Assembly: GCF_003418935.1 (NCBI RefSeq) | Contig: NZ_QVMT01000014.1 | Span: 27,143-91,142, forward strand | Direction: 5' to 3' | Origin: Emticicia sp. C21 | Lineage (GTDB): Bacteria; Bacteroidota; Bacteroidia; Cytophagales; Spirosomataceae | Length of the DNA: 64,000 nucleotides | Made by a program: the position numbers and the translations under genes | Notes under the pieces: generated by a model | The model's input: the letters and a program-made list of their open reading frames with translations, nothing else | Told to the model about the DNA's origin: nothing | Database searches by the model: none | Part shown: positions 1 through 64,000 of the stretch, one piece after another | How the letters are laid out: each line of letters opens with the position of its first letter | Numbering within the stretch: position 1 is the first letter of the stretch

Positions 1-15
1 CCTCTATGGAGCCGT

Positions 16-810
16 ATGGATACTCGACTGGATAGTTTGTTGTCAAAGAAAAACGTAAGGGTATTTAATGTGGCTATTCCCGGACATACTTCTCTGGACA
101 ATGCTATTAAGTATGATTTATTGAAAGACAAAGAGTTTGATCTGGTGATTTATTATGAAGCTATCAATGAGAATCGGGCCAATAATGCTGCTCCTGAGAG
201 ATTCAAAGAAGATTACTCCCAAATGGAGTGGTATCATCATATCGGGCTCATAAGAAAACATCCTGAGCTCAATATTACTACCTTGCCATACCTGTTGCAT
301 AAAGCAATTGTTACTATTGGCCGAAAAATTACCAGAACACCTTTCCTCGAAAATGATAATGTGCGCGAAGAAAATCGCCAATATGGAAGTGATATAAAAA
401 CGGCAGGGCCGTATAAAAAGAATCTGGAAGATATTATTGCTTTATCGGAGAAAAAGAATGAAAAACTATTGTTAATGGCTTATACCTCCTTTTTTCCGGA
501 TGTGAAGTTTTTAGGTGACCCATCTGATGCACAATATTTTTCCAAAAATTGTGTCAGAGCCGCAATTGTCACGGTATGGGGAGATACCAAAAATACCCAA
601 AAAGGAATTGAAGTCCATAATGATATTCTGACAAAACTAGCCACTGAACATAAAACTTATTACCTGGATATGCGTAAAATGATACCTCAGGAGGTTGACT
701 GTTTTTGTGATATATGCCACTTAAGTGAAAAGGGATGTATTATATTTGCCGAGTCGTTGGCTAATTATATCACTACTAATCATATTCTGGAAGATAAACC
801 GAAGATATAG
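16..810 (+). CDS. SGNH/GDSL-like hydrolase family protein (possibly 5'-truncated by window edge)
   Basis: 264-aa ORF with a C-terminal DxxH block (DICH) typical of SGNH hydrolases. The reading frame stays open back to position 1, so the real start may lie upstream of the window. Confidence 0.4.
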   Translation: MDTRLDSLLSKKNVRVFNVAIPGHTSLDNAIKYDLLKDKEFDLVIYYEAINENRANNAAPERFKEDYSQMEWYHHIGLIRKHPELNITTLPYLLHKAIVTIGRKITRTPFLENDNVREENRQYGSDIKTAGPYKKNLEDIIALSEKKNEKLLLMAYTSFFPDVKFLGDPSDAQYFSKNCVRAAIVTVWGDTKNTQKGIEVHNDILTKLATEHKTYYLDMRKMIPQEVDCFCDICHLSEKGCIIFAESLANYITTNHILEDKPKI

Positions 811-924
811 ATTAGTGAATTTTTGACTGTTGTAATAAAAAGTGAGTTTTCTCTATAAAAACGATCAGGGGATATTTGATTCAAATATCCCCTGATCGTT
901 TTTATTCTGGATCGATTTATTCTG

Positions 925-1443
925 TTAAAACCTGAGAGTTAAGCCTATACCATTAGATTCTGTAAAACCGAAGTCTACTTTCTGGATAAAAGCAGCCAAA
1001 GGTTTTTTATTCTTCAATTTGGCATTATAAATATCAGCTGAATGCTGGATTAATTCATTGGAAGACTCCATGATACACAATCCTGCTCCGGCCAAGCCAA
1101 TACCAATCAATAACTTAGGTAAACTCCGTATTTTATATTGAACCTCCCGGCCTTTTACCATAGCAGTAGCATTGTGTCCTTTTAAAGCTATTGCTGCCAG
1201 CCCTACACCTGCAATAGTTAATACAGGTGCTACCGGGTTCATATAGTATCCCCATTTATATTTTACTTTAGGTTGCCAGGTATCTTTATAGATACTTAAA
1301 ATTTTACTATGTGAAAGTTTAAAGCCATTTCTATAAATTTTTGTAGTGATAAACACTCTTTTAGTAGTAAGAGTATCTAAATTCTGGGCAGAGGTATGCA
1401 AACTAATAACTACAAGAATTAACAGGACGGCTAATGATTTCAT
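925..1443 (-). CDS. hypothetical secreted/membrane protein
   Basis: 172 aa with an N-terminal signal peptide (MKSLAVLLILVVISLHTSAQ) and C-terminal hydrophobic, Gly/Ala-rich segments. Confidence 0.45.
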   Translation of the reverse strand: MKSLAVLLILVVISLHTSAQNLDTLTTKRVFITTKIYRNGFKLSHSKILSIYKDTWQPKVKYKWGYYMNPVAPVLTIAGVGLAAIALKGHNATAMVKGREVQYKIRSLPKLLIGIGLAGAGLCIMESSNELIQHSADIYNAKLKNKKPLAAFIQKVDFGFTESNGIGLTLRF

Positions 1444-1476
1444 TGAAGAGTATGGTTATTTCTGATATCAGGATAT

Positions 1477-3756
1477 TTAGATTCGGCTTTCGGCATCAAC
1501 ACGTGTTACCTGATGAACACCCTCTATCTCACCTAATTGCTTCATCAAGGTCTCTAAATGTTGTGTGTCTTGTACATATAACTTTATATCACCCGTAAAT
1601 ATACCATCATTTGTATCAACTGCCAAAGAACGCATATTAATATGTAGTTCACTTGAGATAACTTTAGAAATATCCTGTATCATTCCCATACGGTCTATAC
1701 CGTCTAGATGCACGGTTGCTACAAAAGCTTTCGCTACCTGAGAAGACCAACGTGCTTTAATAACCCTATTGCCATATTGTGACAATAGTTGTTGGGCATT
1801 AGGACAAGAGTTTCTATGAATTTTAATTCCCTCATTCACGGTCAGGAACCCAAAAACATCGTCTCCCGGTATCGGATTACAACAACGGGCTAAGGTAAAA
1901 TCAATTTCCTGTAAATCATCTCCAATGAAGAGTGTATCATTACCTTTTACTTTCTTAATCTCTTTCTCAAAACTCTTGGCATCAATAAAAGCCTTGTTAT
2001 CTATCTCAATTTTGGCTTGCTTATTCAATCGGGCATCTCTGTCTGCCTTAAATTTCTTTATTTCGTCTGGCTGAATATAAGCCTTGCCAAAGGCATAATA
2101 GAGGTCGTTATAATCTTTTTTATTGAAATAAGCCCTTAACTGGTTAAGCGTTTCGAGATTGTTTTCCAGACCTAAAAGTTTAAATCTCTTAGCAATTATC
2201 TCTTTTCCATCACTATAATATACCTTATTTTCTTCTTTGAGTAAGTCTTTAATACGGGCTTTTGCCTTGCTGGTGGTCACAAACCTAAGCCAATCTTCTG
2301 ATGGTTTCTGGTTTTTGGTGGTTAATATTTCAACCTGATCGCCATTCTGTAAAGTATAACTAATAGGTACTAATTGACTATTTACTTTTCCGGCCGTACA
2401 TTTCTTACCAATATCAGTATGTATTTCAAAGGCAAAGTCTAATACAGTAGCTCCTTTTCTTAATACTTTTAAATCTCCTTTAGGGGTGAAGACAAATACC
2501 TCTTCATTATAAAAATTACCTCTGAAATCTTCTAAAAACTCAATAGCCGATTTATCGCCTGATTGTAAAGTTTCTCTTACTTGATTAATCCAGCGGTCAA
2601 GCGGGGCATTCATCGAGGTATCATTACCTTTATATTTGAAGTGTGCCGCATAACCTCTTTCCGAAATTTCGTCCATACGTTCGGTACGTATCTGCACTTC
2701 CACCCACTGTCCTGTATGGCTCATCACAGTGGTATGCAAAGACTCATAACCATTGGCTTTTGGAATAGAAATCCAGTCTTTCAAACGATCCGGATTCGGT
2801 TTATATTCATCTGTCACAATTGAGTATACTTGCCAACAAGCCGATTTTTCTTTTTCCGGTGTTGTATTGGTTAAGATAATTCTGATGGCAAACAAATCGA
2901 AGATCTCTTCAAAAGTGGTATTCTGCTTTTTTAACTTATTCCAGATAGAATAGATATGTTTTGGCCGACCCTTTATTATAAATTCAATTCCTGTGTCTTG
3001 TAGCTTCTTCTTAAGTGGCTTAATAAAATTATCAATAAATCTATCACGGGTAGATTTTGTACTTTTAAGTTTTTGCGCAATATCTTTAAATACCTCCGGC
3101 TCAGTATATTTCAGATAGAGATCTTCTAACTCAGACTTTATTTTATACAAACCTAAGCGGTGGGCTAAGGGGGCATAGATAAAAATAGTTTCATGCGCAA
3201 TCTTAAGTTGTGAGTTGCGAGCCATGCTACCCAAAGTACGCATATTATGCAGGCGGTCAGCCAGTTTTATCAGAATTACCCTAACATCTTCTGAAAGTGT
3301 AATGAGCATTTTCCGGAAGTTTTCAGCCTGTGCCGAAGTACCCTGTTCAAAATTGCCTGATATTTTGGTAAGCCCATCTATGATGCGTGCCACTTTTGGG
3401 CCAAAATCTTTTTCAATTTCTTTCAGAGTCATGTCTGTATCTTCCACTACGTCATGTAGCAGAGCACAGATAATAGAAGTAGCACCTAATCCGATTTCTT
3501 CTACACAGATTTGTGCTACTTCAAGCGGATGATATATATATGGTTCTCCCGATTTGCGACGCATATCTTTATGCGCCTCCATCGAAATCGTAAATGCTTT
3601 TTTTATCTGCCTGGCATCGTCTCCTTTCAGGGTGGGTTTAGCCGCCCGAAGTAATCGACGATATTTCGTTAATATCTCTGCTCTTTCTTTCTCAAAATCT
3701 ATCATTGGCTCAGACTGACGGCTGGTTTCCACTTTTTCTGCTATTGCTCCTAACAT
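1477..3756 (-). CDS. relA: bifunctional (p)ppGpp synthetase/hydrolase, RelA/SpoT family
   Basis: 759 aa with an HD domain motif (HPLEVAQI...LHDVVEDT), a RelA_SpoT synthetase region, and TGS and ACT-like C-terminal regions. Confidence 0.9.
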   Translation of the reverse strand: MLGAIAEKVETSRQSEPMIDFEKERAEILTKYRRLLRAAKPTLKGDDARQIKKAFTISMEAHKDMRRKSGEPYIYHPLEVAQICVEEIGLGATSIICALLHDVVEDTDMTLKEIEKDFGPKVARIIDGLTKISGNFEQGTSAQAENFRKMLITLSEDVRVILIKLADRLHNMRTLGSMARNSQLKIAHETIFIYAPLAHRLGLYKIKSELEDLYLKYTEPEVFKDIAQKLKSTKSTRDRFIDNFIKPLKKKLQDTGIEFIIKGRPKHIYSIWNKLKKQNTTFEEIFDLFAIRIILTNTTPEKEKSACWQVYSIVTDEYKPNPDRLKDWISIPKANGYESLHTTVMSHTGQWVEVQIRTERMDEISERGYAAHFKYKGNDTSMNAPLDRWINQVRETLQSGDKSAIEFLEDFRGNFYNEEVFVFTPKGDLKVLRKGATVLDFAFEIHTDIGKKCTAGKVNSQLVPISYTLQNGDQVEILTTKNQKPSEDWLRFVTTSKAKARIKDLLKEENKVYYSDGKEIIAKRFKLLGLENNLETLNQLRAYFNKKDYNDLYYAFGKAYIQPDEIKKFKADRDARLNKQAKIEIDNKAFIDAKSFEKEIKKVKGNDTLFIGDDLQEIDFTLARCCNPIPGDDVFGFLTVNEGIKIHRNSCPNAQQLLSQYGNRVIKARWSSQVAKAFVATVHLDGIDRMGMIQDISKVISSELHINMRSLAVDTNDGIFTGDIKLYVQDTQHLETLMKQLGEIEGVHQVTRVDAESRI

Positions 3757-3901
3757 TCTCTTCTTTTTATTGTATTCCTAAAGACTAATGTAATCAATCA
3801 TTGGCTTAAGCGCAAATAATTCTTAAAGCAATTAATAAATTTTTACTTTTCAACCCTCCGAAAAAAAAGTTTGAAAAAAAATAAAGTTTTTTTGGAAAGG
3901 T

Positions 3902-3933
3902 GTTGACATGAACAAGAAAAGTCATTACCTTTG
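3902..3933 (+). promoter_or_regulatory. Bacteroidetes-type promoter (TTG -33 / TAccTTTG -7) for tRNA-Leu
   Basis: gTTGaca at 3902-3907 and TACCTTTG at 3926-3933, separated by a 20-nt spacer, about 40 nt upstream of the tRNA. Confidence 0.5.
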
Positions 3934-3972
3934 CAGCCCGATTCAGTTACAACTGACCGGAAAATGAGCGAT

Positions 3973-4054
3973 GCGGGCGTGGCGAAATTGGTAGACGTGC
4001 CAGACTTAGGATCTGGTGTCGCAAGGCATGGGGGTTCGAGTCCCTCCGCCCGTA
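3973..4054 (+). tRNA. tRNA-Leu (anticodon TAG), long variable arm
   Basis: Manual cloverleaf fold. The acceptor stem GCGGGCG/CGCCCGT has a terminal G-T wobble. The anticodon loop is CTTAGGA, the T-loop TTCGAGT, and a long variable arm follows. Confidence 0.85.
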
Positions 4055-4061
4055 CAGACAA

Positions 4062-4094
4062 CCCTCTGAACCTTGCCTGGTCAGGGGGTTTTTT
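4062..4094 (+). terminator. rho-independent terminator after tRNA-Leu
   Basis: Hairpin CCCTCTGA...TCAGGGGG followed by a T6 run. Confidence 0.6.
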
Positions 4095-4192
4095 AATAAT
4101 ACCAGTTATAGCTCCTACAAAACTTTATTTCATTCAGTTTCATAGATTCTGAATGCGACGATTTTATCAAATAAACCTCATATTCCAACATA

Positions 4193-5536
4193 ATGGAAAC
4201 AATATTCGACAAGACTTCTGCTACAAACGGCAGACTTAAAGTAACTGTTACAGAGGCAGACTACAAGCCGGAAGTAGATAAAAAAATTAAGCAATATACA
4301 AAAACTGCACAGGTGAAAGGTTTTCGCCCGGGCATGGTTCCTAAAGAATATATCCAGAGATTATACGGTAAAAGTATTTTAGTTGACGAAGTGATTAACC
4401 TCGTTTCTAAAAATACGAACGAATACATTACTTCTAATAAATTACGTGTAGTTGGTGACCCGATGCCTGACAACGAACTTTCGTCTAAAGTTGATTGGGA
4501 TAATAGCAAAGAGTTTTCATTTGAATATGATTTAGGATTGGCTTCTGACTTTACGGTTGATTTAAGTGCGATTCCTGCTATTACTAACTATGATATTGAG
4601 CCTACTGAAGAAAGAGTAAACGAAGCGATTGAAGATATTCGTCGTCGTTTCGGAAAAGACACTGAGGCAGAAGAAGTAGAGAAAGAAGATTTAGTATTCG
4701 GTACATTGAAACAGGAGTCATCAGAAACTGAAATCAATGATGCCACTATTTCAACAGGCCGTGTGCGTGAAGATGCTTTCCATATCTTTAAAGGCTTAGA
4801 GAAAGGAAGTAGCGTGAAATTTGACATCCAGTCAGTTTTTGAAAATACCAAAGATTTAGGTTATGCTACAGGCAAAAGTGAAGAAGAAGCGGTGGCTTTG
4901 GCAGGTGAGTTTGAGTTTACAGTAGAAAAAATTACCAGAGTTGCCCCGGCTGATATTGACCAGGAGTTTTTTGACAAGGCAATCGGTGCTGGTAAAGTAA
5001 CTACTGAAGAAGAATTCAGAGAAGAAATCAAGAAGATTGTAAAAGAAAACTACGAGCGTGAAAGCGACTATCTATTAGATTTTGAAGTAGAGAAAACGCT
5101 TTTAGATAATATTCATATCGAATTGCCTGATGCATTTTTGAAAAAATGGTTATTGAACATTAATGAAGGTAAATTTACAGAAGAAGACATCGAAAAAGAT
5201 TATGATGCTTTTGCCCGTGGTTTACGTATGGATTTGATTCGTAATGAAGTAGCCACTAACAACGAAATCAAATTAGAGTACAATGATATTGTGGAAGAAG
5301 TAAAAGCAGAAATGCGTAACTATTTCGGTGCCTACTCTTACGAAGGTTTAGAAGACATCATCGACAATATGGCTCGTAAGCAATTGAAAGAAAACAAAGA
5401 CAATGCCGTGCGTCGTTATACTGATCGTGCTTTTGGTAAGAAAGTACGCGAGTTTTTGAAAGCAAATCTGACAGTAGAAAAGAAAACTGTTAAAGTTGAC
5501 GAATTCAATAAAATTGCAGAAGAAGTTTACGCTTAA
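4193..5536 (+). CDS. tig: trigger factor
   Basis: 447 aa. The N-terminus (KVTVTEADYKPEVDKKIKQYTKTAQVKGFRPGMVPK) is characteristic of the trigger-factor ribosome-binding domain, and the size is typical. Confidence 0.9.
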   Translation: METIFDKTSATNGRLKVTVTEADYKPEVDKKIKQYTKTAQVKGFRPGMVPKEYIQRLYGKSILVDEVINLVSKNTNEYITSNKLRVVGDPMPDNELSSKVDWDNSKEFSFEYDLGLASDFTVDLSAIPAITNYDIEPTEERVNEAIEDIRRRFGKDTEAEEVEKEDLVFGTLKQESSETEINDATISTGRVREDAFHIFKGLEKGSSVKFDIQSVFENTKDLGYATGKSEEEAVALAGEFEFTVEKITRVAPADIDQEFFDKAIGAGKVTTEEEFREEIKKIVKENYERESDYLLDFEVEKTLLDNIHIELPDAFLKKWLLNINEGKFTEEDIEKDYDAFARGLRMDLIRNEVATNNEIKLEYNDIVEEVKAEMRNYFGAYSYEGLEDIIDNMARKQLKENKDNAVRRYTDRAFGKKVREFLKANLTVEKKTVKVDEFNKIAEEVYA

Positions 5537-5562
5537 GCTTTTGTAATAAAAAAATAATAAAA

Positions 5563-5593
5563 AACCTCGTAGTTCAACTGCGAGGTTTTTTTG
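5563..5593 (+). terminator. rho-independent terminator of tig
   Basis: Hairpin aacctcgtagttcaactgcgaggtt followed by T7. Confidence 0.7.
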
Positions 5594-6198
5594 TTTCCCT
5601 CCCAGCAGTATGATTTTAAACAAAATCTCCCAAAACCCTTGCCAATCCCCTCATAAACCCCGAAATTTAGGGTACATCCAGTCGTCGGGTCTTGCATTAT
5701 AATCCATGTAATAACTATTGCCATGAAGGAAGGGAAAAAGAAAGTCGGAGGTATAATTGACTATATATCTGACTATAACCAACAAGCCTGCAATTACTGG
5801 CGAACGGCTAGTTGCGGACGGCCAGTTATGGACGGTCAGTTGCAGATGGCTATTTCTTGTCAGGTGCAACCTATGAGACTCCCGCCCGGTTTTTGGGGAT
5901 ATGTCAGAACCCAAAAAGGTAGTCAATAGGGTGACTACCTTTTTGAATGAAGACAACAGCGCACTAATGGTTTTCAAGTACAAACCACTAAAAAGGAACC
6001 GGAAAAAGGTGACCAATACGGTGGGAACCTTTTTGACGAGTGACAGCGATGGTCACCGGATTATCACTGAGATTTTAAGACTACACGATGTCATTTTATA
6101 ATAGTTGAATTACAAATTTAAACAAGTTCAGTACTTTTGTGAGTCCATTCCAACTAATTGACTGCTAAACCAGTCTTTAAAAGAAAAAGCGTTGTGCC

Positions 6199-8991
6199 AT
6201 GAAAAAAGTTTTACTTCTTGTATTAATATCCCTCAACACTTTTTCACAGGTTTTCTATCTCGATACCACCTTTGTATCTGAGCCTCTTTTAAAGCCATTT
6301 GGTGTTCAGGAGCCTTTGGTAAATCAATTCCCGAATGGATTACTTTATCTTAAATCAAGCGAAAAAATACTTAATGGTGGTTTAGAGGAATCCGGTACTT
6401 TCCTTTTAAATACCGAGGCTAAAATTTTAAAATATCTTACGAATGAAGCCCTGACCGATTATGATTATCGGTACGAAAATTCTGTTATTACACCTGATAA
6501 TAAAATATTGCTTACCCGACTTATTGGTCCATCATCCTATTCATTAATAAAAATCTCTCAGGAGGGTGTGATTGATACAACGTTTAAATTCAGTAATCAT
6601 AAGCGTTATATCTCAAAAATAGCCTTGCTGAAAAATGAAAATTTTGTCTTGTTCTTTTTTAGCCAAGATAGTTACCTGTTACATGAGATGTATGATAAAA
6701 ACGGAAAATTTATCAGATCACTTGCCCCATCTATGTTTACAAATGCCACAGGTGCACAGCTTACAGATATAATATCAAATGATTTGAATGAGTATTTTTT
6801 ATTACTTATTGATAGCAAGCGAAATGCGGAGATAATTAAAACAAACGCAGATTTTGAAATTGATAAGAACTTCTCTCCAGTAAAGTTTAGTGGCATTGAA
6901 GCATATACCCACAAGTTGGAAAGGGTTGGTAATGATTTTCTGGTGTATCAGACAGGTGTTGAAGGGTTAAGAGATAAAGTCGAAAAAATAGACAGAAATG
7001 GTACCAGAATATGGAATATAAGTTTCGATAAAATAAGTGCCTATGAAGAGCGTGTTAATTTTTTTGAGCAGAGTGATGGTAGCATTGATATGATTTATTA
7101 TGATAACAAACACTTAAAAATTAATGCAAAAGGTATAATAGACTCTACTTTGTATGATAGAGAATTTCACAAAAATACGAGTTTTTTACATGCTTTTGCT
7201 GATGGAAGCTATTGGATTATGCGGGATAAAAGCGGTATTATTGAAAAGATGAATGCAGACGGGAGCATTGATAAGGATTTGAGAGTCATAATTCAAGTCC
7301 AAAAACAACTATTCCCTGATCAGATTCTAAAACTACCTACTAATACCTATCTGGTTGATTTTATCAGTCATACCCACGATAATTCTCCATACAGCATCAG
7401 ATACTCTCCATATCCGAAAGCTGTGCAGGTATATGACAATAAGCATAAACTCTTGCATGAGTTTTTTGATAGTAAAACTATCTGGAAAACGTATAAGACT
7501 ACTCATTCATTTGTAGTAAGAGGTGACGGCAAATTCTATACAATTGATGAAGCGAATAAAATGACGGTTTCAAAAGATACGTTGGAAGCAAATGATGTAA
7601 TAGACTGGGATAATAATTTCGTGTATCGGTTGATAAAAAAAGATAGTTTGATAAGATATAAAATAGGGCAGGGGCTTGATAAAACCTTTTTAATTAAGGC
7701 GCAGCAAATAAGCAATTTTATTATTATGGAAGATAAACGAATTGCGATAGAAACCTATGAAAATGGTATACCAGCACGATCCTATATTAATATGTACCAT
7801 ATCAATGGAACATTGGATAGAGCTTTCAAAACTATTGTATTGGATTACAGCTTTTATCAGTTTACAGGTGGATTACCAATAACGATTAAAAATGCAAATG
7901 GATTAATTGTTAACCAGATGGCTGCCGGGGAATATGCGAATATAGTAAAACAGCAATTTCTGAAATATGATAGCAATGGGAATCCGGATAAAGATTATCA
8001 ATCAAATATTTATCGGGGAGGGTATTTCAGACAATACGAAAAAGATGGAAGTATTTTTATGAATACATCTAATGAAGTAAAAGAGCATGGCGAAGAAATT
8101 ATACATAATTTTCTGAAAATTACTCCAAAGGGAAGAATAGATAGTTCATTTACGCTTTTAGGAGCCGATGCAATTTATGGATTTGAGTTCTTTGATGAAA
8201 ATACTTTATACGCCGCAGGGCAGAATAGTTTACTAAGATTTATTAAACAACCATTGAAGAAAGATGAATATTTCCATTATAAAGCTTTACCAAGCCAAAT
8301 GACCTGGGATATTGCTCTACCGAGGAAATTGATTATCAATACCAATATTAAAGATATAAAAGTAGAGGTATCCGGCAATGGTAGTTTTAAAAATGAATTT
8401 ATTTCTTTTGAACCCAAAGCAGGTATTACCTCAATAACTATTAAGGATAATAACAATAGAATACTGGCTAAACAAAAAATAGAACTAACCAGGATTTATC
8501 CACAGCTTATTTATGATGAATCTCAATTCTCTAAGGCTCAGGAACCATTCGAATTTAAAGTACAATCATCATCTGGTTTGCCAGTGAAGATTAGTATAGA
8601 TGGAGGGAATGAACACACAGGAAGTATAATTTTAGACCCTAAAAGAGATAAGGGGCGGAAACTTAAATTGAGAAGTGAACAAACTGAGAAATATGAAACC
8701 CTGGAGATAGAGATAACTTTAGACAAACTGATCCCTTTAGCTACTGAATCAGAAAATATTGGTGTGAGATCCTACCCTAATCCAGTTACTGACAAATTAA
8801 TTGTTGAAAAGAATGGCTTTATAATAGACACATTCAAATTGATAAGTACTGACGGAAAAGCGAACACTTTTGAATTGACTGAATATACTGATAAATACGA
8901 ACTGGTTTTAAGAAATGTATCGAGCGGATTATATTTTCTAGTATTAAGGGCAAAGGACAGACAATTTGTCCGTAGAATCTGGAAAGAATAA
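6199..8991 (+). CDS. large secreted protein with T9SS (Por) C-terminal sorting domain
   Basis: 930 aa with a signal peptide. The last ~80 aa (SYPNPVTDKLIVEKNG...LYFLVLRAKDRQ) match the type-A T9SS CTD pattern. No recognisable catalytic domain. Confidence 0.7.
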   Translation: MKKVLLLVLISLNTFSQVFYLDTTFVSEPLLKPFGVQEPLVNQFPNGLLYLKSSEKILNGGLEESGTFLLNTEAKILKYLTNEALTDYDYRYENSVITPDNKILLTRLIGPSSYSLIKISQEGVIDTTFKFSNHKRYISKIALLKNENFVLFFFSQDSYLLHEMYDKNGKFIRSLAPSMFTNATGAQLTDIISNDLNEYFLLLIDSKRNAEIIKTNADFEIDKNFSPVKFSGIEAYTHKLERVGNDFLVYQTGVEGLRDKVEKIDRNGTRIWNISFDKISAYEERVNFFEQSDGSIDMIYYDNKHLKINAKGIIDSTLYDREFHKNTSFLHAFADGSYWIMRDKSGIIEKMNADGSIDKDLRVIIQVQKQLFPDQILKLPTNTYLVDFISHTHDNSPYSIRYSPYPKAVQVYDNKHKLLHEFFDSKTIWKTYKTTHSFVVRGDGKFYTIDEANKMTVSKDTLEANDVIDWDNNFVYRLIKKDSLIRYKIGQGLDKTFLIKAQQISNFIIMEDKRIAIETYENGIPARSYINMYHINGTLDRAFKTIVLDYSFYQFTGGLPITIKNANGLIVNQMAAGEYANIVKQQFLKYDSNGNPDKDYQSNIYRGGYFRQYEKDGSIFMNTSNEVKEHGEEIIHNFLKITPKGRIDSSFTLLGADAIYGFEFFDENTLYAAGQNSLLRFIKQPLKKDEYFHYKALPSQMTWDIALPRKLIINTNIKDIKVEVSGNGSFKNEFISFEPKAGITSITIKDNNNRILAKQKIELTRIYPQLIYDESQFSKAQEPFEFKVQSSSGLPVKISIDGGNEHTGSIILDPKRDKGRKLKLRSEQTEKYETLEIEITLDKLIPLATESENIGVRSYPNPVTDKLIVEKNGFIIDTFKLISTDGKANTFELTEYTDKYELVLRNVSSGLYFLVLRAKDRQFVRRIWKE

Positions 8992-9033
8992 TAAGTGCGG
9001 AGCTATTACTCGCTTCGCACTTATTTATAAGTT

Positions 9034-10572
9034 TTAAGAAATCAACACATTTCCGGTCATTTCTTGTGGAATCTCCACTCCCATCAAAGTCAGGATGGTA
9101 GGGGCAATGTCTCCTAATTTACCATCTTTCACCTGAAAACGGTCGTTTTTATCTACAATAATACACGGTACCAAATTAAGAGAGTGTTGTGTATTAGGCG
9201 TTTTATCATCATTAATCATATAATCGGCATTACCGTGGTCGGCAATTACGATAGAGGTATAGCCATTTTCAAGAGCCGTATCTACAACTTGCTCCAAACA
9301 TTTATCAACCGCCTCAACTGCTTGAACTACTGCGCTGAATACACCCGTATGACCAACCATGTCAGGATTAGCGAAATTCAGACAAACAAAATCGACCTCA
9401 TGTTTTTGTAGTTCAGGAAGAATCGAATTATCAATGTCATACGCTGCCATTTGTGGTTTTAAATCATAAGTAGGCACATCTTTTGGCGATGGACATAACA
9501 AGCGGCTCTCGCCTGCAAATGGTTCTTCACGACCACCTGAGAAGAAGAATGTCACGTGTGGATATTTCTCTGTTTCAGCAATACGAATCTGCTTTTTACC
9601 CGCTCTTTCTAAAACCTCTCCCAATGTATTAGTCAGATTATCTTTCTCATAAATCACTTGTACATTATGGAAAGACTCATCATAATTAGTCATGGTGACA
9701 TAATATAGTTGAAGGGCTTTCATTTCATATTCAGGGAAATCCTGTTGCGTTAGCACCTCTGTTATTTCTCTGCCGCGGTCAGTACGGAAGTTGAAACACA
9801 TTACTACATCACCTTCTTCAATTAAACCAACCGGTGCACCGTTTTCCGTGATAACCATCGGTTTCAAAAATTCATCAGTAATATTCTGGTCATAAGAATT
9901 CTGGATAGAATCTGATAATTGTTCAATAGTGATTTTGCTATCGCCCACACCGCGTACCATGGCATCATAGGCCAGCTTCACACGCTCCCAGCGTTTATCT
10001 CTATCCATCGCATAATAACGACCCACAACTGTAGCGATTTTACCTGTAGATTGGCTTAAATGTGCTTGCAAATCAGTCAGGAAACCTTTGCCACTTTTAG
10101 GGTCACAATCACGCCCGTCAGTAAACGCATGAACAAATACATTTGATAGACCATAGTCGTTTGCAGCACTACATAGTCCTTTCAAGTGCTCAATATGAGA
10201 GTGCACACCACCATCAGAAGCCAGGCCGATAAAGTGTACTTTTTTGTTATTGGTTTTTGCGTAGGCAAAGGCATCAACCAAAGCTGGTTCTTTAGCTAAT
10301 TTACCTTCTTCTACCGCTATGCTTATTTTCTCTAATTCCTGATAGACCACGCGGCCGGCACCTAAATTCATATGTCCTACTTCAGAGTTACCCATCTGCC
10401 CATTTGGCAAACCCACTGCACGTCCACACGCCTCTAAAGTGCTATGCGGATATTCTTGCATTAATTTTCTGAAATAAGGTACATGAGCGGCATCAATGGC
10501 AGAGCGCCATTCTTCGCCCGGTTTGGGAATTCCCCAGCCATCAAGGATTATTAAAATTACTTTCTTGTTCAT
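9034..10572 (-). CDS. gpmI: 2,3-bisphosphoglycerate-independent phosphoglycerate mutase
   Basis: 512 aa. The N-terminus (ILIILDGWGIPKPGEE) and overall length match iPGM. Confidence 0.9.
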   Translation of the reverse strand: MNKKVILIILDGWGIPKPGEEWRSAIDAAHVPYFRKLMQEYPHSTLEACGRAVGLPNGQMGNSEVGHMNLGAGRVVYQELEKISIAVEEGKLAKEPALVDAFAYAKTNNKKVHFIGLASDGGVHSHIEHLKGLCSAANDYGLSNVFVHAFTDGRDCDPKSGKGFLTDLQAHLSQSTGKIATVVGRYYAMDRDKRWERVKLAYDAMVRGVGDSKITIEQLSDSIQNSYDQNITDEFLKPMVITENGAPVGLIEEGDVVMCFNFRTDRGREITEVLTQQDFPEYEMKALQLYYVTMTNYDESFHNVQVIYEKDNLTNTLGEVLERAGKKQIRIAETEKYPHVTFFFSGGREEPFAGESRLLCPSPKDVPTYDLKPQMAAYDIDNSILPELQKHEVDFVCLNFANPDMVGHTGVFSAVVQAVEAVDKCLEQVVDTALENGYTSIVIADHGNADYMINDDKTPNTQHSLNLVPCIIVDKNDRFQVKDGKLGDIAPTILTLMGVEIPQEMTGNVLIS

Positions 10573-10682
10573 AGTGTTTTACCCCTAAACCTCAATTAAG
10601 GTAGTTTTATTAGAAACTTTTCATGCCTTGGGGTACGGTTAATGGCACAAAAGCCTCATAAATTTTTACTCCACAAATTTAC

Positions 10683-11225
10683 TTATTTTTTCTTCAAGTC
10701 TGCTAAAATCTTCTTTCCTCTGCTTAGAATAGCTGCCGAACCATCCTGATTTTTCATCAGTACATCTTCCACTATCAATCGTAACTCCTGTTTAAGTTCA
10801 GGTATTTTTCTTGAAATGTTGTAGCAGACAGTCATAGAAAAAACTCTGATGGCAATAGCTTCATTGCTATTAATAAAACCAAAGCAGATGTCGTAAATAT
10901 CGTCGATGTATTCATCGGGTATATCTACATACTGCCATACCCGTATAATATTTCTTTTGACAGAATCAGTAGCATGAGGTTCTTGTAATTTCTGAATAAA
11001 ATTCCTGAAATAAGGAATAATCAGAAGGGGATAATTATCGGCACATTCGCTTAAAACCCAACCTGCTTTTTGGGTATTGATGTATTGACCTCGTAGGAAA
11101 ACATTCATTAAAATGGCAAAGCGTTCTGTATCAGCACCGATATAGTTGGCAATTTTGGTTACCTGGGCCTTTGAGAACTCTCTGTTTATCTCGCTTTCAA
11201 TATCTAAATCCGGAAGATTGAGCAT
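10683..11225 (-). CDS. hypothetical protein
   Basis: 180-aa ORF with good coding appearance and no recognised motif. Confidence 0.45.
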   Translation of the reverse strand: MLNLPDLDIESEINREFSKAQVTKIANYIGADTERFAILMNVFLRGQYINTQKAGWVLSECADNYPLLIIPYFRNFIQKLQEPHATDSVKRNIIRVWQYVDIPDEYIDDIYDICFGFINSNEAIAIRVFSMTVCYNISRKIPELKQELRLIVEDVLMKNQDGSAAILSRGKKILADLKKK

Positions 11226-11334
11226 TTAGTGATTGTTTTAATCGTGAATTATGAATGGCGAATCAGCGAATAATGTGGTGCAGATTTGCTTTTCAAATAT
11301 TTGCTAATTCGCTATTCACCATTCGCAATTACTC

Positions 11335-11841
11335 TTAAATAGTTTCTTCTACCAGTCTATGTTTTTCAATCAGACTATCCAATAAAGCTTTACAACTTCT
11401 TTGTATAATATGATAAACTTCCTCAAAATCTAATTCTGAACCATAATATGGGTCAGGGACTTCTTTTACGCCTGTTACTTTCGGGTCGTAATCGCGGAGT
11501 AAGAAGAGTTTTTCGGTAGAGGGAGTTGTATTCTTTGTTTTGTAATACATTTCATACACGTCTTTAAAATTACTTTCGTCCATCACTACAATGTGGTCAA
11601 AAGCATCTAAATCAGTTGCATGAATCTCTCTGCCTTTATGAGTTAAGGCAATGCCATTATCTAAGGCATTTTTAATAGCCCGATGGTCGGGAAGTTGTCC
11701 CGCATGCCAACCTTTAGTTCCTGCCGAATCACAAGAGATTTTATCTTCTAAATTGTGTTTTTGAATCAGGTCATTGAAGACCCCTTCGGCAACCGGAGAA
11801 CGGCAAATGTTGCCCAGACAAACAAAAAGTACTTTTACCAT
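11335..11841 (-). CDS. low molecular weight protein-tyrosine-phosphatase
   Basis: The N-terminal CX5R P-loop (VLFVCLGNICRS) and a DPYY motif identify the LMW-PTP family. Confidence 0.85.
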   Translation of the reverse strand: MVKVLFVCLGNICRSPVAEGVFNDLIQKHNLEDKISCDSAGTKGWHAGQLPDHRAIKNALDNGIALTHKGREIHATDLDAFDHIVVMDESNFKDVYEMYYKTKNTTPSTEKLFLLRDYDPKVTGVKEVPDPYYGSELDFEEVYHIIQRSCKALLDSLIEKHRLVEETI

Positions 11842-11923
11842 AGCGTTTGTGTAAATTTAATTTTCGTAAATTTATAGGATTGTTGCACTCGTTGAATAGC
11901 ATAAAGGCTATTTTAATGCACAT

Positions 11924-13570
11924 TTAATAAACTTTCTCGCCGCCAACAAAGGTATTGCTCACCTTAATATTGCGGAGTTTTTCTTTGGGTTCCTTCATAA
12001 TATCGGCTTCTAATATTACAAAATCTGCCATTTTCCCATTTTCAATGCTGCCACGTTCTTTTTCTTCAAAATTGGCATAGGCACTCCAGATAGTCATGGC
12101 TTTTAAGGCCTGTTCGCGGCTCAGTGCATTTTCCATCTGAAACCCTCCGTCAGGATAATTTTTATCGTCTTGACGTACCACTGCAGAATGAAAACCAAAT
12201 AATGGGTTCACATGTTCGACAGGGAAGTCACTTCCGTTGGCAATTACCCCATTTTGTTTCAATAAATCCTGAAACGCATAGGCCGTTTTTACACGTTCAT
12301 TGCCCAGACGTTCTTCAGCCCAATACATATCAGAAGTAGCATGTGTGGCCTGAATTGATGGAATAACTGAATATCTGCCAAATTTAGGTACATCTTCTTT
12401 GGATACTACCTGACTATGCTCTATTCTCCATCGACGTGCATTTTTACCTTTCAATAATTTGCCATATAAATTCAGAATCAAACGGTTGGCTGAATCTCCG
12501 ATACAATGTGTATTGGCTTGAAAATCTGAATTGTAAATAGCTGCCAGGCTTCTTTCTAATTCAGCAGGACTCAATAATAGAAATCCGGTTTTGGTAGGTT
12601 CATCGCTATAAGGTTTAAGTAAACAGGCACCACGAGAACCTAATGCTCCATCGGCATAAAGTTTAAAAGAACGCACATTAAGGCGATCGGTTTTATAGAT
12701 GCCTTTTTTGATAAAATACTCAAGATTACGGATACCCAGAGACACCATCGCATAGTTACGTATTTTAAGTGTTCCCGCTTTATTCATTTTATCTATTAAC
12801 TCAATATCATCCTGATTCAAACCTGCATCAGAAACCGTAGTCAAGCCATATTTAAAGCATTCTTTCTGAGCGGCCAGAAGCATAGCTTGCTTTTCTTTCC
12901 CGGTTGAGCTAGGGATTACTCTTCTAACCAACCCCATGGCATTATCAACCAGAATACCTGTTAATTGTCCGTCTATTATTTCTACATCACCACCATTTAC
13001 TTTACTGGCAGGCGAGATTTTGGCTAGTTGGATAGCCTTTGAATTAATAATGGCAGCATGACCGTCAATACGGGTCAGAAGTACAGGTTTATTCGGGAAG
13101 GCCTTATCTAATAATTCTTTAGTCGGAAAAACTTTTACAGGCCAGTCGTTCTGATCCCATCCACGGCCGATAATCCATTGGTGGTCTGGATGTTCTGCTG
13201 CAAACTTTTTTAAACGCTCAATAATTTCTTCATAAGATTTAGTATCTACTAAATCGCATTGGTTGAGCATTTGCCCTAAACCCAGAAAATGACTATGCGG
13301 GTCATAAAACCCCGGATATACAGGTTTTCTATTAGCATCTATTTTTTGTTTGGCATTATATTTAGCTAATATATCTTTTGAGCTACCCACGCCAATAAAC
13401 TTACCGTCTTTTATAGCAAAGGCTTCTGTAGTACTGAACTGATTATTAACCGTATAAACAACAGCATTGTGCACAACCAGATCGGCCTGTTGTATCTGCG
13501 CCAATAGCGGAGACGAAAGACTTAAACCGATGCAAGCGCCTAGTAAAAATGTTTTTGAAGTGAAAATCAT
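11924..13570 (-). CDS. secreted amidohydrolase family protein (amidohydrolase_3-like)
   Basis: 548 aa with a signal peptide and the metal-binding HxH motif (YDPHSHF). Confidence 0.75.
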   Translation of the reverse strand: MIFTSKTFLLGACIGLSLSSPLLAQIQQADLVVHNAVVYTVNNQFSTTEAFAIKDGKFIGVGSSKDILAKYNAKQKIDANRKPVYPGFYDPHSHFLGLGQMLNQCDLVDTKSYEEIIERLKKFAAEHPDHQWIIGRGWDQNDWPVKVFPTKELLDKAFPNKPVLLTRIDGHAAIINSKAIQLAKISPASKVNGGDVEIIDGQLTGILVDNAMGLVRRVIPSSTGKEKQAMLLAAQKECFKYGLTTVSDAGLNQDDIELIDKMNKAGTLKIRNYAMVSLGIRNLEYFIKKGIYKTDRLNVRSFKLYADGALGSRGACLLKPYSDEPTKTGFLLLSPAELERSLAAIYNSDFQANTHCIGDSANRLILNLYGKLLKGKNARRWRIEHSQVVSKEDVPKFGRYSVIPSIQATHATSDMYWAEERLGNERVKTAYAFQDLLKQNGVIANGSDFPVEHVNPLFGFHSAVVRQDDKNYPDGGFQMENALSREQALKAMTIWSAYANFEEKERGSIENGKMADFVILEADIMKEPKEKLRNIKVSNTFVGGEKVY

Positions 13571-13632
13571 ACTTGAGTTTTAGTTTGTGATGCAAAGTAT
13601 AAAAATGCCTGTTGATTTATCAAACAATCAGT

Positions 13633-15054
13633 CTAATTTGTTGTCTTTGACAGGCTTATAATACCCTCTTCGTTTCTTATCACTTCTAACCCCAGTAATT
13701 GCAGATAACGATTCAGTAAATCGAAGAGAGATTCATTTCCTTTAATGCACACATCAAAATACCAGTCTAGTTTTTCGTTGGCTATTTCCTCACATATCAG
13801 CTGATAATCTTCCATTGTATAACCTTTAAAAGGTTTTCCGAATTGCTCCCACATCAGTTTCATTACATCATCTAAAGAGAGTGTATGGCTTGATACTTTT
13901 CTGATATGTAAATCCAGAATCTGTGCAGCAATTGCTCCTTTGTGATAAACAGATACTTTGCGGTCTGGTATACTCGGATTATAGCCATCCAGCCATAAAT
14001 CCCATGATGATTCAACAAGTGATTGAGACGCCTTATCGGCATGGTCAAAATGGCGTTTGAAACATGCTTCCAGTTCTTTTAGGTACTGAGTTTCATCAAA
14101 AACCTTTGAGCGGCTCAGCATCAAATCGCCATAATAGGTAGTTACTCCCTCAGCTACAAAGCAGGTCTGGAAATAATTTTCCTTAGTGAAATCGTAAGGT
14201 AAAAGCTCGATTGGACGGATCTTGCAGATATTCCAGGTATGGAAGAGTTCGTGAGATGCCAACCCTAATAAATCAATATATAATTCTTCAAAATTCTGAC
14301 TATCTGGACCTAAGACCTGCATCGTTGAACTTCTATGCTCTACCCCATGATAATAAGGGACAGGAAGTATCCATGTCAGAAAATGGTATTCTTTTTCAGG
14401 AAATTCTCCAAAAACATTGATTTGCTCTTGTGTGAATTTCTTGAAATCTGCTTTAATGCGCTTAAAATCGGGCTGAAAATTACCCTCAAACCAGAGATGG
14501 AACTTTACTTTACCAACCTTATAAAAATCGTGCTTAAGCGTAGGGCTTACAATAAATGGGCTATCTGCCAGATGATAAAAATCATCAAAATGAAGTAGAT
14601 GAGTGCCTTTTTCCTGAGAAGAACTGATATTGTTAATTCCGGCAATTTTCTCTTTTTCTCTTAAATGTAATTCAACAGTGCATGATTCATTAATTTTTCC
14701 TTCGGCATAGATACATAAGTTGACAGGGTTTACATAAAAAGTATGCTCATCTATATAGCTGCTTCCAGCATTGATGATTTGGGCAAAGTAATTATAACGA
14801 GCAACGATGCTCTTTGCCCCATGAGTCAATACTTCCCATCTGTCCTTGGCGATTTTTCGGGCTGATAATTTTTCTCCACTTTCATCAAAGACCTCGAAAG
14901 TCTGTATGTTTTTGGCAAAGTTCTGTAGCTCGTAGCGCCCCGGGCGCCAGGCCGGCAATTGTAATTCAACTTTATCACCGGTGAGATTATCGATAAAACA
15001 CTCTACATCAATAAAATGTGAGGTTCGTTCTTTAGAATAAATTTTATAATGCAT
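13633..15054 (-). CDS. M61-like zinc metallopeptidase (HExxH)
   Basis: 473 aa. The HELFHTWN zinc-binding motif is followed by a glutamate about 19 residues downstream, resembling the M61 / glycyl aminopeptidase family. No PDZ domain. Confidence 0.5.
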   Translation of the reverse strand: MHYKIYSKERTSHFIDVECFIDNLTGDKVELQLPAWRPGRYELQNFAKNIQTFEVFDESGEKLSARKIAKDRWEVLTHGAKSIVARYNYFAQIINAGSSYIDEHTFYVNPVNLCIYAEGKINESCTVELHLREKEKIAGINNISSSQEKGTHLLHFDDFYHLADSPFIVSPTLKHDFYKVGKVKFHLWFEGNFQPDFKRIKADFKKFTQEQINVFGEFPEKEYHFLTWILPVPYYHGVEHRSSTMQVLGPDSQNFEELYIDLLGLASHELFHTWNICKIRPIELLPYDFTKENYFQTCFVAEGVTTYYGDLMLSRSKVFDETQYLKELEACFKRHFDHADKASQSLVESSWDLWLDGYNPSIPDRKVSVYHKGAIAAQILDLHIRKVSSHTLSLDDVMKLMWEQFGKPFKGYTMEDYQLICEEIANEKLDWYFDVCIKGNESLFDLLNRYLQLLGLEVIRNEEGIISLSKTTN

Positions 15055-15167
15055 GAAACAATTTTTTGCCGCTGTGTTGGCTTTCTAAAAATTAATACGT
15101 ATTTTTGCAGTCCGTTATGAAAGGCACGGGTTATTTTGCATTAAAAGAACAAAAATAAATTAATATA

Positions 15168-15323
15168 ATGAAACGTACATTCCAACCATCAAACAGAAAG
15201 CGTCGTAACAAACACGGATTCCGTGAGCGTATGGAAACTGCAAATGGCAGACGCGTATTGGCTGCACGTCGTGCACGTGGCAGATGGAAATTGACTGTTT
15301 CTGACGAGAAAAAACACAAATAA
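15168..15323 (+). CDS. rpmH: 50S ribosomal protein L34
   Basis: 51-aa [25 protein letters not shown]...GRW that was not in the ORF track because it is under 60 aa. It sits immediately upstream of rnpA in the conserved linkage. Confidence 0.9.
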
Positions 15324-15443
15324 TCTCGTTTTTAGCAGTTTGATAGTTCAAAATTTACGATTTGTAAATGCGACATAATCAAGATATTGTAGCCACCATC
15401 TGGTGGCTTTTTTATTAGCTTTGTATGTGACTCAACTGAATGA

Positions 15444-15794
15444 TTGGTGAAAAAAACTTTCAAAAAAAACGAAAGACTGTGTAGTATAAAGGTAATAGAC
15501 AGCCTTTTTGACAGAAAAAATTCTGCCAACGAAGGTGCTTTTGCTTATCCAATCAGAGTTGTTGGTAAGCCATCAGATGAAGGAATTACACAAGTACTTT
15601 TTTCAGTACCTAAACGTCAGTTCAAACACGCCGTTGACCGAAACCAGATTCGCCGACGAATGAAAGAAGCTTATAGGCTAAATAAAGAACTACTCACAAA
15701 ACCCTACTATATTTCTTTTATTTATGTAGGCAAAGTGATAGAAAACTATGCTCAAATTGAAAAAGGGATGAAAAACTGCCTTAAAAAATTATAA
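15444..15794 (+). CDS. rnpA: ribonuclease P protein component
   Basis: 116-aa basic protein directly downstream of rpmH. The KNERL...FAYPIRVV segment is typical of Bacteroidetes RnpA. Confidence 0.8.
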   Translation: MVKKTFKKNERLCSIKVIDSLFDRKNSANEGAFAYPIRVVGKPSDEGITQVLFSVPKRQFKHAVDRNQIRRRMKEAYRLNKELLTKPYYISFIYVGKVIENYAQIEKGMKNCLKKL

Positions 15795-15802
15795 GGAGAG
15801 CA

Positions 15803-16225
15803 TTATTTTCTTGCGTTATCAACACTCCATTTACCCGGTCCTGTGAAGAAATAGACCAAAGCCAGCAGTACAAATAAGAAGGGATGCTGGGCTTCATACC
15901 AGAATTTGCCACCCCCTATTTTGAAGGTGATGAAAAGCATAGTTCCGGCAATAAGTATAGCTGCAGTCCTTGTCATGAAACCAACAGCTAATAAAACTCC
16001 ACCAACTAATTCTGCTCCTTTACCTAAGTAGGCCCAGAATGCCGGAAAAGGCATATCTTTGATTGAATCCCAGGAGGCGTATTCCTGCATCTGAGAACTT
16101 TGAAAAATTTCAAGTCCATGATAGACCATCAATAAACCTGTGATGATACGGATAATGGCTAGTCCGGTAGCATTGGCTTCTTTCATTCTGGAGAGGGTTT
16201 TGAGGTTAAAAAAATCCTCGCCCAA
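15803..16225 (-). CDS. DoxX family membrane protein
   Basis: 140 aa with four TM helices; GLLMVYHGLEIF is the DoxX signature region. Confidence 0.75.
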   Translation of the reverse strand: MGEDFFNLKTLSRMKEANATGLAIIRIITGLLMVYHGLEIFQSSQMQEYASWDSIKDMPFPAFWAYLGKGAELVGGVLLAVGFMTRTAAILIAGTMLFITFKIGGGKFWYEAQHPFLFVLLALVYFFTGPGKWSVDNARK

Positions 16226-16334
16226 GCTTCTCCTTTAGGAGAGGGCTAAAGTGTTCACCTTTAGGTAAAAGACTGGGATGGAGTCAAATATAAAGAATAT
16301 TTATATTATTCCGTCAAATGGTAGCTTAATGATA

Positions 16335-17024
16335 TTAACTTTTAAGCTTCTCCCGAATCTCCACTAATTTATCTTCATAAGATGCTCCAACAGAAATTTC
16401 ATTACCTGCTATCCAGACTGCCTGACGGGTAATTTTCTGAATTTTATTGATGGCTACAATATACGAACGATGGATGCGGACAAATTGACTTGGGGGAAGA
16501 GAGTTGAGCGTTTCACTGATATTCTGACGGCTCAGTAGTTTTTTATTTTTTAATATAAAGGACATATAATTGCCTTCGGCTTCTATGTATAGAATATCAT
16601 CAAAGAAGACTTTTTCTTCTTCATAACCTGTTTTCAGAAATACAAACTCAGGGGTACTTTCTTTTGTTAATTGGCTTATTTCTAAGGCTTTATTACAGGC
16701 TTTGGTAAAGCGTGCCAAAGAAAAAGGTTTCAGGAGATAATCAATGGCATCTAAATCGAAACCTTTTACTGCATATTCAGAATAAGCAGTGGTGAATACC
16801 ACCATCGGCACTTTCTGTAGGATGTGAATAAACTCAATGCCTGAAATGTCAGGCATTTTTATGTCGAGAAATAATAAATCAATCTTATTTTGTTGCAAAT
16901 AGGGAATGGCCTCAAAAGCATCAGTAAAAGTGGCTTTCAGATCAAGAAAAGGTACTCTTGAAGCGTGCATTTCTACTACTTCCAGGGCACGAGGCTCATC
17001 ATCTATGGCAATGGCGGTTAGCAT
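16335..17024 (-). CDS. LytTR-family two-component response regulator
   Basis: Receiver domain (IDDEP...FLDIKMPDISG) plus a C-terminal LytTR DNA-binding domain. Confidence 0.85.
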   Translation of the reverse strand: MLTAIAIDDEPRALEVVEMHASRVPFLDLKATFTDAFEAIPYLQQNKIDLLFLDIKMPDISGIEFIHILQKVPMVVFTTAYSEYAVKGFDLDAIDYLLKPFSLARFTKACNKALEISQLTKESTPEFVFLKTGYEEEKVFFDDILYIEAEGNYMSFILKNKKLLSRQNISETLNSLPPSQFVRIHRSYIVAINKIQKITRQAVWIAGNEISVGASYEDKLVEIREKLKS

Positions 17025-17079
17025 TAGCAGGTTTTTAGAAACAAAAATAGTGTTTTTATTAAATTGATTTATATCAGTT

Positions 17080-18624
17080 TCAGGGTTTATTGGTTAAAAT
17101 ACGGTTCAACATTTCTTTACCACCTTTATTATCAGGATTCATCGCTATCGATTTCTGATACATAATAATAGCCTCTTCCCGCTTACCATTGGCATTCAGT
17201 GCTTCGGCATAACTATCGTAAACATTAAAGCTATTCGGAAATAGAAGCGTGTTTATCTTGAAAGTCTCTAAAGAATAGTGCTTTTTATTGGCTTTAAACA
17301 GTAAATCATATCCCAACCAGTTCATTTCTTTTTCTGATACATAATAGTGTGTAATATCAGTTTTCAGTTCATTAAATATAGTTACGGCCCGGTCAATGCC
17401 ATGGTGCATCAAAGTAGAACCATATTTGCGAGCCAATGATTTTTTATAGAATATCCTCTGAGGTGTTTTGCCATTCAGAATCTCTAAAGAAGCCTTTATT
17501 TTACCATAAAACGCAAGGTTTTCTAACTCTACATTCTGATAGATAATTACGGTTTGATTCTTACTTAGATTTCGATAAAAATTAGTTGCCAGACCAAAGA
17601 GATGACCACCATGGCTCACGGCTTTTCCTAACTCTGCATCTTCATAAATCTCCCAACCTAAACCATAAGAACTTTTACCTAAAAGAGACATTTCATCTCC
17701 TAATGGGTCGTAATAGATAGTGCCATTATTCAATCGGGTAGGGGTAAAGGCTTCATCCAGACTACTTTCCGAAAGTAGTTTTCCACTATACAATGCCTGG
17801 TCATAATTCAGCATATCTGCAGTGGTTGTCATAATATTGCTATCACCATATGTGCCTCCACAGTTATAAGTACAATATTTAATGGCTCCGAATCTGATAG
17901 AATCTACGCTTTTATAAGTATCATCATACCAGGTAATCATTCTATGATTTACCACCTGATTTGTAGGAGTTTCGATAGCGCCTATTCGCAGATACGTATC
18001 AGTCATATTAGCAGGCTCTAAGATATTTTTCTTCAAATAATTGGCAAATGGCATTTTACTTACTTTTTCAACTAATAGCGCCAATAGTGCATAATTGGTA
18101 TTGCAATATTTCCATTTATCTCCCGGTTCGAAATAGAGTTTTTGATTCCAGTTTTTTAGAATAGGAATAATCGCCTGATTTCTGATAATACTATCTGCTT
18201 TGGCATTGACTACCGATTCATATAATTCTAAATCAGGTAAGCCGGAAGTATGCGAAAGCAGGTGTTTAATAGTAATGGTAGGAAATGGAAACTCAGGGAA
18301 GTATTTGGCAAAAGTATCCTCCAATTTAATTTTCTTCTTTTCTTTTAATTGCAGAATTGCAACCGAAGTAAAAGTTTTAGAAATAGAAGCCAGATTGAAA
18401 CGGGAGTCAATCGTATTAGTTTTTTTGTTAGCAAAATCGGCATAACCAAAGCCTTTTTGGAACATAATTTTACCTTTTTCGGCTACTAATATGCCGCCAT
18501 TGAAATCACCGTTTTTAGCTATTTGTGTAAATAGCGAGTCTAGTTTTTGAGTAGCTGTGCTTTGTGCCTGCGAATTGACTAAGGCACTAAAATAAATAAT
18601 AGTAATAATAATAAGCTTTTTCAT
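17080..18624 (-). CDS. serine hydrolase, beta-lactamase/PBP-like, with C-terminal TPR region
   Basis: Signal peptide; the SxxK active-site motif (ASISKTF); 514 aa; a TPR-like tail (YAEALNANGKREEAIIMYQKSIAMNP). Confidence 0.8.
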   Translation of the reverse strand: MKKLIIITIIYFSALVNSQAQSTATQKLDSLFTQIAKNGDFNGGILVAEKGKIMFQKGFGYADFANKKTNTIDSRFNLASISKTFTSVAILQLKEKKKIKLEDTFAKYFPEFPFPTITIKHLLSHTSGLPDLELYESVVNAKADSIIRNQAIIPILKNWNQKLYFEPGDKWKYCNTNYALLALLVEKVSKMPFANYLKKNILEPANMTDTYLRIGAIETPTNQVVNHRMITWYDDTYKSVDSIRFGAIKYCTYNCGGTYGDSNIMTTTADMLNYDQALYSGKLLSESSLDEAFTPTRLNNGTIYYDPLGDEMSLLGKSSYGLGWEIYEDAELGKAVSHGGHLFGLATNFYRNLSKNQTVIIYQNVELENLAFYGKIKASLEILNGKTPQRIFYKKSLARKYGSTLMHHGIDRAVTIFNELKTDITHYYVSEKEMNWLGYDLLFKANKKHYSLETFKINTLLFPNSFNVYDSYAEALNANGKREEAIIMYQKSIAMNPDNKGGKEMLNRILTNKP

Positions 18625-18645
18625 AATTGTATATTGTAAAGAGTA

Positions 18646-20274
18646 TCACCAATAAGTAATTGTAAGAGAAACAAAGAAATCCTGTTCGCTTTTCTGAATA
18701 TCCAGCACATAACGGTTTTTGTAAATCAGGTCTAAGCGTTTCCGTACATTTTCCAGCCCTATGCCATTATTGTCTTTTTCAGGATCCAGTTCAGATTTAG
18801 CATGCAACGAATTGTGGACTTTAAAGTATAGCCTGGTATCATCAAATGTGAGTGTAATATAAATCCATGATGGATTACGGAAACTGATGCCGTGCTTAAA
18901 AGCATTTTCGATGAAGGGATTCAGCAGCATGGGAGCAATAAAAATATCTCTGTCTGATGTTTGAATATTTACCTTGATTTCGATATTGTCAGACTCAGCA
19001 ATGCGCATGCGTTGTATCTCAATATAGTTTTGCAGATATTCTATTTCCTTATTGAGCGGAATTCTGTCCTGATTATTTTCATTGAGCATAAAGCGCATCA
19101 TATCACCTAATTTCTGTATACCATCTGCCGTTTTATCAGCATTCTCTTTGAGAGAAACCGAATAAAGGGTATTCAAGGCATTGAATAGAAAATGTGGGTT
19201 TATCTGCGACCTGAGTGAAGAAAGTTCAGCTGTTTTTTGCGTAAAGAGCGTACGTAATTGCAGTTTTTCTTTGAAGAAAACATTTTTCAAGAAAGCGATT
19301 ATGGCTGACGCAAAAACAATAATAAAAAATACAATGAAAAATTCTTCGAAATGAAAACCTATTCTCACAAAGCCATTGGCAGTCCAGTAAACTAATCGAA
19401 CGGCGTAAAAAATGAGACTACCCACGCCACAAATAGCCAGAAATATGGTAATACCTACCGAAAACTCTTTTGAGCGCGGATTAGCTATAAAAGGCATTAT
19501 CCGATTAGTAAAAATCTCCTGAGCTAAATAAGTAGTGCCAAACACAATAGCTATAAATACGATATCGCGAAGCTCTCCATTCCAGTAACTGACAGGCAAT
19601 TGCGCAAACAATGCGAATAGCAAAATAAATAAAGCAGCAAAAGTCACCAGCAAATAGTCGAGATATTGGTAATTCTTCTCGGGTTCTTCATGCAGTTTAG
19701 TTTTGATAAAATAATAAAACTGCATAGCCAATTCATACAAGCCTATAATAGCCAGTAAAGCAATGGTATTAGTTAGTAAACTTGCTTTACGAAATAAGGA
19801 ATAAACTTTAAAATCAATAATTTGACCCGCATTATCTAACCTGAAACGCCAGTAGAGTTTAAAGAAATCATAAATAAAGATACTTGCCAGACTAAAAACG
19901 GCCGTCAGAAACAAGTAGGTAAAAAACAAACTTTGCTCTTGTCCTTTCGATTTCCAGCGAGGAAACGCCAGATAGTGAAAGGTGGCCCAGGCTAAAAAGA
20001 AAAATATGCCACCGGCAATGGTTGGAAAAATAGTATTAAGAACATGATTATAAGAAACCAGACTTTCCCAGACATCATGGACTGTTCTTGGAAGCAAATC
20101 GGCAGAGGCGTTTTGGGTGGAACGCTCGGCCAGTTCGACATCTCTATCGAACTGGGCGGCCAATTGAAACAAACGACGAGTGATATAAATGGTAAATGCC
20201 AGAAGCATAAACCAAAACTCGAAGCGTCTGAATTGTTTAAATGATTGCATAGCTTTTTCGTAATTTTTCAACAA
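18646..20274 (-). CDS. sensor histidine kinase, LytS/YehU-type (His_kinase domain)
   Basis: Multi-TM N-terminus, then the INPHFLFNALNTL motif of the LytS-type HK domain, then a HATPase-like C-terminus. Sits in an apparent operon with the beta-lactamase-like gene and the LytTR regulator. Confidence 0.85.
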   Translation of the reverse strand: MLKNYEKAMQSFKQFRRFEFWFMLLAFTIYITRRLFQLAAQFDRDVELAERSTQNASADLLPRTVHDVWESLVSYNHVLNTIFPTIAGGIFFFLAWATFHYLAFPRWKSKGQEQSLFFTYLFLTAVFSLASIFIYDFFKLYWRFRLDNAGQIIDFKVYSLFRKASLLTNTIALLAIIGLYELAMQFYYFIKTKLHEEPEKNYQYLDYLLVTFAALFILLFALFAQLPVSYWNGELRDIVFIAIVFGTTYLAQEIFTNRIMPFIANPRSKEFSVGITIFLAICGVGSLIFYAVRLVYWTANGFVRIGFHFEEFFIVFFIIVFASAIIAFLKNVFFKEKLQLRTLFTQKTAELSSLRSQINPHFLFNALNTLYSVSLKENADKTADGIQKLGDMMRFMLNENNQDRIPLNKEIEYLQNYIEIQRMRIAESDNIEIKVNIQTSDRDIFIAPMLLNPFIENAFKHGISFRNPSWIYITLTFDDTRLYFKVHNSLHAKSELDPEKDNNGIGLENVRKRLDLIYKNRYVLDIQKSEQDFFVSLTITYW

Positions 20275-20340
20275 AGCTATGGTTCAATTAACTGTATGAG
20301 TTGATAATGTTATGAAAACCCTTAAAAATGTGATGAATTT

Positions 20341-20751
20341 TTAGAAGCCAATCTTTTGGCGTTCTTCCTGGGGTTCTGATTGTTGAGTTCCCAAACGTAG
20401 CAAATCACCCAATAAACGTTGTTGCTCAAATTTTTCACGCCAGTAATGAGCAGCCAACTGCCATTTTTCTACATCTGCTTTTAGTTTTTCGTTTTCCAGT
20501 TGTAATTTTTCCAAAGCAAAATCTACTGGTTGCAGCTCTACACCCAACCATTCTAATAGATTTGATTTTAGTAAATTGGCTATTTCTGTGGCTCTGGCAA
20601 TGGTTAATTCGGTTTTATTACGTTCAATATCGCCATAAGCAGTGGTTGAAACCCCTAACATATCGGCCATATTTTCCTGCGAAAAACCTTTCTGCAGGCG
20701 TGCCTGACGAATTTTTTCTCCAATATTTATCGCTTTAATTTCCATAAGCAA
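20341..20751 (-). CDS. XRE-family helix-turn-helix transcriptional regulator
   Basis: HTH_XRE motif (IRQARLQKGFSQENMADMLGVSTTAYGDIERNK) plus a C-terminal coiled coil. Confidence 0.7.
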   Translation of the reverse strand: MLMEIKAINIGEKIRQARLQKGFSQENMADMLGVSTTAYGDIERNKTELTIARATEIANLLKSNLLEWLGVELQPVDFALEKLQLENEKLKADVEKWQLAAHYWREKFEQQRLLGDLLRLGTQQSEPQEERQKIGF

Positions 20752-21064
20752 TAGTCAAAAATTAATAGGTGTTTCTTGAAAAAGTATAAAAAGCCATTTA
20801 TGCATTACTAACGTTTTTTAGCCTATAATGTGTTCAATTGTAAGTATTTATCTCGTCATAAATATATTACACTCTAAGTTCTTAATAAACTCCTCAGACT
20901 GCAAAATCAGTTTATCCGATAAAATATCTGAAATTCTGACTACAATTTACTGAAAGAAATGACATCTTTGTACCGAACAAAACGGAAATATAGAAAGTTC
21001 TACTATCGAACTTCACACAGATTTTTCGTGTTGAATAATAAATAGACACATATTAAATAGAAGA

Positions 21065-21745
21065 TTGAAAATGCATTTTGGAGAAGAATTTCGTAAGTAT
21101 GCTGTAAATCATCTCGGTATGAGTGGTTTGGCACTTGATGATTACATGAAACACAATGTTACTAACATGACGCCTAACATCATTGAGGAACGCCCGATGC
21201 GTTTCGCTGCCATTGATGTATTCTCGCGTCTGATTATGGACAGAATTATTTTCCTGGGTACAGCTGTAGATGATTATGTAGCCAATGTGGTAGTAGCACA
21301 GTTGTTATTTCTGGAATCGGTTGATGCGAAAAAAGACGTGTTAATGTATATTAATAGCCCTGGTGGCTCGGTATATGCCGGTTTGGGTATGTATGATACT
21401 ATGCAGTATGTACGTCCTGACGTAGCTACTATCTGTACATCTTTAGCCGCTTCTATGGGAGCAATATTGTTGGCAGGTGGCGCAGCAGGTAAACGTTCGG
21501 CATTACCTCATGCACGTGTCATGATTCACCAACCAAGTGGTGGTGCACAAGGACAATCGCGTGACATGGAAATTACGGTTAAAGAAATCATCAAACTTCG
21601 TAAGGAGTTATATGAAATCCTGGCAAGTCATACCGGAAAATCTGTAGAACAAGTGGAAGCAGATTCAGACCGTGACTACTGGATGAAAGCTGAAGAAGCA
21701 AAAGCGTATGGCTTGATTGACGAGGTTTTAACACGCGATAAATAA
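21065..21745 (+). CDS. clpP: ATP-dependent Clp protease proteolytic subunit
   Basis: 226 aa. The region ([18 protein letters not shown]...ASMGA) contains the catalytic Ser of ClpP. Confidence 0.9.
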
Positions 21746-22139
21746 TCGTTAAAGTAGCTTTATAGCTGCGATAGAAATGGGGTTTTTCTATGCTTTAAAA
21801 AAGCTTAGGGAAACCCTTTTTTTATAGTTGATAGACGTATTATGAGTGTTTTTGAATATTAGAAAAATACAATTCTGTTTTACTTGTTTTTTTGATTCTC
21901 TGGCAGTTAAATCTAACTGTTCTTTTGGTAGAAAAATAACCATAGCAAAATGGTAAAATCTGGAAACATAATGTAAGCAAATTGTTAAGTCTTTTCGAAT
22001 TCTAAAATTATTTAGTAGTAGGGATATATATGCTTTTAAGATTATTTTAAGAAATTTTAATTCTTAAAATACTTATTATCAATGATTTAAAAAATATTTT
22101 AAAAAAAGTTGAAAAAATATTTGGAAAGTTAAAAATAAA

Positions 22140-22326
22140 ATCCGCTATCTTTGCAGCATCAAAAACAAGAGAACAATGTACCAATCAGAAAAACACATAG
22201 CACCGATTAATAGCACAGACATGCTATCGTTTGCGAGAGGGAATTGTTGGGCTTTATGTAAATTGAGGTAGAAGTTTTACACCAAAATATACAAAGCCCG
22301 GCCTTCAAAGAAAGTCGGGCTTTTTT
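22140..22326 (+). ncRNA. candidate small transcript (sRNA or 31-aa micro-ORF) with a -7 box and intrinsic terminator
   Basis: TAtcTTTG -7 box at 22147-22154. A short ORF follows (MYQSEKHIAPINSTDMLSFARGNCWALCKLR), then hairpin AGCCCG...CGGGCT plus T6 at 22294-22326. Confidence 0.3.
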
Positions 22327-22474
22327 AATGCAAAAAGCCGCCAGTAAATCAATTGTAGAACCAAAATTTTAAAGTAATAATTTTTCAATGTTCATCAGAA
22401 ATACATATCAACATCAAAGTATTTCCCTAAGTCCGAAACGATTTAAGGTGACCTTCCTATGCCGGATTGAAAAT

Positions 22475-22624
22475 TTAGGCGGAGCGTCATTTGTCAATTG
22501 GACAGGAGAACCGGATATGGGGAAACGGCCGAGGTATAAGTATTTATGCACATAGATTGTTCTGTTTAGAACGCTCCGCATAAAGCCCGACCTCAGCTAC
22601 AAACGAGGTCGGGCTTTTTGTTTT
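22475..22624 (+). ncRNA. candidate structured small RNA ending in a strong intrinsic terminator
   Basis: A 9-bp long-range inverted repeat (GCGGAGCGT...ACGCTCCGC) encloses about 85 nt. It is followed by an 11-bp-stem terminator (AGCCCGACCTC/GAGGTCGGGCT) plus a T run. There is no ORF over 60 aa in the 21746-22662 stretch. Confidence 0.35.
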
Positions 22625-22662
22625 AGCCCGATTGATTTCAAACAATTCAAATTGAAACGATT

Positions 22663-23961
22663 ATGGGCAAGCATATATCAAAACTTGAACGCCAGAAAAA
22701 TTTACAAGAAAAGCAGGCGCTCGAACAACAAATCAAAATAGCGCTTGAAAAAGCAGCTAAAATCAACGAGAGTTTTGTGGCAATTATCAATGAAGCTCTT
22801 GACCCAAGTCGAACAGACAATTATTGGAGTAATGCAAGATTTCGTTTTTTTATGGAATTTCTGGGTTATAACCAGAAGAGAAACAAGAAAGAAGTTTTTA
22901 AAAAATGGATTGAAAATTTAGTTTTTCTGACCGAAAAACTGGAGAGCAAAAATCCAAAGTGGTTTAAAGATACCTATTTTTTAGGTGCATTAATTCAGAT
23001 TTCCAAATACAGAAGTTTATGGATTCGTCCACTGGAGGAATGGAAACCAAAAACCAAAAGCGAGCACGAAAGATTTAAGGAATTAGTGGCTTTTTTATTT
23101 GCAGAATATCCTTTTCCAGCTTTTTTGAATTATATATTTTTTTATCAGGAAGATTTTTTCTTTATCCGTGATTTTATCTTTCTGGCACAAGGTGGTAGTA
23201 TCAAACATATGAATTCAAGCATTCCTCTAAGCCAAAAGATGAAAGTTGAATTTATGAGAAGCCCTGAAGGGTTTAGAGTATTTGAGGCTTTCAGACATGC
23301 ACAGGTATTGAGTTTGGGAGGAGATGAATTATTAGCTCATCGAATTGCCTACTCGTGGTTAGGTCGAAAAGAAAAGAGGGATGAACCCTTTTGGGAAAAA
23401 TTCATTCAAATCCTAATTGCAGGTGGAATGTTTAATTATGATAAAATTGGTGAATTAATAGACTATGTTCGCCATGAAATCAATGAAAATAAAGCCTATA
23501 CGCTAAAGGGCAGAACTTTAAACTCGCTTATCCGTCAGAGTGAGTTGTGGCATGAAGGCCTGACTTTCACCAAGGAACAAAGGATGGAAAAATTCGCAGT
23601 ATGGAAACCTCTATTTTCTGAATCTTTTGAGGTGATAGAGGGAGTTGGAGAAAAAGCCAATCAGTACAAAATGGTTGAGCTATTATCTAATAAAGAGTTG
23701 ATGGACGAAGGTAATAAAATGCATCATTGCGTTGCTACTTACAGCTCTTATTGCTCAAAAGGAAGAACCAGAATTGTATCATTACGAAAATACCAGTGTG
23801 GATTTGAAATGGAAAGACAGGCCACTATAGAAGTAAATCTGGCAAGTGGGAGAGTGGTGCAGGCAAAATATCGCTACAATAAGCCAATTAGCGAAAAAGC
23901 ACAGAGTTTATTAACCCAATGGGTTGATGCTCAAGGATTTAGAATAGATAAGTATTTATAA
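22663..23961 (+). CDS. PcfJ-like domain protein
   Basis: 432 aa. The C-terminal region (LMDEGNKMHHCVATYSSYCSKGRTRIVSLR) resembles the conserved EG..M.HCV..Y core of the PcfJ-like family, as I recall it. Assigned from memory of the motif only. Confidence 0.45.
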   Translation: MGKHISKLERQKNLQEKQALEQQIKIALEKAAKINESFVAIINEALDPSRTDNYWSNARFRFFMEFLGYNQKRNKKEVFKKWIENLVFLTEKLESKNPKWFKDTYFLGALIQISKYRSLWIRPLEEWKPKTKSEHERFKELVAFLFAEYPFPAFLNYIFFYQEDFFFIRDFIFLAQGGSIKHMNSSIPLSQKMKVEFMRSPEGFRVFEAFRHAQVLSLGGDELLAHRIAYSWLGRKEKRDEPFWEKFIQILIAGGMFNYDKIGELIDYVRHEINENKAYTLKGRTLNSLIRQSELWHEGLTFTKEQRMEKFAVWKPLFSESFEVIEGVGEKANQYKMVELLSNKELMDEGNKMHHCVATYSSYCSKGRTRIVSLRKYQCGFEMERQATIEVNLASGRVVQAKYRYNKPISEKAQSLLTQWVDAQGFRIDKYL

Positions 23962-23979
23962 GATTATTAAAATAAAACA

Positions 23980-24996
23980 ATGAGAAAATTAGCGAGTATT
24001 CAAAGAATTATCGCACTGGAGCCAATTGAGGGTGCCGATAATATCTTGAAAGCTAAAGTTCTGGGTTGGGAGCTTGTGACTAAAAAAGATGAATTTGCTG
24101 TAGGAGATTTGTGTATCTATTGCGAGGTCGACAGTTTGCTCCCGGATAAGCCAGAATTTGAGTTTTTGAAGTCAAAAAGTTTTCGTATCAAAACTATCAG
24201 GCTTCGTGGGCAAATCTCACAAGGAATTTGTTTCCCTTTGAGTTTCCTACCAGAAAATTTTGAAATCGAAGAGGGAGCAGATTGTACAGACGTATTGGGT
24301 ATTATCAAATATGAACCACAAATCCCTGCGAATCTGGTTGGTATAATGAAAGGAGGTTTTCCTTCATTTATTCCTAAAACTGATGAAACCAGGGTACAGA
24401 TTTTACAAAATGTATTGGCAAAATATAAGGGTGAAGCCTGCTATATTGCCGAAAAACTGGATGGTAGCTCAGCAACTTATTATATCAGAGATGGTGTATT
24501 CGGGGTATGTTCAAGGAATCTTGAAATTGAAGAGGACAACGAAAATACCTACTGGAAAGTGGCCAAAGTATTGAATATTGAGGAAAAGCTGAGGTCTTTG
24601 AATGGTAATTATGCTTTGCAGGGCGAGCTGGTAGGGGAGGGTGTTCAGTACAATAAGATGAAAATGAAGGGAAATACTGTATTCTTTTTCAACCTTTTTA
24701 AGATTGATACTTTTGAGTACGTTTCTTATGCCGATTTTATGCAACTGATGAAAGCACTGGAATTGCCAACTGTACCAGTATTGAATGATAACTTTATCTT
24801 GCCGAACAGCATTACCGACTTGGTGGAGATGTCAAAGATTAAGTCAACCATTCAACCGGCAATGTGGGCTGAGGGTATCGTCATCAGGCTTCTGAATGAG
24901 AAACTGGATAAAACTCTTTTGAGAGATTTGGGCGGACACGGACGGATTTCATTTAAGGTAATTAATCCGGAATTTTTGTTGAAATTTAACGAATAA
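23980..24996 (+). CDS. ATP-dependent RNA ligase, DRB0094/DraRnl-like (Rnl5-type)
   Basis: 338 aa. The N-terminal segment (KLASIQRIIALEPIEGADNILKAKVLGWELVTKK.EFAVGDL) matches the DraRnl N-terminal OB-like module. A KxDG adenylation motif follows (AEKLDGSS). Confidence 0.65.
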   Translation: MRKLASIQRIIALEPIEGADNILKAKVLGWELVTKKDEFAVGDLCIYCEVDSLLPDKPEFEFLKSKSFRIKTIRLRGQISQGICFPLSFLPENFEIEEGADCTDVLGIIKYEPQIPANLVGIMKGGFPSFIPKTDETRVQILQNVLAKYKGEACYIAEKLDGSSATYYIRDGVFGVCSRNLEIEEDNENTYWKVAKVLNIEEKLRSLNGNYALQGELVGEGVQYNKMKMKGNTVFFFNLFKIDTFEYVSYADFMQLMKALELPTVPVLNDNFILPNSITDLVEMSKIKSTIQPAMWAEGIVIRLLNEKLDKTLLRDLGGHGRISFKVINPEFLLKFNE

Positions 24997-25015
24997 CCAT
25001 TTTAATATTACCCAT

Positions 25016-25684
25016 ATGAACTATCAGATTATCAGGGACGAAAAGCTTTTTCTCAACTTTATTGACTGGTTGCCGGAGCTTAAAAGAAATGAGACCTATT
25101 ATGTATCATTATTGGCTCGCAGCAAGTATCATCAGGCAGTAGGAAGCGATAAAGCTCAGGTAAAGCGATTCACAGCTACCAAAGATTTTCTCTTTGATAA
25201 GGTGAAACAACTGGAATGTGAATTGGGTACGTATAAATATAAGGGTGTAGGTATTCCGCAAGAGGCTTTGGCACTATATATCAGCCTGAATCCACGTGAT
25301 ATGGAGAAGGCCTGCAAGAGCGCTTTAATACGATTTGCTGAACTGATTACCAAAGAATATAACGGGTATAACCCACATCAGGAAGTATTATCAGAGATAC
25401 AGAAGTCGTGTACCAGGAAGGTATATTTTGACCTTGATTTCGATAAAGTAGATATTACAGAAACTTTAACAGAGATTAAGAACTATATCAACGAAGATTG
25501 TCTGACAGTATTGAGAACCCGGGGTGGCTTTCATTTATTGGTTGAATTATCCAGAATTGAAAAGCAATACACCAAAACCTGGCATCAATCGCTAGCTAAA
25601 ATAGAAGGTTGTGATGTGAAAGGAGATAATCTGATACCTTTGCCAGGATGCACACAAGGTGATTTTACACCACATTTTATGTAG
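25016..25684 (+). CDS. hypothetical protein (RNA-repair island)
   Basis: 222 aa with no P-loop or 2H motifs. Immediately follows the RNA ligase on the same strand. Confidence 0.45.
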   Translation: MNYQIIRDEKLFLNFIDWLPELKRNETYYVSLLARSKYHQAVGSDKAQVKRFTATKDFLFDKVKQLECELGTYKYKGVGIPQEALALYISLNPRDMEKACKSALIRFAELITKEYNGYNPHQEVLSEIQKSCTRKVYFDLDFDKVDITETLTEIKNYINEDCLTVLRTRGGFHLLVELSRIEKQYTKTWHQSLAKIEGCDVKGDNLIPLPGCTQGDFTPHFM

Positions 25685-25689
25685 CAGTT

Positions 25690-26335
25690 CTATTAAATCA
25701 ACACAATACGCATGGAGAATTGCAGGAGTTGCTTGATGCTCCTGCTCCATGCAAACAACAAAAAGATAGCCTGAATGGACGAGGAGCTTGTCTTGAAAGC
25801 AAGTAATATTGAAAGGTGTTATAGGTTCGATTCCTATTGCCTCCGCAAAAATTAATAAGTAATACCGAGAGGTTTTTGGGCGGTCGCCGCGCGATTCGAT
25901 TCCTATTGCCTCTGCAAAATTAAATGAGCATGTACTCCAATCGGAAGAGAGAGCTGTCTCAGAAGCAGTTTAGTATTGGTTCGAATCCAATCATGCTTAC
26001 TAAATTCTAGCTTTTATAGCTGAATTTGTAAAAAAATAGGGAAAATAGTCCGTAAGTGGAAGCGGGGCGGTCTGTAAAACCGTTGCATTGTGCCTTGCAT
26101 GCGGCCGCCGCGCGGTTCGATTCATGCTTTTCCCACTATGGAGTTGATGAATCAGGGTAATTGCAATATTGCCGCAATTACCCTAGCTGCGACAGATTAT
26201 GCAGTTTGATTCATAATTTTTCAGTAAAAATAATAGAGAGTAAATCCTGCTGGGCAGGGCACTGCCTGCTACGCAGTTGGTTCATACATGAATGAAGTTC
26301 GAGTCTTCTGCTCTCTGCTGAGTGATGATTGTATT
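25690..26335 (+). ncRNA. cluster of degenerate tRNA-like / Y-RNA-like fragments (T-arm-containing remnants and stable hairpins)
   Basis: T-arm motifs: ATAGG-TTCGATT-CCTAT (25818-25834), a degenerate copy (~25893), ATTGG-TTCGAAT-CCAAT (~25975), GTTCGATTC (~26115) and GAAG-TTCGAGT-CTTC (~26296). A 14-bp interrupted hairpin lies at 25711-25753. A Tyr-like unit has a GGGAAAA/TTTTCCC acceptor. None of these folds as a full canonical tRNA. Confidence 0.4.
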
Positions 26336-26337
26336 AT

Positions 26338-26410
26338 GGAAAAATAGCCGAGTTGGTCAAGGCGTTAGTCTGAAACACTAAAGATGTAAGTTCGAATCTT
26401 ACTTTTTCCA
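26338..26410 (+). tRNA. tRNA-Phe-like (anticodon GAA), atypical all-A/T acceptor stem, CCA encoded
   Basis: Folds as GGAAAAA-TA-GCC(G)...D-loop GG...anticodon stem TTAGT/ACTAA, loop CTGAAAC, T-arm GTAAG-TTCGAAT-CTTAC, acceptor 3' TTTTTCC, then A and CCA. The D-stem has only 3 bp. Confidence 0.5.
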
Positions 26411-26505
26411 CCAAAAATTATGAGAAAGTATATAAAATGCTCTGGTTTGAAACGCAAACAACATAAACAGAGCACCATTTAATAAATGTTTTGCTGACTA
26501 AAAAA

Positions 26506-26576
26506 TACTGGATCGTTTAGAGGAAAGATATAACGATACGAACGTTAAGACCAAGGTTCGACTCCTTGTCCGGTAA
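26506..26576 (+). ncRNA. tRNA-like element (Arg-type ACG anticodon arm, irregular D-arm)
   Basis: Acceptor TACTGGA/TCCGGTA; perfect anticodon arm TAACG-ATACGAA-CGTTA; perfect T-arm CAAGG-TTCGACT-CCTTG. The D region does not form a canonical stem. Confidence 0.4.
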
Positions 26577-26622
26577 CAAATAAGTAAAAAGCTATTATAT
26601 TGATTGTTTAAATAAACGTAAA

Positions 26623-27129
26623 ATGATACTTGCAGTAGATGTTTTTTATAAACAGAGTAGCGCTAAAATAGTAGGATTGATTTTTAATGATTGGAATGAT
26701 GCCAAATATGCCCAGAAAATTGAAAAGTTTAGAAACGATATAGCCGATTATGAGCCAGGGGCATTCTATAAACGAGAGTTGCCATGTATTATGGATATTC
26801 TCACAGACCTGGATCTGACACAACTGAAGTATATAATAGTAGATGGCTATGTATTTCTGGATGATGATGGGAAACCTGGACTAGGGGCGCATTTATATGA
26901 AGCACTACCAATAAAGGTTCCGATAATAGGTGTAGCTAAGACTTCTTTTGCCAACAATAAAAAGTACGTGGCGGAGGTATTTAGGGGCATAAGCCAGAAA
27001 CCATTGTTTATTACTGCCATAGGAGAGGATTTAACAAATGCTGCCGCTATGGTACACAGCATGTCTGGAGAATATCGCTTTCCGACTATGCTAAAAGAGC
27101 TGGACGACTTCACAAAAGTGATACGGTAG
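26623..27129 (+). CDS. nfi: endonuclease V-like protein (divergent)
   Basis: 168 aa. Conserved EndoV blocks are present with E. coli-like spacing: A-VDV (catalytic Asp), YEPGAFYKRE (the FRE block), IVDGYV (the VDG block), and PIIGVAKTSF (the GVAK block). The His-Pro-Arg block after the VDG motif is replaced. Confidence 0.55.
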   Translation: MILAVDVFYKQSSAKIVGLIFNDWNDAKYAQKIEKFRNDIADYEPGAFYKRELPCIMDILTDLDLTQLKYIIVDGYVFLDDDGKPGLGAHLYEALPIKVPIIGVAKTSFANNKKYVAEVFRGISQKPLFITAIGEDLTNAAAMVHSMSGEYRFPTMLKELDDFTKVIR

Positions 27130-27302
27130 TAACAGAATAAAAGTTTTTGGAAAATATTTTCAGTTGCAAATATTTGACTATCAGATGTTTGTCGTAATGC
27201 TAAGAGAATATTTTTTACTACGCAAAAAGACTGCGTAGGTGGTGTGAACTTTTGTAGCATCAAATTGATAATTAAGTTCTTTAATAATGATAAAAAGAAG
27301 TG

Positions 27303-27440
27303 CCGTAGAACAGAGTTACTTCGCTTTAGGAGCCGTGTGTCATTGGTTCGAATCCAATCTGCCTGACTAAATAAGTCATTCAGGCAGTAGCTCAGTCCGG
27401 TAGAGCAACGTAAAAGGCTCTTTTCGCTCTTTGCCTTCTT
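27303..27440 (+). ncRNA. circularly permuted tRNA-like module 1 (candidate YrlA-type Y RNA)
   Basis: Order along the strand: T-arm ATTGG-TTCGAAT-CCAAT (27342-27358); closed acceptor hairpin CTGCCTGA-13nt-TCAGGCAG (27359-27387); TA; D-arm GCTC-AGTCCGGTA-GAGC (27390-27406). The flanking helix GGAGCC (27329-34) / GGCTCT (27416-21) covaries with module 2. Confidence 0.45.
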
Positions 27441-27445
27441 TAAAA

Positions 27446-27521
27446 TCTGGGTGTTATGCAAATGGTTATACAACGGTGTTTTGGAGACATCGGTTCGCTG
27501 GTTCGAATCCAGCTACCCAGA
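27446..27521 (+). ncRNA. tRNA-like element (Pro-type TGG anticodon loop, irregular core)
   Basis: 7-bp acceptor TCTGGGT/ACCCAGA; D-arm TATG-CAAATGGT-TATA; anticodon arm GGTGT-TTTGGAG-ACATC; T-arm GCTGG-TTCGAAT-CCAGC. There are 4 extra nt between the D and anticodon stems. Confidence 0.4.
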
Positions 27522-27693
27522 CTATCAAGTGTCGTAGAGAAGTCATACCTCGTTCCAAGGGTTGAGATATAGGTAGTTACCGCAAGATACAAGTCCTATC
27601 TGCAAAGAATTGCAGTGGTCGATATTAAGACGCAACCGTGCTCATGAAAGATGAGCCCATAGCAGACTGCTCGCTTGTTACCTTGATTATTTC

Positions 27694-27783
27694 GCTCGGT
27701 TGGGCAAATTGGTTAAGCCGCCACTCTTTCACAGTGGAGATTACGGGTTCAACCGCGGTGGCGGACCACCCCCGTACCGAGTA
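27694..27783 (+). pseudogene. tRNA-Glu-like (TTC) element with a 16-nt hairpin insertion in the T-loop
   Basis: Acceptor GCTCGGT/ACCGAGT; 3-bp D-stem GGC/GCC; perfect anticodon arm CCACT-CTTTCAC-AGTGG; T-stem ACGGG/CCCGT enclosing a 23-nt loop that contains hairpin CCGC-GGTG-GCGG. Confidence 0.4.
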
Positions 27784-27814
27784 CATGAAGTTTTAAAATT
27801 TAACAGTTAATGCA

Positions 27815-28129
27815 ATGAAAAATGATGTTATCAGATATTTCTTGGTAAACTCTGAAGAGACCGGAAGACATATTGTCACTTCTTTCCGCACAGGCAGAAA
27901 ATATTATATTGAGCCTATCGGTAATGGAAGAATGGCAGATTGGGGAAGTTATAATCCAGGTACGGGTAATATAGAAAATAAGAAAGGAGCAGGAAAGCAC
28001 ACAGGCTCTGTTATGGCCGAAGATTCTGTAATTACACCAGAAAACGGATTCGTGAATATTCATTTGATTGAAAGCGGAAGTCCTTATTCAATCATTGATG
28101 AAATGGATGCAAAACATCCGAGTATATAA
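27815..28129 (+). CDS. hypothetical protein (within tRNA-like array)
   Basis: 104-aa ORF between tRNA-like modules with no recognisable motif. Whether it is really coding is uncertain. Confidence 0.3.
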   Translation: MKNDVIRYFLVNSEETGRHIVTSFRTGRKYYIEPIGNGRMADWGSYNPGTGNIENKKGAGKHTGSVMAEDSVITPENGFVNIHLIESGSPYSIIDEMDAKHPSI

Positions 28130-28142
28130 ATTAAAAATAAGC

Positions 28143-28275
28143 AAGTGTCGTAGACAAGAGATACTTCGCATTGATAACGCAGAGGTCGCACGTTCGAGTC
28201 GTGCATAGATTTCGGTCTATTAGCTCAGGTGGTTAGAGCACTTAAAAGCCTCTTTTCGCTATTTACCTTGCTTAT
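28143..28275 (+). ncRNA. circularly permuted tRNA-like module 2 (candidate YrlA-type Y RNA)
   Basis: T-arm GCACG-TTCGAGT-CGTGC (28188-28204); acceptor hairpin ATAGAT-TTCG-GTCTAT (28205-28220); TA; D-arm GCTC-AGGTGGTTA-GAGC (28223-28239). Flanking helix AGAGGT (28181-86) / GCCTCT (28248-53). Confidence 0.45.
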
Positions 28276-28284
28276 TTTTAAAAT

Positions 28285-28357
28285 GTTGCGATTAGTGTAG
28301 TGGTTTACACGAGGGCTTGTGGAGCCGTTAAGATGAGTTCGAATCTCATATCGCAAC
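28285..28357 (+). tRNA. tRNA-His (anticodon GTG) with encoded G-1 and C73
   Basis: G-1 at 28285; acceptor TTGCGAT/ATCGCAA; D-arm GTGT-AGTGGTTT-ACAC; anticodon loop TTGTGGA; T-arm ATGAG-TTCGAAT-CTCAT; discriminator C. There is one G-G mismatch in the anticodon stem. Confidence 0.7.
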
Positions 28358-28549
28358 CAATCAAATGCCATTGAATGGCTTTGGTTAATTACCCGATTAG
28401 GCAAATGCTGTGACTAAGCTGTGACTAATGCCTAATCAGGGTACAATGAGGTGCCGTAAAAAAGTGATACTTCGCTTGGTGACCAGAAGAAATTCTGGAA
28501 GGTTCGAATCCTTAAACACACTTTTTGCTTTTTGCCCTCATTTTAAGAT

Positions 28550-28622
28550 TACCTCATAGCTCAGTCGGTAGAGCAGCACCCTGTTAAGGTGATGGCCGTT
28601 GGTTCAACCCCAATTGAGGTAG
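28550..28622 (+). tRNA. tRNA-Asn (anticodon GTT)
   Basis: Acceptor TACCTCA/TGAGGTA; TA-GCTC-AGTCGGTA-GAGC; anticodon loop CTGTTAA; T-arm GTTGG-TTCAACC-CCAAT; discriminator G. Confidence 0.8.
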
Positions 28623-28649
28623 CATTTTTAGTCAATGCTGTGATTATAC

Positions 28650-28722
28650 AATCGGATCGTCTAATTGGTAAAGACATCGGGATTTGGCCCCGAAGATTGA
28701 GGTTCAAGTCCTTATCTGATTA
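28650..28722 (+). tRNA. tRNA-Gln (anticodon TTG)
   Basis: Acceptor AATCGGA/TCTGATT; D-arm GTCT-AATTGGTAA-AGAC; anticodon arm TCGGG-ATTTGGC-CCCGA; T-arm TGAGG-TTCAAGT-CCTTA. Confidence 0.8.
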
Positions 28723-28739
28723 CTGAATAGTTTATTTAT

Positions 28740-28813
28740 TACTTTGTAACTCAGTTGGTTAGAGTACCATCCTTTTAAGATGGGAGTCGTCAGTTCGAGC
28801 CTGACCAGAGTAA
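28740..28813 (+). tRNA. tRNA-Lys (anticodon TTT)
   Basis: Acceptor TACTTTG/CAGAGTA; TA-ACTC-AGTTGGTTA-GAGT; anticodon arm CCATC-CTTTTAA-GATGG; T-arm GTCAG-TTCGAGC-CTGAC. Confidence 0.8.
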
Positions 28814-28886
28814 CATCAGGTGCCGTGGATAAGGGTTACTTCGTCTCTAAAACTCTGTTGACTCTTATCGCTTATTGCCCTGAAAT

Positions 28887-28958
28887 GGTCTGATAACTCA
28901 GTGGTAGAGTTGTTTTCTGATACGAAACAGGTCGAAGGTTCGAATCCTTCTCAGACTA
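28887..28958 (+). tRNA. tRNA-Ile (anticodon GAT)
   Basis: Acceptor GGTCTGA/TCAGACT; TA-ACTC-AGTGGTA-GAGT; anticodon arm GTTTT-CTGATAC-GAAAC; T-arm GAAGG-TTCGAAT-CCTTC. Confidence 0.8.
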
Positions 28959-28978
28959 CAATGATTATTTGTTTTTAC

Positions 28979-29051
28979 TACTCTGTAGCTCAGTTGGAAG
29001 AGCGTCATCCTTCTAAGATGAGGGTAATTGGTTCGAATCCAATCAGGGTAA
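28979..29051 (+). tRNA. tRNA-Arg (anticodon TCT)
   Basis: Acceptor TACTCTG/CAGGGTA; TA-GCTC-AGTTGGAA-GAGC; anticodon arm TCATC-CTTCTAA-GATGA; T-arm ATTGG-TTCGAAT-CCAAT. Confidence 0.8.
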
Positions 29052-29187
29052 CATCAAGTGCCGTAGAGAAGAGTTACTTCGTCCGCTAATAGGGGAGGAA
29101 TAGCGAAGTTGTAAAATCAGCAAGACTATCCAGTTCGATTCTGGCTTTGACATGCCCCGTCACTCTTTTCGATTTTTGCCTTGAATT

Positions 29188-29259
29188 GGTTTGATAGCTC
29201 AATGGTAGAGCGGTTCTCTCATAAGGAACAGGCCGATAGTTCGATTCTATCTCAGACTA
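29188..29259 (+). tRNA. tRNA-Met/fMet-type (anticodon CAT)
   Basis: Acceptor GGTTTGA/TCAGACT; TA-GCTC-AATGGTA-GAGC; anticodon arm GTTCT-CTCATAA-GGAAC; T-arm GATAG-TTCGATT-CTATC. Could alternatively be the lysidine-modified Ile2 type. Confidence 0.75.
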
Positions 29260-29333
29260 CAAGTTTGGTGCATCAAATACTTCCTCTCAGAACGGTTCTG
29301 AGATGGCGTTATTCAAACAAAATTTTTTCAACC

Positions 29334-30854
29334 ATGAAATTCAATATTTTGAATCGTGAGAAAAATACAGTTATCAATCACGCAGGAGCTAAAGCTTATA
29401 CACTTACTCCAGCTATGGAACTATACACCAGCGTGGTAACGAGTATCCTGTCAGATACTTTCTATGAAAAGGCTGATGATCGTCTGGCTCGTATTCAGGC
29501 GCTCATCCGTAAAAACGATGCCCAATTTGTAGCAAAACTGGCTGTATATGCCCGTGAAAAAATGTACCTGCGTTCAATCCCTTTGGTATTGCTGACAGAG
29601 CTGGCGCAAACCCATAAAGGTGATAATCTGGTAAGCCGTACGGTTGGCCGTGTGATTCAGCGTGCTGACGAAATTACCGAATTGCTGGCTTGCTACCAGA
29701 TGGCTAACCAGCGTAAAGAAACCAAAAAACTGAACCGTTTGTCAAAACAGATTCAGAAAGGTCTGGCTGAGGCTTTCAATAAATTTGATGAATACCAGTT
29801 CAGCAAATACAACCGTACAGGTACTGATGTAAAACTGCGTGATGCCTTGTTTCTGGTTCACCCAAAGGCAAAAAATGAAGCACAGCAAGTCATTTTTAAC
29901 AAAATTGCTAAAGATGAACTGGTTACAGCTCAAACCTGGGAAACTACTTTGTCAGCCGTGGGTCAGAATGATTTTGATTCAGAAACTCATAAACTGGAAG
30001 CAAAATCACAGGCATGGGAGCAACTGATTCTTAATGGAAAACTAGGATACATGGCTATGCTGCGTAACCTGCGTAACATTATTGAAGCGAACGTAAGCCA
30101 GGAGGCTATCGAAAAAGTATGTGCTACTTTGAGCAATGCTCGTGCAGTAGCTAATGCTAAACAATTTCCTTTCCGTTTCTTGTCAGCTTACCGAGGGGTA
30201 AAGCATCTGCAAAACGGACGGGTAAGCAATATTCTGACTGCTTTAGAAACGGCCGTTCAGCATTCGGCGAATAATATCCGTGGTTTCGATGCTCGTACGC
30301 GTGTAGTAATTGCTGCCGACGTATCAGGTTCAATGCAACGGGCAATTTCTCCAAAAAGTACTGTTCAGAACTTTGATATCGGTTTGATGTTGGCCATGTT
30401 GCTGCAAAACCGTTGCGAGGATGTAGTAACAGGTATGTTTGGAGATACGTGGAAAATCATTAGCGTGCCAAAAAACAATATTCTGGCAAACGTATTGGAG
30501 TTCCATCGTCGTGAGGGGGAGGTAGGTTATTCAACCAACGGACATCTGGTAATTCAGGATTTGATTAACCGAAGAAAAAAAGTTGATAAAATCATGATTT
30601 TTACCGACTGTCAACTTTGGAACAGTAATGGTGGAAGCCCGATTGCTCAGGCATGGGCCGAATACAAAAAAATAGCACCAAATGCTCGTTTGTATTTGTT
30701 TGACTTGGCTGGATACGGAAATACTCCAGTTAATACAGTTAACGAGGGTTCTGTATTTCTGATGGCCGGATGGTCAGATAAAATTTTTGACATTCTTACA
30801 GCTATTGAAGAAGGAAGCAATGCAATTGCTGAAATCAATAAAATTGAAATTTAG
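29334..30854 (+). CDS. rsr: Ro60-related protein (Rsr; TROVE domain + vWA/MIDAS)
   Basis: The vWA MIDAS motif DVSGSM and the Ro60-like blocks KQFPFRFLSAY, LRDALFLVHPKA and IMIFTDCQLWN align with metazoan Ro60 (RIHPFHILVAL / LLRLSHIKP / IFIVFTDCETN). The start was moved to the ATG at 29334 (MKFNILNREK) because the upstream part of track ORF 29181 overlaps tRNA-Met. Confidence 0.85.
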   Translation: MKFNILNREKNTVINHAGAKAYTLTPAMELYTSVVTSILSDTFYEKADDRLARIQALIRKNDAQFVAKLAVYAREKMYLRSIPLVLLTELAQTHKGDNLVSRTVGRVIQRADEITELLACYQMANQRKETKKLNRLSKQIQKGLAEAFNKFDEYQFSKYNRTGTDVKLRDALFLVHPKAKNEAQQVIFNKIAKDELVTAQTWETTLSAVGQNDFDSETHKLEAKSQAWEQLILNGKLGYMAMLRNLRNIIEANVSQEAIEKVCATLSNARAVANAKQFPFRFLSAYRGVKHLQNGRVSNILTALETAVQHSANNIRGFDARTRVVIAADVSGSMQRAISPKSTVQNFDIGLMLAMLLQNRCEDVVTGMFGDTWKIISVPKNNILANVLEFHRREGEVGYSTNGHLVIQDLINRRKKVDKIMIFTDCQLWNSNGGSPIAQAWAEYKKIAPNARLYLFDLAGYGNTPVNTVNEGSVFLMAGWSDKIFDILTAIEEGSNAIAEINKIEI

Positions 30855-30907
30855 TTTAGGGTTAGAATCACTTTCCGGGTCTGGTTTCCGGACCTGGAAA
30901 TTTAAAT

Positions 30908-30979
30908 GGAACATTGGTGAAATGGTTATCATCCTACCCTGTCACGGTAGAATCATGGGTTCGATTCCCATATGTTCCG
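30908..30979 (+). tRNA. tRNA-Asp (anticodon GTC)
   Basis: Acceptor GGAACAT/ATGTTCC; TG-GTGA-AATGGTTA-TCAT; anticodon arm CTACC-CTGTCAC-GGTAG; T-arm ATGGG-TTCGATT-CCCAT; discriminator G. Confidence 0.8.
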
Positions 30980-31112
30980 CGATAGAAACGTAGTTGAACC
31001 TGATGAGGGTTTCATTAAGGCCCCATAGTATTGGAGCAATTGCTTTCAATATGCTGTCAATGAGGGTTCTGTTAATTTATGTAGGTTCGAATCCTGCCAA
31101 GCTAATAAATAT

Positions 31113-31155
31113 GGGCTTGTCGTGTAATGGTTAACACAATGGACTTCCACTCCAT
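31113..31155 (+). pseudogene. 5' fragment of a tRNA-Gly-like (TCC) gene lacking a T-arm
   Basis: GGGCTTG-TC-GTGT-AATGGTTA-ACAC-A-ATGGA-CTTCCAC-TCCAT: acceptor 5' strand, perfect D-arm and anticodon arm. No TTCGA T-arm follows. Confidence 0.4.
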
Positions 31156-31453
31156 AATTTAGAAAACAAGTAAATCAGTCTGAAACTATTCGGGTGTTTT
31201 TACCTTCGCAAAAACACAGTTCAGTACAGACTTGCAAAGAGGAGGATACCGATAGATAGAGGTGATTGCTTCAATGCTGGCGACTACATATATTATAGGG
31301 TGGCTGTCTCGTGGTTACGAGAGACAAACAATTTAGAATTATAGACTAGCCCAAGGCTATTGAACCGATTATCGAAGTCCGTCTTAATCTGATTTCCGTT
31401 TCAATGAATCGGATAGTGTAAGACTGATTTTTAACAAAGTAATTATTAAAATC

Positions 31454-32548
31454 ATGAAAAATATACAAGTAAATGCCAATCAGGTAGCATTGGTTTTGAA
31501 AAATAAGGCTTTCAAGCGATTGCTTGGTGAGGGTTCTTATTGGTTTTGGGGAAATGAAGAAGTTTTTATATATGAGAAAGGAAATGCCTTTGCTGCTCCC
31601 GTTGAACTAAACGTGCTATTGCAACATCCTGAAATCACAGAGGCCTTGGATGTCATAGAGGTAAAAGATAATGAAATGATGGTTCAGTTTGAAGACAATC
31701 GCTTCAAAACTGTCTTTGGTCCGGGTAAATACGCTTTCTGGCGCGGTATTAAAAACTATACTTATACGGCTATTGATTTAAACAAAATCGAGATTACTGA
31801 AGATTTTAGCCCACAGCTAATCAGCACTAAATTATTGTCGTATGTGAGAAGTTATACTGTAGAGTCTTACGAAAAAGGAGTTTTGATTGTTGATGGTAAA
31901 TTTGTACGTGTGTTAGACGGAGGTACTTATTACTGGTGGAAAAATACCATCAGCATTCAGGTAGCTAAAGCGGATATGCGTCAATTGCAAATGGAGATTT
32001 CAGGACAGGAGATTCTGACGAAAGATAAAGCCAGCTTGCGTTTAAATGCCTTTGTGCAATATCGTATCACCGATATTGTGAAAGCGATGTATGAAAACAA
32101 AGACTACGAAAAACAAGTATATGTTGTATTGCAATTGGCTTTAAGAGAGTATATTGGTGGATTAACTTTGGACGAATTGCTGGATAAAAAAGATAGTATT
32201 GTGGATTTTGTATTGAAAAATACTGCCGACAAATTGGTAGGTTTGGGTATTGAAATCAAAGGCTGTGGTATCCGTGATATTATTTTACCCGGAGACATGA
32301 AAGATATCATGAATCAGGTATTGATGGCTGAGAAAAAAGCACAGGCCAATATCATTATGCCTAGGGAAGAAACCGCTTCTATGCGTAGCTTGTTGAACAC
32401 TGCCAAATTGATGGAAGAAAATGAAACCTTGTGGAAATTGAAAGAGATGGAATATGTAGAGAAAATCGCGGATAAAATCAATACTATTTCAGTTTCAGGC
32501 AATGGACAGATTCTCGACCAATTGAAGCAAATTTTTGTAAAAAATTAA
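31454..32548 (+). CDS. SPFH/band-7 domain protein with ~170-aa N-terminal extension
   Basis: The C-terminal half (QEILTKDKASLRLNAFVQYRITD...KGCGIRDIILPGDMKDIMNQVLMAEKKAQANII) is a typical SPFH/band-7 core. Confidence 0.7.
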   Translation: MKNIQVNANQVALVLKNKAFKRLLGEGSYWFWGNEEVFIYEKGNAFAAPVELNVLLQHPEITEALDVIEVKDNEMMVQFEDNRFKTVFGPGKYAFWRGIKNYTYTAIDLNKIEITEDFSPQLISTKLLSYVRSYTVESYEKGVLIVDGKFVRVLDGGTYYWWKNTISIQVAKADMRQLQMEISGQEILTKDKASLRLNAFVQYRITDIVKAMYENKDYEKQVYVVLQLALREYIGGLTLDELLDKKDSIVDFVLKNTADKLVGLGIEIKGCGIRDIILPGDMKDIMNQVLMAEKKAQANIIMPREETASMRSLLNTAKLMEENETLWKLKEMEYVEKIADKINTISVSGNGQILDQLKQIFVKN

Positions 32549-32555
32549 AAATAGG

Positions 32556-32583
32556 GTAGGGGTTGAAAATTTTCAACCCCTAC
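32556..32583 (+). promoter_or_regulatory. perfect 28-nt palindrome between the SPFH gene and rtcB
   Basis: GTAGGGGTTGAAAA|TTTTCAACCCCTAC. Forms a 12-bp stem with a 4-nt loop as RNA. There is no downstream T-tract. Confidence 0.4.
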
Positions 32584-32597
32584 ATAAAATACTTTAA

Positions 32598-34124
32598 ATG
32601 GAAACAACGATTTCATTAGAAGAAATATTAGCATTAGGGAATATACCAGAAAACCTGCAAGGTAGTTTCCTGAGAATAGCTAACGGATTGCATCAAAAGG
32701 CTGAATATCCAAAAGAAAAGGTATTAAGAATGTTTGCTGAAATGTTGGCTAGCCCAAAGAAATTTGCCTATTCAAAAAATAAGGTAACTAACCTGGCAAA
32801 AGAGATTTTTGACCTAGAAAAGAAAGGGATGAAAGTCGAGCTTTCAGAAGAAGGCAAGACTTATTTACCTGCTGAGTCGCCTGTGTATGAGATGGAGGAA
32901 AAAGAAAAGCAAAAAACAGTTGCTTTTGATTTAAGAACATCTCCATTGCCATATCAGATTTACGGCGCTGAATATATCGAAGAGGGCGCATTGAAGCAAA
33001 TGGAAACTGCTTTGAGTTTGCCTGTGGCTGTAGCAGGTGCTTTAATGCCTGATGCCCATCAAGGCTATGGGCTACCTATCGGTGGTGTATTAGCTACGAC
33101 CAATAATACGGTTATTCCGTTTGCGGTCGAAGTAGACATTGCCTGCCGGATGTGTTTGTCAATTTTTGATATTCCAGGTGATTTTTTCAAACGTCAGCCG
33201 CATTTGCTGAAACGTGCTTTAGTAGAGAATACCAAGTTTGGTATGGGTGGAGAAACGGCTCACAAGTTTGATGAAAGTGTCATGGATAAAGCAGAATGGA
33301 CAGCCACAAAAATCATTCGTGATTTGAAAGATAAAGCTTATCGACAATTAGGTACCTCAGGTACTGGAAACCACTTTGTAGAGTGGGGTATTGTAGAGGT
33401 ATTTTCAGCTGATGATTTGCTGGCAGTACCTAAAGGCGAATATCTGGCGCTCCTATCTCATTCGGGTTCAAGAGGTTTTGGTGGGGCAGTAGCTAATCAT
33501 TATTCAAAAGTAGCTATGAAGAAAACCAAATTGCCAAAAGAGGCAGCTCATCTGGCATGGTTGGATATGAATACCGAAGAAGGGCAGGAGTATTGGATTG
33601 CTATGAATCTGGCAGGAGATTATGCTTCGGCCAATCACCACGAAATTCATAAGAAGATTGCTAAAATGTTGGGTGAACAACCTATAAAAATGGTTGAAAA
33701 TCACCACAATTTTGCCTGGAAAGAAAATTTGGCTGATGGTACAGAAGTAATTGTACATAGAAAAGGAGCAACACCTGCCAATCGCAATGACTTAGGGATT
33801 ATTCCTGGCTCTATGACTGACCCAGGCTTTATCGTTCGTGGTAAAGGTATAAGCGAATCATTAAATTCAGCTTCACATGGCGCAGGTCGTTTGATGTCGA
33901 GAACTAAAGCACTTAATTCTATAACTAATAGTGCCTTGAAAAAAGTATTAGAAGAAAAAGGAGTACAACTGATAGGTGGAGATTTAGATGAAGCACCAAT
34001 GGTTTATAAGAATATTGAAACGGTAATTGCTTCGCAAACCGATCTCGTAGAGATTTTGGCTAAGTTTAGCCCAAAGATTGTAAGGATGGCAGATGCCAAT
34101 CGCAAAGAAGGACGAGAGGATTGA
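32598..34124 (+). CDS. rtcB: RNA-splicing ligase RtcB family, with ~100-aa N-terminal extension
   Basis: RtcB hallmarks are present: MPDAHQGYGLPIGGV, DIACRMC, ENHHNFAWKE...VHRKGATPA and SHGAGR. Confidence 0.85.
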   Translation: METTISLEEILALGNIPENLQGSFLRIANGLHQKAEYPKEKVLRMFAEMLASPKKFAYSKNKVTNLAKEIFDLEKKGMKVELSEEGKTYLPAESPVYEMEEKEKQKTVAFDLRTSPLPYQIYGAEYIEEGALKQMETALSLPVAVAGALMPDAHQGYGLPIGGVLATTNNTVIPFAVEVDIACRMCLSIFDIPGDFFKRQPHLLKRALVENTKFGMGGETAHKFDESVMDKAEWTATKIIRDLKDKAYRQLGTSGTGNHFVEWGIVEVFSADDLLAVPKGEYLALLSHSGSRGFGGAVANHYSKVAMKKTKLPKEAAHLAWLDMNTEEGQEYWIAMNLAGDYASANHHEIHKKIAKMLGEQPIKMVENHHNFAWKENLADGTEVIVHRKGATPANRNDLGIIPGSMTDPGFIVRGKGISESLNSASHGAGRLMSRTKALNSITNSALKKVLEEKGVQLIGGDLDEAPMVYKNIETVIASQTDLVEILAKFSPKIVRMADANRKEGRED

Positions 34125-34140
34125 TTATCTTCTCGTTTTT

Positions 34141-34770
34141 TTATCCTATATCTTTAATGATTTCGATTAATTCAGCAATCATCATGGCAGTGGCACCCCA
34201 TACGATTTGTTCCTGAATAATAAAGCCCGGAGTTTCAAATTTGTACCCTCTGGCTTCTACTAATCTGGTTTGCACAGTGTCTGGGTTTACAAAATCAGAG
34301 AGAGGAACTTCAAGAATCGCTGCTACTTCACGTTCGTCAGGATAAAAATCGGGTCTATAATTGATATAGCCTAATACCGGCTGGCAAAGCAGATTTGAAG
34401 GATTAATGTATAGCTCAGTAATGTCTCCTAAAATTTTTACATCAGATGCCTTAATGCCTATTTCTTCCTGGGCTTCTCTTAATGCTGTTGCCTGAATATT
34501 TTTATCTTTCAATTCAGCCCTACCACCTGGAAACGCCATTTGTCCACCATGCACACCATCATATTGTGGCCTAAGAATAAGAGGTAAATAAATGTCTTCC
34601 CCTTTAGGATAGAACAAAATCAAAACACCGCTTCTACGGGTGCTTTCATTAGGTTCTCCTTTCAATCGCATACGATTAGGCGACATCTTCTTTACGATTT
34701 CTTCATGACCTGGTAATGGTTCATTAGCCAATCGATAGGAAAGTTTACTGATAAAGTCAGCGAAATTCAC
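34141..34770 (-). CDS. NUDIX hydrolase (CoA pyrophosphatase-like)
   Basis: Nudix box GGRAELKDKNIQATALREAQEEIGI. Confidence 0.8.
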   Translation of the reverse strand: MNFADFISKLSYRLANEPLPGHEEIVKKMSPNRMRLKGEPNESTRRSGVLILFYPKGEDIYLPLILRPQYDGVHGGQMAFPGGRAELKDKNIQATALREAQEEIGIKASDVKILGDITELYINPSNLLCQPVLGYINYRPDFYPDEREVAAILEVPLSDFVNPDTVQTRLVEARGYKFETPGFIIQEQIVWGATAMMIAELIEIIKDIG

Positions 34771-34829
34771 AGTGTTATAATGACGTTAGGTTAATATATA
34801 GTTGTTGCAATGTAAGCAAAAAACTTCAT

Positions 34830-36464
34830 TTAAGCACCGTAAAATTTAGCCAATTGCTCAGCACATCTTTCGCCATCCATCGCTGCTGAAACAATTCCGC
34901 CTGCAAAACCAGCTCCTTCTCCACAGGGAAAAAGTCCTTTAATCTGTAAATGTTCAAGTGTTTCTTTATCTCGTGGAATCCTGACAGGGGAGGATGTGCG
35001 GCTCTCAATACCTATTAATTGCGCTTCGTTAGTGACGTAGCCTTTTATCATTTTTCCAAATTGCTTAAACCCATCTTGTAGTGGTTTGGCAATGATATCC
35101 GGCAAAATTTCTGCCATATCTAAAGAAGCAAGTCCGGGTTGATAAGAGGTATCATTTAAAGATGATGAAATTTTTCCGTTCAAAAAATCAAGTAATCGTT
35201 GAGCGGGGGCTAACTGGCAATGAGTTATTGAATTTTCTTCCTGAAGATTTTTCTTTTGATTGATTTGAGCAAACTGATGACTTTTTACTGCATAATTAAA
35301 AGCTTTCTGTTCTATTTCTTTTTGCAGCTCTAAACCTGCTAGTGCACCCAGTTTTTTATTTTTCTGCCAATCAGCTTCGTTAATAGCTACTACAATACCT
35401 GAATTGGCATATTTAGAATCCCTACGATTAGGAGACATACCATTTACTACCATTTCACCCTCATCTGTTGCCGCAGGAACAATAAAACCACCCGGACACA
35501 TACAAAAACTGAATACGCCTCGCTGAATATTTTTATAATACGTCTGCGCTACCAGACTATAAGCTGCCGCAGGTAATATGCCTCTTTCTTCTCTATGGTA
35601 TTGGTGCTGATCTATCAAAGATTGTGGATGCTCAATGCGCACACCCATTGCAAATGGCTTGGCTTCAATAAGGATATTCTTTTTGAACAATAATTCAAAA
35701 ATATCTCTTGCTGAATGACCTGTGGCTAATACTACGGCTATTCCCTCGAAATGGTGTCCATCATGAGTATCAACACCTTTAATCTGGTTATTGACAATGG
35801 TTAAATCAGTAACCTTTGTATTAAAATGAATTTCCCCACCTGCTTTTAAAATGCTTTCCCGTAAATCGGCTACTACATTTGGCAACTTATTGGTACCGAT
35901 ATGTGGATGAGCATCTACTAATATCTGTGAAGTAGCACCATGTGCTACCAAGATCTCTAAAATCCGTCTGACATCACCACGTTTTTTGGAACGGGTATAA
36001 AGCTTGCCGTCTGAATAAGTACCTGCGCCACCCTCGCCAAAACAGTAATTAGAGTCAGGGTTAACAATATGGTCTTTATTAATAGCAGATAAATCTCTTC
36101 TGCGGGCTTGTACATCTTTGCCACGTTCTAACACTATTGGCTTAATACCTAGTTCTATCAGGCGCAAAGCAGCAAATAATCCAGCGGGACCAGCTCCAAC
36201 CACAATGGCCTGTTTGTTTTTGCTGACATCCCGATATTCTTTCTGAAACTCCATAACCGGAGCAGGTTTTTCTCCAATATATAATTCAACTTCCAGGTTG
36301 ACTTTAACCTGTCTGTTACGGGCATCAATAGATTGGCGGAGTCTTTGGATATAAACTTCTTCGGTTGTATCAGGCAAAGAAGCTTGTTTAAGTAGAAACC
36401 GGCGTAAAGCCGAATCGTCAAGAGCTAATTCGGGCTCTAATGTAAGCGTGAATAATTGTCGCAT
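34830..36464 (-). CDS. FAD-dependent oxidoreductase (COG2509-like)
   Basis: Rossmann dinucleotide-binding motif VVGAGPAGLFAALRL; 544 aa. Confidence 0.7.
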   Translation of the reverse strand: MRQLFTLTLEPELALDDSALRRFLLKQASLPDTTEEVYIQRLRQSIDARNRQVKVNLEVELYIGEKPAPVMEFQKEYRDVSKNKQAIVVGAGPAGLFAALRLIELGIKPIVLERGKDVQARRRDLSAINKDHIVNPDSNYCFGEGGAGTYSDGKLYTRSKKRGDVRRILEILVAHGATSQILVDAHPHIGTNKLPNVVADLRESILKAGGEIHFNTKVTDLTIVNNQIKGVDTHDGHHFEGIAVVLATGHSARDIFELLFKKNILIEAKPFAMGVRIEHPQSLIDQHQYHREERGILPAAAYSLVAQTYYKNIQRGVFSFCMCPGGFIVPAATDEGEMVVNGMSPNRRDSKYANSGIVVAINEADWQKNKKLGALAGLELQKEIEQKAFNYAVKSHQFAQINQKKNLQEENSITHCQLAPAQRLLDFLNGKISSSLNDTSYQPGLASLDMAEILPDIIAKPLQDGFKQFGKMIKGYVTNEAQLIGIESRTSSPVRIPRDKETLEHLQIKGLFPCGEGAGFAGGIVSAAMDGERCAEQLAKFYGA

Positions 36465-36675
36465 TGTTGAAAGGTGTTTATCCTTTAATATATATTAAAT
36501 AAAGATGAGCAGATTTTTAATTATGCAGAGACTTTTTCAATATAAACCTCAATCATACAAATCTTTTTGTCAAAATTAGGGTTTTACAAATGAAATGGCA
36601 AATTTGAGTTTATATTTGCACAAGGATTAACCTACAGAGCCTATAGAATTAAGCTCTAATGAATGGAGATTGTAA

Positions 36676-38052
36676 ATGGGATATTTTAAAGATATAAGAT
36701 TGGGGATAAAAACAACTGTAAAAGGCATGAGCCTCACGTTGCGACATTTCTGGAATGCACGTGAAAGCAGAAAACCCATTTCGATACAGAGCCCCGATTA
36801 TTTTGAACAGAGTACTGGAATTGTCACGCTTCAGTTTCCGCACGAGTCGATGTTAGTGCCGGATAATGGTCGTTATCAGCTAGATTGTGAGATAGACGAT
36901 TGTATTGTATGTGATAAGTGTGCCAAGATTTGTCCTGTTGATTGCATTGATATTGAGCCGATTAAGTCTTCTGAAATCATCAGTTATGCGTCTGATGGTT
37001 CTCCGATACGTCTATATGCTGCAAAATTTGACATTGACATGGCTAAGTGCTGTTTCTGCGGATTGTGCACAACCGTTTGTCCGACAGAATGCCTGACCAT
37101 GACAAATGAGTATGATTTCAGCGTAGTTGATATTACGCAAATGAATTTTGAGTTTTCGAATTTATCACCTCAACAGGCAGATGAAAAGCGGAAGCTATAT
37201 GAACAGTTTGTGGCAGAAAAAGAAGCAGCAAAAGCCGCTCCAAAGACTCCTGTGGCGCCAAGTACAGAAACTAATGTACCAAAACCTGCATTTAAACCGA
37301 ACTTCAAACCTATAGTAAAACCAACTGTTGCAGAGCCGGAGGAAACAAAAGAAGAAAAAGTAGAGGAAGAAGCTCCAAAGCCTAAGCCTGTTTTTAAACC
37401 TGTGATGAAGACAGTGAAAAAGGAAGAACAGGAAACACCGCAGGTAGAGGAAAAAGCAGCAGATGAGGTGCCAAAAGCACGGCCTGTGTTTAAGCCTGTC
37501 ATGAAAACGGTTCCTAAACCTGTTGAAAATATAGAACAGAAAGAAGCAAAAGAAGAAAAGACAGAGGAGGAAATAAAACCAAAAATATCGTTTAAACCGG
37601 TTTTCAAAACTGCGCCAAAGTCAGTTGAAAATGTAGCATCTAAAGAAGTGCAAGAAGAAAAGATTGAGGAAGAAGTACCTAAGCCAAAGACATCTTTCAA
37701 ACCTGTATTTAAAACGGCACAGAAACCAGTTGAAAATGCGGCACCCGAAGAAGTGAAGGAAGAAAAGATTGAGGAAGAAGCACCAAAGCCAAAGACATCT
37801 TTCAAACCTGTATTTAAAACGGCACCTAAGCCAGTGGAGAATGTAGCGTCTGAAGAAGTGAAAGAAGAGAAGATTGAGGAAGAAGTGCCAAAACCAAAAA
37901 CATCTTTCAAGCCAGTATTCAAAACTGTGCCTAAGCCAGTTGAAAATGTTGCACGAGAAGAAATAAAAGAAGAGAAGATTGAGGAAGTGGCGCCAAAACC
38001 GAAACCGGTTTTCAAGCCAACAATGAAAATTCAACCTAAAAAACCAGAATAG
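36676..38052 (+). CDS. nuoI: NADH-quinone oxidoreductase subunit I with long K/P/E-rich tandem-repeat C-terminal tail
   Basis: Two 4Fe-4S ferredoxin motifs (CIVCDKCAKICP and CCFCGLCTTVCP) sit in the first ~160 aa. They are followed by about six 35-aa repeats of the form KPVFKT.PKPVENVA.EEVKEEKIEEE.PKPKTSF. Confidence 0.8.
   Translation: MGYFKDIRLGIKTTVKGMSLTLRHFWNARESRKPISIQSPDYFEQSTGIVTLQFPHESMLVPDNGRYQLDCEIDDCIVCDKCAKICPVDCIDIEPIKSSEIISYASDGSPIRLYAAKFDIDMAKCCFCGLCTTVCPTECLTMTNEYDFSVVDITQMNFEFSNLSPQQADEKRKLYEQFVAEKEAAKAAPKTPVAPSTETNVPKPAFKPNFKPIVKPTVAEPEETKEEKVEEEAPKPKPVFKPVMKTVKKEEQETPQVEEKAADEVPKARPVFKPVMKTVPKPVENIEQKEAKEEKTEEEIKPKISFKPVFKTAPKSVENVASKEVQEEKIEEEVPKPKTSFKPVFKTAQKPVENAAPEEVKEEKIEEEAPKPKTSFKPVFKTAPKPVENVASEEVKEEKIEEEVPKPKTSFKPVFKTVPKPVENVAREEIKEEKIEEVAPKPKPVFKPTMKIQPKKPE
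37590..37990 (+). repeat. 105-bp tandem DNA repeats (~4-6 copies) encoding the NuoI tail
   Basis: Near-identical units (aagccaaagacatctttcaaacctgtatttaaaacggcac...gaagaagtgaaggaagaaaagattgaggaagaag) are visible directly in the sequence. Confidence 0.75.
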
Positions 38053-38068
38053 AGCTATCGAAGATTTA

Positions 38069-38608
38069 TTGAAAAATATCGACCAACAATTAGTATTGCA
38101 AATTGCATTTTTCACATTTGCTTCTATTACCATTGGTGGCGCAGTTTATCTGCTATTCACGAGAAATGTGCTATATGCTGCTTTTAGCTTATTGGTTACA
38201 CTCTTAGGTGTAGCAGGACTCTATGTGTTTGCCGGAGCCGATTTCTTAGCAGTAAGTCAGATTATGATTTATGTAGGAGGTATTCTGATTCTGATGATTT
38301 TTGGAATTATGCTCACCAACAAGAAAAAAGAGCAACAGAAGTCGGACCAATTGAATAAAATTCTGGTAAGCCATCATAATCGTTTTTGGGCAGCTATTGT
38401 AGCGGTTCTTCTTTTCTTAGGTTTTTTAAAAGTAGTTTTTGCCGCTAATTTCCAATTAGTCGGTAAAGAAATTCATCAGGGTACAACCGTTCAGAAAATA
38501 GGCATAGAATTAATGACTAACTATGTCTTTGCCTTTGAAATCATCGGCTTATTGCTATTAGCAGCGTTAATAGGGGCGGCTTATGTTGCCAAGAAGGAGA
38601 AGATTTAG
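38069..38608 (+). CDS. nuoJ: NADH-quinone oxidoreductase subunit J
   Basis: 179-aa polytopic membrane protein directly downstream of nuoI and upstream of nuoK. Confidence 0.75.
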   Translation: MKNIDQQLVLQIAFFTFASITIGGAVYLLFTRNVLYAAFSLLVTLLGVAGLYVFAGADFLAVSQIMIYVGGILILMIFGIMLTNKKKEQQKSDQLNKILVSHHNRFWAAIVAVLLFLGFLKVVFAANFQLVGKEIHQGTTVQKIGIELMTNYVFAFEIIGLLLLAALIGAAYVAKKEKI

Positions 38609-38710
38609 ATTATAAATTTAGTAATTGAATGAGTAAGTGATTGAGTGATTAAAAATGAGAATTAAAATTAATTATTCACTCATTCACACAATCACTCAAT
38701 AAATAAACAA

Positions 38711-39016
38711 ATGATATATATTCAAAATTATCTCATCATTGGGGCTTTGTTGTTTTCAATTGGTTTGGCAGTAGCTGTTACCAAGCGCAATGCTATTCTG
38801 GTATTAATGGGGATTGAGTTAATGCTCAATGCTGTTAATCTGAATATGATTGCATTTAGTCAATATGACCCTAATCGCTTACAGGGACAGATGTTTGCTT
38901 TGTTTGTAATGGTGATTGCAGCGGCAGAAATAACCGTAGCATTGGCGATAATTTTGAAAATATATGACTATTTCAAGAATATTGACCTTGAAGCAACAAA
39001 TGAATTAAAAAAGTAA
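38711..39016 (+). CDS. nuoK: NADH-quinone oxidoreductase subunit K
   Basis: 101 aa; LVLMGIELMLNAVNLNMIAFS is the NuoK signature region. Confidence 0.85.
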   Translation: MIYIQNYLIIGALLFSIGLAVAVTKRNAILVLMGIELMLNAVNLNMIAFSQYDPNRLQGQMFALFVMVIAAAEITVALAIILKIYDYFKNIDLEATNELKK

Positions 39017-39023
39017 AAAAGTA

Positions 39024-39055
39024 TTTGACAAATATAAAGAGACTTGCTACCTTTG
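39024..39055 (+). promoter_or_regulatory. Bacteroidetes-type promoter for tRNA-Arg (TTTG-N20-TACCTTTG)
   Basis: TTTG at 39024-27 and TACCTTTG at 39048-55, about 20 nt upstream of the tRNA 5' end. Confidence 0.55.
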
Positions 39056-39075
39056 CAGTCCCAAATCGGGGATAT

Positions 39076-39149
39076 GGCTGCGTAGCTCAACTGAATAGAG
39101 CGTCTCACTACGGATGAGAAGGTTAGGGGTTTGAATCCCTTCGCGGTCA
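39076..39149 (+). tRNA. tRNA-Arg (anticodon ACG)
   Basis: Acceptor GGCTGCG/CGCGGTC; TA-GCTC-AACTGAATA-GAGC; anticodon arm TCTCA-CTACGGA-TGAGA; T-arm AGGGG-TTTGAAT-CCCTT; discriminator A. Confidence 0.85.
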
Positions 39150-39218
39150 CAAAAAGTTCAAAAACCCTTCAAATAGCGCTATTTGAAGGGTTTTTTGTTT
39201 TATGGTGATACCGTTTTT
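39134..39218 (+). repeat. left copy of an ~85-bp direct repeat (tRNA-Arg 3' end + terminator)
   Basis: About 94% identical to 43142-43226. The left copy is part of the intact tRNA. Confidence 0.7.
39163..39196 (+). terminator. rho-independent terminator after tRNA-Arg
   Basis: Perfect 13-bp palindromic stem CCCTTCAAATAGC/GCTATTTGAAGGG followed by T6. Confidence 0.75.
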
Positions 39219-39389
39219 TACATCTTTTTTATAAGTATTTAATATTACATAGTGCCTGAACATCACCTTTGCCTCATTGCGTATTCCGATGAGTTCTACT
39301 TTGTGCAGTTTTGATAAAGCACAAGACGATGGGGGGAATACCCGGGATATGCAGAGAGTATTACGCAAGTGCTGTGGCGGTTATTTGAA

Positions 39390-41852
39390 TCAATCTACCC
39401 TAAGATTATCCACAGGATTTGTATTGGCCGCCTTCAACGTTTGTGAGAAGATGGTTGTCAGTCCAAGAGCTAACACGACCGCCAGGCTAACGACGATTTC
39501 AAAGGCACCAATAGTTGCATGATAATATTGTGCCTCTTGTAGCATCAACTCCATTAAAAGGTAGACGCCTGGAATGGTGATGATACCCGCGATGCCCAGC
39601 AGCATCATGAAGTCTCTGGATAACAGGTACACCAGGCTTCCGGAAGAGGCACCCATCACTTTCCGGATGCTCACTTCTTTGACCCGGTTTTTGATCGTGA
39701 ACACAACCGTGCCCAATAGTCCCAGGCACGCTATGGTGATGGCTAAGATTCCCATGAATCCCCACAGCTTCATCATTTTGTTATAAGACGAATAGGCATC
39801 GTGGATCTGGTCGGTGAGTAATTCGGCTTTGAACTTCTGGCCTTTCCCGACAGATTTCCAGGCTGCTTCCATTTCCGGAAAAACACGGCTTTGGTTGGTT
39901 GATTGCAACTGAAAATTCGCATAGTTGAAATGCTCAGGTGCATATTCGAAGAAGAAATTTCCAATAGGTGATTGCAGGCTTGCGTAATGAAAATCTTTCA
40001 GAATACCCACCACTGTCACTTTTCTTTTATCGGGCAGGATGACCTCCTGACCAATGGCTCTGGAAGCGTCATCCGGGCTCAGTTTTTTTGCAAACACTTC
40101 ATTGATGATAATCCAACGTGAGTTTTCGCCGGCGTTTTTGACGAAGTTCCTTCCCAACACAAGATGCAGCCCCATATTTGTTATAAAGTTTTCATCAACA
40201 GACATCTTGCTCGCGTCTATAGAATCTGAATCGGCCACCCGCTTTACATACAATCCTGGTACGCTTCCAATGCCAAGCGGGTGCGACGATAGAGAGATCA
40301 TAGAAATGGAGGAAAGCTTTCCAAATTCATTTTTGACCAATTGGGGATCAGCCTGTTGAAGATCAACGTTGAGTATTTTCTCCTGGTCGAATCCGAAATC
40401 ATAATTTACAGAGTACCGATGCTGTTGTGCCATAATAAACACGGCAAAAGTAAAACCAAGAGACAGAATGAACTGGAATGTAATTACCAACTTACGTAAC
40501 GAAAACAGGTGGCCCGTTTTTGTTTGCAGTTCCTTCCCTTTCAGTGCCTGAACTGCACCGGTCTTTGAAAAATGAAGTGCCGGAACAATGCCCGAAACAA
40601 AGCCAACAAAAATGGCGAAAGTTATGAAACCGGCATACGTGCCAAGGGTAGGATTCAGATCGACCCAATCAACGCTGTTGAAAAGCGACAGGGTTTCACC
40701 GCGAATAATCTCAAAGAAAAAATACGACAGTATCACAGCCAGCAGCATAATGATCGTGCTTTCCATCATAAACTGCATAAAGATATGTCTCTTCCGTGCA
40801 CCCATCACCTTTCGCACACCCATCTCTTTCATTCGTTTGAGTGACTGGGAGATAGCCAGGCTAACGTAGTTACTGCATGCTGCGAAGAATATAATGATGG
40901 GTATAACTCCAAAGAGTAGCATTTCCTGGTAGCTCCATTCGTTGCCCATGTCATTGTCGAGCTCAGGCCCGGGAACAATCTTATCTAACCGCTGAAGTTC
41001 GAAAGAAGCCTTGAACTCAGGTTTCGTGTATTTTTCTTTGGCAACGCCATTCAGAAACACTTCAAGAGCAGAGGGACTCAGATTGTCAGAGAGTTGCAGA
41101 TAGGCGTATGAATTGCGGAAGCTATTCCAGTTTTTTTCGTCGTCTGTAAAAGAAGCACCATGATGAGAGATGAGCGTGGCGAATGAGACCAGCGCCTCAA
41201 CCCTTAGGTGCGAGTTCTTAGGCATGTTTTTTGCTACACCTGTCACCATCACTTCACCATATGGCTCTATGGATACAAGTTTGCCCATTGGGTCCTTGTC
41301 GCCAAAAATTCTGGCAGCTGCGGCCTCGGTAATAACCATCGAATTAGGATTGGCAAGCGAAGTGGCAGGGTTGCCCTGCAGCAGTGGAAAGTTAAACATA
41401 GAAAGATACGATGCATCCGCAAAGTATCCGTCTAAAGAAATTTTCATTTCGCCATAACGAACATTACGGGGAAGCGACTGATGAATACGAACAACCTTTT
41501 CTACACCGGCGAAATTGCCTTTCAGCAGTTGAGCGGCACCTATAGGCACGGATGCGAGCGACGGGTCCTCCTGTCGATCCTGCACGTGAGTGATGATCCG
41601 GTAAATGCGCTCTTTATTCGGATGGAAGTTATCGAATTGATACATGAACACGATCATGGCAACGTACAGCAGGTTAAGCGACATGCCCACTGCCAGGCCA
41701 AAGACATTTAAAATGGTGAAGAATCTGTTTTTCGCCAGGTTACGGGTAGCGGTCTTGAAATAATTTTTCAACATGGCGGGTTCCAGGATTTTTCTAAACA
41801 AATCCTGAGTTTGCCCGGTTGAATTTACAGAAGGAGGTAATTGTTTTTTCAT
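39390..41852 (-). CDS. ABC transporter permease, FtsX/MacB-like, two FtsX domains
   Basis: About 820-aa polytopic protein of the Bacteroidetes FtsX-permease family. The track ORF extends to 41936, but the MKKQLPP start at ~41852 is more plausible. Confidence 0.75.
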   Translation of the reverse strand: MKKQLPPSVNSTGQTQDLFRKILEPAMLKNYFKTATRNLAKNRFFTILNVFGLAVGMSLNLLYVAMIVFMYQFDNFHPNKERIYRIITHVQDRQEDPSLASVPIGAAQLLKGNFAGVEKVVRIHQSLPRNVRYGEMKISLDGYFADASYLSMFNFPLLQGNPATSLANPNSMVITEAAAARIFGDKDPMGKLVSIEPYGEVMVTGVAKNMPKNSHLRVEALVSFATLISHHGASFTDDEKNWNSFRNSYAYLQLSDNLSPSALEVFLNGVAKEKYTKPEFKASFELQRLDKIVPGPELDNDMGNEWSYQEMLLFGVIPIIIFFAACSNYVSLAISQSLKRMKEMGVRKVMGARKRHIFMQFMMESTIIMLLAVILSYFFFEIIRGETLSLFNSVDWVDLNPTLGTYAGFITFAIFVGFVSGIVPALHFSKTGAVQALKGKELQTKTGHLFSLRKLVITFQFILSLGFTFAVFIMAQQHRYSVNYDFGFDQEKILNVDLQQADPQLVKNEFGKLSSISMISLSSHPLGIGSVPGLYVKRVADSDSIDASKMSVDENFITNMGLHLVLGRNFVKNAGENSRWIIINEVFAKKLSPDDASRAIGQEVILPDKRKVTVVGILKDFHYASLQSPIGNFFFEYAPEHFNYANFQLQSTNQSRVFPEMEAAWKSVGKGQKFKAELLTDQIHDAYSSYNKMMKLWGFMGILAITIACLGLLGTVVFTIKNRVKEVSIRKVMGASSGSLVYLLSRDFMMLLGIAGIITIPGVYLLMELMLQEAQYYHATIGAFEIVVSLAVVLALGLTTIFSQTLKAANTNPVDNLRVD

Positions 41853-41959
41853 AACTTTATTTTTTAATAAAGGCTTTATATTATATGATGCTGAAAAAAT
41901 GTATTTGGTTACAGCTAAGCACGTTTTGATGAACAAGATTAAATTTATATCTGATGAGA

Positions 41960-42765
41960 TTTATGTGAGGTTATATTTCTAAATGTATGATGTTTTATAA
42001 TTTCTATAGTGCATAGTTAATTTAATAGCTTGCCAATGATTGAATACCTTCTTTGAAAAGCTTGTTGTCCTTCTTTTTAACCTCTTGCAACTGTTTCTTA
42101 ATGAGGTGTTTACACCCTCAATTGTTCTGGTGAATTTCTTGCCAATTAGATGTTTATCATAAGGTAAAACTTGTTTAAAGGCTTCCCATCTATCGGTACA
42201 GAACCAGTCAATTGTAAGCCCTTGAAGACGTTTAAAAAGGTCTTTTACTTGCCTTTTGCTGCGTTTACCTGCTGTAACCGCAATAATCTCATTAGTTTCA
42301 ACAGCGTAGGCGTAAATAATCCAGACCTTTTTCCCTTTCTTACTTACGAAACTATGTAGTTCATCTATCTGCACTTTGTGATAATGCTTTTTACTTGGTT
42401 TCAGGGTAATAGACAATCCTATTTTTAGCATTGTTCTGATAACACACCCTTTGCTAATACCTAATACATTCGCAATATCTGTAATTCCACTTCCATGAAC
42501 TAACATCCTGATAATCTGACGCTTAACTCTAATATTGGCTCCCCAGTACAGATATTCATATTGGAATTGTTTCTTACAATCTGAACATTTGTAATTCTGA
42601 ACCTTGTTCTTTTTTAAGCCATTCTTTACTACTTTTGCACTGAAACAATGGGGGCAATCTAACTTTATTATTATTTGAGACATAATCGTAAAGTTCGCTC
42701 CCTTGTTTTATCTTTTCAAATTATCATACATTTTATCTACAACCTATGTGATTGCCTATAATCAA
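41960..42765 (-). mobile_element. IS1-family insertion sequence (~0.8 kb)
   Basis: Contains the fused InsAB-type transposase ORF. Imperfect terminal inverted repeats share the core AAATGTATGAT at ~41966-41976 and ~42741-42751 (complement). Confidence 0.7.
41979..42683 (-). CDS. IS1 family transposase (fused InsA-InsB)
   Basis: InsA zinc finger CPHCFSAKVVKNG...YKCSDCKKQF; HTH GISKGCVIRTMLK; InsB-like block KKVWIIYAYAVETNEIIAVTAGKRSKRQVKDLFKRLQ. Confidence 0.85.
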   Translation of the reverse strand: MSQIIIKLDCPHCFSAKVVKNGLKKNKVQNYKCSDCKKQFQYEYLYWGANIRVKRQIIRMLVHGSGITDIANVLGISKGCVIRTMLKIGLSITLKPSKKHYHKVQIDELHSFVSKKGKKVWIIYAYAVETNEIIAVTAGKRSKRQVKDLFKRLQGLTIDWFCTDRWEAFKQVLPYDKHLIGKKFTRTIEGVNTSLRNSCKRLKRRTTSFSKKVFNHWQAIKLTMHYRNYKTSYI

Positions 42766-43141
42766 GGAAACTACCCATACCCAAGCCTCTATTTATTAAA
42801 TAAAAAACAAAGTGAGATCTGTTACAATTCTCATGTTTAGTCCAGATATTAGCACAAAATAAAAGCCCTCATAAAATAAGGGAATTCATTACTAAATGAG
42901 GATTCTAATAACTTTAATAAAATTAATAATTTCAATTATCAATTAAAAAAAGCACCCTTATTCTGTATGGAAATAACTGCGTATAGTTGATAGGGTCTAT
43001 GGCACCTGATTATTTACTAAAATAAATCTAGCAGAAGAATAGATAATTATCTAAATGTGCTTATTATTATCGATAATCAAGGTATTATAATACTATGAAT
43101 CCTTATTCAAAAACATTAGGATTCGTTACGAATCCGGCATA

Positions 43142-43226
43142 AATCCCTTCGCGGTCACAAAAAGTTTAAAAACCCTTCAAATAGCGCAGTTTGAAGGGTT
43201 TTTTGTTTTATAGTGCTACCTTTTTT
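43142..43226 (+). repeat. right copy of the ~85-bp direct repeat (orphan tRNA-Arg 3' fragment + terminator)
   Basis: aatcccttcgcggtcacaaaaagtttaaaaacccttcaaatagcgcagtttgaagggttttttgttttat matches 39134-39218 with about 5 mismatches. Confidence 0.7.
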
Positions 43227-43659
43227 GCCACCTTTCTCTGGGTGAAAAATATCAGGAATCGCACTAAATACCTTGCCACACAAATCACTTACGATTTGCA
43301 GCACAATACGGCTCAAGCGAAAAAGCTAGGGGCTAAGCATAAATTTTAGTGAGTCCAAAATAGTAAAATCTAAAACCACCTTATCAAAGCCATTCAGGAA
43401 TATAACGCTATAAATGGCGTTACTGCAGATATTACTTCATTTGAATAACCTAATGATTTATCACCAGGCGTGCAAGAAAAGCTAAATAATTTATTTTAAA
43501 AGTTTCCACACTTTGGTTAATTAATTTAGCTTTAAAGCGTTCATTCTATACAGAAGAATCGGAATTCAGTAAAAACTTCTATTAGCAACTGGCTATATAC
43601 TGGATTATTTTTTTTTAATTGTATTGACCTGACAAAAAAGCATTTTTAAAATTACTTCT

Positions 43660-44316
43660 ATGAAAAGAATATTTTTTTTTATTTTGTTACTACTCCATCT
43701 GTGTATAAGCTGTGGTGATAAAAGTAAAACTAAAGAATTGAAAAATTCAGTTTTAAGCCTTTTGAAAACAGATGAGTATTACTACCATTCAGATAGCTTA
43801 GTAAAAGCTAAATCAAAAGAAGCACTCAACTATTGCAAAGCCAGAAACTGGAATACAGAGGTTTGCTTTATGCTGGATATGAGTATTCACTCTGGTAAAA
43901 AGAGATTCTTTATCTGGGATTTAAAAAATAATAAAACCCTTGATTCGGGGTTGGTTGCCCATGGTTGTGGAAAGAAAAACTGGGGAAAAGATGATACCAA
44001 AGAGGCCGCAGTGTTTAGTAATATCCCCGAAAGCTATTGTTCCTCTCTTGGAAAATACAAAATTGGAAATAGAGGAGTAAGTACATGGGGGATTAAAGTA
44101 AATTACCTAATGCATGGAATGGAGCAAACCAATAATAATGCTTTAAAAAGACAAATCGTTTTACATTCCTGGAATGCTGTTCCCGATAATGAAACATATC
44201 CAGATGGAGTTCCAGAAGGTTGGGGATGTCCGGCGGTGAGTAATAACTTTATGAGGAAATTGGATAGGGTTATAATCCAATCAAAAAAGCCCATATTACT
44301 ATGGACTTTCAAGTGA
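43660..44316 (+). CDS. lipoprotein, possible L,D-transpeptidase-like catalytic domain
   Basis: Signal peptide plus lipobox (LLLHLCISCG). The C-terminal segment HSWN...GWGCPAVS is loosely reminiscent of the YkuD His/Cys catalytic pair. Weak call. Confidence 0.35.
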   Translation: MKRIFFFILLLLHLCISCGDKSKTKELKNSVLSLLKTDEYYYHSDSLVKAKSKEALNYCKARNWNTEVCFMLDMSIHSGKKRFFIWDLKNNKTLDSGLVAHGCGKKNWGKDDTKEAAVFSNIPESYCSSLGKYKIGNRGVSTWGIKVNYLMHGMEQTNNNALKRQIVLHSWNAVPDNETYPDGVPEGWGCPAVSNNFMRKLDRVIIQSKKPILLWTFK

Positions 44317-44550
44317 GTTTTTATAACATAACTTTATAATCTCTCTTTTTCAATATCATTCTCAGGCACTGCTATTTTCTCTTTATAGTGAGTACATTTA
44401 TTAGGACACGAAGATTTTTTATAATGCTTTCCAGTCCGAGAACTAGTAAATGTTATTTAATCTACTAACGACTATAACAAAACATATATGACCTTAAAAA
44501 TAACCCTCACAAGAGTAAGGATATTTTAGCAATACTGCATTGTAAAACTA

Positions 44551-45126
44551 TTAAACGAAATCCCCCATCAATCTAACACCTCTACTAAACTTCTCCCGAA
44601 ACACTCCCTGCTGTCCGCTCCCCGGATACGGTATTCGTTCATGATAAGCATTGTACCCATTTGCTACTAACGGAGCATAGCAAATATCATAGACATTTGC
44701 CTTGATTAAAATAATCGGGATGCTCTTGTCAATTTGATTTTTCAGGCGTTCGAGAAGAGAAGGTAGAAAGTTTTCGAGAGGTTCTTCAACAAGACTGCAA
44801 GGCACTTCGGATAAACTGATAAACCAATATCCATCTTCCTGAAATCTTTCCAGAAGTTCTTCTTTCAGAGAAGTAGCACGACGAGAGGCTAGATATTCCT
44901 TTTTTTGTTCAGGATACAAAACTCCCATGACTTCTAAAAAAAGCGAATCATGTTTCTTTACATCGGCAAAATAAAAATATCTATCAAGATTATCCGGCGG
45001 GCCTTCACCAATAAAAACCATTTTTATATTCCTGGGCTTAAATTGGTTTCTTGCTTTGGCATAACGGGCTTTGATAAACTCAATATCTAAACGAGAATGT
45101 TCCATACACGAGATTTTATTAAACAA
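44551..45126 (-). CDS. hypothetical protein
   Basis: 191-aa ORF with no recognised motif. Confidence 0.4.
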   Translation of the reverse strand: MFNKISCMEHSRLDIEFIKARYAKARNQFKPRNIKMVFIGEGPPDNLDRYFYFADVKKHDSLFLEVMGVLYPEQKKEYLASRRATSLKEELLERFQEDGYWFISLSEVPCSLVEEPLENFLPSLLERLKNQIDKSIPIILIKANVYDICYAPLVANGYNAYHERIPYPGSGQQGVFREKFSRGVRLMGDFV

Positions 45127-45192
45127 AACTCATTCATACGGGCAAAAGTTGCAGATATGAATGAGTAAGTTCCTGAATTCTCAGATGAAATA

Positions 45193-47325
45193 TCAACCGC
45201 ACCCTTTAATCTCTATTTTAAAAGTACTTCCGGTATTGGCATTAAATGGAGGATTCAATACGACGTTTTTTCCTGCATTATAGGTAGTATTAACTCCGTT
45301 TGGAATGACTTGTGTAGAAGTTATAGTTTTATTAGCAGTTCTTACGCCAGCCGTTGCAGTTCCGCTCAATGTTAAATTCTCTGGTGCACCCGATACACCA
45401 CTTGTAATGGTTAAGACATTACTATTTGGGCTTATGCAACCATTAACCGTACACTTGGCCGCATAAGTACCAGTTGTATTCACCGAAATACTACTTCCAC
45501 TTAGCCCATTCGACCAGGTGACTGTTCCGCCGCATCCTGTGGCAGTCAATGTAACACTTTGCCCATTGCAGATAGCTGTACCCGATGCAGAGGCAGTAGG
45601 CGCAGTAGGAGATGGGCCGATAGTAACTGTTGTTGCTTTGCGCGAACTTTCACAACTGACCGTACAACTCACATAATACGTGGTATTGCTATTCAATACA
45701 GGCGTAGTATAACTGGCAGTTGAGGCAAGAATGGTAGTAGAAGTATTAGAACTATACCATTTATAGGTACCAGCGCAGCCTGTCGCAGTTAAAGTGGCTG
45801 TTTTACCCGCGCAAATCGTTTGTCCTGTTGAATTGGGCTGATTGGGTGCAGCAATTATGTTAACAGTGATTGATTTTTTAGCGCTTTCACAGTTACCATT
45901 TTTACAATTGACGTAATAAGTAGTCTGGCTATTTAAAGCAGGGGTTGTGTAAGAAGAAGAATAGGCAATGGGTGTATTAGAAGTATTAGAGGTAAACCAT
46001 TGATAATTTAAACTACAGCCACTTGCAGTTAAAGTAACACTTTTACCTGCACAGGCAGAGGCATTTGGAGAAACCTGAACATCAACAGTTGTAACTGTGA
46101 TAGCAATTGTATTACTAGTATTTGAGCATTCACCTTGCGAGCAGGTGGCAGTATAGCTGGTAGTTGTGGTTGGATATACTGTGATGGAGGCCCCTTGCGC
46201 TCCCGTAGACCACTTGACAGTTCCCCATGAACAATTGCTGGCACTAAGTGTTACACTCTGGCCTGAACAAATAGTAGTATTTGATGGACCGGAAATTGTT
46301 ATAGCAGGAAGTGTAGGATAGCCGCTTATTTTTTTTATCTCGTTTGCATAAAAAGTATTGCCGCCAAATGAGCTACAAATGCTACCAGTCTGGCCTACAT
46401 TGACCCAACCCTCAGGGAAAGAATTGTCACCACATATGGTGATAATGGAATTTACGGGCATACAGGTGACTTTTTTTATGTGTCGGGCAATATAGGCACT
46501 ATTAGGTCCGCAATTACCACCGATAGTTAAAGTAACCCATCCGGCAGGTGGAAGATCACCGCAGATGTCTAATTCGGTATCTGAGGGTAAACCATCAGCT
46601 TTTATGATATGTCTTGCTATATAAGTACTATTAAAGCCACAATTACCATTGATGCTTTTAGTAAGCCATCCGGCCGGAGGATGCGCATTTTCATCACAGA
46701 TATCTAACTCGGTTCCTGCAGCCATGCCCTCAATTTTTAAGATTCTTCTGGAGATATAATTACTACTCGGGCCGCAATAGCCTGAAACACTCTTGGTAAC
46801 CCATCCGGCAGGCGGAAGGTCTCCACAAATATCCAGCTCAGTTCCTGTAGATAGTCCGCCCACTCTTTTAATGTTTCTGCTCTCATAATTAAATCCATCT
46901 AATGAGTAGCAATTGCCATTAAAGCCTACGGTAACCCATCCTTCGGGTGCCGCAGGGTCACCACAAATAGTCAGGTCATTTTCTGTGGTTAATCCCTCTA
47001 CTTTTTTAATAGTTCTGCCGACGAATTTCGTCCCATTAATTTCAGAGGCACAATAACCATTAATACTTATCGTAACCCATCCGGCAGGCGTTGGGTCACC
47101 ACAGATACCCATTTGGTGTCCCGGCGACTTACTGCCGAGATATTCGATTGTTCGACTGATATCAGTGCCACCACAAGTGCCATTGACTGAAATGGTTACC
47201 CATCCATCCGGAACAGAGCCACCGCATATGGTTTGTGTTTGTGACTGGCCATCAAACGAAATAGCCATGAATAAGAAGGTGAAAAGAGAGAGAAACAGAA
47301 CTTGCGTAGTTTTCATATCATGCAA
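45193..47325 (-). CDS. secreted cysteine-rich multi-repeat protein
   Basis: Signal peptide, then seven ~36-aa repeats of the form [ED]LDICGD.PPAGWVT.S..G.CG, then several ~75-aa TLTA.GC..Y.W repeats (Ig-like). No T9SS CTD. Confidence 0.6.
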   Translation of the reverse strand: MHDMKTTQVLFLSLFTFLFMAISFDGQSQTQTICGGSVPDGWVTISVNGTCGGTDISRTIEYLGSKSPGHQMGICGDPTPAGWVTISINGYCASEINGTKFVGRTIKKVEGLTTENDLTICGDPAAPEGWVTVGFNGNCYSLDGFNYESRNIKRVGGLSTGTELDICGDLPPAGWVTKSVSGYCGPSSNYISRRILKIEGMAAGTELDICDENAHPPAGWLTKSINGNCGFNSTYIARHIIKADGLPSDTELDICGDLPPAGWVTLTIGGNCGPNSAYIARHIKKVTCMPVNSIITICGDNSFPEGWVNVGQTGSICSSFGGNTFYANEIKKISGYPTLPAITISGPSNTTICSGQSVTLSASNCSWGTVKWSTGAQGASITVYPTTTTSYTATCSQGECSNTSNTIAITVTTVDVQVSPNASACAGKSVTLTASGCSLNYQWFTSNTSNTPIAYSSSYTTPALNSQTTYYVNCKNGNCESAKKSITVNIIAAPNQPNSTGQTICAGKTATLTATGCAGTYKWYSSNTSTTILASTASYTTPVLNSNTTYYVSCTVSCESSRKATTVTIGPSPTAPTASASGTAICNGQSVTLTATGCGGTVTWSNGLSGSSISVNTTGTYAAKCTVNGCISPNSNVLTITSGVSGAPENLTLSGTATAGVRTANKTITSTQVIPNGVNTTYNAGKNVVLNPPFNANTGSTFKIEIKGCG

Positions 47326-47701
47326 ATAATTTTTAGGATCTCAATAGATTCTAAATTTACTACATGTGATTTGAAGAAAGATTTTTTTTCGGGATTTCTT
47401 TCTAAGTGGTCATTTGGGAAGGTCTTTTTATGTGGTTGGGATTTCTAGGAGTTACCATTGAAACTTAATTATCCCTGCAACGAATTGTCTTTTGGTAGGT
47501 TAGATTTAGCTTTTAACACTGCTAATCTATGGTGAAAAAAACGCTCATAGTCATCTGAATTAATTCTATATTCACTAGATATATACGTTCCCAGTTGAAC
47601 TTCTTCACCATTCAAAATTAAATGAACTACATCTAATAATTCTGGATATTTTTCTAAATAATGTAATATAAAAGAGTAATAAAAATAAGGAATAAGCCCC
47701 C

Positions 47702-47998
47702 CTAAAACACCATTATTCGTACATTAGGTTTAATAATTACTATTTTTTGCATCAATTTTAATGGACTAAATCTTATTTTCCTACCTATCATTCTGAAGAA
47801 AACAATAGTATAATCGAGGATTTCAACAGCAATCATTAAATCTTTCTTTTTACTAACCCGGAAAATTTCAACTTCAGTTTTTTTTTCAAGAATATTATTT
47901 TTTATTATTTCAAAAGCTCTATCAATACCTTCAATAATTAGAATTTTCTTTACTCCTTTATGCCAAAGTGTCTGTTCAATTTCTTCTTGATGATTCAT
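47702..47998 (-). CDS. hypothetical small protein in AT-rich region
   Basis: 98-aa ORF in a low-GC stretch; weak. Confidence 0.25.
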   Translation of the reverse strand: MNHQEEIEQTLWHKGVKKILIIEGIDRAFEIIKNNILEKKTEVEIFRVSKKKDLMIAVEILDYTIVFFRMIGRKIRFSPLKLMQKIVIIKPNVRIMVF

Positions 47999-48360
47999 AA
48001 ATATCTAACCCGTTGTTTATAGTTCTTCTTATTTACCTATTGTGGGTATAATAATAATATAAATCTTTAATTGTGTATTGAAATTTTTTAGAAACCATCT
48101 ATTATTTATTTATAGACTCCTTATATTCAATATAATATTAATTTTCTTCAATCAACTTATTATTGTAACTATTGTATAATTCAAATATCCATTATCCTTC
48201 AATCCCTTATGCTCCCACATTTGCCACTTAAATTTCTAGTAATTAATCCTTTTCTGAATTTCAATCTTTGTTGAGCTGAATGTTTGTATTTTTCCATACA
48301 CAGGCACGTTATTTTAGTTTGAACCAATAGAATCCAATTCACAACTAAATAACACGCATT

Positions 48361-48798
48361 ATGAAAGAATTTATTGTAAAAAGAAAAACCGTATTAAAGG
48401 CAACTCCTGCCGAAGTATGGGATGCTTTGACTAATCCAGAGCAAACCAGAAAATACTTTTTTCATTGCAAGGTCTTTTCTGATTGGGAAGTAGGTAGTAC
48501 TATCAGGTTTGTAGGGCGGATATTTCTGATTAAGAAAATAGAAATGACGGGAACGATATTAGAACTCATCCCACAAAAATTGCTGAAATACAGTTTAAAT
48601 AATGCCAACGCCAAAGATGGTACCTCAAGTTTTTCGATAGTAACTGACTCACTCAGCTATGAAGATGGCAAAACAACCTTAACTATTACTGACGATGTTG
48701 GTCAGGGTACAAGGGCAGAAGAAAGATTTAAAAAATCACAAAAAGGGTGGACAAAAATTATTAAAGGTCTGAGAGCACTACTTCATAAAAAGCAATAA
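48361..48798 (+). CDS. SRPBCC-family (AHSA1/polyketide-cyclase-like) protein
   Basis: 145 aa; the N-terminus KATPAEVWDALTNPEQTRKYFF is typical of SRPBCC/Aha1-like proteins. Confidence 0.7.
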   Translation: MKEFIVKRKTVLKATPAEVWDALTNPEQTRKYFFHCKVFSDWEVGSTIRFVGRIFLIKKIEMTGTILELIPQKLLKYSLNNANAKDGTSSFSIVTDSLSYEDGKTTLTITDDVGQGTRAEERFKKSQKGWTKIIKGLRALLHKKQ

Positions 48799-48885
48799 AA
48801 TCAACAAACAGCAGGAGTGTTTTCCAAAAAATAATTCGTTTATTGGAACAATTTCAATCCTCAAACAACCTATTCCAACCTATCT

Positions 48886-50016
48886 ATGAAAAAAGTCATT
48901 TTTCTGTTATGCTTCGTACAATGGGCTTATGCACAGCAAGGGCCTTTGAAATTCCGCCGTCAGAATATATCCTCAGAGTCTTTCGAGACTGCAGGGGTTT
49001 TTGATGTAGATAATGACGGAACTCTTGATATTGTTTCCGGCTCTTTCTGGTACAAAGGTCCGGCTTTTCTTGACCGTTTTTTTATTGCCGAAGCCAAACG
49101 TCATGGAGAATACTGGGACGACTTTTCTACCCTTCCTATGGACGTAAATGGCGATGGCAAAATGGATTTTATCTCTGGTGGCTGGTGGGGAAATAATGTA
49201 CGTTGGTACGAAAATCCGGGAAATACCAATGTATGGAAAGAGCATATCGTAGGTGAAGGTTTAAGAAATGTAGAGGGCATAAGGCTATGTGATGTAGACG
49301 GCGATGGAGAAGAGGAAGTGGTGCCGAATAATCTGGGTTATCCGCTGGTTTATTTCAAAGCAAAGAAAGATGCCTTAGGTAAAAAGACAGGGGAGTTTGA
49401 TAAAGTTCAGGTCTTTGAAAAGCACGGTCATGGCTTGGGCTTTGGCGATGTGAATGGTGATGGACGCGGCGATTTTGTTATCTCAAACGGCTGGCTGGAA
49501 GCCCCTGTGGATAGAAAAAACGGCAAATGGACGATGCACGAGGAATTTAAACTGGGTGATATGAGTCTGCCTGTAATTGTAGCAGATGTCAATAAAGACG
49601 GAAAGAGTGATTTAATTGTAGGTCAGGGGCATGGCTATGGTCTTGACTGGTATGAACAACAAGCCAACGGCGCATGGAAAAAACACCCGATTGATCCTTT
49701 TAATTCTCAATTTCACGAACTCAAATGGGTTGATATAGATGGAGACCAACAACCGGAACTGATTACAGGCAAAAGATACCGCGCCCACGATAGCAAAGAC
49801 CCGGGCGGCAAAGATGACATTGGATTATACTATTATCAATGGAATGGAGAGTCATTTAGCAAACAGGTAATAGCGTTTGGACCGTTGGGTATTGGCAAAG
49901 GAACAGGTAATTATTTCTCGATAGCTGATGTAGATAAATCCGGTACGCCTGATATTATTGTGGGGGGGAAAGACGGTCTGACGGTCTTTTATAATGAAGG
50001 AAGGGTTAAGTACTAG
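48886..50016 (+). CDS. FG-GAP/VCBS repeat secreted protein
   Basis: Signal peptide plus repeated D.D.DG..D motifs (DVDNDGTLDIV, DVNGDGKMDFI, DVDGDGEEEVV, DVNGDGRGDFV). Confidence 0.7.
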   Translation: MKKVIFLLCFVQWAYAQQGPLKFRRQNISSESFETAGVFDVDNDGTLDIVSGSFWYKGPAFLDRFFIAEAKRHGEYWDDFSTLPMDVNGDGKMDFISGGWWGNNVRWYENPGNTNVWKEHIVGEGLRNVEGIRLCDVDGDGEEEVVPNNLGYPLVYFKAKKDALGKKTGEFDKVQVFEKHGHGLGFGDVNGDGRGDFVISNGWLEAPVDRKNGKWTMHEEFKLGDMSLPVIVADVNKDGKSDLIVGQGHGYGLDWYEQQANGAWKKHPIDPFNSQFHELKWVDIDGDQQPELITGKRYRAHDSKDPGGKDDIGLYYYQWNGESFSKQVIAFGPLGIGKGTGNYFSIADVDKSGTPDIIVGGKDGLTVFYNEGRVKY

Positions 50017-50049
50017 TACTTAATCCTTCCTTTTGGTAGTAATGCTGAA

Positions 50050-50424
50050 TCATGGTTCAAAGATTAGTCTTTCATCTTTTTCAACTACCGGAATTTCTTT
50101 TACGAAATCATCATAGCCCTCTTCGTTTTCGTGGGTACTATAAGCACCATAGGCATCTATGGTATAACCTATCTGACCGTTGTTAGACTCAATGATATAC
50201 AGAATAGCTGATTCTGATGGACTAGACTCACCCTCAAAACGATAAGTTTTGATGATTTTAAGGTCTTCTGGTGCAAAATACTCTTCAGCATCAGCGAGAT
50301 GAAAACCTTTATCAGTCCAACGGAATTCTTTATCAACTCCTTTTTTTCTTAGTTTCTCCAGGATGGTGACCATGGTGGTCATCTCAGTACTTTTGTCGGA
50401 ATATTCTTTTTTCGGTGTTTCCAT
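50050..50424 (-). CDS. hypothetical protein
   Basis: 124-aa acidic ORF with no motif. Confidence 0.4.
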   Translation of the reverse strand: METPKKEYSDKSTEMTTMVTILEKLRKKGVDKEFRWTDKGFHLADAEEYFAPEDLKIIKTYRFEGESSPSESAILYIIESNNGQIGYTIDAYGAYSTHENEEGYDDFVKEIPVVEKDERLIFEP

Positions 50425-50622
50425 AGCTTTAACGTTTAATACTTTATCATATACAATTATTATTCCCTATACGGACGCTTAAAAAATGGCTTTATACGCA
50501 CTCAAATTGTGAGATAAAATACACATCCAGCCTTGAAATGTAGAAAATTTTGCCAAACCGAACCAAATAGTTTTTGGAAGTGTATTTTATTCAGACAGGT
50601 ATCTGTCTATCGAACATTTTGA

Positions 50623-51510
50623 TTGGATTCATTCATGCGTCTCACTTATCTGAAACTGGTTGCTACGGTATTTTTCTGGGGTTCTAATTTTGCAGCCGGA
50701 AAAATAGCTGTACAATCATTCGGGCCATATTCCACCGCCTTTCTTCGATTTACTGTTGGGGCATCCTTATTGATGCTCATGCTCTATAAACAAGAAGGAA
50801 AACTACCAAAAACCAACGCAACCCAATGGAAGTGGGCGGCTATATCTGGTATACTGGGTGTTGTGTTATATAATATCAGTTTTTTTATCGGTATTCAATA
50901 TATGCCTACGGTCAGGGCTTCACTCATTGTTGCCTTTTCGCCCATTACGATTACTTTAGGAAGCGCGATTTTCTTTGGCGAAAAAGTAACGCTGCTCAAA
51001 TGGCTGGGCATTCTTATATCCATTGCAGGGGCAATGTTAGTAATTGTCAGAGGCGATTTCGGTAATCTATTAGCGCAAAGCACCTGGGGAGTAGGAGAGT
51101 GGTTTATTCTGGGAGCAGTTATGGCATGGACTGCATATACCTTAACTGCCAAATCGGCTTTAAAAGCAATGCCCGCCTTGACATTAAGTGCTTTCTCGGC
51201 TTTTATTGGTTGTCTATTGTTATTTGTTCCCGCCTGGCAGCATGGTCTTTTCGAGCGTATGGCTTCTGCACCATGGTCTTCTTATGTAGCCGTTATTTAT
51301 ATGGGAGCAGCTGCGACTGCACTCGGTTTCATCTGGTATTATGATGCCGTTCGACTGATTGGAGTTACCAAATCGGCTATTATTGGGAACCTTACCCCTG
51401 TTTTTGCCGTGCTGATTGCCATAAGCTTTTTGGGAGAAAAGCTCACTATCCCTACTATTATTGGCGGAATTCTGGTACTTTTGGGTATATTGCTTACAAG
51501 CCGGAAATAA
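50623..51510 (+). CDS. DMT (EamA-like) family transporter
   Basis: 295 aa with about 10 TM helices and two EamA-like halves. Confidence 0.8.
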   Translation: MDSFMRLTYLKLVATVFFWGSNFAAGKIAVQSFGPYSTAFLRFTVGASLLMLMLYKQEGKLPKTNATQWKWAAISGILGVVLYNISFFIGIQYMPTVRASLIVAFSPITITLGSAIFFGEKVTLLKWLGILISIAGAMLVIVRGDFGNLLAQSTWGVGEWFILGAVMAWTAYTLTAKSALKAMPALTLSAFSAFIGCLLLFVPAWQHGLFERMASAPWSSYVAVIYMGAAATALGFIWYYDAVRLIGVTKSAIIGNLTPVFAVLIAISFLGEKLTIPTIIGGILVLLGILLTSRK

Positions 51511-51753
51511 ATTAACAGCAACAATTAAATTTATTTTAACGGATTGATCAATATCACCCATAATGGGTGTTTGCTGATAAAAATTTAAGCAATAACTTAG
51601 CACTTTAATTATACTAAACTAGATTGTTTGAAACCTATCAGTTTTTATAACTGTAAAATCCCTAATAGCTTAATTTCTCTGACAACAAGGTCAGATGGAT
51701 TTTCTTTTTCTTATTTTTTGACAAATACCCAATCAATCTTCATTTATCAGACT

Positions 51754-53940
51754 ATGTTCAGAAAACTCTTATGCCTTTATGCCTTATTGCTGGCATTAGG
51801 TACTAACGCTCAACCCGGCCGTTCTTCTAAATGGACAAAAGATGGCAACGGGTACTATTCAGCCGAACAACAACAGATTATTAAGTTCGACCTCACAACT
51901 CAGCAAGCTAATGTGATGGTGAGCAAAGATTTATTGACCCCTAAAGGAAGTACTACTCCTTTAGAAGTTAAAGATTTCAGCTTTACTGATGACCAAAAGA
52001 AATTATTGATTTTTACGAATACCCAACGTGTTTGGCGTTACGAAACCAGAGGAGATTACTGGGTATTGGATTTAAGTACTAAAGCATTGAAGAAGTTAGG
52101 AGCTTCTCTGCCTGCATCATCCCTAATGTTTGCCAAAATTTCTCCCGATGGGAAAAAAGCGGCCTATGTAAGCAAAAATAATGTATATGTCGAAGATTTG
52201 GCTATTGGTAAGCCTAAAGTATTGACTTCAACCAATGGTACAAAAAAACTTATCAACGGTACGTTTGACTGGGTGTACGAAGAAGAATTTGGTTGCAGAG
52301 ATGGATTCCGTTGGAGCCCTGATAGTAAGACGATTGCGTACTGGCAGATAGATGCCAATACCATCCGTGATTTTTATATGATTAATAATACCGATTCTAC
52401 TTATTCTTTTGTAGTACCTGTTGAATATCCTAAAGTGGGAGAATCACCATCGGCCTGTAAAGTTGGGGTTGTAGATGTAGCAACCGCAAAAACTATCTGG
52501 ATGAAAGTGCCAGGCGATAGTCGCCAGAATTATATCCCCCGCATGGAATGGGCAGGGAATTCAAACGAATTGATTTTACAGCAACTGAACCGCAAGCAGA
52601 ATCAGAGTAAATTGATGTATGCTAATGCCAAAACGGGTGCGGTTAATACTATTTATGAGGAAACAGATGATGCATGGGTGGATATTCGTTCACGTTGGAC
52701 AGATGATAATCCGGCAGGATGGGAATGGCTGAGCGGCGGTAAAGAATTTGTGTGGGTAAGCGAAAAAGATGGTTGGAGACACTTATTCCGTGTATCAAGA
52801 GACGGCAAGAGCGAGACTTTGATTACGAAAGGTAATTATGATGTCATAACTCCTGAGCAGATAGACGAAGCCAATGGCTATGTGTATTTTACAGCTTCAC
52901 CAACAAATGCTACGCAAAGAGCTTTGTATCGTACTAAATTAGACGGAACAGGTGAAGCGGAAAGAGTATCACCTGCGATTGAAGAGGGTTCACACGATTA
53001 CCAGATTTCACCAAATGGCAAGTTTGCGTATCATAGTTTTTCTAATTACTATACGCCACCAGCTACTGAATGGGTTTCATTACCTAACCACCAACCTTTG
53101 AATGAAAAAGATGATATTTCGAAGAAAATTGACCCGGCAAAAAAGAAAAATTCGAATGTAGAGTTTTTTAAAGTGACTACAGAAGATGGGGTTGAAATGG
53201 ATGGCTGGATAGCTAAACCTAAAAACTTTGACCCCTCAAAAAAATACCCGATTGTATTTTATGTCTACAGCGAGCCAGCCTCACAAACGGTGATAGATCG
53301 TTATGGAGTAGGCAGAAATGGTCTTTATGTAGGTAATATGGCAGAAGATGGCTATATCTATCTATCGCTTGATAACCGTGGTACTCCTGCACCAAAAGGA
53401 AGATCCTGGAGAAAATCAATTTATCGTAAAATCGGTTTGCTTAATACTCACGACCAGGCGATGGCGGCTAAGAAAATCTTGCAATGGCCTTATGTAGATA
53501 ATGAACGCGTGGCAGTACACGGTTGGAGTGGGGGCGGTTCGTGTACCCTAAACCTAATGTTCCAGTTTCCTGAAATATACAAAACAGGTATTTCTGTAGC
53601 AGCAGTAGCTAATCAATTAGAATACGATAATATTTATCAGGAGCGATATATGGGCTTGCCGCAGGAAAATAAAGAAGATTTCCTGAAAGGTTCGCCTATT
53701 ACTTATGCCAAGAATCTGAAAGGGAATCTACTATATATTCATGGTACTGGTGATGATAATGTGCATTATCAGAATGCAGAGCTATTGCTTAACGAATTGA
53801 TTAAACACAATCGTCAGTTCCAGTATATGCCTTATCCGAACCGTTCGCATGGTATTTATGAAGGGGAGGGAACAAGAGCGCATTTGAATACCTTGTTCAC
53901 CAATTACCTGAAAAAACATTGCCCTCCGGGCGCGAAGTAA
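51754..53940 (+). CDS. S9 family peptidase, dipeptidyl-peptidase IV-like
   Basis: Catalytic serine motif HGWSGGG plus a DPP-IV N-terminal beta-propeller region. The start was placed at the signal-peptide Met (MFRKLLCLYALLLALGTNAQ) at 51754 rather than the track start at 51628. Confidence 0.85.
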   Translation: MFRKLLCLYALLLALGTNAQPGRSSKWTKDGNGYYSAEQQQIIKFDLTTQQANVMVSKDLLTPKGSTTPLEVKDFSFTDDQKKLLIFTNTQRVWRYETRGDYWVLDLSTKALKKLGASLPASSLMFAKISPDGKKAAYVSKNNVYVEDLAIGKPKVLTSTNGTKKLINGTFDWVYEEEFGCRDGFRWSPDSKTIAYWQIDANTIRDFYMINNTDSTYSFVVPVEYPKVGESPSACKVGVVDVATAKTIWMKVPGDSRQNYIPRMEWAGNSNELILQQLNRKQNQSKLMYANAKTGAVNTIYEETDDAWVDIRSRWTDDNPAGWEWLSGGKEFVWVSEKDGWRHLFRVSRDGKSETLITKGNYDVITPEQIDEANGYVYFTASPTNATQRALYRTKLDGTGEAERVSPAIEEGSHDYQISPNGKFAYHSFSNYYTPPATEWVSLPNHQPLNEKDDISKKIDPAKKKNSNVEFFKVTTEDGVEMDGWIAKPKNFDPSKKYPIVFYVYSEPASQTVIDRYGVGRNGLYVGNMAEDGYIYLSLDNRGTPAPKGRSWRKSIYRKIGLLNTHDQAMAAKKILQWPYVDNERVAVHGWSGGGSCTLNLMFQFPEIYKTGISVAAVANQLEYDNIYQERYMGLPQENKEDFLKGSPITYAKNLKGNLLYIHGTGDDNVHYQNAELLLNELIKHNRQFQYMPYPNRSHGIYEGEGTRAHLNTLFTNYLKKHCPPGAK

Positions 53941-53991
53941 GATAAAAGAAAGATTAACGAAATCCTCTTGATTTGCTCAAGGGGATTTTGT

Positions 53992-55734
53992 TTAATATCT
54001 ATACTTTGCTCCTTGCAAATCAAAAATCAATATGTCCTGTCCATTAGCTTTTTTAAGCACAATCTTATCGCGCTCTGCCGGATTCACTCTTTGAATAATT
54101 TGAGAATCTTTTGGTAAATAGAAGTTTGTTAGCTGGGCATCAACTACCGAATATTGAGGCGTACCTTGTCCGCCCGGCATGGGGTCTTTGTAAGAACAGT
54201 AAATCACTGTATCGCCTTTGGCATACAAACTTTGAATCTTATTGGCTGATAGTATATAAGGATTTTGTTGTCGGGGTTCAGCAAAACTCATAAAGTAACG
54301 AGGTGGATTATCTTGCCAGATATTCTGGATGATTCCACCAATTAAATAGAGTTGAATAGCCAGAAGTAAGAAAAGAGCATACTTAAAATTTGATTTCATC
54401 AACCATATTTGCCTGATTAGTAAAGCTATAAGAATAATTCCAAACGCATAAGAGTAACCAATGTATCGGGGAATAATCCTGAATGTATTGCCATCTTGTA
54501 AAGAGAAAAGAATCAGAAATAAAAAAGGTAGCACAACTAATAAAAGCAGAAAGATCAACAAATGATTATCCGGCTTTTTAAAATTTCTGGCAACATAATT
54601 CAGTAGAATACCAATTAAAACAATATTGAGCGAGAGTACCAGAAATTGAAGTTTTGCCGTAGAATAGAGCAGGAGAGAGACACCTATTAATGTGCTTACC
54701 ACAACCACTTTTAATCTGTCTGATGGAATCCATCTAAAACAAGCAAATCCAACAATTGTACTGCCGATGGCTATTATTGTATTCTTCAAACCGGATAAAT
54801 GCAGATAAAGCCCTTCACTACTGATAAAAGCGGAAGAAATTACATGTTTGAGCTGTTTGAAAATATTTGGCAACGTAGCAACTGAAAGATAATCATCGGG
54901 AGAAGTTTGTGCCAGATAATTATAAACTTTTACGCTATTCTGCACATAGTCAAATAGCCATTGCCCACCCTCTGATTTTAGCCAGGCTATCACTCCTGCC
55001 ACAGGAATCAGCATAGCTAAACTCAAGCCAATCCATACTCTTAATTGTCTTATATAAATTAATACATACAAACCGTGAATTAAGAAAAGAGGAAATGTTG
55101 AGATATGACACAATTCACATGCAAGCGCTGATAACCCGTAATAAAAATAATAGATTACAGTTCTTTGTCCATTTTTCTCCCTTTTAATAATGACTAAAAA
55201 CAAATGTGTAGCTAATAGTGAAAAGAAAAATAACATGGCATAATTACGTGCTACCTGCGAGTAATTGATATAAAAAGGAGAGATAGTAGATAGAAACGCC
55301 GCTAAAAGCGCCAGTTTCTCTGATTGAAAATGTGTTTTTACAAAGACAAAAATCAATACAACTGTCAGTAAATTAAATAACAATGAAAGTATCCGAAGAT
55401 TACCATCTTCAAGCCCAAAAATCTTTGACCAGTAGTGGAGTGTGTAAGTATATAAGGAACCGTTCCCAGTATCTACACGAGCAATAGAGTCAAAAAAATC
55501 GTGAATATTTTTCTCAGACCAGAATTCCTGCGGTGTAAAATAGGGACTATTTGGTTTTCGAACAGAATTTCGTTGATTATTTCCCTCATAACTCACAAAC
55601 TGACTGACAAATAGGGAATATTTTTCATCTCCGGCAAGCCCGTGTTTACCGATATTATGGAAACGTAAAAAAAAAGCAAGCACCAGAATACTTGCTAATA
55701 GAATATAAGTAGATAATTTACTAAGGCTTGCCAT
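53992..55734 (-). CDS. PMT/ArnT-family glycosyltransferase (membrane)
   Basis: 580-aa polytopic protein. The N-terminal region (AFFLRFHNIGKHGLAGDEKY) is typical of the GT39/GT83 family. Confidence 0.6.
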   Translation of the reverse strand: MASLSKLSTYILLASILVLAFFLRFHNIGKHGLAGDEKYSLFVSQFVSYEGNNQRNSVRKPNSPYFTPQEFWSEKNIHDFFDSIARVDTGNGSLYTYTLHYWSKIFGLEDGNLRILSLLFNLLTVVLIFVFVKTHFQSEKLALLAAFLSTISPFYINYSQVARNYAMLFFFSLLATHLFLVIIKREKNGQRTVIYYFYYGLSALACELCHISTFPLFLIHGLYVLIYIRQLRVWIGLSLAMLIPVAGVIAWLKSEGGQWLFDYVQNSVKVYNYLAQTSPDDYLSVATLPNIFKQLKHVISSAFISSEGLYLHLSGLKNTIIAIGSTIVGFACFRWIPSDRLKVVVVSTLIGVSLLLYSTAKLQFLVLSLNIVLIGILLNYVARNFKKPDNHLLIFLLLLVVLPFLFLILFSLQDGNTFRIIPRYIGYSYAFGIILIALLIRQIWLMKSNFKYALFLLLAIQLYLIGGIIQNIWQDNPPRYFMSFAEPRQQNPYILSANKIQSLYAKGDTVIYCSYKDPMPGGQGTPQYSVVDAQLTNFYLPKDSQIIQRVNPAERDKIVLKKANGQDILIFDLQGAKYRY

Positions 55735-55749
55735 AAGATTTCAGGCGAA

Positions 55750-56418
55750 TCAGAGACCCGCCTCACAAATATTTTTTAAGTCCTGAATTGTTTGGGTCGG
55801 ATTCTCCGAATTAAATACAAAACTGCCTGCTACCAGCGCATCAGCACCTGCGTCTACTAATCCCCTTGCATTGGCAGTAGTTACACCGCCATCAATTTCA
55901 ATGATAGTATTTAATCCACGTTCGTCAATCATTTTTCTCAATTTTCTTACTTTTTCGTAAGTATGCTCAATGAATTTTTGCCCTCCAAAACCCGGATTTA
56001 CTGACATAATCAATACCAGATCAATATCATGAAGAATATCTTCCAAGACATTAACAGGCGTATGAGGATTAAGTGCTACACCGGCTTTACAACCTAAATC
56101 TTTTATCTGTTGCAGATTTCTATGCAAATGTGGGCAAGCTTCGTAATGGATTGTAATGATTTCAGCGCCTAATTTTCTGAATGTCTCTACATATCTTTCC
56201 GGCTGAACAATCATTAAATGAACATCTAATGGTTTTGTGGCATGGTGCTGAATGGCTTGTAATACAGGCATTCCAAACGAAATATTCGGTACAAATACAC
56301 CATCCATAATATCAATATGAAACCAATCCGCTGCCGAATTATTCAGCATTTCTGAATCTCTCTGTAAATTAGCAAAGTCAGCCGCCAGAACTGATGGGGC
56401 AATAATCGTATTTTTCAT
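55750..56418 (-). CDS. rpe: ribulose-phosphate 3-epimerase
   Basis: The motif APSVLAADFANL...HIDIMDGVFVPN is diagnostic. The start is taken at MKNTII; the track ORF extends 9 codons further upstream. Confidence 0.85.
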   Translation of the reverse strand: MKNTIIAPSVLAADFANLQRDSEMLNNSAADWFHIDIMDGVFVPNISFGMPVLQAIQHHATKPLDVHLMIVQPERYVETFRKLGAEIITIHYEACPHLHRNLQQIKDLGCKAGVALNPHTPVNVLEDILHDIDLVLIMSVNPGFGGQKFIEHTYEKVRKLRKMIDERGLNTIIEIDGGVTTANARGLVDAGADALVAGSFVFNSENPTQTIQDLKNICEAGL

Positions 56419-56584
56419 GCCGCAAAGGTAGGGGATTTTCATCAAAAAAAGCCTTAGTCAGAAAAGACTATTTGTCAGCTGTGCACAACATTTCACAGAT
56501 ATTCAATGTTTTTTATGATAAAGCGCATCATTTTTTTAATTTAGACGCTGAAAAATCCTTAATTTTGCAAAAAAACTTCATCTC

Positions 56585-57541
56585 ATGGAACAAGCATTGC
56601 TTGACGAAATACCGTCATTAGATTTAGCAGATTTTACCTCTGAAGATACTGAGCGCAAAGCTAAATTTGTACAGGAAATAGGGAAAGCCTTTAATAATAT
56701 CGGTTTTGTTGCTATCAAAAATCATGGTCTTTCAGAGGAACTGAGAGGAAAGCTCTATGAAGCTGTACAGAAATTCTTCTATCAGGCCGATGATCTAAAG
56801 AAAAAATATGAGTTTCCTGAACTAGCCGGGCAAAGAGGTTATGTAGGAAAAGGAAAAGAAACAGCTAAAGGACATAGCCGCCCAGACCTTAAAGAATTCT
56901 ATCATGTAGGGCAACCGGAAGCCGAAGAAGGAATGTATAAAAATATTTTTCCGGCAGAAGTACCAGAGTTTGAGAAATATACAACAGAAGTTTACAGGAC
57001 TTTTGAGAATACGGGAAAAACACTTCTAAGAGCTATTGCTTTATATCTGGATTTACCAGAAGATTATTTTGAGGAGAAAGTACGAGGTGGTGATAGTATT
57101 TTAAGAGCACTACATTATTTCCCGATTGAGAATCCTGATGCTTTGCCGGAGGGAGCAGTACGTGCCGCAGCGCATGGTGATATTAATCTGATTACTTTGT
57201 TAATGGGAGCCTCGGCAGAGGGGCTGGAAGTATTACGTTTAGATGGTAAGTGGATTCCGGTAACGGCATTACCAGACCAGATTATCATCAATGTAGGTGA
57301 TATGCTCGACCGCCTGACCAATCATAAACTGAAATCTACAATTCATCAGGTTGTGAACCCACCGCGTGAGAAAATGAAAACTTCTCGCTTTTCTATTCCT
57401 TTCTTTATGCACGCTCGTCCGGAAACTGACCTAACTTGTCTGGACAGCTGTATTGATGTAAACAACCCTCGCCGTTATGAAAATATGACCGCAGGAGAAT
57501 TTCTTGACGAGAGATTAAGAGAGTTGGGCTTGAAAAAATAG
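56585..57541 (+). CDS. 2OG-Fe(II) oxygenase / isopenicillin-N-synthase family protein
   Basis: 318 aa with an H.D...H facial triad region (AAHGDINLITLL...KSTIHQV). Confidence 0.75.
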   Translation: MEQALLDEIPSLDLADFTSEDTERKAKFVQEIGKAFNNIGFVAIKNHGLSEELRGKLYEAVQKFFYQADDLKKKYEFPELAGQRGYVGKGKETAKGHSRPDLKEFYHVGQPEAEEGMYKNIFPAEVPEFEKYTTEVYRTFENTGKTLLRAIALYLDLPEDYFEEKVRGGDSILRALHYFPIENPDALPEGAVRAAAHGDINLITLLMGASAEGLEVLRLDGKWIPVTALPDQIIINVGDMLDRLTNHKLKSTIHQVVNPPREKMKTSRFSIPFFMHARPETDLTCLDSCIDVNNPRRYENMTAGEFLDERLRELGLKK

Positions 57542-57636
57542 CTGTTCGTAGCCAAAAAATTGCGTGTAGCACAGAAAATCTGGTTTTTCTGTGCTATATT
57601 GAGTTTCTTTACTCACACAAAAATAATCGAGTAGAT

Positions 57637-58821
57637 TTGATGCGAAAAACCCGCCAGATTCGATACATCATTTTTTTGAAAGATGTCATGATTCTTGCAC
57701 TGACCTGCTTCGGTGGGCCGCAGGTGCATTTAACCATGTTTCTGGACAGGTTCGTAAAAAAAAGAAATTATCTGACCGAAGCCGAACTTCTTGAACTACA
57801 ATCGCTTTGCCAGATTCTACCCGGTCCTACTTCTACCCAGACTATCACTGCTTTAGGTTTTCGCTTAGGTGGTGCTAATCTTGCTTATATTACGCTTCTT
57901 ATCTGGGTACTACCAGGTGCCATTCTGATGACTTTGGCTGCTTTAGGTATTACCTATATAGAAAAGGGTCAGTTGGCTAATCTTACGCGTTTTATTAAAC
58001 CTATGGGAGTGGCTTTCATCATATTTGCGGCTTTTTCTATTGGTATGAAAGTAATTAAAACACAGGTTAGTGTTTTGTTAATGATAATTGCGGCTATTGC
58101 AGGATATTTTTTTCCGTCACCTTATATTACACCTATCTGGATTCTGTTGGGGGGGCTTGCCACTGCATTAAAGTTTGGAGAGCAGGAAAAAATGAAGAAA
58201 GAGCCAATCATAATCGAGTGGGGGAATTTCTTTTTGTGGCTAGGTGTATTGTTATCTTCAGCCGCATTAGGAGCTATTACACATTCTTTGCCTATTCGTT
58301 TATTTGAGAATTTCTATCGTAATGGCAGTCTGACCTTTGGTGGTGGGCATATCCTGAAACCGCTGCTCTATAATGAATTCGTAAAGTTTAAGCATTATTT
58401 ATCTGCCGATGAATTTCTGTCCGGTTTAGCTATTGTCGAGGTTGCTCCCGGTCCGGTTTTCTCCATATCATCTTTTGTAGGTACTTTATCTATGCGTGAT
58501 TGGGGGATAAGTGGCGAGCTTTTAGGAAGCTTTGTAGCTACTATTGGCATTTTTCTGCCCGGTACTTTTCTGATATTTTTTGTTATCCGTTTCTGGGATC
58601 AGTTGAAAAAATATCGGGGTATCAGAGCCTCTCTAGAAGGTATAAATGCCGCCAGTACTGGTTTAACAGCTGCGGCGGCATTCTCTCTCTTTCAACCTAT
58701 GTACGTGGATTTAGTATCGGTTATGACTATTGTCCTGACCTTAATTCTACTGCAGACCCGGTTTGTGCCTGTTTATTTAATTATTCTTGGTGGTTTATTT
58801 ATGGGCTGGGCAAGTGCCTGA
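57637..58821 (+). CDS. chrA: chromate transporter ChrA (two CHR domains)
   Basis: 394 aa. CHR motifs GGPQVHL...LPGPTSTQ and FGGGHILKP...APGPVFS appear in both halves. Confidence 0.8.
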   Translation: MMRKTRQIRYIIFLKDVMILALTCFGGPQVHLTMFLDRFVKKRNYLTEAELLELQSLCQILPGPTSTQTITALGFRLGGANLAYITLLIWVLPGAILMTLAALGITYIEKGQLANLTRFIKPMGVAFIIFAAFSIGMKVIKTQVSVLLMIIAAIAGYFFPSPYITPIWILLGGLATALKFGEQEKMKKEPIIIEWGNFFLWLGVLLSSAALGAITHSLPIRLFENFYRNGSLTFGGGHILKPLLYNEFVKFKHYLSADEFLSGLAIVEVAPGPVFSISSFVGTLSMRDWGISGELLGSFVATIGIFLPGTFLIFFVIRFWDQLKKYRGIRASLEGINAASTGLTAAAAFSLFQPMYVDLVSVMTIVLTLILLQTRFVPVYLIILGGLFMGWASA

Positions 58822-58858
58822 TCGTGGTTGTGAAAGCCCGAATATATTTTATGCCAAT

Positions 58859-59344
58859 TTATTTAATAGCAAAGCGCACTGTTACAGCAACATCATCGAG
58901 CCATAGCCCTTGATAACCAATCAGGTTGATAGCCGGTTTCCAGTCGAGGCTCAGATTGAGCGGTATTTCTCTGAATGTGTACTCTAATCCTAGTATACCA
59001 TCGCCGCCAATAACTGTATAAGCATTATAATTATCAAACCAGGGGTTCCCATATCTTGGTCCATCTCTCCAGAACCCTATATGTCCGCCTACGCCATAGT
59101 ACCAACGCCATCCGGCTGTTTTAAAGGCAGGTGCATGGATCTGATACAAACCTGTAATATTAACACCTTTCCAACGCGTATAAACAATACCTTCTACCGA
59201 TTTTTTCTGAGTCATATTATATTTTACACTCAATCCATACCCATAATTCAGCCTGACACCTACACCTACTTTATAGGCACTTTGGGCTGACGCTGTTAAT
59301 CCTAAAAGACTCATGAAACCCGTTAACAATAGTATTTTACGCAT
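58859..59344 (-). CDS. outer-membrane beta-barrel protein (OmpW/OprG-like small porin)
   Basis: Signal peptide, alternating amphipathic strands, and a C-terminal aromatic residue (FAIK). Confidence 0.6.
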   Translation of the reverse strand: MRKILLLTGFMSLLGLTASAQSAYKVGVGVRLNYGYGLSVKYNMTQKKSVEGIVYTRWKGVNITGLYQIHAPAFKTAGWRWYYGVGGHIGFWRDGPRYGNPWFDNYNAYTVIGGDGILGLEYTFREIPLNLSLDWKPAINLIGYQGLWLDDVAVTVRFAIK

Positions 59345-59644
59345 TATAATAGTTGGTTTGCCGAAGCGATAAGAATGATTTAAAAAAGCTTTTGTCGTAT
59401 ATAAACGTAAAAATCCTGTTCCATTTGGCGCATTGGCTTATTAAATGGCCACTTTTGTAGGAATTCTGTAAAACCATGGGGAATAAAATCTACACTGTTT
59501 GTGGATAAACCGACGTATTAATAGTGGTATGAAATTTTTATTTAAGGTTTTGGCTAACTTTGTCAGAATTATAAGAATTGATCTATATACGTTATGAACA
59601 GACTTGTACCTTTCAGTTTATTTTTTCACTAATTCCTAAGTTTT

Positions 59645-60622
59645 ATGAAAGTTTCAAGAATGTTTTTTAGTGCCGTGCTTATTGGTACGTTAGGTTTTTT
59701 CCAGATGTCTTGTGAAGATTCCACTAATGATCCAGACCCTAATTCAACAACTGGTACATTAAAAGTTAGTATTACCGATTCTCCTATTGATTCGCCGGAT
59801 GTAAAAGCTGTTTTTGTAACAGTAACAGCAATTAAAGTAGATGGGAAAACATTTGACGGTTTTAAAGGTCCTAAAACAGTCAATCTATTGGAACTACAAA
59901 ATGGTAATTCATTAAGTTTGGGTGATGGCAATTTTAATACCGGTACTTTCAATAAGATTTCGCTTGTATTAGATTATGAAAAAGACCAATCTGGTGCAGC
60001 GCCGGGTTGTTATGTGCAGAAAGCCGATAACACCAAACAGAAATTACAATTAACGGGGAGTACACAAAATTCAATTGATTTAACCACCAAAGAATTCCTT
60101 GTCAAGGAGGGTACCACTACAGATATTGTTCTAGACTTTGATTTACGCAAAGCTATCAAGAGCGAAACATCAGGTAGCCAGACAACGTATTCTTTTGTAA
60201 GTTATGGAGAGTTACAATCATCTATCAGAATGGTGGAACGTAATTCGGCAGGTAATATCACAGGTAAAATAGATAACTACAATGCCAATACGATGGGAAA
60301 TGTAGTTGTGTATGTATATAAGAAAGGTACTTTCAACCAAGCTACTGAAACACAAGGACAAGGTGATGGAAAAATTCAGTTCAAAAATGCTATTACAAGT
60401 GCTAAGGTAGATGCAAACGGAAATTTCAAAGCGGCATTTTTAGAGCAAGGTGATTATGAAGTGCATTGTGCTTCTTATAATAAACCTACTGGAGGAATAT
60501 TCGGATTGGTAGCTTTATTGAATCTGACCAGTAAAAACAGTATTGATTTATCAAGCATTGCTGTTAAATCAAGCACTGATGTCAATCTGTCTATTTCAGC
60601 CAGTACATTATTAGGTTTGTAA
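59645..60622 (+). CDS. DUF4382-like lipoprotein
   Basis: Lipobox (FFQMSC); the N-terminal region GTLKVSITDSPID...VFVTVTAIKVDG resembles DUF4382 lipoproteins. Confidence 0.45.
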   Translation: MKVSRMFFSAVLIGTLGFFQMSCEDSTNDPDPNSTTGTLKVSITDSPIDSPDVKAVFVTVTAIKVDGKTFDGFKGPKTVNLLELQNGNSLSLGDGNFNTGTFNKISLVLDYEKDQSGAAPGCYVQKADNTKQKLQLTGSTQNSIDLTTKEFLVKEGTTTDIVLDFDLRKAIKSETSGSQTTYSFVSYGELQSSIRMVERNSAGNITGKIDNYNANTMGNVVVYVYKKGTFNQATETQGQGDGKIQFKNAITSAKVDANGNFKAAFLEQGDYEVHCASYNKPTGGIFGLVALLNLTSKNSIDLSSIAVKSSTDVNLSISASTLLGL

Positions 60623-60721
60623 TCCTGTTTATTCGTACATATATAAAATAGCCATGAAAAAAATGTGTTGCCTGTCTTCGGAATAGAAACACATTTATAT
60701 TGAAGTAGAATTGTTTTAACT

Positions 60722-60762
60722 CACACATCAGGCCGCTAAAAGCGGCCTGATGTGATTATATG
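60722..60762 (+). terminator. strong hairpin downstream of 59645..60622
   Basis: cacatcaggccgc-taaaa-gcggcctgatgtg: a 13-bp perfect stem without a clear T-tract. Confidence 0.4.
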
Positions 60763-61138
60763 CCTATAGTATTTAGCGTATATTAAATCTACTTAGCATC
60801 ATTGCTTTTATGACAAGAACTAATAGATTCTAAAGTATTATTCGGTACTCTTTTGTTGTGAAAATATTATTGTTATGCTGGTGACTAAAGTTAGTGGGGT
60901 CTTCTTCTTAATAGCTAATGCTTAATATTTTTCTGCAATTTTGTTTAAAAAGCCTGTAGAATCAGGTTTGTTTTTTTGTTTGACTATTCTTTGCTACATA
61001 TAATCAATTATCAACTTTTAAACATAATCAAACGTGCAAAATTTAAGTGCAACCAAACTAATTTCGTAAAAATTAGCGGCTATTGCTATTAGCCGCTTTC
61101 TTCTGATTTCTTGTTCAGATCAAAAAACAGAAGCTCCT

Positions 61139-61606
61139 ATGCCTAATACGTTTAATCTTAAAAATTATGTGTTCAAGAATCAGGATCCACAATCGATAGC
61201 GGCAAGAAACGCGATTAATAGAGGTACAAGACCAAAAAATGCAAGAACAATATCTGACTCTACAGGTTATGCAAATATCGGGTTTAATCCATCTGGGTTT
61301 CAGTATATTAGTGGAAGTTCAGTGTATAGACCAAGTGCCTATGTTCAAAATTATTTTCCACATTCAATTACAGTAGAAATTCAATCTTCAAAGGCCAATA
61401 TTTCTAATATATCAACAGGGTCTGCAGGTTCACATTCTCAACTCAATAGTAAAACATATAGGATTACTGTTGGGGCTGGTTCGTCAGTACTTTCAAATTT
61501 TGATATGACTCTTGATAGTACTGAGGCTTCGGCTAGTATATACATGGTTTCACCATATTATGTTGCTCCAAATTGGTCAAATGATTGGGTATATCCGATT
61601 AAATAA
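61139..61606 (+). CDS. hypothetical protein
   Basis: 155-aa ORF with no motif. Confidence 0.35.
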   Translation: MPNTFNLKNYVFKNQDPQSIAARNAINRGTRPKNARTISDSTGYANIGFNPSGFQYISGSSVYRPSAYVQNYFPHSITVEIQSSKANISNISTGSAGSHSQLNSKTYRITVGAGSSVLSNFDMTLDSTEASASIYMVSPYYVAPNWSNDWVYPIK

Positions 61607-61713
61607 TATTTTTAGATAATGTAATTTGGCATTCGGGGATATTGATTTAAAATCAATATCCCCGAATTTGTTTTAAACGCTTTTGTCAAAACCTAATAGA
61701 ATATTAAGATAGA

Positions 61714-63147
61714 TTAAACAGAAAGAAGCTTTTGTATCTGATTGTTACTAACTAGATTTGGTGTTTTTGGGAAGAATAAGTGAAACTTAGCGCCTTTATC
61801 TAATTCACCTTCGGCAAAGATAAAACCGTTATGATTACCCATTACCCGCTTGCAGATAGCTAAACCAATACCTGTACCTTCATAATCCTGGCGACCATGC
61901 AGGCGTTGGAAAATGACAAAAATCTTTTCGGCATAATCGCGCTCAAATCCAATACCATTATCCTGAAAACAAAGATGGTAGAAGGTACTTTCTTCTCTGA
62001 TACCCTCAATAAAGAATATATCTTTCCCCGACATCTCTTCTGATGTGATTTCAATTAACGGAGCCACACCCTTTTGGGAAAATTTTATTGAATTACTCAG
62101 AAGATTATAAAAGAGTTGCTTGAGTTGAAACGAAAAGCCTAATATAAGAGGTAGATCTTCTGTAATAATTCTCACTTTCTTTTCATCTATAGATATAGAA
62201 ATATCACTTTCTACTTCCTCCAGTATTTCGTTTAAATTAACTACTTCAAATTCCTGGTCTCGATGATTCACTGTGCGGGAAAAAGTGAGTAAGTCATCAA
62301 TAAGTAATTGCATCCGCTCGGCAGATTTATCTATTTTATCAAGCGATTCCTGCCCATCCTGATTTAGTGCCTGATAATGTCTTTTCATCAGGATGCCACT
62401 AAAAGCTCTTATTTTACGTAGCGGCTCTTTTAAATCGTGTGAAGCTACATAAGCAAACTGTTCCAGTTCTGAATTAGAACGTTGTAATTTATCAACATTA
62501 TTCTCCAATGCTTTCTGGAAATTAATACGCTTGCGAAGCTCATAGATAAGAAAGCCAAATGAAGCAAATAATAGCAGCACTGAAAAAGTAGAAAGGGCTA
62601 TAATATAGGCTGGTAAATTCTTATCATTAGTGATTTTCAGATCATATTTATTGTTCAGAATCTGCTTTTCGGTTAATTGAAACAGGTTCATCGTATTGCT
62701 TATCTCATCCATCTTGTTTTTATCCTCTCTGAGGTTGTCAGGACTGATAGGCTGCTTGGCTCTGGCTAATTTGACGTTGGCGTCAGTAATTTTAATTTTA
62801 TCGGCAATCAATTTCTTCAGGTGCGTAAGTCTTGACATTTGCCGTTCGTTATGCTCTACCAAATCTTCCAGATCGTTAATGATTTTCCCAACCACCCGAT
62901 AAGCATCATAATAAGGATTCAGAAATACATTGCGCTGTGTAAGAAGATAGCCCCGCTGCCCCGCTTCCATGTCTTTCATTTTCGAGATCAACTCTTCTCC
63001 TTTCATCATTACCTGATAGTTACGCTCAATATCGTCCATATAAGCCAATGTCTGATGCACTTTTACATACGAGATGATAGTAAGTATCAGCAAAAGGATA
63101 ATACAGGAGATAAACGAAAGCGTTACATATCTGAACGGTTTACGCAT
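61714..63147 (-). CDS. sensor histidine kinase with CHASE3 domain
   Basis: N-terminal TM plus a CHASE3-like region; HisKA H-box ASHDLKEPLRKI; HATPase_c (GTGIGLAICKRV). Confidence 0.8.
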   Translation of the reverse strand: MRKPFRYVTLSFISCIILLLILTIISYVKVHQTLAYMDDIERNYQVMMKGEELISKMKDMEAGQRGYLLTQRNVFLNPYYDAYRVVGKIINDLEDLVEHNERQMSRLTHLKKLIADKIKITDANVKLARAKQPISPDNLREDKNKMDEISNTMNLFQLTEKQILNNKYDLKITNDKNLPAYIIALSTFSVLLLFASFGFLIYELRKRINFQKALENNVDKLQRSNSELEQFAYVASHDLKEPLRKIRAFSGILMKRHYQALNQDGQESLDKIDKSAERMQLLIDDLLTFSRTVNHRDQEFEVVNLNEILEEVESDISISIDEKKVRIITEDLPLILGFSFQLKQLFYNLLSNSIKFSQKGVAPLIEITSEEMSGKDIFFIEGIREESTFYHLCFQDNGIGFERDYAEKIFVIFQRLHGRQDYEGTGIGLAICKRVMGNHNGFIFAEGELDKGAKFHLFFPKTPNLVSNNQIQKLLSV

Positions 63148-63438
63148 AAATTATAGGTTTATGTAGCAATGTAACGTTGGTCTTAGCCTTAAAAACGAAA
63201 AGTAATGAGATTTAGTAAGTCAAAGTTAAAAATTCTCTTCCTAATTTTCAGACTAATCTCAATATAATTTAGACTTCAATAAGTAATCTTATACTGGAAA
63301 ACAAAGATTCTGGGGTGTATTTTCCCCAGTTTGTATAACAAATATAAGTAAAAAATAGAGAAAAGAATTGTGGTACGGTTATTTTCTCTATTAATAAAAA
63401 TTGCTTATAAGAGCTTTACACACAAACACTTATAATAT

Positions 63439-64000
63439 TATGGCAGAGTTAACAGATTCACGGAAAAGAGCCTTTACAGGGGTACTTGTAGGAGCTTTGG
63501 CAGTAGCTACAGCTTTCGGAGTATATCAGGCTTACCGGTCGAGCGAAATAGCAGATGAACGTGATAGATTTACTATACAATCAGACTCATTGAATACAGT
63601 AAAGAAAAATCTTGAAGATGAAATCAACGGGTTAACCAAAGATTTGAACGATGAGCGTGACGAAAATGCTGAGTTGGTAAACAAAACTGAATATATCAAC
63701 GGTTTATTGGCCGAAAAAGAAAAGGTCGTAACACGTTTGAACAGAGAAACAGCCAATTTAAGAAAACAAGGCAAATCGAAAGATGAGCAACTGACTATTC
63801 TGAATAATCAGATTATTGCTTTGAACGATGTTAAAGCTTTAATGGAAAGAAACTTAACAGATTTGCAGGCAAATAATGCTACTTTGGTTTCTGAAAATAC
63901 TGAATGGAAAGCTAAATATGATGAATTGAGAACGCAAAGCGACGAATTGAATACGCGTATTGCCTCATTAAACAAGAAAGTAGATGATATTATATACGAT
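63439..64000 (+). CDS. coiled-coil protein (3' partial, runs off window)
   Basis: ATG at 63439, with the open frame continuing to the end of the window. There is an N-terminal TM helix followed by heptad-rich sequence. It is not in the ORF track because no stop codon falls within the window. Confidence 0.4.

What the first reader, a model, noticed from the sequence alone, without database searches (positions are those of the whole stretch)
22663..34124. Ro60(Rsr)-centred RNA-repair island with two RNA ligases and a tRNA / Y-RNA-like array
An ~11.5-kb co-oriented block lies between clpP and a NUDIX gene. On the + strand it encodes a PcfJ-like protein, a DraRnl-type ATP-dependent ligase (3'-OH/5'-P chemistry), an unknown 222-aa protein, an EndoV-like nuclease, a Ro60 orthologue, an SPFH protein, and RtcB (3'-P/5'-OH chemistry). 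In between are at least eight canonical tRNAs and several tRNA-like or permuted modules. Ro60-Y RNA-RtcB linkage is known in Salmonella (rsr-yrlBA-rtcBA) and Deinococcus. I do not know of a described locus that combines it with a second ligase of complementary end chemistry, EndoV, an SPFH protein and a multi-tRNA array. The combination suggests a module that buffers or repairs tRNA damage, for example from anticodon nucleases, or that acts as an anti-defence island.
Basis: partly seen in the sequence, partly recalled or inferred. Interest (0 to 1): 0.9.

Follow-up and report, generated by a model that had tools for sequence, protein, structure and literature searches.

The report
Ro60, Y-RNA and tRNA repair island
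An Emticicia chromosome carries a tightly packed block in which six Ro60-partner (Y) RNAs are interleaved head-to-tail with 13 spare tRNAs, next to Ro60, two RNA ligases and helper enzymes; this is a widespread Bacteroidota version of a known but poorly understood RNA-damage response system.

Summary
HMM searches confirm PcfJ, an Rnl5 (DraRnl/NgrRnl-type) ligase, a short EndoV, Ro60 (TROVE+vWA), a soluble SPFH protein and RtcB, all on the + strand between clpP and a NUDIX gene. The "unknown 222-aa protein" has a primase-polymerase (AEP) fold. The RNA array holds 13 ARAGORN tRNAs, 2-3 degenerate ones, one permuted tRNA-like element and six Y-RNA modules.

The six modules share a two-helix stem that covaries strongly across 37 aligned modules from 36 related loci. 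Two carry YrlA-type tRNA mimics. Each ends 3-14 nt (boundaries) before a tRNA.

The Ro60 clade was found in 431 species genomes, almost all Bacteroidota among the 80 examined. The same Ro60 plus multi-Y core is in 78 of the 81 loci examined; 50 have co-oriented tRNA clusters and 38 have RtcB. It also occurs on phage-like contigs.

Ro60-Y-RtcB, Band-7-tRNA-like-RtcB and alternative-ligase combinations were already catalogued by comparative genomics. I found no description of the interleaved Y-RNA/tRNA polycistron or of this Bacteroidota Y-stem family.

Most likely function: an RNA-damage, mainly tRNA-damage, backup-and-repair island. This is inferred, not shown. Verdict: new variant of a known kind.

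The parts
22120..22153 (+). Bacteroidetes-type promoter-like site (TTTG about 22 nt upstream of TATCTTTG)
   Evidence: It is the only intergenic TAnnTTTG on the + strand between 21700 and 34200. This is a consensus match only and was not tested.
22400..22625 (+). Conserved leader ending in a terminator-like hairpin just upstream of PcfJ; possible attenuator or sRNA
   Evidence: The block, including the hairpin AAAGCCCGACCTC...GAGGTCGGGCTTTTT, is conserved in L001-L004, that is across genera. No Rfam family matches it.
22663..23961 (+). PcfJ-like protein (432 aa; only the C-terminal ~110 aa match the family)
   Evidence: PF14284, E 4e-15. Homologues lie co-oriented near Ro60 in 8 related loci (9 including the window).
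23980..24996 (+). Rnl5-type ATP-dependent RNA ligase (DraRnl/NgrRnl family): N-terminal OB domain plus nucleotidyltransferase
   Evidence: TIGR02306 scores 179.8 bits against a cut-off of 151. PF21189 and PF09414 match. NgrRnl 5cot matches at E 8e-56 with the KLDGS motif.
25016..25684 (+).
25926..26000 (+). tRNA-Leu(CAG)
   Evidence: ARAGORN; Rfam 53 bits.
26039..26134 (+). Degenerate class-II tRNA-Tyr(GUA)-like element
   Evidence: Rfam tRNA scores 28.6 bits, just under the gathering score of 29. ARAGORN calls it only at a relaxed threshold. L001 and L002 have a called tRNA-Tyr at this place.
26235..26318 (+). Degenerate tRNA-Ser(GCU)-like element
   Evidence: Called by ARAGORN only at a relaxed threshold.
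26338..26413 (+). tRNA-Phe(GAA), CCA encoded
   Evidence: ARAGORN; Rfam 75.6 bits; CCA tail.
26506..26577 (+). tRNA-Arg(ACG), divergent from the housekeeping copy at 39076
   Evidence: ARAGORN. Clearly divergent from the 39076 copy (34 of 72 positions invariant in the three-way alignment; array vs housekeeping-type Arg(ACG) copies are 55-60% identical).
26623..27129 (+). Short-form endonuclease V
   Evidence: PF04493 scores 35.3 bits against a cut-off of 23.4. The D/E/D/K motifs (DV, FYKRE, VDG, GVAK) are readable in the sequence and in the alignment to 3goc. The family has 3350 clusters of ~167 aa.
27294..27441 (+). Y-RNA module Y1, with a YrlA-type permuted tRNA-like insert (T arm, acceptor-like hairpin, D arm)
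   Evidence: CM R1, E 3e-13. Rfam YrlA scores 38.8 bits at 27334-27412. Fold.
27447..27522 (+). tRNA-Pro(UGG)
   Evidence: ARAGORN; Rfam 30.3 bits.
27524..27690 (+). Y-RNA module Y2 (long insert with no T arm); the weakest of the six
   Evidence: Exact 5' motif match. RNAduplex pairs its 5' and 3' strands at -13.9 kcal/mol. CM R1 gives only E 0.4 with filters off.
27694..27767 (+). tRNA-Glu(UUC), atypical
   Evidence: ARAGORN calls it, but Rfam tRNA gives only 24 bits, below the gathering score.
27815..28129 (+). 104-aa protein of unknown fold embedded in the RNA array
28139..28273 (+). Y-RNA module Y3, with a YrlA-type tRNA-like insert
   Evidence: CM R1, E 1e-13. Rfam YrlA scores 39.5 bits at 28180-28245. 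Fold.
28286..28358 (+). tRNA-His(GUG)
28445..28542 (+). Y-RNA module Y4 (insert is a hairpin plus a T arm only)
   Evidence: CM R1, E 2e-16. Fold z-score -2.7.
28550..28623 (+). tRNA-Asn(GUU)
28650..28723 (+). tRNA-Gln(UUG)
28740..28814 (+). tRNA-Lys(UUU)
28814..28885 (+). Y-RNA module Y5 (minimal: stem plus conserved UUACUUCG apical loop)
   Evidence: CM R1 scores 69 bits, E 3e-19. Fold z-score -3.2.
28887..28959 (+). tRNA-Ile(GAU)
28979..29052 (+). tRNA-Arg(UCU)
29052..29186 (+). Y-RNA module Y6 (insert with a T-arm-like hairpin)
   Evidence: CM R1, E 2e-15.
29188..29260 (+). tRNA-Met(CAU) (Met, initiator or Ile2 identity not resolved)
29334..30854 (+). Ro60/Rsr orthologue (TROVE ring plus vWA domain with a DVSGS MIDAS motif)
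   Evidence: PF05731 90 bits and PF25045 33.5 bits. Start codon inferred. PDB TROVE proteins 9l5y and 9kop match at E 1e-27.
30908..30980 (+). tRNA-Asp(GUC)
31060..31175 (+). Permuted tRNA-like element (order T arm, acceptor-like hairpin, D arm, anticodon-like arm) without the Y stem
   Evidence: The fold shows the four hairpins in that order. Rfam tRNA gives a partial hit of 25.9 bits. A similar T / hairpin / D block lies upstream of SPFH genes in L022, L029, L031, L045 and L071.
31176..31453 (+). Non-coding stretch before SPFH; candidate Band-7-associated RNA
   Evidence: Most SPFH genes of related loci are preceded by 300-600 nt of non-coding sequence with a T-loop motif and a shared AAAAAATGGTGA block. 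The alignment is poor, so this is weak.
31454..32548 (+). SPFH/Band-7 protein, apparently soluble
   Evidence: PF01145, E 8e-30. No hydrophobic N-terminal segment is visible on reading the sequence.
32598..34124 (+). RtcB RNA ligase (3'-P or 2',3'>P with 5'-OH) with a ~130-aa N-terminal extension
   Evidence: PF01139 scores 275 bits over residues 134-495. PDB RtcB entries match at E 5e-32.

Best explanation
The island is a chromosomal RNA-damage response module built around a Ro60-Y RNA ribonucleoprotein. I propose the following mechanism; every step in it is inferred.

1. One + strand transcription unit starts at a promoter-like site near 22150. It passes a leader carrying terminator-like hairpins and then runs through PcfJ, Rnl5, AEP, the RNA array, Ro60, SPFH and RtcB.
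2. Within the array, tRNAs and Y modules abut with gaps of 0-12 nt. Ordinary tRNA processing, by RNase P at each tRNA 5' end and RNase Z or trimming at each 3' end, would therefore release the six Y RNAs as the pieces between tRNAs.
3. The Y RNAs share a closing stem: a 7-bp helix, a bulged U, 2 bp, an internal loop with conserved CGUA, and an 8-9-bp helix. This stem docks on Ro60. Their variable tips (two YrlA-type tRNA mimics, one T arm only, one bare loop, two others) would give Ro60 different partners or act as tRNA decoys.
4. The 13-16 extra tRNAs have canonical anticodon loops. The one that can be compared with a housekeeping copy is divergent from it. Most read split codon boxes (Lys, Phe, Gln, Asn, His, Glu, Asp, Ile, Met), the classes usually hit by anticodon nucleases. 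They would refill or shield the tRNA pool.
5. RtcB would reseal 2',3'-cyclic-P / 5'-OH breaks. The Rnl5 ligase with the neighbouring AEP polymerase would handle 3'-OH / 5'-P nicks or fill gaps. EndoV may cut inosine-bearing or deaminated RNA.

What is shown: the sequence features, the covariation of the Y stem, and the conservation of the layout. What is inferred: transcription, processing, binding and physiological role.
For: Domain assignments are all confirmed.

The Y stem is a real structured RNA.
- On 37 minimal modules from 36 loci, 90.6% of cells are paired, against 62% after shuffling and about 45% with partners slid. Sixteen of 17 pairs show compensatory changes.
- Cognate 5'/3' strands pair at -17.0 kcal/mol, non-cognate at -9.4, over 270 unique modules.

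The stem follows Ro60, not tRNAs.
- 78 of 81 loci have 1-8 copies, typically four, co-oriented with Ro60. These include Chryseobacterium and Flavobacterium loci with no tRNA array.
- CM R1 also hits within about 1.6 kb upstream of Ro60 homologues that are only 31-37% identical.
- It hits nowhere else in the 64-kb window.

Geometry supports a shared precursor.
- All six window modules end 3-14 nt before a tRNA. Gaps through the array are mostly 0-26 nt.
- 57 of 232 modules elsewhere end 2-17 nt before a tRNA.
- There is only one intergenic promoter-type motif on the + strand.

The tRNAs look usable and distinct.
- U33 is present in 95% and R37 in 95% of 438 array tRNAs.
- Array tRNA-Arg(ACG) is clearly divergent from the housekeeping copy 12 kb away (55-60% identity between array and housekeeping-type copies) and evolves faster among Emticicia species.
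- The anticodon census over 50 loci is headed by Lys-UUU, Phe, Gln-UUG, Asn, His, Arg-ACG, Glu and Asp. Gly, Ala, Val and Thr are rare.

The neighbourhood is an RNA-repair one. Across the 81 loci (window included): RtcB in 38, WYL-WCX regulator in 33, PF04308 RNaseH-like in 24, AAA ATPase in 18, SPFH in 13, and RlaP, LigT and cREC_REC in 6 each.

Literature precedents:
- In Salmonella the rsr-yrlBA-rtcBA operon is induced by cleaved tRNAs, and YrlA has been suggested as a competitive inhibitor of the anticodon nuclease (PMC7790460).
- M. smegmatis YrlA is an RNase P substrate (PMC4201824).
- A tRNA L-array is co-induced with rtcB under translational stress (PMC8421152).
Against: - No expression, processing or binding data exist for this organism.
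- Y2 is supported only by the 5' motif and a modest duplex.
- MFE z-scores of the large modules are not significant.
- The window lacks RtcA, RtcR and the WYL regulator found in 33 related loci, so the inducing signal is unknown.
- EndoV and the AEP protein belong to large families that are mostly stand-alone genes elsewhere. They may be passengers.
- None of the eight island proteins (PcfJ to RtcB) matches a PADLOC defence model.
- Redundancy with housekeeping tRNAs could be shown for Arg(ACG) only.
- The anticodon skew could reflect codon usage of an AT-rich genome rather than nuclease targets.
- The key survey, Burroughs & Aravind 2016, could not be read. My view of what is already described is second-hand.
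Confidence: 0.55

Rival explanations
1. General RNA quality control with passenger tRNAs. Ro60 and its Y RNAs work as in Deinococcus, tethering an exoribonuclease such as PNPase to degrade misfolded or damaged structured RNA under stress. The tRNA genes are an ordinary or spare tRNA operon. They sit there only because Y RNAs arose from tRNA genes by duplication and permutation, so the link is historical rather than functional.
For: - 31 of the 81 loci examined have no co-oriented tRNA cluster near Ro60, and many of them (the Chryseobacterium and Flavobacterium loci especially) show only Ro60 plus Y modules.
- Y inserts contain T and D arms, and some array tRNAs are degenerate. Both fit local birth and decay of tRNA-derived elements.
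- The only biochemically established bacterial role of Ro60-Y RNA is PNPase tethering (PMC4201824).
Against: - About 5.5 tRNAs per 21-kb locus is far above the genome background (my estimate, not computed, is roughly 0.2 per 21 kb). 22 loci have 10 or more.
- The precise head-to-tail abutment of Y modules and tRNAs recurs in several families.
- RtcB, LigT, RlaP and cyclic-phosphate receiver genes recur with this Ro60 clade. They point to repair of broken ends rather than decay only.
Confidence: 0.2
2. A module of phage origin that has been domesticated. Ro60, Y RNAs and a tRNA array are a phage counter-defence cassette against host tRNA-cleaving immunity. The Emticicia island is an old captured copy that now serves the host, or serves nothing.
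For: - IMG/VR contigs L081-L083 carry Ro60 at 56-60% identity with Y modules and 11, 27 and 16 tRNAs.
- The L083 flanks encode a Cas4-like exonuclease, a CCA-adding enzyme, other nucleotidyltransferases and an HNH endonuclease.
- Ro60, RtcB and tRNA sets are known in jumbo phages (PMC7824862).
- Array tRNAs evolve fast.
Against: - The island sits at the same site, HTH-clpP ... NUDIX-FAD oxidoreductase, in four Emticicia species. Flank identity is 75-88% and no integrase or phage structural genes were seen.
- Cultured phages in INPHARED hold only distant Ro60, below 36% identity.
- The chromosomal clade spans 431 species genomes.
- IMG/VR 'viral' calls may be misassigned islands.
Confidence: 0.15
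3. A largely decaying or neutral tRNA gene graveyard. The array consists of pseudo-tRNAs and repeats with no role, and the protein genes act independently.
For: - Several elements score below tRNA thresholds: tRNA-Glu at 24 bits, tRNA-Pro at 30 bits, and the degenerate Tyr and Ser.
- Cassettes come and go between Emticicia species.
Against: - 95% of 438 array tRNAs keep U33 and R37.
- Twelve of the 13 window tRNAs pass the Rfam gathering score.
- The Y stem shows compensatory substitutions in 16 of 17 pairs, which requires selection on structure.
- The layout is kept across orders of Bacteroidota.
Confidence: 0.05

Closest known systems
[quoted passage not shown]
   Same: - A Ro60 orthologue with co-oriented Y RNAs within 4 kb and RtcB downstream.
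- At least one Y RNA carries a permuted T / acceptor / D tRNA mimic.
- A link to tRNA cleavage has been proposed.
   Different: - Six Y modules here, against two in Salmonella.
- A different closing stem: the Rfam YrlA model matches only the tRNA-like core at 39 bits against a gathering score of 69.
- No RtcA and no sigma-54/CARF RtcR.
- The Y RNAs are interleaved with 13 tRNAs.
- Additional Rnl5, AEP, EndoV, PcfJ and SPFH genes.
Band-7/SPFH protein, b7a-tRNA and RtcB systems, and the Rot/TROVE systems of Burroughs & Aravind 2016. Known to me only through its abstract (from memory) and the summary in bioRxiv 10.1101/312249.
   Same: - An SPFH gene directly upstream of RtcB, preceded by tRNA or tRNA-like RNA.
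- Co-occurrence with Rsr and YrlA.
- Alternative ATP-dependent ligases.
- RlaP, LigT and WYL neighbours in related loci.
   Different: - I could not check whether tRNA-Asp or the permuted element at 31060-31175 corresponds to b7a-tRNA.
- The papers I could read do not mention multi-tRNA arrays or Y-tRNA interleaving.
[quoted passage not shown]
   Same: - A dense, co-oriented set of extra tRNA genes, 2.6 per kb.
- Patchy distribution.
- Association with rtcB.
- A proposed role in surviving translational stress or soaking up tRNA nucleases.
   Different: - 13-16 genes, below the >=20 used to define an array unit.
- Interleaved with Y RNAs and protein genes.
- Physically tied to Ro60, which those studies do not mention.
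Phage tRNA sets with RNA repair enzymes (T4 Pnkp/Rnl1 against PrrC; jumbo phages with RtcB, Rnl1/2 and Ro60, PMC7824862)
   Same: Spare tRNAs, two ligase chemistries and Ro60 together. Related phage-like contigs carry the same Y stem.
   Different: Here the module is chromosomal, syntenic across species, and has no polynucleotide kinase-phosphatase.
LigD-type ligase plus AEP polymerase pairing (bacterial NHEJ)
   Different: - The ligase is an RNA ligase of the Rnl5 family, not a DNA ligase.
- The two are separate genes.
- There is no Ku and no phosphoesterase domain.
- The AEP family is usually stand-alone elsewhere.

Membership tests
Bacterial Ro60/Rsr-Y RNA system | Protein with a TROVE ring domain followed by a vWA domain | tested here: met
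   PF05731 scores 90.4 bits and PF25045 33.5 bits, both above their cut-offs. A DVSGS MIDAS motif is readable in the sequence.
Bacterial Ro60/Rsr-Y RNA system | Non-coding RNA genes on the same strand within about 4 kb of Ro60 (criterion of Chen 2014) | tested here: met
   Six modules lie 148-2040 nt upstream of Ro60 on the + strand. The same holds in 78 of 81 loci.
Bacterial Ro60/Rsr-Y RNA system | 5' and 3' ends form a long stem that carries the Ro-binding motif (GNCGAAN0-1G on the 5' strand in YrlA) | tested here: inconclusive
   The stem is strongly supported by covariation. The conserved 5'-strand motif is GYCGUAR, one base away from GNCGAA, so it is similar but not identical.
Bacterial Ro60/Rsr-Y RNA system | RNA physically bound by Ro60 | not testable with these tools
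   Needs immunoprecipitation or a gel-shift assay.
Rfam YrlA (RF02553) | Score at or above the gathering threshold (69 bits) | tested here: not met
   The best hits are 39.5 and 38.8 bits, covering model positions 23-87 only, which is the tRNA-like core. The other four modules give no hit.
Rfam YrlA (RF02553) | Permuted tRNA-like domain: T arm, acceptor-like hairpin, D arm | tested here: met
   Met for Y1 and Y3 only.
rsr-yrlBA-rtcBA operon (Salmonella type) | RtcB co-oriented downstream of rsr | tested here: met
   RtcB lies at 32598-34124, 1.7 kb downstream of Ro60.
rsr-yrlBA-rtcBA operon (Salmonella type) | RtcA cyclase and a divergent RtcR (CARF / sigma-54) regulator | tested here: not met
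   No such domains occur in any island ORF or in the flanks at 13.6-42.7 kb. There is also no WYL regulator in the window.
Band-7 / b7a-tRNA / RtcB system | SPFH/Band-7 gene adjacent to RtcB | tested here: met
   The SPFH gene ends 49 nt before the RtcB start.
Band-7 / b7a-tRNA / RtcB system | Cognate tRNA-like RNA (b7a-tRNA) next to the Band-7 gene | tested here: inconclusive
   tRNA-Asp and a permuted tRNA-like element lie upstream of SPFH. Similar elements lie upstream of other SPFH genes. No b7a-tRNA sequence or model was available for comparison.
tRNA array unit (Tran et al. 2016 definition) | At least 20 tRNA genes at a density of 2 or more per kb | tested here: not met
   The density criterion is met: 13 tRNAs in 5.06 kb is 2.6 per kb. 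The count criterion is not: 13, or 16 with the degenerate elements. Only one related locus (L036) reaches 20 called tRNAs; several others have 17-18.
Rnl5 (DraRnl/NgrRnl) RNA ligase | N-terminal OB domain plus a nucleotidyltransferase domain with a KxDG lysine, and an equivalog HMM score above the cut-off | tested here: met
   TIGR02306 scores 179.8 bits against 151. PF21189 and PF09414 match. KLDGS aligns with NgrRnl.
AEP / primase-polymerase superfamily | AEP catalytic fold with conserved acidic (DxD) and histidine motifs | tested here: met
Endonuclease V | Pfam Endonuclease_5 above its cut-off, and the catalytic D / E / D / K residues | tested here: met
   35.3 bits against 23.4. The motifs are visible in the sequence and in the 3goc alignment. 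The NCBIfam equivalogs are far below their cut-offs. This is a short-form subfamily.

The most novel reading that the evidence does not exclude
Y RNAs in this Bacteroidota clade are made by tRNA punctuation. They would be excised from a Y-tRNA polycistron by RNase P and RNase Z, in fixed proportion to a dedicated set of spare tRNAs. The varied tips of the Y RNAs, from full tRNA mimics to bare loops, would form a panel of decoys or adaptors that direct Ro60 (with RtcB and SPFH) to particular damaged tRNAs or to particular tRNA-cleaving toxins. That would make the island a self-contained system of immunity for the tRNA pool, shared between bacteria and their phages.
Probability: 0.2. Interest if true: 0.8.

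Novelty: new variant of a known kind. Interest (0 to 1): 0.55.

Why it matters
What bacterial Ro60, Y RNAs and RtcB actually do is still unclear after more than 20 years. Only PNPase tethering in Deinococcus and tRNA-fragment induction in Salmonella are established.

This locus family adds several things.
- A Y-RNA stem model that works across Ro60 proteins of 31-95% identity.
- A clade of at least 431 species genomes. By their titles the loci include Flavobacterium, Chitinophaga and Chryseobacterium, genera with cultured isolates and, for some species, genetic tools (from my own knowledge).
- A physical coupling of Y RNAs to spare tRNAs, which makes concrete predictions. Y-RNA ends should coincide with RNase P and RNase Z sites. 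The array should be co-induced with rtcB. Loss of the array or of Ro60 should sensitise cells to anticodon nucleases.

If confirmed, it would tie the two unexplained phenomena, tRNA L-arrays and bacterial Y RNAs, to one function.

Tried and rejected
Tried and negative:
- Rfam at gathering thresholds finds only tRNAs in the window. YrlA appears only below threshold.
- No Pfam, NCBIfam or PADLOC hit for the 222-aa and 104-aa proteins.
- The sigma-70 promoter and terminator scan was uninformative: counts were near the shuffled expectation, and it uses the wrong promoter type for Bacteroidota.
- The strict two-box pattern TTTG-N17-21-TANNTTTG gave no hit in the island. Only the looser -7 search did.
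- CM R1 with filters off scores the large-insert modules poorly and does not rescue Y2.
- MFE z-scores do not support the large modules. The support comes from covariation instead.
- The alignment of SPFH upstream regions is too poor to define a shared RNA.
- Literature searches for a description of Y-RNA/tRNA arrays in Bacteroidota found none.

Could not be done:
- Burroughs & Aravind 2016 and Sim et al. 2020 are not held in the library. No supplementary files of Chen 2014 are held as text either.

Readings considered and rejected:
- A recent mobile island or prophage. Rejected because of synteny in four species and housekeeping flanks.
- Y modules as mere tRNA spacers. Rejected because they occur with Ro60 where no tRNAs are present.
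- EndoV and AEP as defining parts of the system. Rejected because they are lineage-specific here and stand-alone elsewhere.

Full report
**What is in the sequence**

The window looks like a bacterial chromosome of about 38% G+C. The closest relatives of the region are Emticicia species (Spirosomataceae, Cytophagales): the Ro60 protein is 95, 92 and 86% identical in L001-L003.

Between clpP (21065-21745, +) and a NUDIX gene (34141-34770, -), every feature lies on the + strand.
- PcfJ: PF14284, E 4e-15.
- A DRB0094/Rnl5-type ligase. TIGR02306 scores 179.8 bits, above its cut-off of 151. It matches Naegleria NgrRnl at E 8e-56, with the KLDGS adenylylation motif.
- A short EndoV: PF04493 above its cut-off, with the D/E/D/K motifs readable.
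- Ro60: TROVE plus vWA_Ro60.
- An SPFH protein: E 8e-30.
- RtcB: E 1e-81.

Ro60 probably starts at ATG 29334. The longer TTG ORF overlaps tRNA-Met.

**The unknown 222-aa protein**

It has no Pfam or NCBIfam hit. It belongs to a family of 1393 protein clusters.

Two homologues elsewhere are stand-alone genes in housekeeping surroundings. The pairing with the Rnl5 ligase is therefore local to this lineage.

**The RNA array**

- ARAGORN finds 13 tRNAs between 25926 and 30980. Twelve reach the Rfam gathering score; tRNA-Glu does not.
- Relaxed ARAGORN adds degenerate Tyr- and Ser-like class-II elements.
- Reading the sequence revealed a repeated 5' motif. It occurs six times, all on the + strand within 27300-29081, against 0.01 expected. 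Five copies have a matching 3' motif.
- Each pair of strands closes a module of 69-163 nt (boundaries).
- Two modules enclose a T arm, an acceptor-like hairpin and a D arm. These give sub-threshold Rfam YrlA hits of about 39 bits against a gathering score of 69.
- The other inserts are a T arm only, a bare loop, and two different inserts.

**Is the stem real?**

I fetched 80 loci around Ro60 relatives; the scan confirmed relatives at 431 candidate sites in the species-genome collection, of which the best 80 were kept. The 5' motif occurs 342 times in the 81 loci, co-oriented with Ro60.

Two tests support a conserved structure.
- For 270 unique modules, the cognate 5' and 3' strands pair at -17.0 kcal/mol on average. 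Non-cognate strands pair at -9.4 (Mann-Whitney p about 1e-126). Most positions show several kinds of pair.
- On an alignment of 37 natural minimal modules, 90.6% of cells are paired. The figure is 62% after shuffling and about 45% when partners are slid. Sixteen of 17 pairs carry changes on both sides.

The architecture is a 7-bp helix, a bulged U, two pairs (G-C, then a covarying C-G or U-A), an internal loop with conserved CGUA, an 8-9-bp helix, and a nearly invariant UUACUUCG.

A covariance model built from that alignment (R1) behaves as follows.
- It finds five of the six window modules at E <= 3e-13 and nothing else in 64 kb.
- It also hits just upstream of Ro60 homologues that are only 31-37% identical, on IMG/VR contigs.

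The module follows Ro60 even where there are no tRNAs, as in many Chryseobacterium and Flavobacterium loci. I therefore regard it as the Ro60-binding stem of a Y-RNA family that the Rfam YrlA model does not capture.

**Layout**

All six window modules end 3-14 nt before a tRNA. Using the model boundaries, tRNAs and modules abut with gaps of 0-12 nt. Examples are tRNA-Lys to Y5 at 0 nt, Y5 to tRNA-Ile at 1 nt, and tRNA-Arg to Y6 at 0 nt.

Only one intergenic Bacteroidetes-type -7 motif (TAnnTTTG) lies on the + strand in the whole block, at 22146. It is followed by a short ORF, terminator-like hairpins, and a leader conserved across genera.

This fits one long precursor cut by tRNA-processing enzymes, but nothing here shows transcription.

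**Comparative picture**

The four Emticicia species keep the island at the same site, with flanks 75-88% identical. Cassettes differ: L001 lacks the Rnl5-AEP segment and EndoV, and the tRNA sets vary.

Across the 81 loci (the window plus 80):
- 78 have Y modules, typically four and at most eight.
- 50 have co-oriented tRNA clusters: 37 with at least 5 tRNAs, 22 with at least 10, and at most 20.
- 38 have RtcB.
- 33 have a divergent WYL-WCX regulator.
- 24 have a PF04308 RNaseH-like protein.
- 18 have an AAA ATPase.
- 13 have SPFH, 10 the 104-aa protein and 9 PcfJ.
- 6-7 each have RlaP, LigT, a cyclic-phosphate receiver domain and a metallophosphoesterase.

None of these extra genes is in the window.

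**The array tRNAs**

- Anticodon loops are canonical: U33 in 95% and R37 in 95% of 438 tRNAs. Only 8% encode CCA.
- The array tRNA-Arg(ACG) is clearly divergent from the housekeeping copy at 39076 (34 of 72 positions invariant in the three-way alignment; 55-60% identity between array and housekeeping-type copies).
- Among Emticicia species, array tRNAs are 76-99% identical, against 95-100% for that housekeeping gene.
- The anticodon census is headed by Lys-UUU (37 loci), Phe (35), Gln-UUG (30), Asn (30), His (28), Arg-ACG (24), Glu (24) and Asp (21). Gly, Ala, Val and Thr are rare.
- From general knowledge, these are largely the split-codon-box tRNAs that anticodon nucleases attack. This link is my inference.

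**Phage connection**

Cultured phages hold only distant Ro60, below 36% identity.

IMG/VR contigs L081-L083 carry Ro60 at 56-60% identity, with Y modules and 11-27 tRNAs. L083 has phage-like neighbours: a Cas4-like exonuclease, a CCA-adding enzyme and an HNH endonuclease.

**What is already known**

- Chen et al. 2014 found YrlA-like RNAs within 4 kb of Rsr in more than 250 species. They deliberately discarded hits that overlapped tandem tRNA genes (PMC4201824).
- Wang et al. 2018 summarise Burroughs & Aravind 2016. That survey described Rsr/Y-RNA next to RtcB, Band-7 protein plus a tRNA-like RNA next to RtcB, swaps between the two, and Rsr/YrlA next to other ligase families.
- Hughes et al. 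2020 showed that tRNA halves induce the Salmonella operon. They suggested YrlA might inhibit the anticodon nuclease.
- Santamaria-Gomez et al. 2021 described tRNA L-arrays, also in Bacteroidetes, co-regulated with rtcB in Anabaena. They do not mention Ro60.

The gene combination is therefore a member of a catalogued class. I found no description of three things: the interleaved Y-RNA/tRNA polycistron, this Y-stem family, or its breadth in Bacteroidota. I could not read Burroughs & Aravind 2016 itself.

**Verdict**

My best explanation is a Ro60-Y RNA centred island for tRNA-pool backup and repair, matured by tRNA processing (confidence 0.55).

The rivals are plain RNA quality control with passenger tRNAs (0.2), a domesticated phage cassette (0.15), and decay (0.05).

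Novelty: a new variant of a known kind. Interest: 0.55.

Noticed in passing
window 22120-22625: A promoter-like TTTG / TATCTTTG site is followed by a 32-codon ORF (22177-22275), a terminator-like hairpin (~22295-22330) and a ~220-nt leader. The 3' part of the leader and a second hairpin are conserved upstream of PcfJ homologues in four loci, including another genus. It may be an attenuator or sRNA controlling the island. No Rfam family matches.
   Followed up: partly
L001, L005, L009, L011, L013 and 13 other loci: tRNA-Ile with a UAU anticodon occurs in 18 of 50 arrays. From general knowledge, most bacteria read AUA with a lysidine-modified CAU tRNA, so this would bypass TilS.
   Followed up: no
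window 32556-32583: A perfect 12-bp palindromic hairpin (GTAGGGGTTGAA AATT TTCAACCCCTAC) lies between the SPFH stop codon and the RtcB start. On the + strand the scan did not call it terminator-like (no T-run detected).
   Followed up: no
window 32598-32996: RtcB carries an N-terminal extension of about 130 aa with no Pfam match. The RtcB cluster in related loci has a similar length (median 484 aa).
   Followed up: no
window 27815-28129: A 104-aa protein gene sits inside the RNA array, after tRNA-Glu. It is conserved in 9 related loci (10 with the window) across Cytophagales, Chitinophagales and one Chryseobacterium locus, and in 126 protein clusters. It has no domain hit and no structural match.
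   Followed up: yes
L100 6001-7091: A short-form EndoV homologue in Sporocytophaga is immediately followed by a Tpt1/KptA RNA 2'-phosphotransferase gene. This hints that this EndoV subfamily may act on RNA elsewhere too.
   Followed up: no
window 26506-26577 and 26623-27129: EndoV lies 45 nt downstream of the array tRNA-Arg(ACG). From general knowledge, this is the one bacterial tRNA whose anticodon is deaminated to inosine. The adjacency may be a coincidence.
   Followed up: no
L095 7838-8687: In a MAG labelled Pyrinomonadaceae, a 62%-identical homologue of the AEP-fold protein is stand-alone and preceded by a tRNA-Arg(UCU). The family is unusually conserved (about 60% identity or more among the best 120 clusters listed) for a protein with no annotation.
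   Followed up: partly
L063: A contig binned as Williamsia (Actinomycetota) carries a Bacteroidota-type Ro60 at 61% identity, with Y modules and tRNAs. It is probably mis-binned, or else a horizontal transfer.
   Followed up: no
window 41979-42683 (-): An IS1-family transposase lies 8 kb downstream of the island. It is not obviously connected with it.
   Followed up: no
window 20341-20751 (-): An XRE-type HTH gene lies divergent from clpP at the left flank and is conserved in all four Emticicia loci. It matches generic 'control protein' and capH models in PADLOC. Whether it regulates the island is unknown.
   Followed up: no

Follow-up and report, generated by a model that had tools for sequence, protein, structure and literature searches.

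Compact endonuclease V homologues within tRNA arrays, seen in huge phages as well as in bacterial RNA-repair islands, hint at a possible role in cutting tRNA or other RNA

The RNA-repair island of Emticicia sp. C21

The window (i.e., the whole 64,000-nt stretch of Emticicia sp. C21 DNA under analysis) carries a compact endonuclease V (EndoV)-family gene of 168 aa at 26623–27129 (ORF with ATG start; Pfam PF04493), situated in an island whose features, as given below, all lie on the forward strand. The first gene of this island (22663–23961) encodes a PcfJ-like protein (PF14284, E = 4e-15), which shares only 56–62% identity among Emticicia species, against 81–97% for the neighboring genes. It is followed by an ATP-dependent RNA ligase of the DRB0094 type with a PHA02142 OB domain (23980–24996; PF21189 and PF09414; TIGR02306 at 179.8 bits, above the cut-off of 151; also phrog_968, RNA ligase), and by a 222-aa protein (25016–25684) that is conserved in the Emticicia island (86–92% identity in L001, L008, and L010), has no Pfam or NCBIfam match, and weakly matches phrog_14949.

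Between 25926 and 30980, ARAGORN predicted 13 tRNAs. The array opens with tRNA-Leu(CAG) (25926–26000; ARAGORN and Rfam), a weak tRNA-like match (26039–26135), and tRNA-Phe(GAA) (26338–26413; ARAGORN and Rfam), after which tRNA-Arg(ACG) (26506–26577; ARAGORN, and 47.4 bits with the Rfam tRNA model) ends 46 nt upstream of the EndoV start, so that the gene is indeed embedded in an RNA array, as the preliminary description of this DNA had stated. The anticodon loop of this tRNA reads A32-U33-A34-C35-G36-A37-A38. A second tRNA-Arg(ACG), located at 39076–39150, has C32 and G37 in its anticodon loop. A Y-RNA-like (YrlA) tRNA-mimic module (27334–27412) follows 205 nt past the EndoV stop codon (Rfam RF02553 at 38.8 bits, under the GA of 69; E = 5e-6; model positions 23–87), with the T-loop GGTTCGAATCC present in its sequence. 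Further downstream are a weak tRNA-Pro(UGG) (27447–27522; ARAGORN, and Rfam at 30.3 bits with a GA of 29), a tRNA-Glu(UUC) that is a weak tRNA or tRNA-like element (27694–27767; ARAGORN, and Rfam at a sub-threshold 24 bits), the gene for the small conserved protein orf104 (27815–28129; 126 homologues), and, directly past the latter, a second YrlA-like module (28180–28245; RF02553 at 39.5 bits, GA 69, E = 3e-6). A seven-tRNA block (His, Asn, Gln, Lys, Ile, Arg(UCU), and Met; 28286–29260; ARAGORN and Rfam) then precedes the gene for a Ro60/TROVE-vWA RNA-binding protein (29325–30854; PF05731 and PF25045; phrog_850, E = 1.8e-58) and the final tRNA of the array, i.e., tRNA-Asp(GUC) (30908–30980; ARAGORN and Rfam). 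The last two genes encode an SPFH/Band 7 protein (31454–32548; PF01145), homologues of which (53–58% identity) are found in the Flavobacterium orf104-EndoV modules L051 and L083, and the RNA ligase RtcB (32598–34124; PF01139, E = 1.2e-81), so that RNA ligases occur on both sides of the EndoV gene, in line with the initial claim that it lies next to such enzymes.

None of the 126 orf104 homologues contains a Pfam domain, and the AF2 model of orf104 (pLDDT 79) showed no recognizable fold and no fold match in the PDB. The gene accompanies tRNA arrays, including those of the jumbo phages L129 and L130, and in four lineages also compact EndoV, to which it is adjacent in L004/L006 and with which it shares a module in L051, L083, and L091. 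In L051 (48.9 bits over the full-length model) and also in L083, a YrlA-like module follows orf104 at the same relative position. In L083, the 'tRNA-Pro(AGG)' called by ARAGORN is more likely a Y-RNA-like mimic, and it was excluded from the A34 tRNA count.

The island resembles rsr-Y RNA-rtcB loci (such as Salmonella rsr-yrlBA-rtcBA) in uniting Ro60/TROVE, Y-RNA-like tRNA mimics, and RtcB in one co-oriented cluster, with the proviso that both of its YrlA matches score under the Rfam GA. It likewise resembles the RNA-repair modules of jumbo phages, which are reported to combine phage-type RNA ligases with tRNA arrays (PMC7824862, PMC4201824). No EndoV-family member described in Ro60-Y RNA-RtcB loci or in jumbo-phage RNA-repair loci was found in the literature, and the sole 'endonuclease V' of the jumbo-phage review is the unrelated T4 DenV glycosylase (PMC7824862). 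None of the eight island proteins matched PADLOC-DB 2.0 (anti-phage defense) at E ≤ 0.01, and scans for sigma-70 promoters and terminators, the consensus of which may not suit Bacteroidota, yielded nothing exceeding the shuffled expectation.

Family assignment and active site of compact EndoV

The 168-aa protein matched PF04493 (Endonuclease_5) significantly (E = 1.2e-8; 35.3 bits vs. a gathering cut-off of 23.4), with the alignment spanning protein residues 2–114 and profile positions 20–131 of 198; viral members of the same clade scored 21.6–47.1 bits. A profile of the family matched E. coli Nfi with 95% probability (E = 3e-8 via hhalign), and also matched solved EndoV chains (8.5e-7 for 3goc, and ca. 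1e-4 for mouse and human EndoV). Moreover, the AF2 model (pLDDT 95.2, pTM 0.90) retrieved EndoV structures at all of Foldseek PDB ranks 1–34 (E of 2e-9 to 1e-6, TMq 0.70–0.81), with mouse, T. maritima, and E. coli EndoV on top (E of about 2e-9), so that the predicted fold is that of an RNase-H-like EndoV. Both the profile match and the fold thus bear out the homology that had been proposed from the bare sequence. The additional label 'divergent' holds only in part, since the protein is no oddity of its lineage but typical of a large compact clade, members of which already carry the name endonuclease V at NCBI and JGI.

With 24.8 bits, the protein stays far under the cut-off of 230 for NCBIfam NF008629 (the nfi/deoxyribonuclease V equivalog). 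It showed no match at E ≤ 1 to PF01949 (DUF99/Endo_dU), a family of likewise small proteins (ca. 175 aa) with an EndoV-like fold (A. fulgidus 2QH9), which was a weaker structural match (TMq 0.58–0.60); by both sequence and structure, the window protein is clearly nearer to EndoV. Endo_dU is reported to cleave DNA 3′ of a deaminated base (dU; PMC11585767). One viral clade member displayed a faint, partial PF01949 match of 18 bits. Neither the window copies nor the viral copies of EndoV and orf104 matched PHROGs or PADLOC, and BFVD contained an EndoV of a giant virus only and no phage EndoV.

The preliminary description had further claimed that the catalytic Asp/Glu/Asp/Lys residues are retained at E. 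coli-like spacing (about 47, 21, and 31 residues) and that the His-Pro-Arg block is replaced. Upon alignment, D6, Y43, E52, D74, K106, and D161 of the window protein correspond to D35, Y73, E82, D103, K132, and D206 of E. coli Nfi, the last of these positions being H214 in T. maritima. The catalytic spacing is 46/22/32 here vs. 47/21/29 in E. coli, close to the numbers first given, and E. coli H109-P110-R111 do align with D81-D82-G83. In T. maritima EndoV, the active site comprises D43, E89, D110, K139, and H214, with the Asp/Glu/Asp triad serving as metal ligands and the Lys and His/Asp holding the scissile phosphate (PMC4650699, PMC3025561). Across 42 aligned bacterial sequences, their counterparts D6/E52/D74/K106/D161 and the wedge residue Y43 are invariant (D74 in at least 90%), as they are throughout the 36 tabulated bacterial and viral members.

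The wedge of the window protein reads D42-Y43-E44-P45-G46, as the counterpart of the PYIP motif with its stacking, strand-separating Tyr. Across the clade, its Tyr and Gly are invariant and its Pro is mostly kept (Ser in some members); conservation is lacking at the first Pro and at the Ile. The canonical hypoxanthine pocket consists of four backbone glycines (E. coli G76, G104, G106, and G114) and hydrophobic residues. Judging from the aligned sequence, the window protein appears to keep three of these glycines (G46, G75, and G86) and to place F48 and L87 at hydrophobic positions, while E. coli G106 (T. maritima G113) corresponds to Val77 and is Val or another non-Gly residue clade-wide. In place of His-Pro-Arg, motif IV has the clade consensus DDxGK. 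The T. maritima motif IV residues H116 and R118 serve inosine-DNA binding. Since substitutions of H116 and the G113V substitution (activity of the latter being low) reduce activity or inosine-DNA binding (PMC3025561), Val77 and the absent His could mean that compact EndoV has a different substrate altogether.

In sum of its parts, compact EndoV shares with bacterial Nfi (E. coli 4XPU; T. maritima 2W35 and 3HD0) the RNase-H-like fold, the catalytic Asp/Glu/Asp, the Lys of GVAK, the C-terminal Asp/His, the wedge Tyr with its following Pro-Gly, and, judging from the alignment, three of the pocket's four glycines plus its hydrophobic residues. Unlike Nfi, however, it has Asp-Asp-Gly for His-Pro-Arg and Val77 for E. 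coli Gly106, is an accessory and mobile gene often found in tRNA arrays, and measures 168 instead of 223 aa. The missing ca. 55 residues include the first ca. 29, with the N-terminal helix, and ca. 17 following the GVAK motif. The best structural matches are structures of eukaryotic ENDOV, a ribonuclease specific for inosine (human 4NSP and the mouse 6OZ* RNA complexes; E of about 2e-9, TMq 0.72–0.78); these enzymes differ in being larger (a catalytic domain of ca. 250 aa with extra helices) and in keeping motif IV. Among the island copies, dN/dS of compact EndoV is 0.055–0.10. The window gene is intact and kept by selection, and its folded product, an unusually small relative of endonuclease V, belongs to a compact (ca. 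167 aa) EndoV-family clade, which databases label with the name of that enzyme. Automatic annotation labels the clade as 'DNA repair' despite the loss of the canonical inosine-DNA-binding motif.

Distribution of the clade and recurrence beside tRNA genes

Clustered at 50% identity, the clade comprises about 555 (E ≤ 1e-30) or 1,269 (E ≤ 1e-10) clusters and spans at least 578 species, with a patchy taxonomic spread. Bacterial copies are mostly stand-alone genes. Of the 80 closest genome loci in bacteria, about 70 lacked both tRNAs and island genes over a range of 10 kb and had miscellaneous neighbors. Some copies reside on plasmids, with no tRNAs nearby, and one lies beside a Tn3-family transposase. 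Compact EndoV is therefore an accessory, horizontally mobile gene.

In huge phages, compact EndoV is located within or beside large tRNA arrays in ca. 10 of ca. 18 divergent lineages, and away from tRNAs in about eight. Specifically, 13 of 39 IMG/VR loci, from ca. 10 lineages whose EndoVs mostly share 30–50% identity with each other, contained 3 to 28 tRNAs within 10 kb, and in phage loci a distance of 9 to 123 nt between EndoV and the nearest tRNA is frequent. The EndoV start of L115 has a 4-nt overlap with a methionyl-tRNA synthetase gene. Three bacterial lineages also display an array or RNA-repair context, i.e., Emticicia, L004/L006, and Flavobacterium L051/L083, and have orf104 and Y-RNA-like RNAs in common. 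For L004/L006, an unrelated housekeeping context was ruled out by a tRNA scan, which revealed a 5-tRNA array and an orf104 homologue directly upstream of EndoV. Nothing relevant on EndoV in phage tRNA arrays was found in the literature.

The nearest tRNA varies by lineage (Arg(ACG), His, Thr, Glu, Phe, Ser, Trp, Gly, or Leu), and several arrays have no A34 tRNA within 10 kb. Adjacency to tRNA-Arg(ACG) was rejected as a family rule, as it is seen only in Emticicia fontis and the window, amounts to ca. 650–720 nt in L004/L006, and fails in E. soli and most phages. Nothing in the tRNA neighborhoods points specifically to I34. Moreover, HNH and GIY-YIG endonucleases also inhabit these phage tRNA arrays and, since unrelated accessory nucleases concentrate in such hot spots, co-location alone is weak evidence.

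Candidate targets and competing explanations

Because the clade recurs in tRNA arrays of divergent huge phages and of three bacterial lineages, an RNA or tRNA role of compact EndoV is plausible, and the RNA-directed function suggested in the preliminary description receives indirect backing from comparison. Our leading but tentative reading is that the enzyme reads inosine through a remodeled pocket and that its target in the Emticicia island and in many huge phages is RNA, with inosine-bearing tRNA as the likeliest candidate. Compact EndoV would then act as an endonuclease dependent on Mg2+, with a deaminated purine (hypoxanthine) being flipped into the remodeled pocket, and would cut at the second phosphodiester 3′ of the flipped base, leaving 3′-OH and 5′-phosphate ends. 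Going by gene neighborhoods only, its preferred substrate in these settings would be RNA, and the likeliest RNA would be tRNA-Arg(ICG), cut at I34, or tRNAs deaminated adventitiously or by an attacker. The enzyme might thereby form part of a toolkit for tRNA turnover, replacement, and repair, alongside the array tRNAs, the ATP-dependent RNA ligase, Ro60 and the Y-RNA-like RNAs, and RtcB. In established enzymology, 3′-OH/5′-phosphate ends fit an ATP-dependent ligase only and not RtcB, and the presumed nick of compact EndoV would be chemically suited accordingly to the first of the two island ligases.

Among E. coli tRNAs, tRNA-Arg(ACG) is the sole species with inosine-34, and both E. coli and human EndoV cleave inosine-containing tRNA-Arg(ACG) anticodon-loop RNA, with native I34 tRNAs also being cleaved in vitro by the human enzyme (PMC3741635); by analogy, this may be the activity of compact EndoV. 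Against this reading, constitutive cutting of its own tRNA-Arg(ICG) would harm the cell, and no regulator was identified. As regards the ribonuclease activity of EndoV, mouse knock-outs are reported to have given no clear RNA phenotype (PMC7192598). As a tractable system, a natural minimal EndoV that sits repeatedly among genes for tRNAs, aminoacyl-tRNA synthetases, and RNA repair would lend itself to asking whether EndoV acts on tRNA in vivo. An active enzyme of 167 aa would rank with the smallest nucleases that read inosine and might serve in inosine mapping. Like the orf104 family, compact EndoV is a further entry in the list of genes that reside in the tRNA arrays of huge phages.

A further-reaching version, possible but more doubtful, is that the clade constitutes a dedicated tRNA endonuclease, reading inosine or other deaminated bases and accompanying the tRNA arrays both of huge phages and of RNA-repair islands in bacteria. 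I34-bearing or deaminated tRNAs might then be selectively destroyed and replaced from the array, while the ATP-dependent ligase would reseal 3′-OH/5′-phosphate nicks. If true, anticodon nucleases would gain a new class, dependent on metal and acting in tRNA-centered conflicts, both between phage and host and between bacteria, and bacterial-type EndoV would have a natural RNA function. Known anticodon nuclease/repair pairs (PrrC with T4 Pnkp/Rnl1, RloC, and colicins D and E5) similarly tie site-specific cleavage of the tRNA anticodon loop to RNA ligases and replacement tRNAs. The analogy is functional only, with no relationship in sequence or fold, and these nucleases are metal-independent and leave 2′,3′-cyclic phosphate and 5′-OH ends, whereas EndoV chemistry yields 3′-OH and 5′-phosphate.

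Alternatively, compact EndoV could be an ordinary DNA-repair enzyme, i.e., a deoxyinosine 3′ endonuclease and streamlined Nfi whose array position is a by-product of insertion hot spots. This is rather unlikely, even if it agrees with the annotation of the whole clade as endonuclease V or deoxyribonuclease V, with the mostly stand-alone bacterial members in unrelated neighborhoods, with the HNH and GIY-YIG endonucleases that share the arrays, and with the RNase_T-family 3′–5′ exonuclease gene directly upstream in Flavobacterium L051/L083. Array residence, however, persists over ca. 10 viral lineages, despite EndoVs mostly only 30–50% identical, and over three bacterial lineages, while the flanking tRNAs differ, and the L115 copy overlaps the MetRS gene. 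Moreover, the inosine-DNA-binding motif (T. maritima His116/Arg118) is gone, the nfi equivalog score is 24.8 bits vs. a cut-off of 230, and so patchy a distribution, on plasmids and in phages, does not resemble that of a housekeeping repair gene.

Less probable still is a clean-up enzyme in biological conflicts, which would nick deaminated DNA or RNA for removal of the damage, alongside SUKH-type immunity against secreted deaminase toxins of nucleic acids or phage or host deaminases, with the tRNA arrays as a special case. An SMI1_KNR4/SUKH-1 domain is fused to compact EndoV in P0327 and P0372, and a SUKH gene lies directly downstream of it in eight loci from Paenibacillus and Cohnella, the Paenibacillus EndoV-SUKH pair being conserved; the mobile, accessory distribution fits as well. 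SUKH proteins are predicted immunity proteins against nuclease and deaminase toxins, with at least four deaminase toxin clades linked to SUKH (PMC3113570, PMC3239186). Nevertheless, no toxin gene adjoined the EndoV-SUKH pairs examined, no PADLOC match was obtained, the SUKH/SMI1_KNR4 family is broad, and the same two papers do not mention EndoV (their text matches being 'EndoVII'). Residence in phage tRNA arrays is not explained by the idea alone.

It is highly improbable that compact EndoV has lost inosine recognition and become a base-independent, structure-specific nuclease, engaged, for instance, in processing the polycistronic array transcript or acting on the array as a selfish homing-type nickase. 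The rebuilt motif IV, the Val in place of one pocket Gly, and the homing endonucleases in the same arrays would suit such an enzyme, but the wedge Tyr, the adjacent Pro-Gly (apart from the Ser variants above), three of the pocket's four glycines, and its hydrophobic residues are strictly conserved, an argument for continued reading of a flipped base, and the majority of the family is nowhere near tRNA arrays.

Finally, a degenerate, non-catalytic nucleic-acid binder, which the preliminary description had offered as its alternative, is barely credible: relative to E. coli Nfi, the protein falls short by 55 residues and no longer has the His-Pro-Arg motif, but its model is compact and confident, no catalytic residue varies among the bacterial and viral members compared, and the dN/dS of about 0.06–0.10 indicates that it is not decaying.

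Identity and active site of the compact endonuclease V

The preliminary description had placed a divergent endonuclease V (EndoV) homologue at 26623-27129. The ORF has precisely these bounds (26623..27129, + strand), begins with ATG and encodes 168 aa. Its product scored 35.3 bits (E=1.2e-8) with Pfam Endonuclease_5 (PF04493), whose gathering score is 23.4 (protein residues 2-114, profile positions 20-131 of 198), confirming this assignment. The NCBIfam nfi equivalog gave 24.8 bits, far under its 230-bit cut-off, and a PHROG search with the window protein returned no meaningful match. As a single-sequence query the protein weakly matched one solved EndoV (3goc, E=0.016), while a profile of 42 bacterial family members (A1) reached 3goc (8.5e-7) and, at ~1e-4, the mouse and human EndoVs, and hhalign of A1 against the canonical E. 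coli EndoV (Nfi, taken from NC_000913.3) yielded 95% probability and E=3e-8 over 162 columns. The AlphaFold2 model from A1 was confident (mean pLDDT 95.2, pTM 0.90), and its predicted fold is that of an EndoV: the top 34 Foldseek matches in the PDB were all endonuclease V (from mouse, T. maritima, E. coli, human, B. subtilis and Ciona; E 2e-9 to 1e-6, TMq 0.70-0.81), followed by the archaeal DUF99 protein 2QH9 and then by Argonaute PIWI domains.

Residue roles, the PYIP wedge and a four-glycine hypoxanthine pocket have been described for EndoV (PMC4650699, PMC3025561). The window protein kept the catalytic D6, E52 and D74 (E. coli D35, E82 and D103), the wedge Y43 (Y73), and the phosphate-holding K106 (K132) and D161 (D206; H214 in T. 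maritima), with catalytic-residue spacings of 46/22/32 vs. 47/21/29 in E. coli. The wedge Tyr-x-Pro-Gly, the pocket glycines G46, G75 and G86, and the hydrophobic F48 and L87 were retained as well. The first ~29 residues of Nfi are absent, ~17 residues are deleted downstream of GVAK, Val77 stands at E. coli G106 (T. maritima G113), and D81-D82-G83 (family consensus DDxGK) aligns with E. coli H109-P110-R111, in agreement with the earlier remark that the His-Pro-Arg block was replaced. In the T. maritima enzyme, activity is low for G113V, and replacing H116 weakens inosine-DNA binding (PMC3025561). The kept catalytic residues, together with the changed motif IV and pocket and the deletions, indicate that the catalytic half is intact and that the lesion- and DNA-binding half was rebuilt.

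D6, Y43, E52, D74, K106 and D161 were conserved both across the bacterial alignment of 42 members and in every one of the 36 tabulated sequences, bacterial or viral. The active site is complete, and the island-embedded copies are under purifying selection (dN/dS 0.055-0.10). Both observations speak against the alternative of a degenerate, non-catalytic binder, which is very unlikely, and the window protein is very probably an active EndoV-family nuclease.

Since the protein is already annotated as 'endonuclease V', its homology is not new. A protein database search returned 3,350 homologues. Emticicia fontis, E. agri and E. soli have the closest ones (82-91% identity), named 'endonuclease V', and the remainder measure 165-175 aa and belong chiefly to Bacteroidota, which places the window on an Emticicia-like (Cytophagales) chromosome. 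Among 1.84 billion representatives at 50% identity, A1 retrieved 555 (E<=1e-30), 1,269 (E<=1e-10) or 1,887 (E<=1e-3) clusters, and a one-genome-per-species scan revealed at least 578 compact EndoV loci, including in Paenibacillus, Cohnella, Gilliamella, Limnobaculum, Glaciecola, and Campylobacter and Veillonellaceae MAGs. No compact EndoV was present in PHROGs v4, in PADLOC or among the phage entries of BFVD. The literature searched described neither a separate clade with the compact architecture, nor motif IV loss, nor residence of EndoV in huge-phage tRNA arrays or RNA-repair islands, nor a SUKH link to EndoV.

The Emticicia island

From 22663 to 34124, between clpP on one side and a NUDIX gene on the other, every gene and tRNA lies on the + strand. 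A PcfJ-like protein gene (22663-23961) is followed by an ATP-dependent RNA ligase (TIGR02306, above cut-off), a 222-aa protein (25016-25684; no family assignment beyond a weak phrog_14949 match), tRNA-Leu, tRNA-Phe and tRNA-Arg(ACG), the EndoV gene, a YrlA-like module (27334-27412), weak tRNA-Pro and tRNA-Glu, the small conserved gene orf104 (27815-28129), a second YrlA-like module (28180-28245), seven tRNAs, Ro60/TROVE-vWA, tRNA-Asp, Band 7 and RtcB. With tRNA-Arg(ACG) 46 nt upstream, a YrlA-like module downstream and ligases in the same island, EndoV is indeed embedded in an RNA array, as was first noted.

The island is syntenic in E. fontis (locus L001) and E. soli with varying tRNA content (17 tRNAs in L001, 13 in the window, five in E. 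soli). Of these elements, a short contig (L010) still has the ligase, EndoV, Band 7, the 222-aa gene and four tRNAs; the stretch from EndoV to Band 7 gave no TROVE match there. Weak tRNA-like matches (24-29 bits) were seen at 25766-25838, 26039-26135, 27701-27759 and 31115-31172; where window matches are weak, E. fontis has intact tRNA-Ser, tRNA-Tyr and an extra tRNA-Asp, suggesting decaying array members and rapid turnover. The PcfJ-like protein (56-62% identity between Emticicia species vs. 81-97% for its neighbours) evolves unusually fast. In E. fontis, the interval between the 222-aa gene and EndoV contains one more ORF (L001 9001-9789), which weakly matches RimK/ATP-grasp.

tRNA arrays in other bacteria and in viruses

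Among the 80 bacterial genome loci most similar to the window copy, approximately 70 lacked both tRNAs and island genes within 10 kb of EndoV, and Chryseolinea, Paenibacillus and typical Flavobacterium copies neighbour unrelated genes. Beyond Emticicia, the array or island context was found in the L004/L006 lineage (65-69% identity), with tRNA-Ser, two to three tRNA-Leu, tRNA-Arg(ACG), an orf104 homologue and EndoV (followed by tRNA-His in L006), and in Flavobacterium piscinae (L051) and a Flavobacterium MAG (L083), with orf104, a YrlA-like RNA, Band 7, an RNase_T-family exonuclease and EndoV; in L051, six tRNAs precede orf104. The exonuclease (DEDDh, 3'-5') gene lies directly upstream of EndoV (L051 9305-9871, L083 2869-3417). 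The L051 module is flanked upstream (2429-4828) by two large ORFs (336 and 321 aa) and downstream (11171-15545) by a putative AAA-type ATPase-like ORF with a Walker-A motif and an 844-aa ORF.

In viruses, the family comprised 39 IMG/VR loci, mostly on 100-550 kb contigs, and also occurred in Lak megaphages. Three to 28 tRNAs lay within 10 kb of EndoV in 13 of these 39 loci, representing ~10 lineages with EndoVs mostly 30-50% identical and GC from 0.34 to 0.62, and in L091, L093, L094, L118, L120 and L124 a gap of 9 to 123 nt separates EndoV from the nearest tRNA. In the huge-phage contig L115, a methionyl-tRNA synthetase gene (8613-10004) overlaps the start of EndoV (10001-10504) by 4 nt, with tRNAs on both sides of the pair and an EF-G-like gene close by. 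Residence of compact EndoV in tRNA arrays is thus recurrent, and its viral proximity to tRNAs would be far above chance if tRNA clusters make up at most ~10% of such genomes, an assumed figure. Nevertheless, ~8 viral lineages carry EndoV without nearby tRNAs, and HNH and GIY-YIG homing endonucleases also abound in the arrays housing EndoV; tRNA arrays are hot spots for accessory genes, a caveat on the link between EndoV and arrays. Each of ~13 near-identical IMG/VR loci (L095-L113 group, GC 0.36) has, ~1.9 kb upstream of EndoV, an 80-nt tRNA-like gene (~8040-8120) whose anticodon was called as four bases (atta or tttt).

The orf104 product (~105 aa, 126 homologues) is a conserved protein whose gene lies in tRNA arrays, both those of bacterial islands and those of jumbo or crAss-like phages (L004 9601-9924, L051 6718-7041, L091 3996-4385, L129 10001-10324, L130 10001-10420), and accompanies compact EndoV in four lineages, L129 and L130 not among them. 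It had no Pfam or PHROG match, and its AlphaFold2 model (pLDDT 79) no PDB fold match. One YrlA-like match always lies just downstream of orf104. Matches to YrlA (RF02553) occurred in the window (27334-27412 and 28180-28245, both +), at L051 7366-7482 and at L083 975-1074, the last labelled tRNA-Pro(AGG) by ARAGORN; together they scored 31-49 bits, below the GA of 69. These elements are probably divergent tRNA-mimic Y RNAs. No TROVE match was found within 10 kb in L051.

Proposed target, mobility and SUKH association

By the established chemistry of the family, the enzyme would flip out a deaminated purine and, in a Mg2+-dependent reaction, cut the second phosphodiester on its 3' side. Cleavage would yield 3'-OH and 5'-P ends, which would suit the ATP-dependent ligase encoded upstream of EndoV, and not RtcB. 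From gene context, the target would be RNA, most plausibly an inosine-bearing tRNA. A tRNA-Arg(ACG) anticodon loop that contains inosine is cut by the E. coli and human enzymes, and human ENDOV cuts native tRNAs with inosine at anticodon position 34 (I34) (PMC3741635). We regard RNA or tRNA as a possible physiological target, at slightly less than an even chance, and I34 specifically as unlikely. Against I34, the neighbouring tRNA differs between lineages and several arrays have no A34 tRNA within 10 kb. The anticodon loops of the two tRNA-Arg(ACG) genes in the window differ: the array copy (26506-26577) is AT-rich (43% GC) with a U1-A72 first pair and A32/A37, whereas the copy outside the array (39076-39150) has 53% GC and C32/G37. 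The compact EndoV offers a concrete system for the question of EndoV action on RNA.

The clade is also mobile. On a 40 kb Moraxella osloensis plasmid (NZ_CP014238.1; L132 3439-8507), EndoV adjoins a Tn3-family transposase gene, and further copies reside on Vibrio megaplasmids (~0.9 Mb) and, in Deinococcus, Fulvitalea and Burkholderia, on replicons catalogued as plasmids; no tRNAs were present near EndoV in the plasmid loci checked. In L132, recombinase-family and Tn3-family transposase genes directly precede EndoV and a 250-aa hypothetical gene, and the latter two may be transposon cargo.

Finally, two representative proteins (P0327 and P0372) carry an N-terminal SMI1_KNR4/SUKH-1 domain fused to compact EndoV, and in eight Paenibacillus/Cohnella loci (L003, L022, L028, L033, L035, L042, L055 and L060; ~10530-11550) the EndoV stop is followed, some tens of nt on at most, by the start of a SUKH gene, and this gene pair is conserved. 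SUKH proteins are predicted to give immunity against nuclease and deaminase toxins (PMC3113570, PMC3239186; neither mentions EndoV), which suggests that compact EndoV may be linked to deamination in inter-bacterial conflict.

Follow-up and report, generated by a model that had tools for sequence, protein, structure and literature searches.

Putative Y RNA genes closed by a conserved bipartite stem alternate with tRNA genes upstream of Ro60 in Emticicia sp. C21

The window, by which we mean the whole 64,000-nt stretch that was analysed (Emticicia sp. C21, contig NZ_QVMT01000014.1 of assembly GCF_003418935.1, positions 27,143-91,142, forward strand), encodes at 29334..30854 (+) a 506-aa Ro60/Rsr orthologue with a TROVE domain (Pfam, 1.4e-25) and a Ro60-type vWA domain (vWA_Ro60, 4.1e-08); the protein has 5057 homologues, and its PDB matches are 9L5Y/9KOP, phage Ro60. 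The gene order runs Ro60, tRNA-Asp (30908-30980), Band-7, RtcB, and an RNA ligase in addition to RtcB is encoded in the locus. Directly upstream of Ro60 and co-oriented with it (+) lies an array of six RNA modules, which we number M1 to M6, alternating with nine tRNAs; each module is directly followed by a tRNA, and the end of the array is 150 nt from the start of Ro60, the presumed partner of the six RNAs. The interval described in an initial annotation of this DNA likewise ends 150 nt short of the Ro60 gene, and no link was drawn there between that gene and the sequence boxes discussed below.

The tRNA genes are all on the + strand. tRNA-Pro(UGG) (27447..27522; 30.3 bits) lies 7 nt after M1, and M2 starts 3 nt past its discriminator; a weak tRNA-Glu(UUC)-like gene (27694..27767), called by ARAGORN and given only 24 bits by the Rfam tRNA model, lies 7 nt after M2; tRNA-His(GUG) (28286..28358) lies 14 nt after M3; tRNA-Asn(GUU) (28550..28623) lies 9 nt after M4; and tRNA-Gln(UUG) (28650..28723) is a further member of the array. 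M5 starts 2 nt past the discriminator of tRNA-Lys(UUU) (28740..28814) and is followed after 3 nt by tRNA-Ile(GAU) (28887..28959), while M6 starts 2 nt past the discriminator of tRNA-Arg(UCU) (28979..29052), a paralogue of tRNA-Lys(UUU), and is followed after 3 nt by tRNA-Met(CAU) (29188..29260), a paralogue of tRNA-Ile(GAU) that stops 73 nt short of the start codon of Ro60. These last two units, tRNA-Lys-M5-tRNA-Ile and tRNA-Arg-M6-tRNA-Met, are 79% identical; one 63-nt indel within the core of the module and one-base changes in the anticodons set them apart, and the second is missing from Emticicia sp. BO119. Serial duplication, which had been proposed for the array as a whole, holds for these two units and is shown for that pair only.

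Two sequence boxes recur throughout the array. Box A is a fixed 24-nt element, and the pattern GTGYCGTRRA-N6-WTACYTCG has six exact matches in the 64-kb window, all on the + strand, starting at 27300, 27529, 28145, 28451, 28820 and 29058 (0.01 expected in shuffles; six copies reached in 0/100 shuffles). All six had been placed correctly to within 1 nt; the internal gap, given as 5-8 nt, is a constant 6 nt because the six copies align gap-free. Box B (CTCTTTTCGMTNTTTRCC, at most 3 mismatches) occurs at 27418, 28250, 28519, 28862 and 29163 (5 observed vs 0.75 expected; 5 reached in 0/100 shuffles). These are the five copies already reported, to which a sixth, more degenerate copy that had been overlooked must be added: GACUGCUCGCUUGUUAC at 27665-27681, which closes the unit starting at 27529. 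With respect to the tRNAs, the boxes sit as originally described, with box A stems beginning 2-3 nt past the discriminator in three cases (tRNA-Pro, tRNA-Lys and tRNA-Arg-UCU) and all six box B stems finishing 3-14 nt short of the next tRNA. The initial annotation would have abandoned its reading had the boxes been absent from orthologous arrays; they do recur in Emticicia sp. BO119 (L001 in our numbering of related loci), as well as in other Spirosomataceae loci and across Bacteroidota.

The boxes had been taken for spacer or processing boxes flanking the tRNAs. Instead, box A and the next downstream box B are complementary and covary: they are the 5' and 3' strands of one bipartite closing stem. 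This stem consists of P1a (5 bp), a bulged U, P1b (2 bp, G-Y/R-C), an asymmetric internal loop with 5' CGUA opposite 3' GNUNNUU, and P2 (8 bp), and is capped by an invariant apical (W)UACUUCG. All six window modules share the stem of 15 bp, with P1a 5/5, P1b 2/2 and P2 7-8/8 paired, and the paralogues differ from one another in a compensatory manner in P1a (AGAAG/CUUCU, GCAAG/CUUGC, UGAGG/CCUCA, UCAGG/CCUGA), in P1b (GC/GC vs GU/AC) and in P2 (GAGAAGUC/GACUGCUC vs AAAAAGUG/CACUUUUU). What had been recorded as a C/T ambiguity in box A and a G/A ambiguity in box B is a single covarying base pair, that of P1b.

Pairing was tested in a non-circular way in 80 related loci, with 5' arms or strands swapped between instances as the control. 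When box B was found by P2 and P1b alone, P1a was fully paired in 162/203 instances, compared with 11% for swapped 5' arms; when box B was found by P1 alone, at least 7/8 of P2 was paired in 87%, compared with 26% for swapped strands. A covariance model of the stem, R1, recovers five of the six window units (E 1e-10 to 1e-15), is unable to span M2, and finds nothing comparable to the module matches elsewhere in the 64 kb. On 80 Bacteroidota Ro60 loci (954 kb), R1 gives 233 matches, 233/233 of them on the Ro60 strand. In the alignment of the best 150 of these 233 matches, 96.3% of cells pair, vs 44-58% with the partners slid, and double (compensatory) changes occur at 14 of the 15 stem pairs; these covariation percentages lean high because the sequences were selected and aligned with the stem in mind, and the swap tests are the fair ones. 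Among 2219 cells, 120 are G-U and 19 are A-C, and therefore selection acts on the RNA of one strand. Additionally, the invariant bases are the unpaired ones (U6, C9, G10, U11 and UACUUCG, in 150/150), and the paired bases covary, the pattern that would be expected of a protein-binding site. In other words, the stem is an RNA structure on the + strand that is under strong selection.

Between the strands of this common stem, the six modules (68-162 nt) have different cores that fall into at least five classes; the earlier suggestion that the boxes bound a recurring module with a variable or missing core is borne out. M1 (27296..27439, +; 144 nt) is a predicted YrlA-like Y RNA with box A at 27300-27323 and box B at 27418-27435. 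Its stem comprises P1a (27296-27300/27435-27439), the bulged U (27301), P1b (27302-27303/27433-27434), the 5' loop CGUA (27304-27307), P2 (27308-27315/27418-27425) and the apical UUACUUCG (27316-27323), and within its core (27324-27417) a T-arm (T-loop 27346) is followed by an 8-bp acceptor-like stem, closed by 13 nt of loop, and then by a D-arm (27388-27406); R1 scores the module at 49.3 bits (E 2.5e-10). M3 (28141..28271, +; 131 nt), the other predicted YrlA-like Y RNA, has P1a GCAAG/CUUGC, P1b GU/AC, P2 28153-28160/28250-28257 and the apical AUACUUCG, and in its core the T-arm (T-loop 28192) and the D-arm (28221-28239) are separated by an acceptor-like stem of 5 bp with a 6-nt loop; R1 gives 54.2 bits (E 1.3e-11).

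The remaining cores depart from this plan. M2 (27525..27686, +; 162 nt; P1a UCAAG/CUUGA, P1b GU/AC) has a P2, GAGAAGUC/GACUGCUC, in which 27537-27544 pairs with 27665-27672 at 7/8 positions, an apical AUACCUCG, and a 112-nt core (27553-27664) with three hairpins, the conserved single-stranded GUGGUCGA..AAGACRCAAC and no tRNA-like arm; similarity of M2 to 23S rRNA, 16S rRNA and Rfam families was looked for, and none was found. Its orthologues (L001:4470-4631 and L137:129-265) likewise lie between tRNA-Pro and tRNA-Glu, and their hairpins are maintained by changes that are either compensatory or compatible with G-U pairing. M4 (28447..28540, +; 94 nt; P1a UGAGG/CCUCA, P1b GC/GC, P2 AAAAAGUG/CACUUUUU 8/8 paired; R1 58.9 bits, E 8.6e-13) has a 44-nt core of one hairpin, CCAGAAGAAAUUCUGG, and a T-arm (T-loop 28502), without D-arm or acceptor-like stem, and has orthologues at L001:5390, L003:5566, L134:4566 and L137:753. 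M5 (28816..28883, +; 68 nt; P1a UCAGG/CCUGA, P1b GC/GC, P2 GAUAAGGG/CUCUUAUC 8/8 paired) is a minimal hairpin in which the apical UUACUUCG is followed by an 18-nt loop, so that the core is a bare loop; R1 gives 69.8 bits (E 1.4e-15), the minimum-free-energy fold yields the same stem (z = -2.5), and 27 distinct hairpins of about 68 nt occur across the phylum. M6 (29054..29184, +; 131 nt; P1a UCAAG/CUUGA, P1b GC/GC, P2 GAGAAGAG/CUCUUUUC 8/8 paired; R1 56.8 bits, E 2.8e-12) follows tRNA-Arg(UCU), where only a degenerate T-arm had been seen. The core there is instead 81 nt long, combines the conserved GGAGGAAUAGCGAAG...CAAGACUAUCC helices with a T-arm (T-loop 29133) enclosed by GGGG/CCCC, and is kept in six other loci (including L002:5711, L038:9384, L132:2399, L137:930 and L138:629), where the inner hairpin shows compensatory changes. 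Resemblance of these cores to rRNA was also considered: M6 as a 16S rRNA-like element was rejected on a negative similarity test, as was mimicry of 23S H69-H70 (positions 1909-1941) by M2 or M6 (z of -0.4 to 0.4 against E. coli 23S/16S; 0 nhmmer matches). A genuine 23S H69-H70-like Y-RNA core occurs in 10 other loci.

For YrlA (Y RNA-like A, Rfam RF02553), binding by Ro60 has been demonstrated (Chen et al. 2014, PMC4201824; Wang et al. 2018, bioRxiv 10.1101/312249). Positions 23-87 of the Rfam model, which span the T-arm, acceptor-like stem and D-arm, match M1 at 27334-27412 (38.8 bits) and M3 at 28180-28245 (39.5 bits), with E ~1e-7. Both scores are below the gathering score of 69 bits, at which YrlA has 0 matches in the 11 Bacteroidota Ro60 loci scanned; phage YrlA candidates beside Ro60 also stay under it (50, 44 and 39.6 bits). 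One such candidate, in Xanthomonas phage Alcala, shares the UUACUUCGACUGUUAAUCGAG segment, and the apical UUACUUCG is found in a phage YrlA candidate too. For 44 canonical relatives, RNAalifold recovers P1, P2, T, acceptor-like stem and D, with compensatory changes in 23/30 pairs. The full domain is present in M1 and M3 only, for which the initial label of permuted module is fair, the permuted T-arm/closed acceptor-like stem/D-arm order being the published YrlA architecture. M4 and M6 retain the T-arm only, and M2 and M5 have no tRNA-like part; all four would be classed with the YrlB-type "other Y RNAs" rather than with YrlA.

GNCGAAN0-1G and YUAY are conserved 5' features of Y RNAs, and the former has been proposed as the Ro60 recognition site (Chen et al. 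2014, PMC4201824). The GYCGUA found here agrees with GNCGAA at 5/6 specified positions and has U, never A, at position 5 (150/150), which makes it a variant and no literal match. Among 150 relatives, the counts are G 150, Y 150, C 150, G 149, U 150 and A 137; the window copies read G-Y-C-G-U-A-R, except for M5, which reads G-C-C-G-U-G-G. YUAY is represented by UUAC or AUAC in all six modules, with U-A-C at 150, 140 and 150 among the 150 relatives.

Across a phylum, the stem is tied to Ro60 loci. It lies beside Ro60 in 77/80 Bacteroidota loci and is conserved across orders; the stem-anchored modules are all at most 3 kb from Ro60, upstream of it in 6 loci and downstream in 66. On viral contigs, Ro60 is present in 11/21 loci with real modules vs 0/26 with a chance box A string only, and a minority of viral-contig modules have no Ro60 in the stretch examined (for example L102, between terminase and portal genes). 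Could the stems nonetheless be RNA-processing signals only, that is, RNase III substrates or RNase E/G entry sites that punctuate a tRNA precursor like the stems bracketing 16S and 23S rRNA, with no stable RNA and no Ro60 binding? The tRNA found 3-14 nt after every window module, the three modules that start 2-3 nt after a tRNA, and a stem of 15 bp in two segments, long enough for RNase III, would all suit such a role. We consider this reading unlikely, as the modules have no adjacent tRNA in most of the 80 loci, and for 73/176 the locus lacks any + strand tRNA upstream of the module, yet the modules are still always on the Ro60 strand and near Ro60; because of this distribution, the stem cannot primarily be a tRNA-processing signal. 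Moreover, invariance resides in unpaired bases and the apical UACUUCG rather than in the helix, which suits a sequence-specific protein better than a double-strand nuclease, and the cores have conserved, covarying tRNA-like folds.

It is very improbable that M1 and M3 are circularly permuted tRNA genes whose ends are brought together by the box A/B stem for cleavage and RtcB ligation into functional tRNAs. The order of T-arm, acceptor-like stem and D-arm is that of a permuted tRNA, the M1 acceptor-like stem has 8 bp with a 13-nt linker, the locus has genes for RtcB and a second RNA ligase, and M. smegmatis YrlA is cleaved by RNase P and given CCA; however, the M3 acceptor-like stem has only 5 bp closed by 6 nt, M2, M4, M5 and M6 carry the same boxes without a D-arm or acceptor stem and could never be a tRNA, the halves would meet at a bulged stem of 15 bp that has a Ro60-type motif and is not a bulge-helix-bulge, and the identical layout is the published one of a Ro60-bound RNA. 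We know of no splicing endonuclease in bacteria of the kind that this route requires. Strongly disfavoured, and given almost no credence by us, is the idea that the boxes are inert relics of spacer-tRNA duplication or DNA-level sites such as attC-like cassette recombination sites. Tandem paralogy of two adjacent units, presence or absence of one unit between close relatives, and imperfect inverted repeats with extrahelical bases that recall attC sites speak for it, but relics would decay, and this stem is kept across Bacteroidota orders with compensatory changes at nearly all pairs; an integrase was not identified among the flanking genes examined. The attC-like site is rejected by the strand-specific G-U pairing and by the orientation fixed to Ro60 in every copy.

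In the preferred interpretation, the array very probably comprises six paralogous Y-RNA genes, set head-to-tail with tRNAs upstream of Ro60 and each closed by a stem whose two strands are the boxes; they would belong to the bacterial YrlA/Y RNA class as a divergent branch of Bacteroidota type. The type of RNA is a known one; its arrangement is unusually rich and escapes detection by Rfam. Mechanistically, Ro60 would bind the scaffold through the invariant, mostly unpaired G-Y-C-G-U-A of the 5' strand, and the variable cores would serve as effectors, tethering or gating Ro60 in the manner of the Ro60-Y RNA-PNPase complex; the cores may in addition offer tRNA-like surfaces to RtcB and the RNA ligase, the RNA-repair enzymes encoded nearby. 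The array is probably transcribed as one or a few tRNA-punctuated precursors, in which RNase P would cut at the 5' end of each downstream tRNA and RNase Z or exonucleases would act at the 3' ends of upstream tRNAs, releasing Y RNAs with 5' overhangs of 2-3 nt and 3' overhangs of 3-14 nt.

How does this locus compare with known systems? Like YrlA genes, which are expected at most ~4 kb from Ro60, the modules are encoded no more than a few kb away from Ro60 and on its strand, with RtcB in the locus, and they have paired 5' and 3' ends, a two-part stem with an internal loop, and G-N-C-G-x-A near the 5' end followed by YUAY (UUAC/AUAC); M1 and M3 share with YrlA the whole succession of hairpin, T-arm, closed acceptor-like stem and D-arm. 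Unlike YrlA, they have the motif GYCGUA with its invariant U for A at position 5, both stem strands are conserved, whereas in published YrlAs the 5' strand alone is recognisable, UACUUCG is invariant even in modules without a tRNA-like domain, and there are six genes per locus, not one or two. Metazoan Y RNAs (with the Ro60-binding bulged helix GGUCCGA; X. laevis Ro-Y RNA structure) likewise have a terminal stem, a conserved bulged pyrimidine and a conserved purine-rich 5' strand under a variable effector loop (GGU-C-CGA vs xxG-U-GY-CGUA here), but they are not known to have a tRNA-like module, they come from polymerase III genes and not from operons, and their bulge has another register.

With respect to gene neighbourhood, the row of Ro60, tRNA-Asp, Band-7 and RtcB matches the published surroundings of b7a-tRNA and of YrlA; in contrast to b7a-tRNA, the box A/B modules do not encode tRNAs and are found on the opposite side of Ro60. 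Bacterial and phage tRNA arrays resemble the present one in their dense, co-oriented tRNAs, atypical acceptor stems, accessory location and paralogous tRNAs that differ by single anticodon changes; in the literature searched, we found no description of tRNA arrays interleaved with Ro60-type Y RNAs. In D. radiodurans, a polycistronic precursor, Yrn2-tRNA-Asp-Yrn1, is reported (Chen et al. 2014, PMC4201824). Like the present array, the loci of D. radiodurans (Yrn1/Yrn2) and M. smegmatis (YrlA/YrlB) have several Y RNAs upstream of Ro60; there, one precursor gives rise to them, and one Y RNA has a tRNA-like module (Chen et al. 2014). Unlike those loci, the Emticicia array alternates six Y RNAs with nine tRNAs, all of them probably co-transcribed.

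The tRNA array at 27.2-29.3 kb of the window harbors six RNAs with different cores that are closed by a conserved, strand-specific RNA stem, and across a phylum this stem is strictly tied to genes for Ro60. The starting point is sequence repetition. ARAGORN places nine tRNA genes on the plus strand of the array, and the stretches between them hold repeated sequences. The box A repeats described in the initial annotation are real; the pattern GTGYCGTRRA-N6-WTACYTCG matches exactly six times in 64 kb (27300, 27529, 28145, 28451, 28820 and 29058, all on the plus strand), as compared with 0.01 times in shuffled sequences. The gap within box A, previously put at 5-8 nt, is a constant 6 nt, and the six copies align gap-free. 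The five proposed copies of box B also hold up (27418, 28250, 28519, 28862 and 29163; five at no more than three mismatches versus 0.75 in shuffles), but a sixth, degenerate copy at 27665-27681 had been overlooked. Two lone partial box A-like strings are found elsewhere in the window, GTGCCGAAG at 3330, for which no paired box B was found, and GTGCCATGAAAAAAGTTTTACTTCT at 6194, in a region (6194-6244) that scores only ~11 bits (E 1.5) with R1, our covariance model of the closing stem; these are chance matches.

In single-sequence folds, the start of box A pairs with the end of the next box B, and when the stem is written out unit by unit, its layout is identical in all six. Helix P1a consists of five pairs, formed by the four bases 5' of box A and its first G with the five bases 3' of box B; a bulged U sits between P1a and the two pairs of P1b (G-Y with R-C); an internal loop has CGUA on its 5' side and G-N-U-N-N-U-U on its 3' side; P2 has eight pairs (RANNAGNG with CNCUNNUY); and the apical segment of the stem reads (W)UACUUCG. 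All three helices show compensatory differences among the paralogues: AGAAG/CUUCU, GCAAG/CUUGC, UGAGG/CCUCA and UCAGG/CCUGA in P1a, GC/GC in four units and GU/AC in two in P1b, and GAGAAGUC/GACUGCUC versus AAAAAGUG/CACUUUUU in P2. The P1b differences mean that the C/T position of box A and the G/A position of box B in the initial annotation are one covarying base pair. A local hairpin inside box A (GUA...UAC, read as a D-arm by the tRNA model) was not adopted; its two sides are both invariant and so do not covary, and it could not form together with P2, whose covariation is strong.

What does this stem enclose? M1 (27296-27439, 144 nt) and M3 (28141-28271, 131 nt) have a T-arm, an acceptor-like stem and a D-arm, which is the tRNA-like layout of YrlA (Y RNA-like A, Rfam RF02553). 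In a local search, positions 23-87 of the Rfam YrlA model match the M1 and M3 cores partially, at 38.8 and 39.5 bits (E ~1e-7), scores that fall under the gathering score of 69. These matches are not tandem-tRNA artefacts, because the acceptor-like stems are closed by loops of 13 nt (M1) and 6 nt (M3) and ARAGORN calls no tRNA there. The only Rfam matches that reach gathering thresholds, in the window as in 11 related loci, are tRNAs. The other modules diverge: M4 (28447-28540, 94 nt) holds one hairpin and a T-arm, M5 (28816-28883, 68 nt) only an 18-nt loop, M6 (29054-29184, 131 nt) conserved helices and a T-arm, and M2 (27525-27686, 162 nt) a 112-nt core with three hairpins.

The cores of M2 and M6 also recur in relatives. 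The M2 core (27553-27664; also L001:4470-4631, from Emticicia sp. BO119, and L137:129-265) is conserved as an RNA of three hairpins, and its single-stranded stretch GUGGUCGA..AAGACRCAAC is conserved as well; in the window, L001 and L137, its slot lies between tRNA-Pro and tRNA-Glu, and it has no likeness to tRNA, rRNA or any Rfam family. The M6-type core (29082-29162 in the window) has GGGG...CCCC around a GGAAUAG/CUAUCC helix, plus a covarying inner hairpin and a T-arm. This core, which recalls a tRNA without a D-arm, is kept from Spirosomataceae to Chryseobacterium, mostly after tRNA-Lys(UUU) (L002:5711-5842, L038:9384-9518, L132:2399-2533, L137:930-1063, L138:629-757). A by-eye resemblance of the M6 core to the 16S rRNA 3' end (GAAGUYG...CAAGR) was rejected, with local alignment z of -0.2 to 1.5.

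To look beyond the window, 80 Bacteroidota loci were gathered via Ro60 alignment. The closest, that of Emticicia sp. BO119 (Ro60 identity 95%), is 83-97% identical to the window wherever aligned (72% at a weak tRNA-Glu), a similarity so high that selected and neutral positions cannot be told apart there. The box A core occurs in one to eight copies per locus on the Ro60 strand, and the rare minus-strand or outlying matches to the short core have no paired box B. Two swap tests were used to avoid circularity. With box B placed by P2 and P1b alone, all P1a pairs form in 162 of 203 instances, falling to 11% when 5' arms are exchanged among instances; with box B placed by P1 alone, at least seven of the eight P2 pairs form in 87%, as compared with 26% after exchange. 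R1, built from 22 short modules, detects five window modules at E of 1e-10 to 1e-15, with no match of similar strength in the rest of the 64 kb; the sixth, M2, at 162 nt is beyond the span of R1, with filters off too, and was confirmed by hand and by its orthologues. In 954 kb searched, R1 has 233 matches at E <= 1e-3, all 233 on the Ro60 strand and together covering 77 of the 80 loci; two of the three remaining loci are contigs of less than 3 kb, and the third has a 224-nt module found by hand. Modules for which box B was found via P2 and P1b all lie less than 3 kb from Ro60; the window, L001-L004 and L050 have them on its upstream side, 66 other loci on its downstream side.

When the best 150 R1 matches are aligned, 96.3% of stem cells pair, versus 44-58% with the partners slid, and 14 of 15 stem pairs change on both sides. 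There are 120 G-U cells versus 19 A-C cells, an asymmetry that identifies the RNA of this strand as the selected molecule. In contrast to the covarying helices, the invariant bases are the unpaired ones: U6, C9, G10, U11 and U23-A24-C25-U26-U27-C28-G29, with G157, U167 and U168 on the 3' side. Module lengths cluster at ~68 nt and at 125-146 nt. An RNAalifold consensus of 44 canonical long modules contains P1, P2 and all three tRNA-like elements (T-arm, acceptor-like stem, D-arm); 23 of its 30 pairs show compensatory changes. In 31 of these 44 (e.g. L009:8476-8619, L023:9098-9228), the UUCG of box A pairs as the 5' side of a short hairpin whose loop is 7 nt, and 12 of the 31 loops carry the anticodon-loop signature CU-NNN-AA (for example, CUCAUAA, CUGUUAA and CUUUUAA), so the tRNA-like domain may keep an anticodon-arm-like element, the 'V arm' of the literature. 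M1 and M3 are less regular at this hairpin.

The serial duplication proposed in the initial annotation did happen, for tRNA-Y-tRNA units, and the last two units of the array are tandem paralogues. tRNA-Lys(UUU)-M5-tRNA-Ile(GAU) (28736-28965) and tRNA-Arg(UCU)-M6-tRNA-Met(CAU) (28975-29266) are 79% identical; one indel of 63 nt separates their Y cores, and the corresponding anticodons differ by one base (TTT to TCT, Lys to Arg; GAT to CAT, Ile to Met). The tRNA-Arg-M6-tRNA-Met unit is absent from Emticicia sp. BO119 and present in L138, a metagenomic relative with Ro60 identity of 96%; we base the duplication on this presence and absence together with the identity of the two units. The 68-nt form and the M6-type core, rather than being recent deletion products, are both long-standing conserved classes.

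Relatives also reveal a different kind of core. Ten of the 80 loci have one module whose core opens, directly after box A, with a copy of 23S rRNA helix 69-70, H69 loop included, with 16-33 nt identical to 23S (L019:8504-8666, L004:5121-5344, L036:7793-8019, L038:8994-9208, L050:3869-4038, L055:8674-8889, L057:10455-10669, L069:7958-8152, L075:9181-9398 and L079:8355-8572). For example, the L019 module matches E. coli 23S 1909-1934 at 26 of 26 positions (score 52, shuffle maximum 27), and the L075 core reads CGUAACUAUAACGGUCCUAAGGUAGCGAAAUUC. The UUCG of box A is the 5' strand of the H69-like hairpin, and the cores go on with condensed H71-H73-like segments. These modules look like a Y-RNA scaffold with an rRNA mimic in place of a tRNA mimic, a combination of which we found no description in the literature searched. 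This is not a finding from the window, but it suggests that mimics of more than one translation-machinery RNA can be mounted on the scaffold. M2, in a comparable slot of the window, has no detectable rRNA similarity; the by-eye idea that its core mimics 23S H69-H71 was rejected, with alignment scores at shuffle level and no match from a profile built on the 10 genuine 23S-like cores.

The gene for the Ro60 (Rsr) orthologue, a 506-aa TROVE/vWA protein (29334-30854), starts 150 nt past the end of the array. After Ro60 come tRNA-Asp, then genes for a Band-7 protein and RtcB; those for a PcfJ-like protein, an RNA ligase and an endonuclease V-like protein lie on the upstream side. The tRNA-Asp(GUC) (30908-30980), between Ro60 and the Band-7 gene, has the position described for the 'band 7-associated tRNA', and tRNA-like fragments follow at 30980-31450 (a T-arm at ~31076-31108, a weak tRNA match at 31115-31172); no box A or box B occurs at 30908-31450. 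On the 5' side of the array, 25750-26600 has more tRNAs (Leu-CAG, Phe, Arg-ACG) and several degenerate tRNA-like pieces, along with duplicated T-arm/acceptor ends (25826-25859 versus 25895-25928, 88% identity) and weak tRNA matches at 25766-25838 and 26039-26135, again with no box A or box B in these pieces. Within the array, a putative 104-aa ORF (27815-28129) lies between the weak tRNA-Glu and M3 in a stretch 95% identical to L001, with no match in Pfam or PHROG. Between tRNA-His and M4, the 88-nt spacer (28359-28446) has the arms ATTAGGCA...TGCCTAAT of a long inverted repeat, plus a weak terminator-like hairpin at 28367-28379; here the array could be split into two transcription units, or the spacer could encode another small RNA. 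Scans of the array for sigma-70 promoters, which are ill-suited to Bacteroidota promoters, and for intrinsic terminators gave counts at shuffle level.

Viral sequences contribute additional examples. Of the box A strings in viral contigs, 26 of 47 were dismissed as chance, having neither stem nor Ro60. L102:10642-10705 is a 64-nt box A/box B hairpin (R1 61.5 bits) between terminase and portal genes of a phage contig, with no Ro60 gene across the 14.6-kb stretch examined; this phage may carry the bare Ro60-type scaffold. Viral contigs L094, L100 and L108 have modules beside tRNA arrays and no Ro60 in the stretch examined. The full Rfam YrlA consensus was also displayed with two phage Ro60 loci; YrlA candidates adjoining phage Ro60 score 50, 44 and 39.6 bits, likewise under the gathering threshold, and that of Xanthomonas phage Alcala has a UUACUUCGACUGUUAAUCGAG segment, as in the window family.

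The best reading, by analogy, is that the modules work like Y RNAs, M1 and M3 being YrlA-like. From published work on Ro60 and Y RNAs, Ro60 would bind the scaffold through the invariant 5'-strand bases, and the cores would be effector modules that tether or gate Ro60. Three modules begin 2-3 nt past the discriminator of a tRNA, none of these tRNAs encoding CCA; all six end 3-14 nt before a tRNA 5' end; and 40 modules in the 80 loci begin within 5 nt of an upstream tRNA. This geometry suggests that RNase P and RNase Z, or exonucleases, would cut each Y RNA out of a polycistronic precursor; in D. radiodurans, likewise, Yrn2, tRNA-Asp and Yrn1 come from one precursor (PMC4201824). Are the boxes then pure processing signals, as the initial annotation allowed? 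We disfavour this explanation, since modules without a neighbouring tRNA occur in most relatives and unpaired bases are under the strongest selection. Maturation as a permuted tRNA does not work for five of the six modules, and covariation, G-U asymmetry and fixed orientation exclude inert relics or DNA-level recombination sites.

Building on the Y RNA reading, we offer a broader and tentative proposal, which we think possible if rather doubtful: that Bacteroidota Ro60 loci encode a modular 'display' Y RNA family in which a constant Ro60-binding scaffold presents interchangeable mimics of translation-machinery RNAs. The mimics so far would be full tRNA-like elbows (M1, M3), T-arms alone (M4, M6) and, in relatives, 23S helix 69-70; the M2 and M6 cores of the window would be further mimics yet to be recognised. 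Placed among spare tRNAs, with RtcB, RNA ligase and the endonuclease V-like gene on its flanks, the set could act as decoys, sensors or guides, steering Ro60 and repair enzymes to tRNA and rRNA damaged, for instance, by ribotoxins or anticodon nucleases. Phages with a bare scaffold hairpin and no Ro60 (L102) might exploit or block host Ro60.

Ro60, a major human autoantigen, is a conserved RNA-surveillance protein whose obligate partners are Y RNAs. If the modules are Y RNAs, this locus and the 80 related ones indicate that the Y RNAs of a whole phylum escape the current Rfam model and that Y RNA arrays reach six or more per locus. One strict scaffold would carry a swapped effector half (tRNA-like, T-arm only, none, a three-hairpin core or, in relatives, 23S helix 69-70), a natural construct series for asking what the effector half recruits. 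The 15-bp stem with its invariant unpaired bases is a precise candidate Ro60 site, and the tRNA-punctuated layout predicts how Y RNAs are cut out. For annotation, the family would account for puzzling 'spacers' and 'permuted tRNA-like' pieces in Bacteroidota tRNA arrays.

How does this family compare with known Y RNAs? A literature search in the full texts of available papers returned no description of Bacteroidota Y RNA arrays or of interleaved tRNA/Y-RNA arrays. YrlA is a Ro60-bound RNA encoded beside Ro60 (Chen et al. 2014, PMC4201824), characterized by a 5' GNCGAAN0-1G motif, a YUAY motif and T, acceptor-like and D domains (PMC4201824). Box A, with G-Y-C-G-U-A-R ... (U/A)UAC, is the YrlA 5' motif with one substitution, followed by YUAY. 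Unlike published YrlA, the family stays below the Rfam threshold, has the variant motif GYCGUA, conserves both strands of the stem, keeps UACUUCG invariant even in modules that have no tRNA-like domain, and stands out in its number per locus and its regular alternation with tRNAs.
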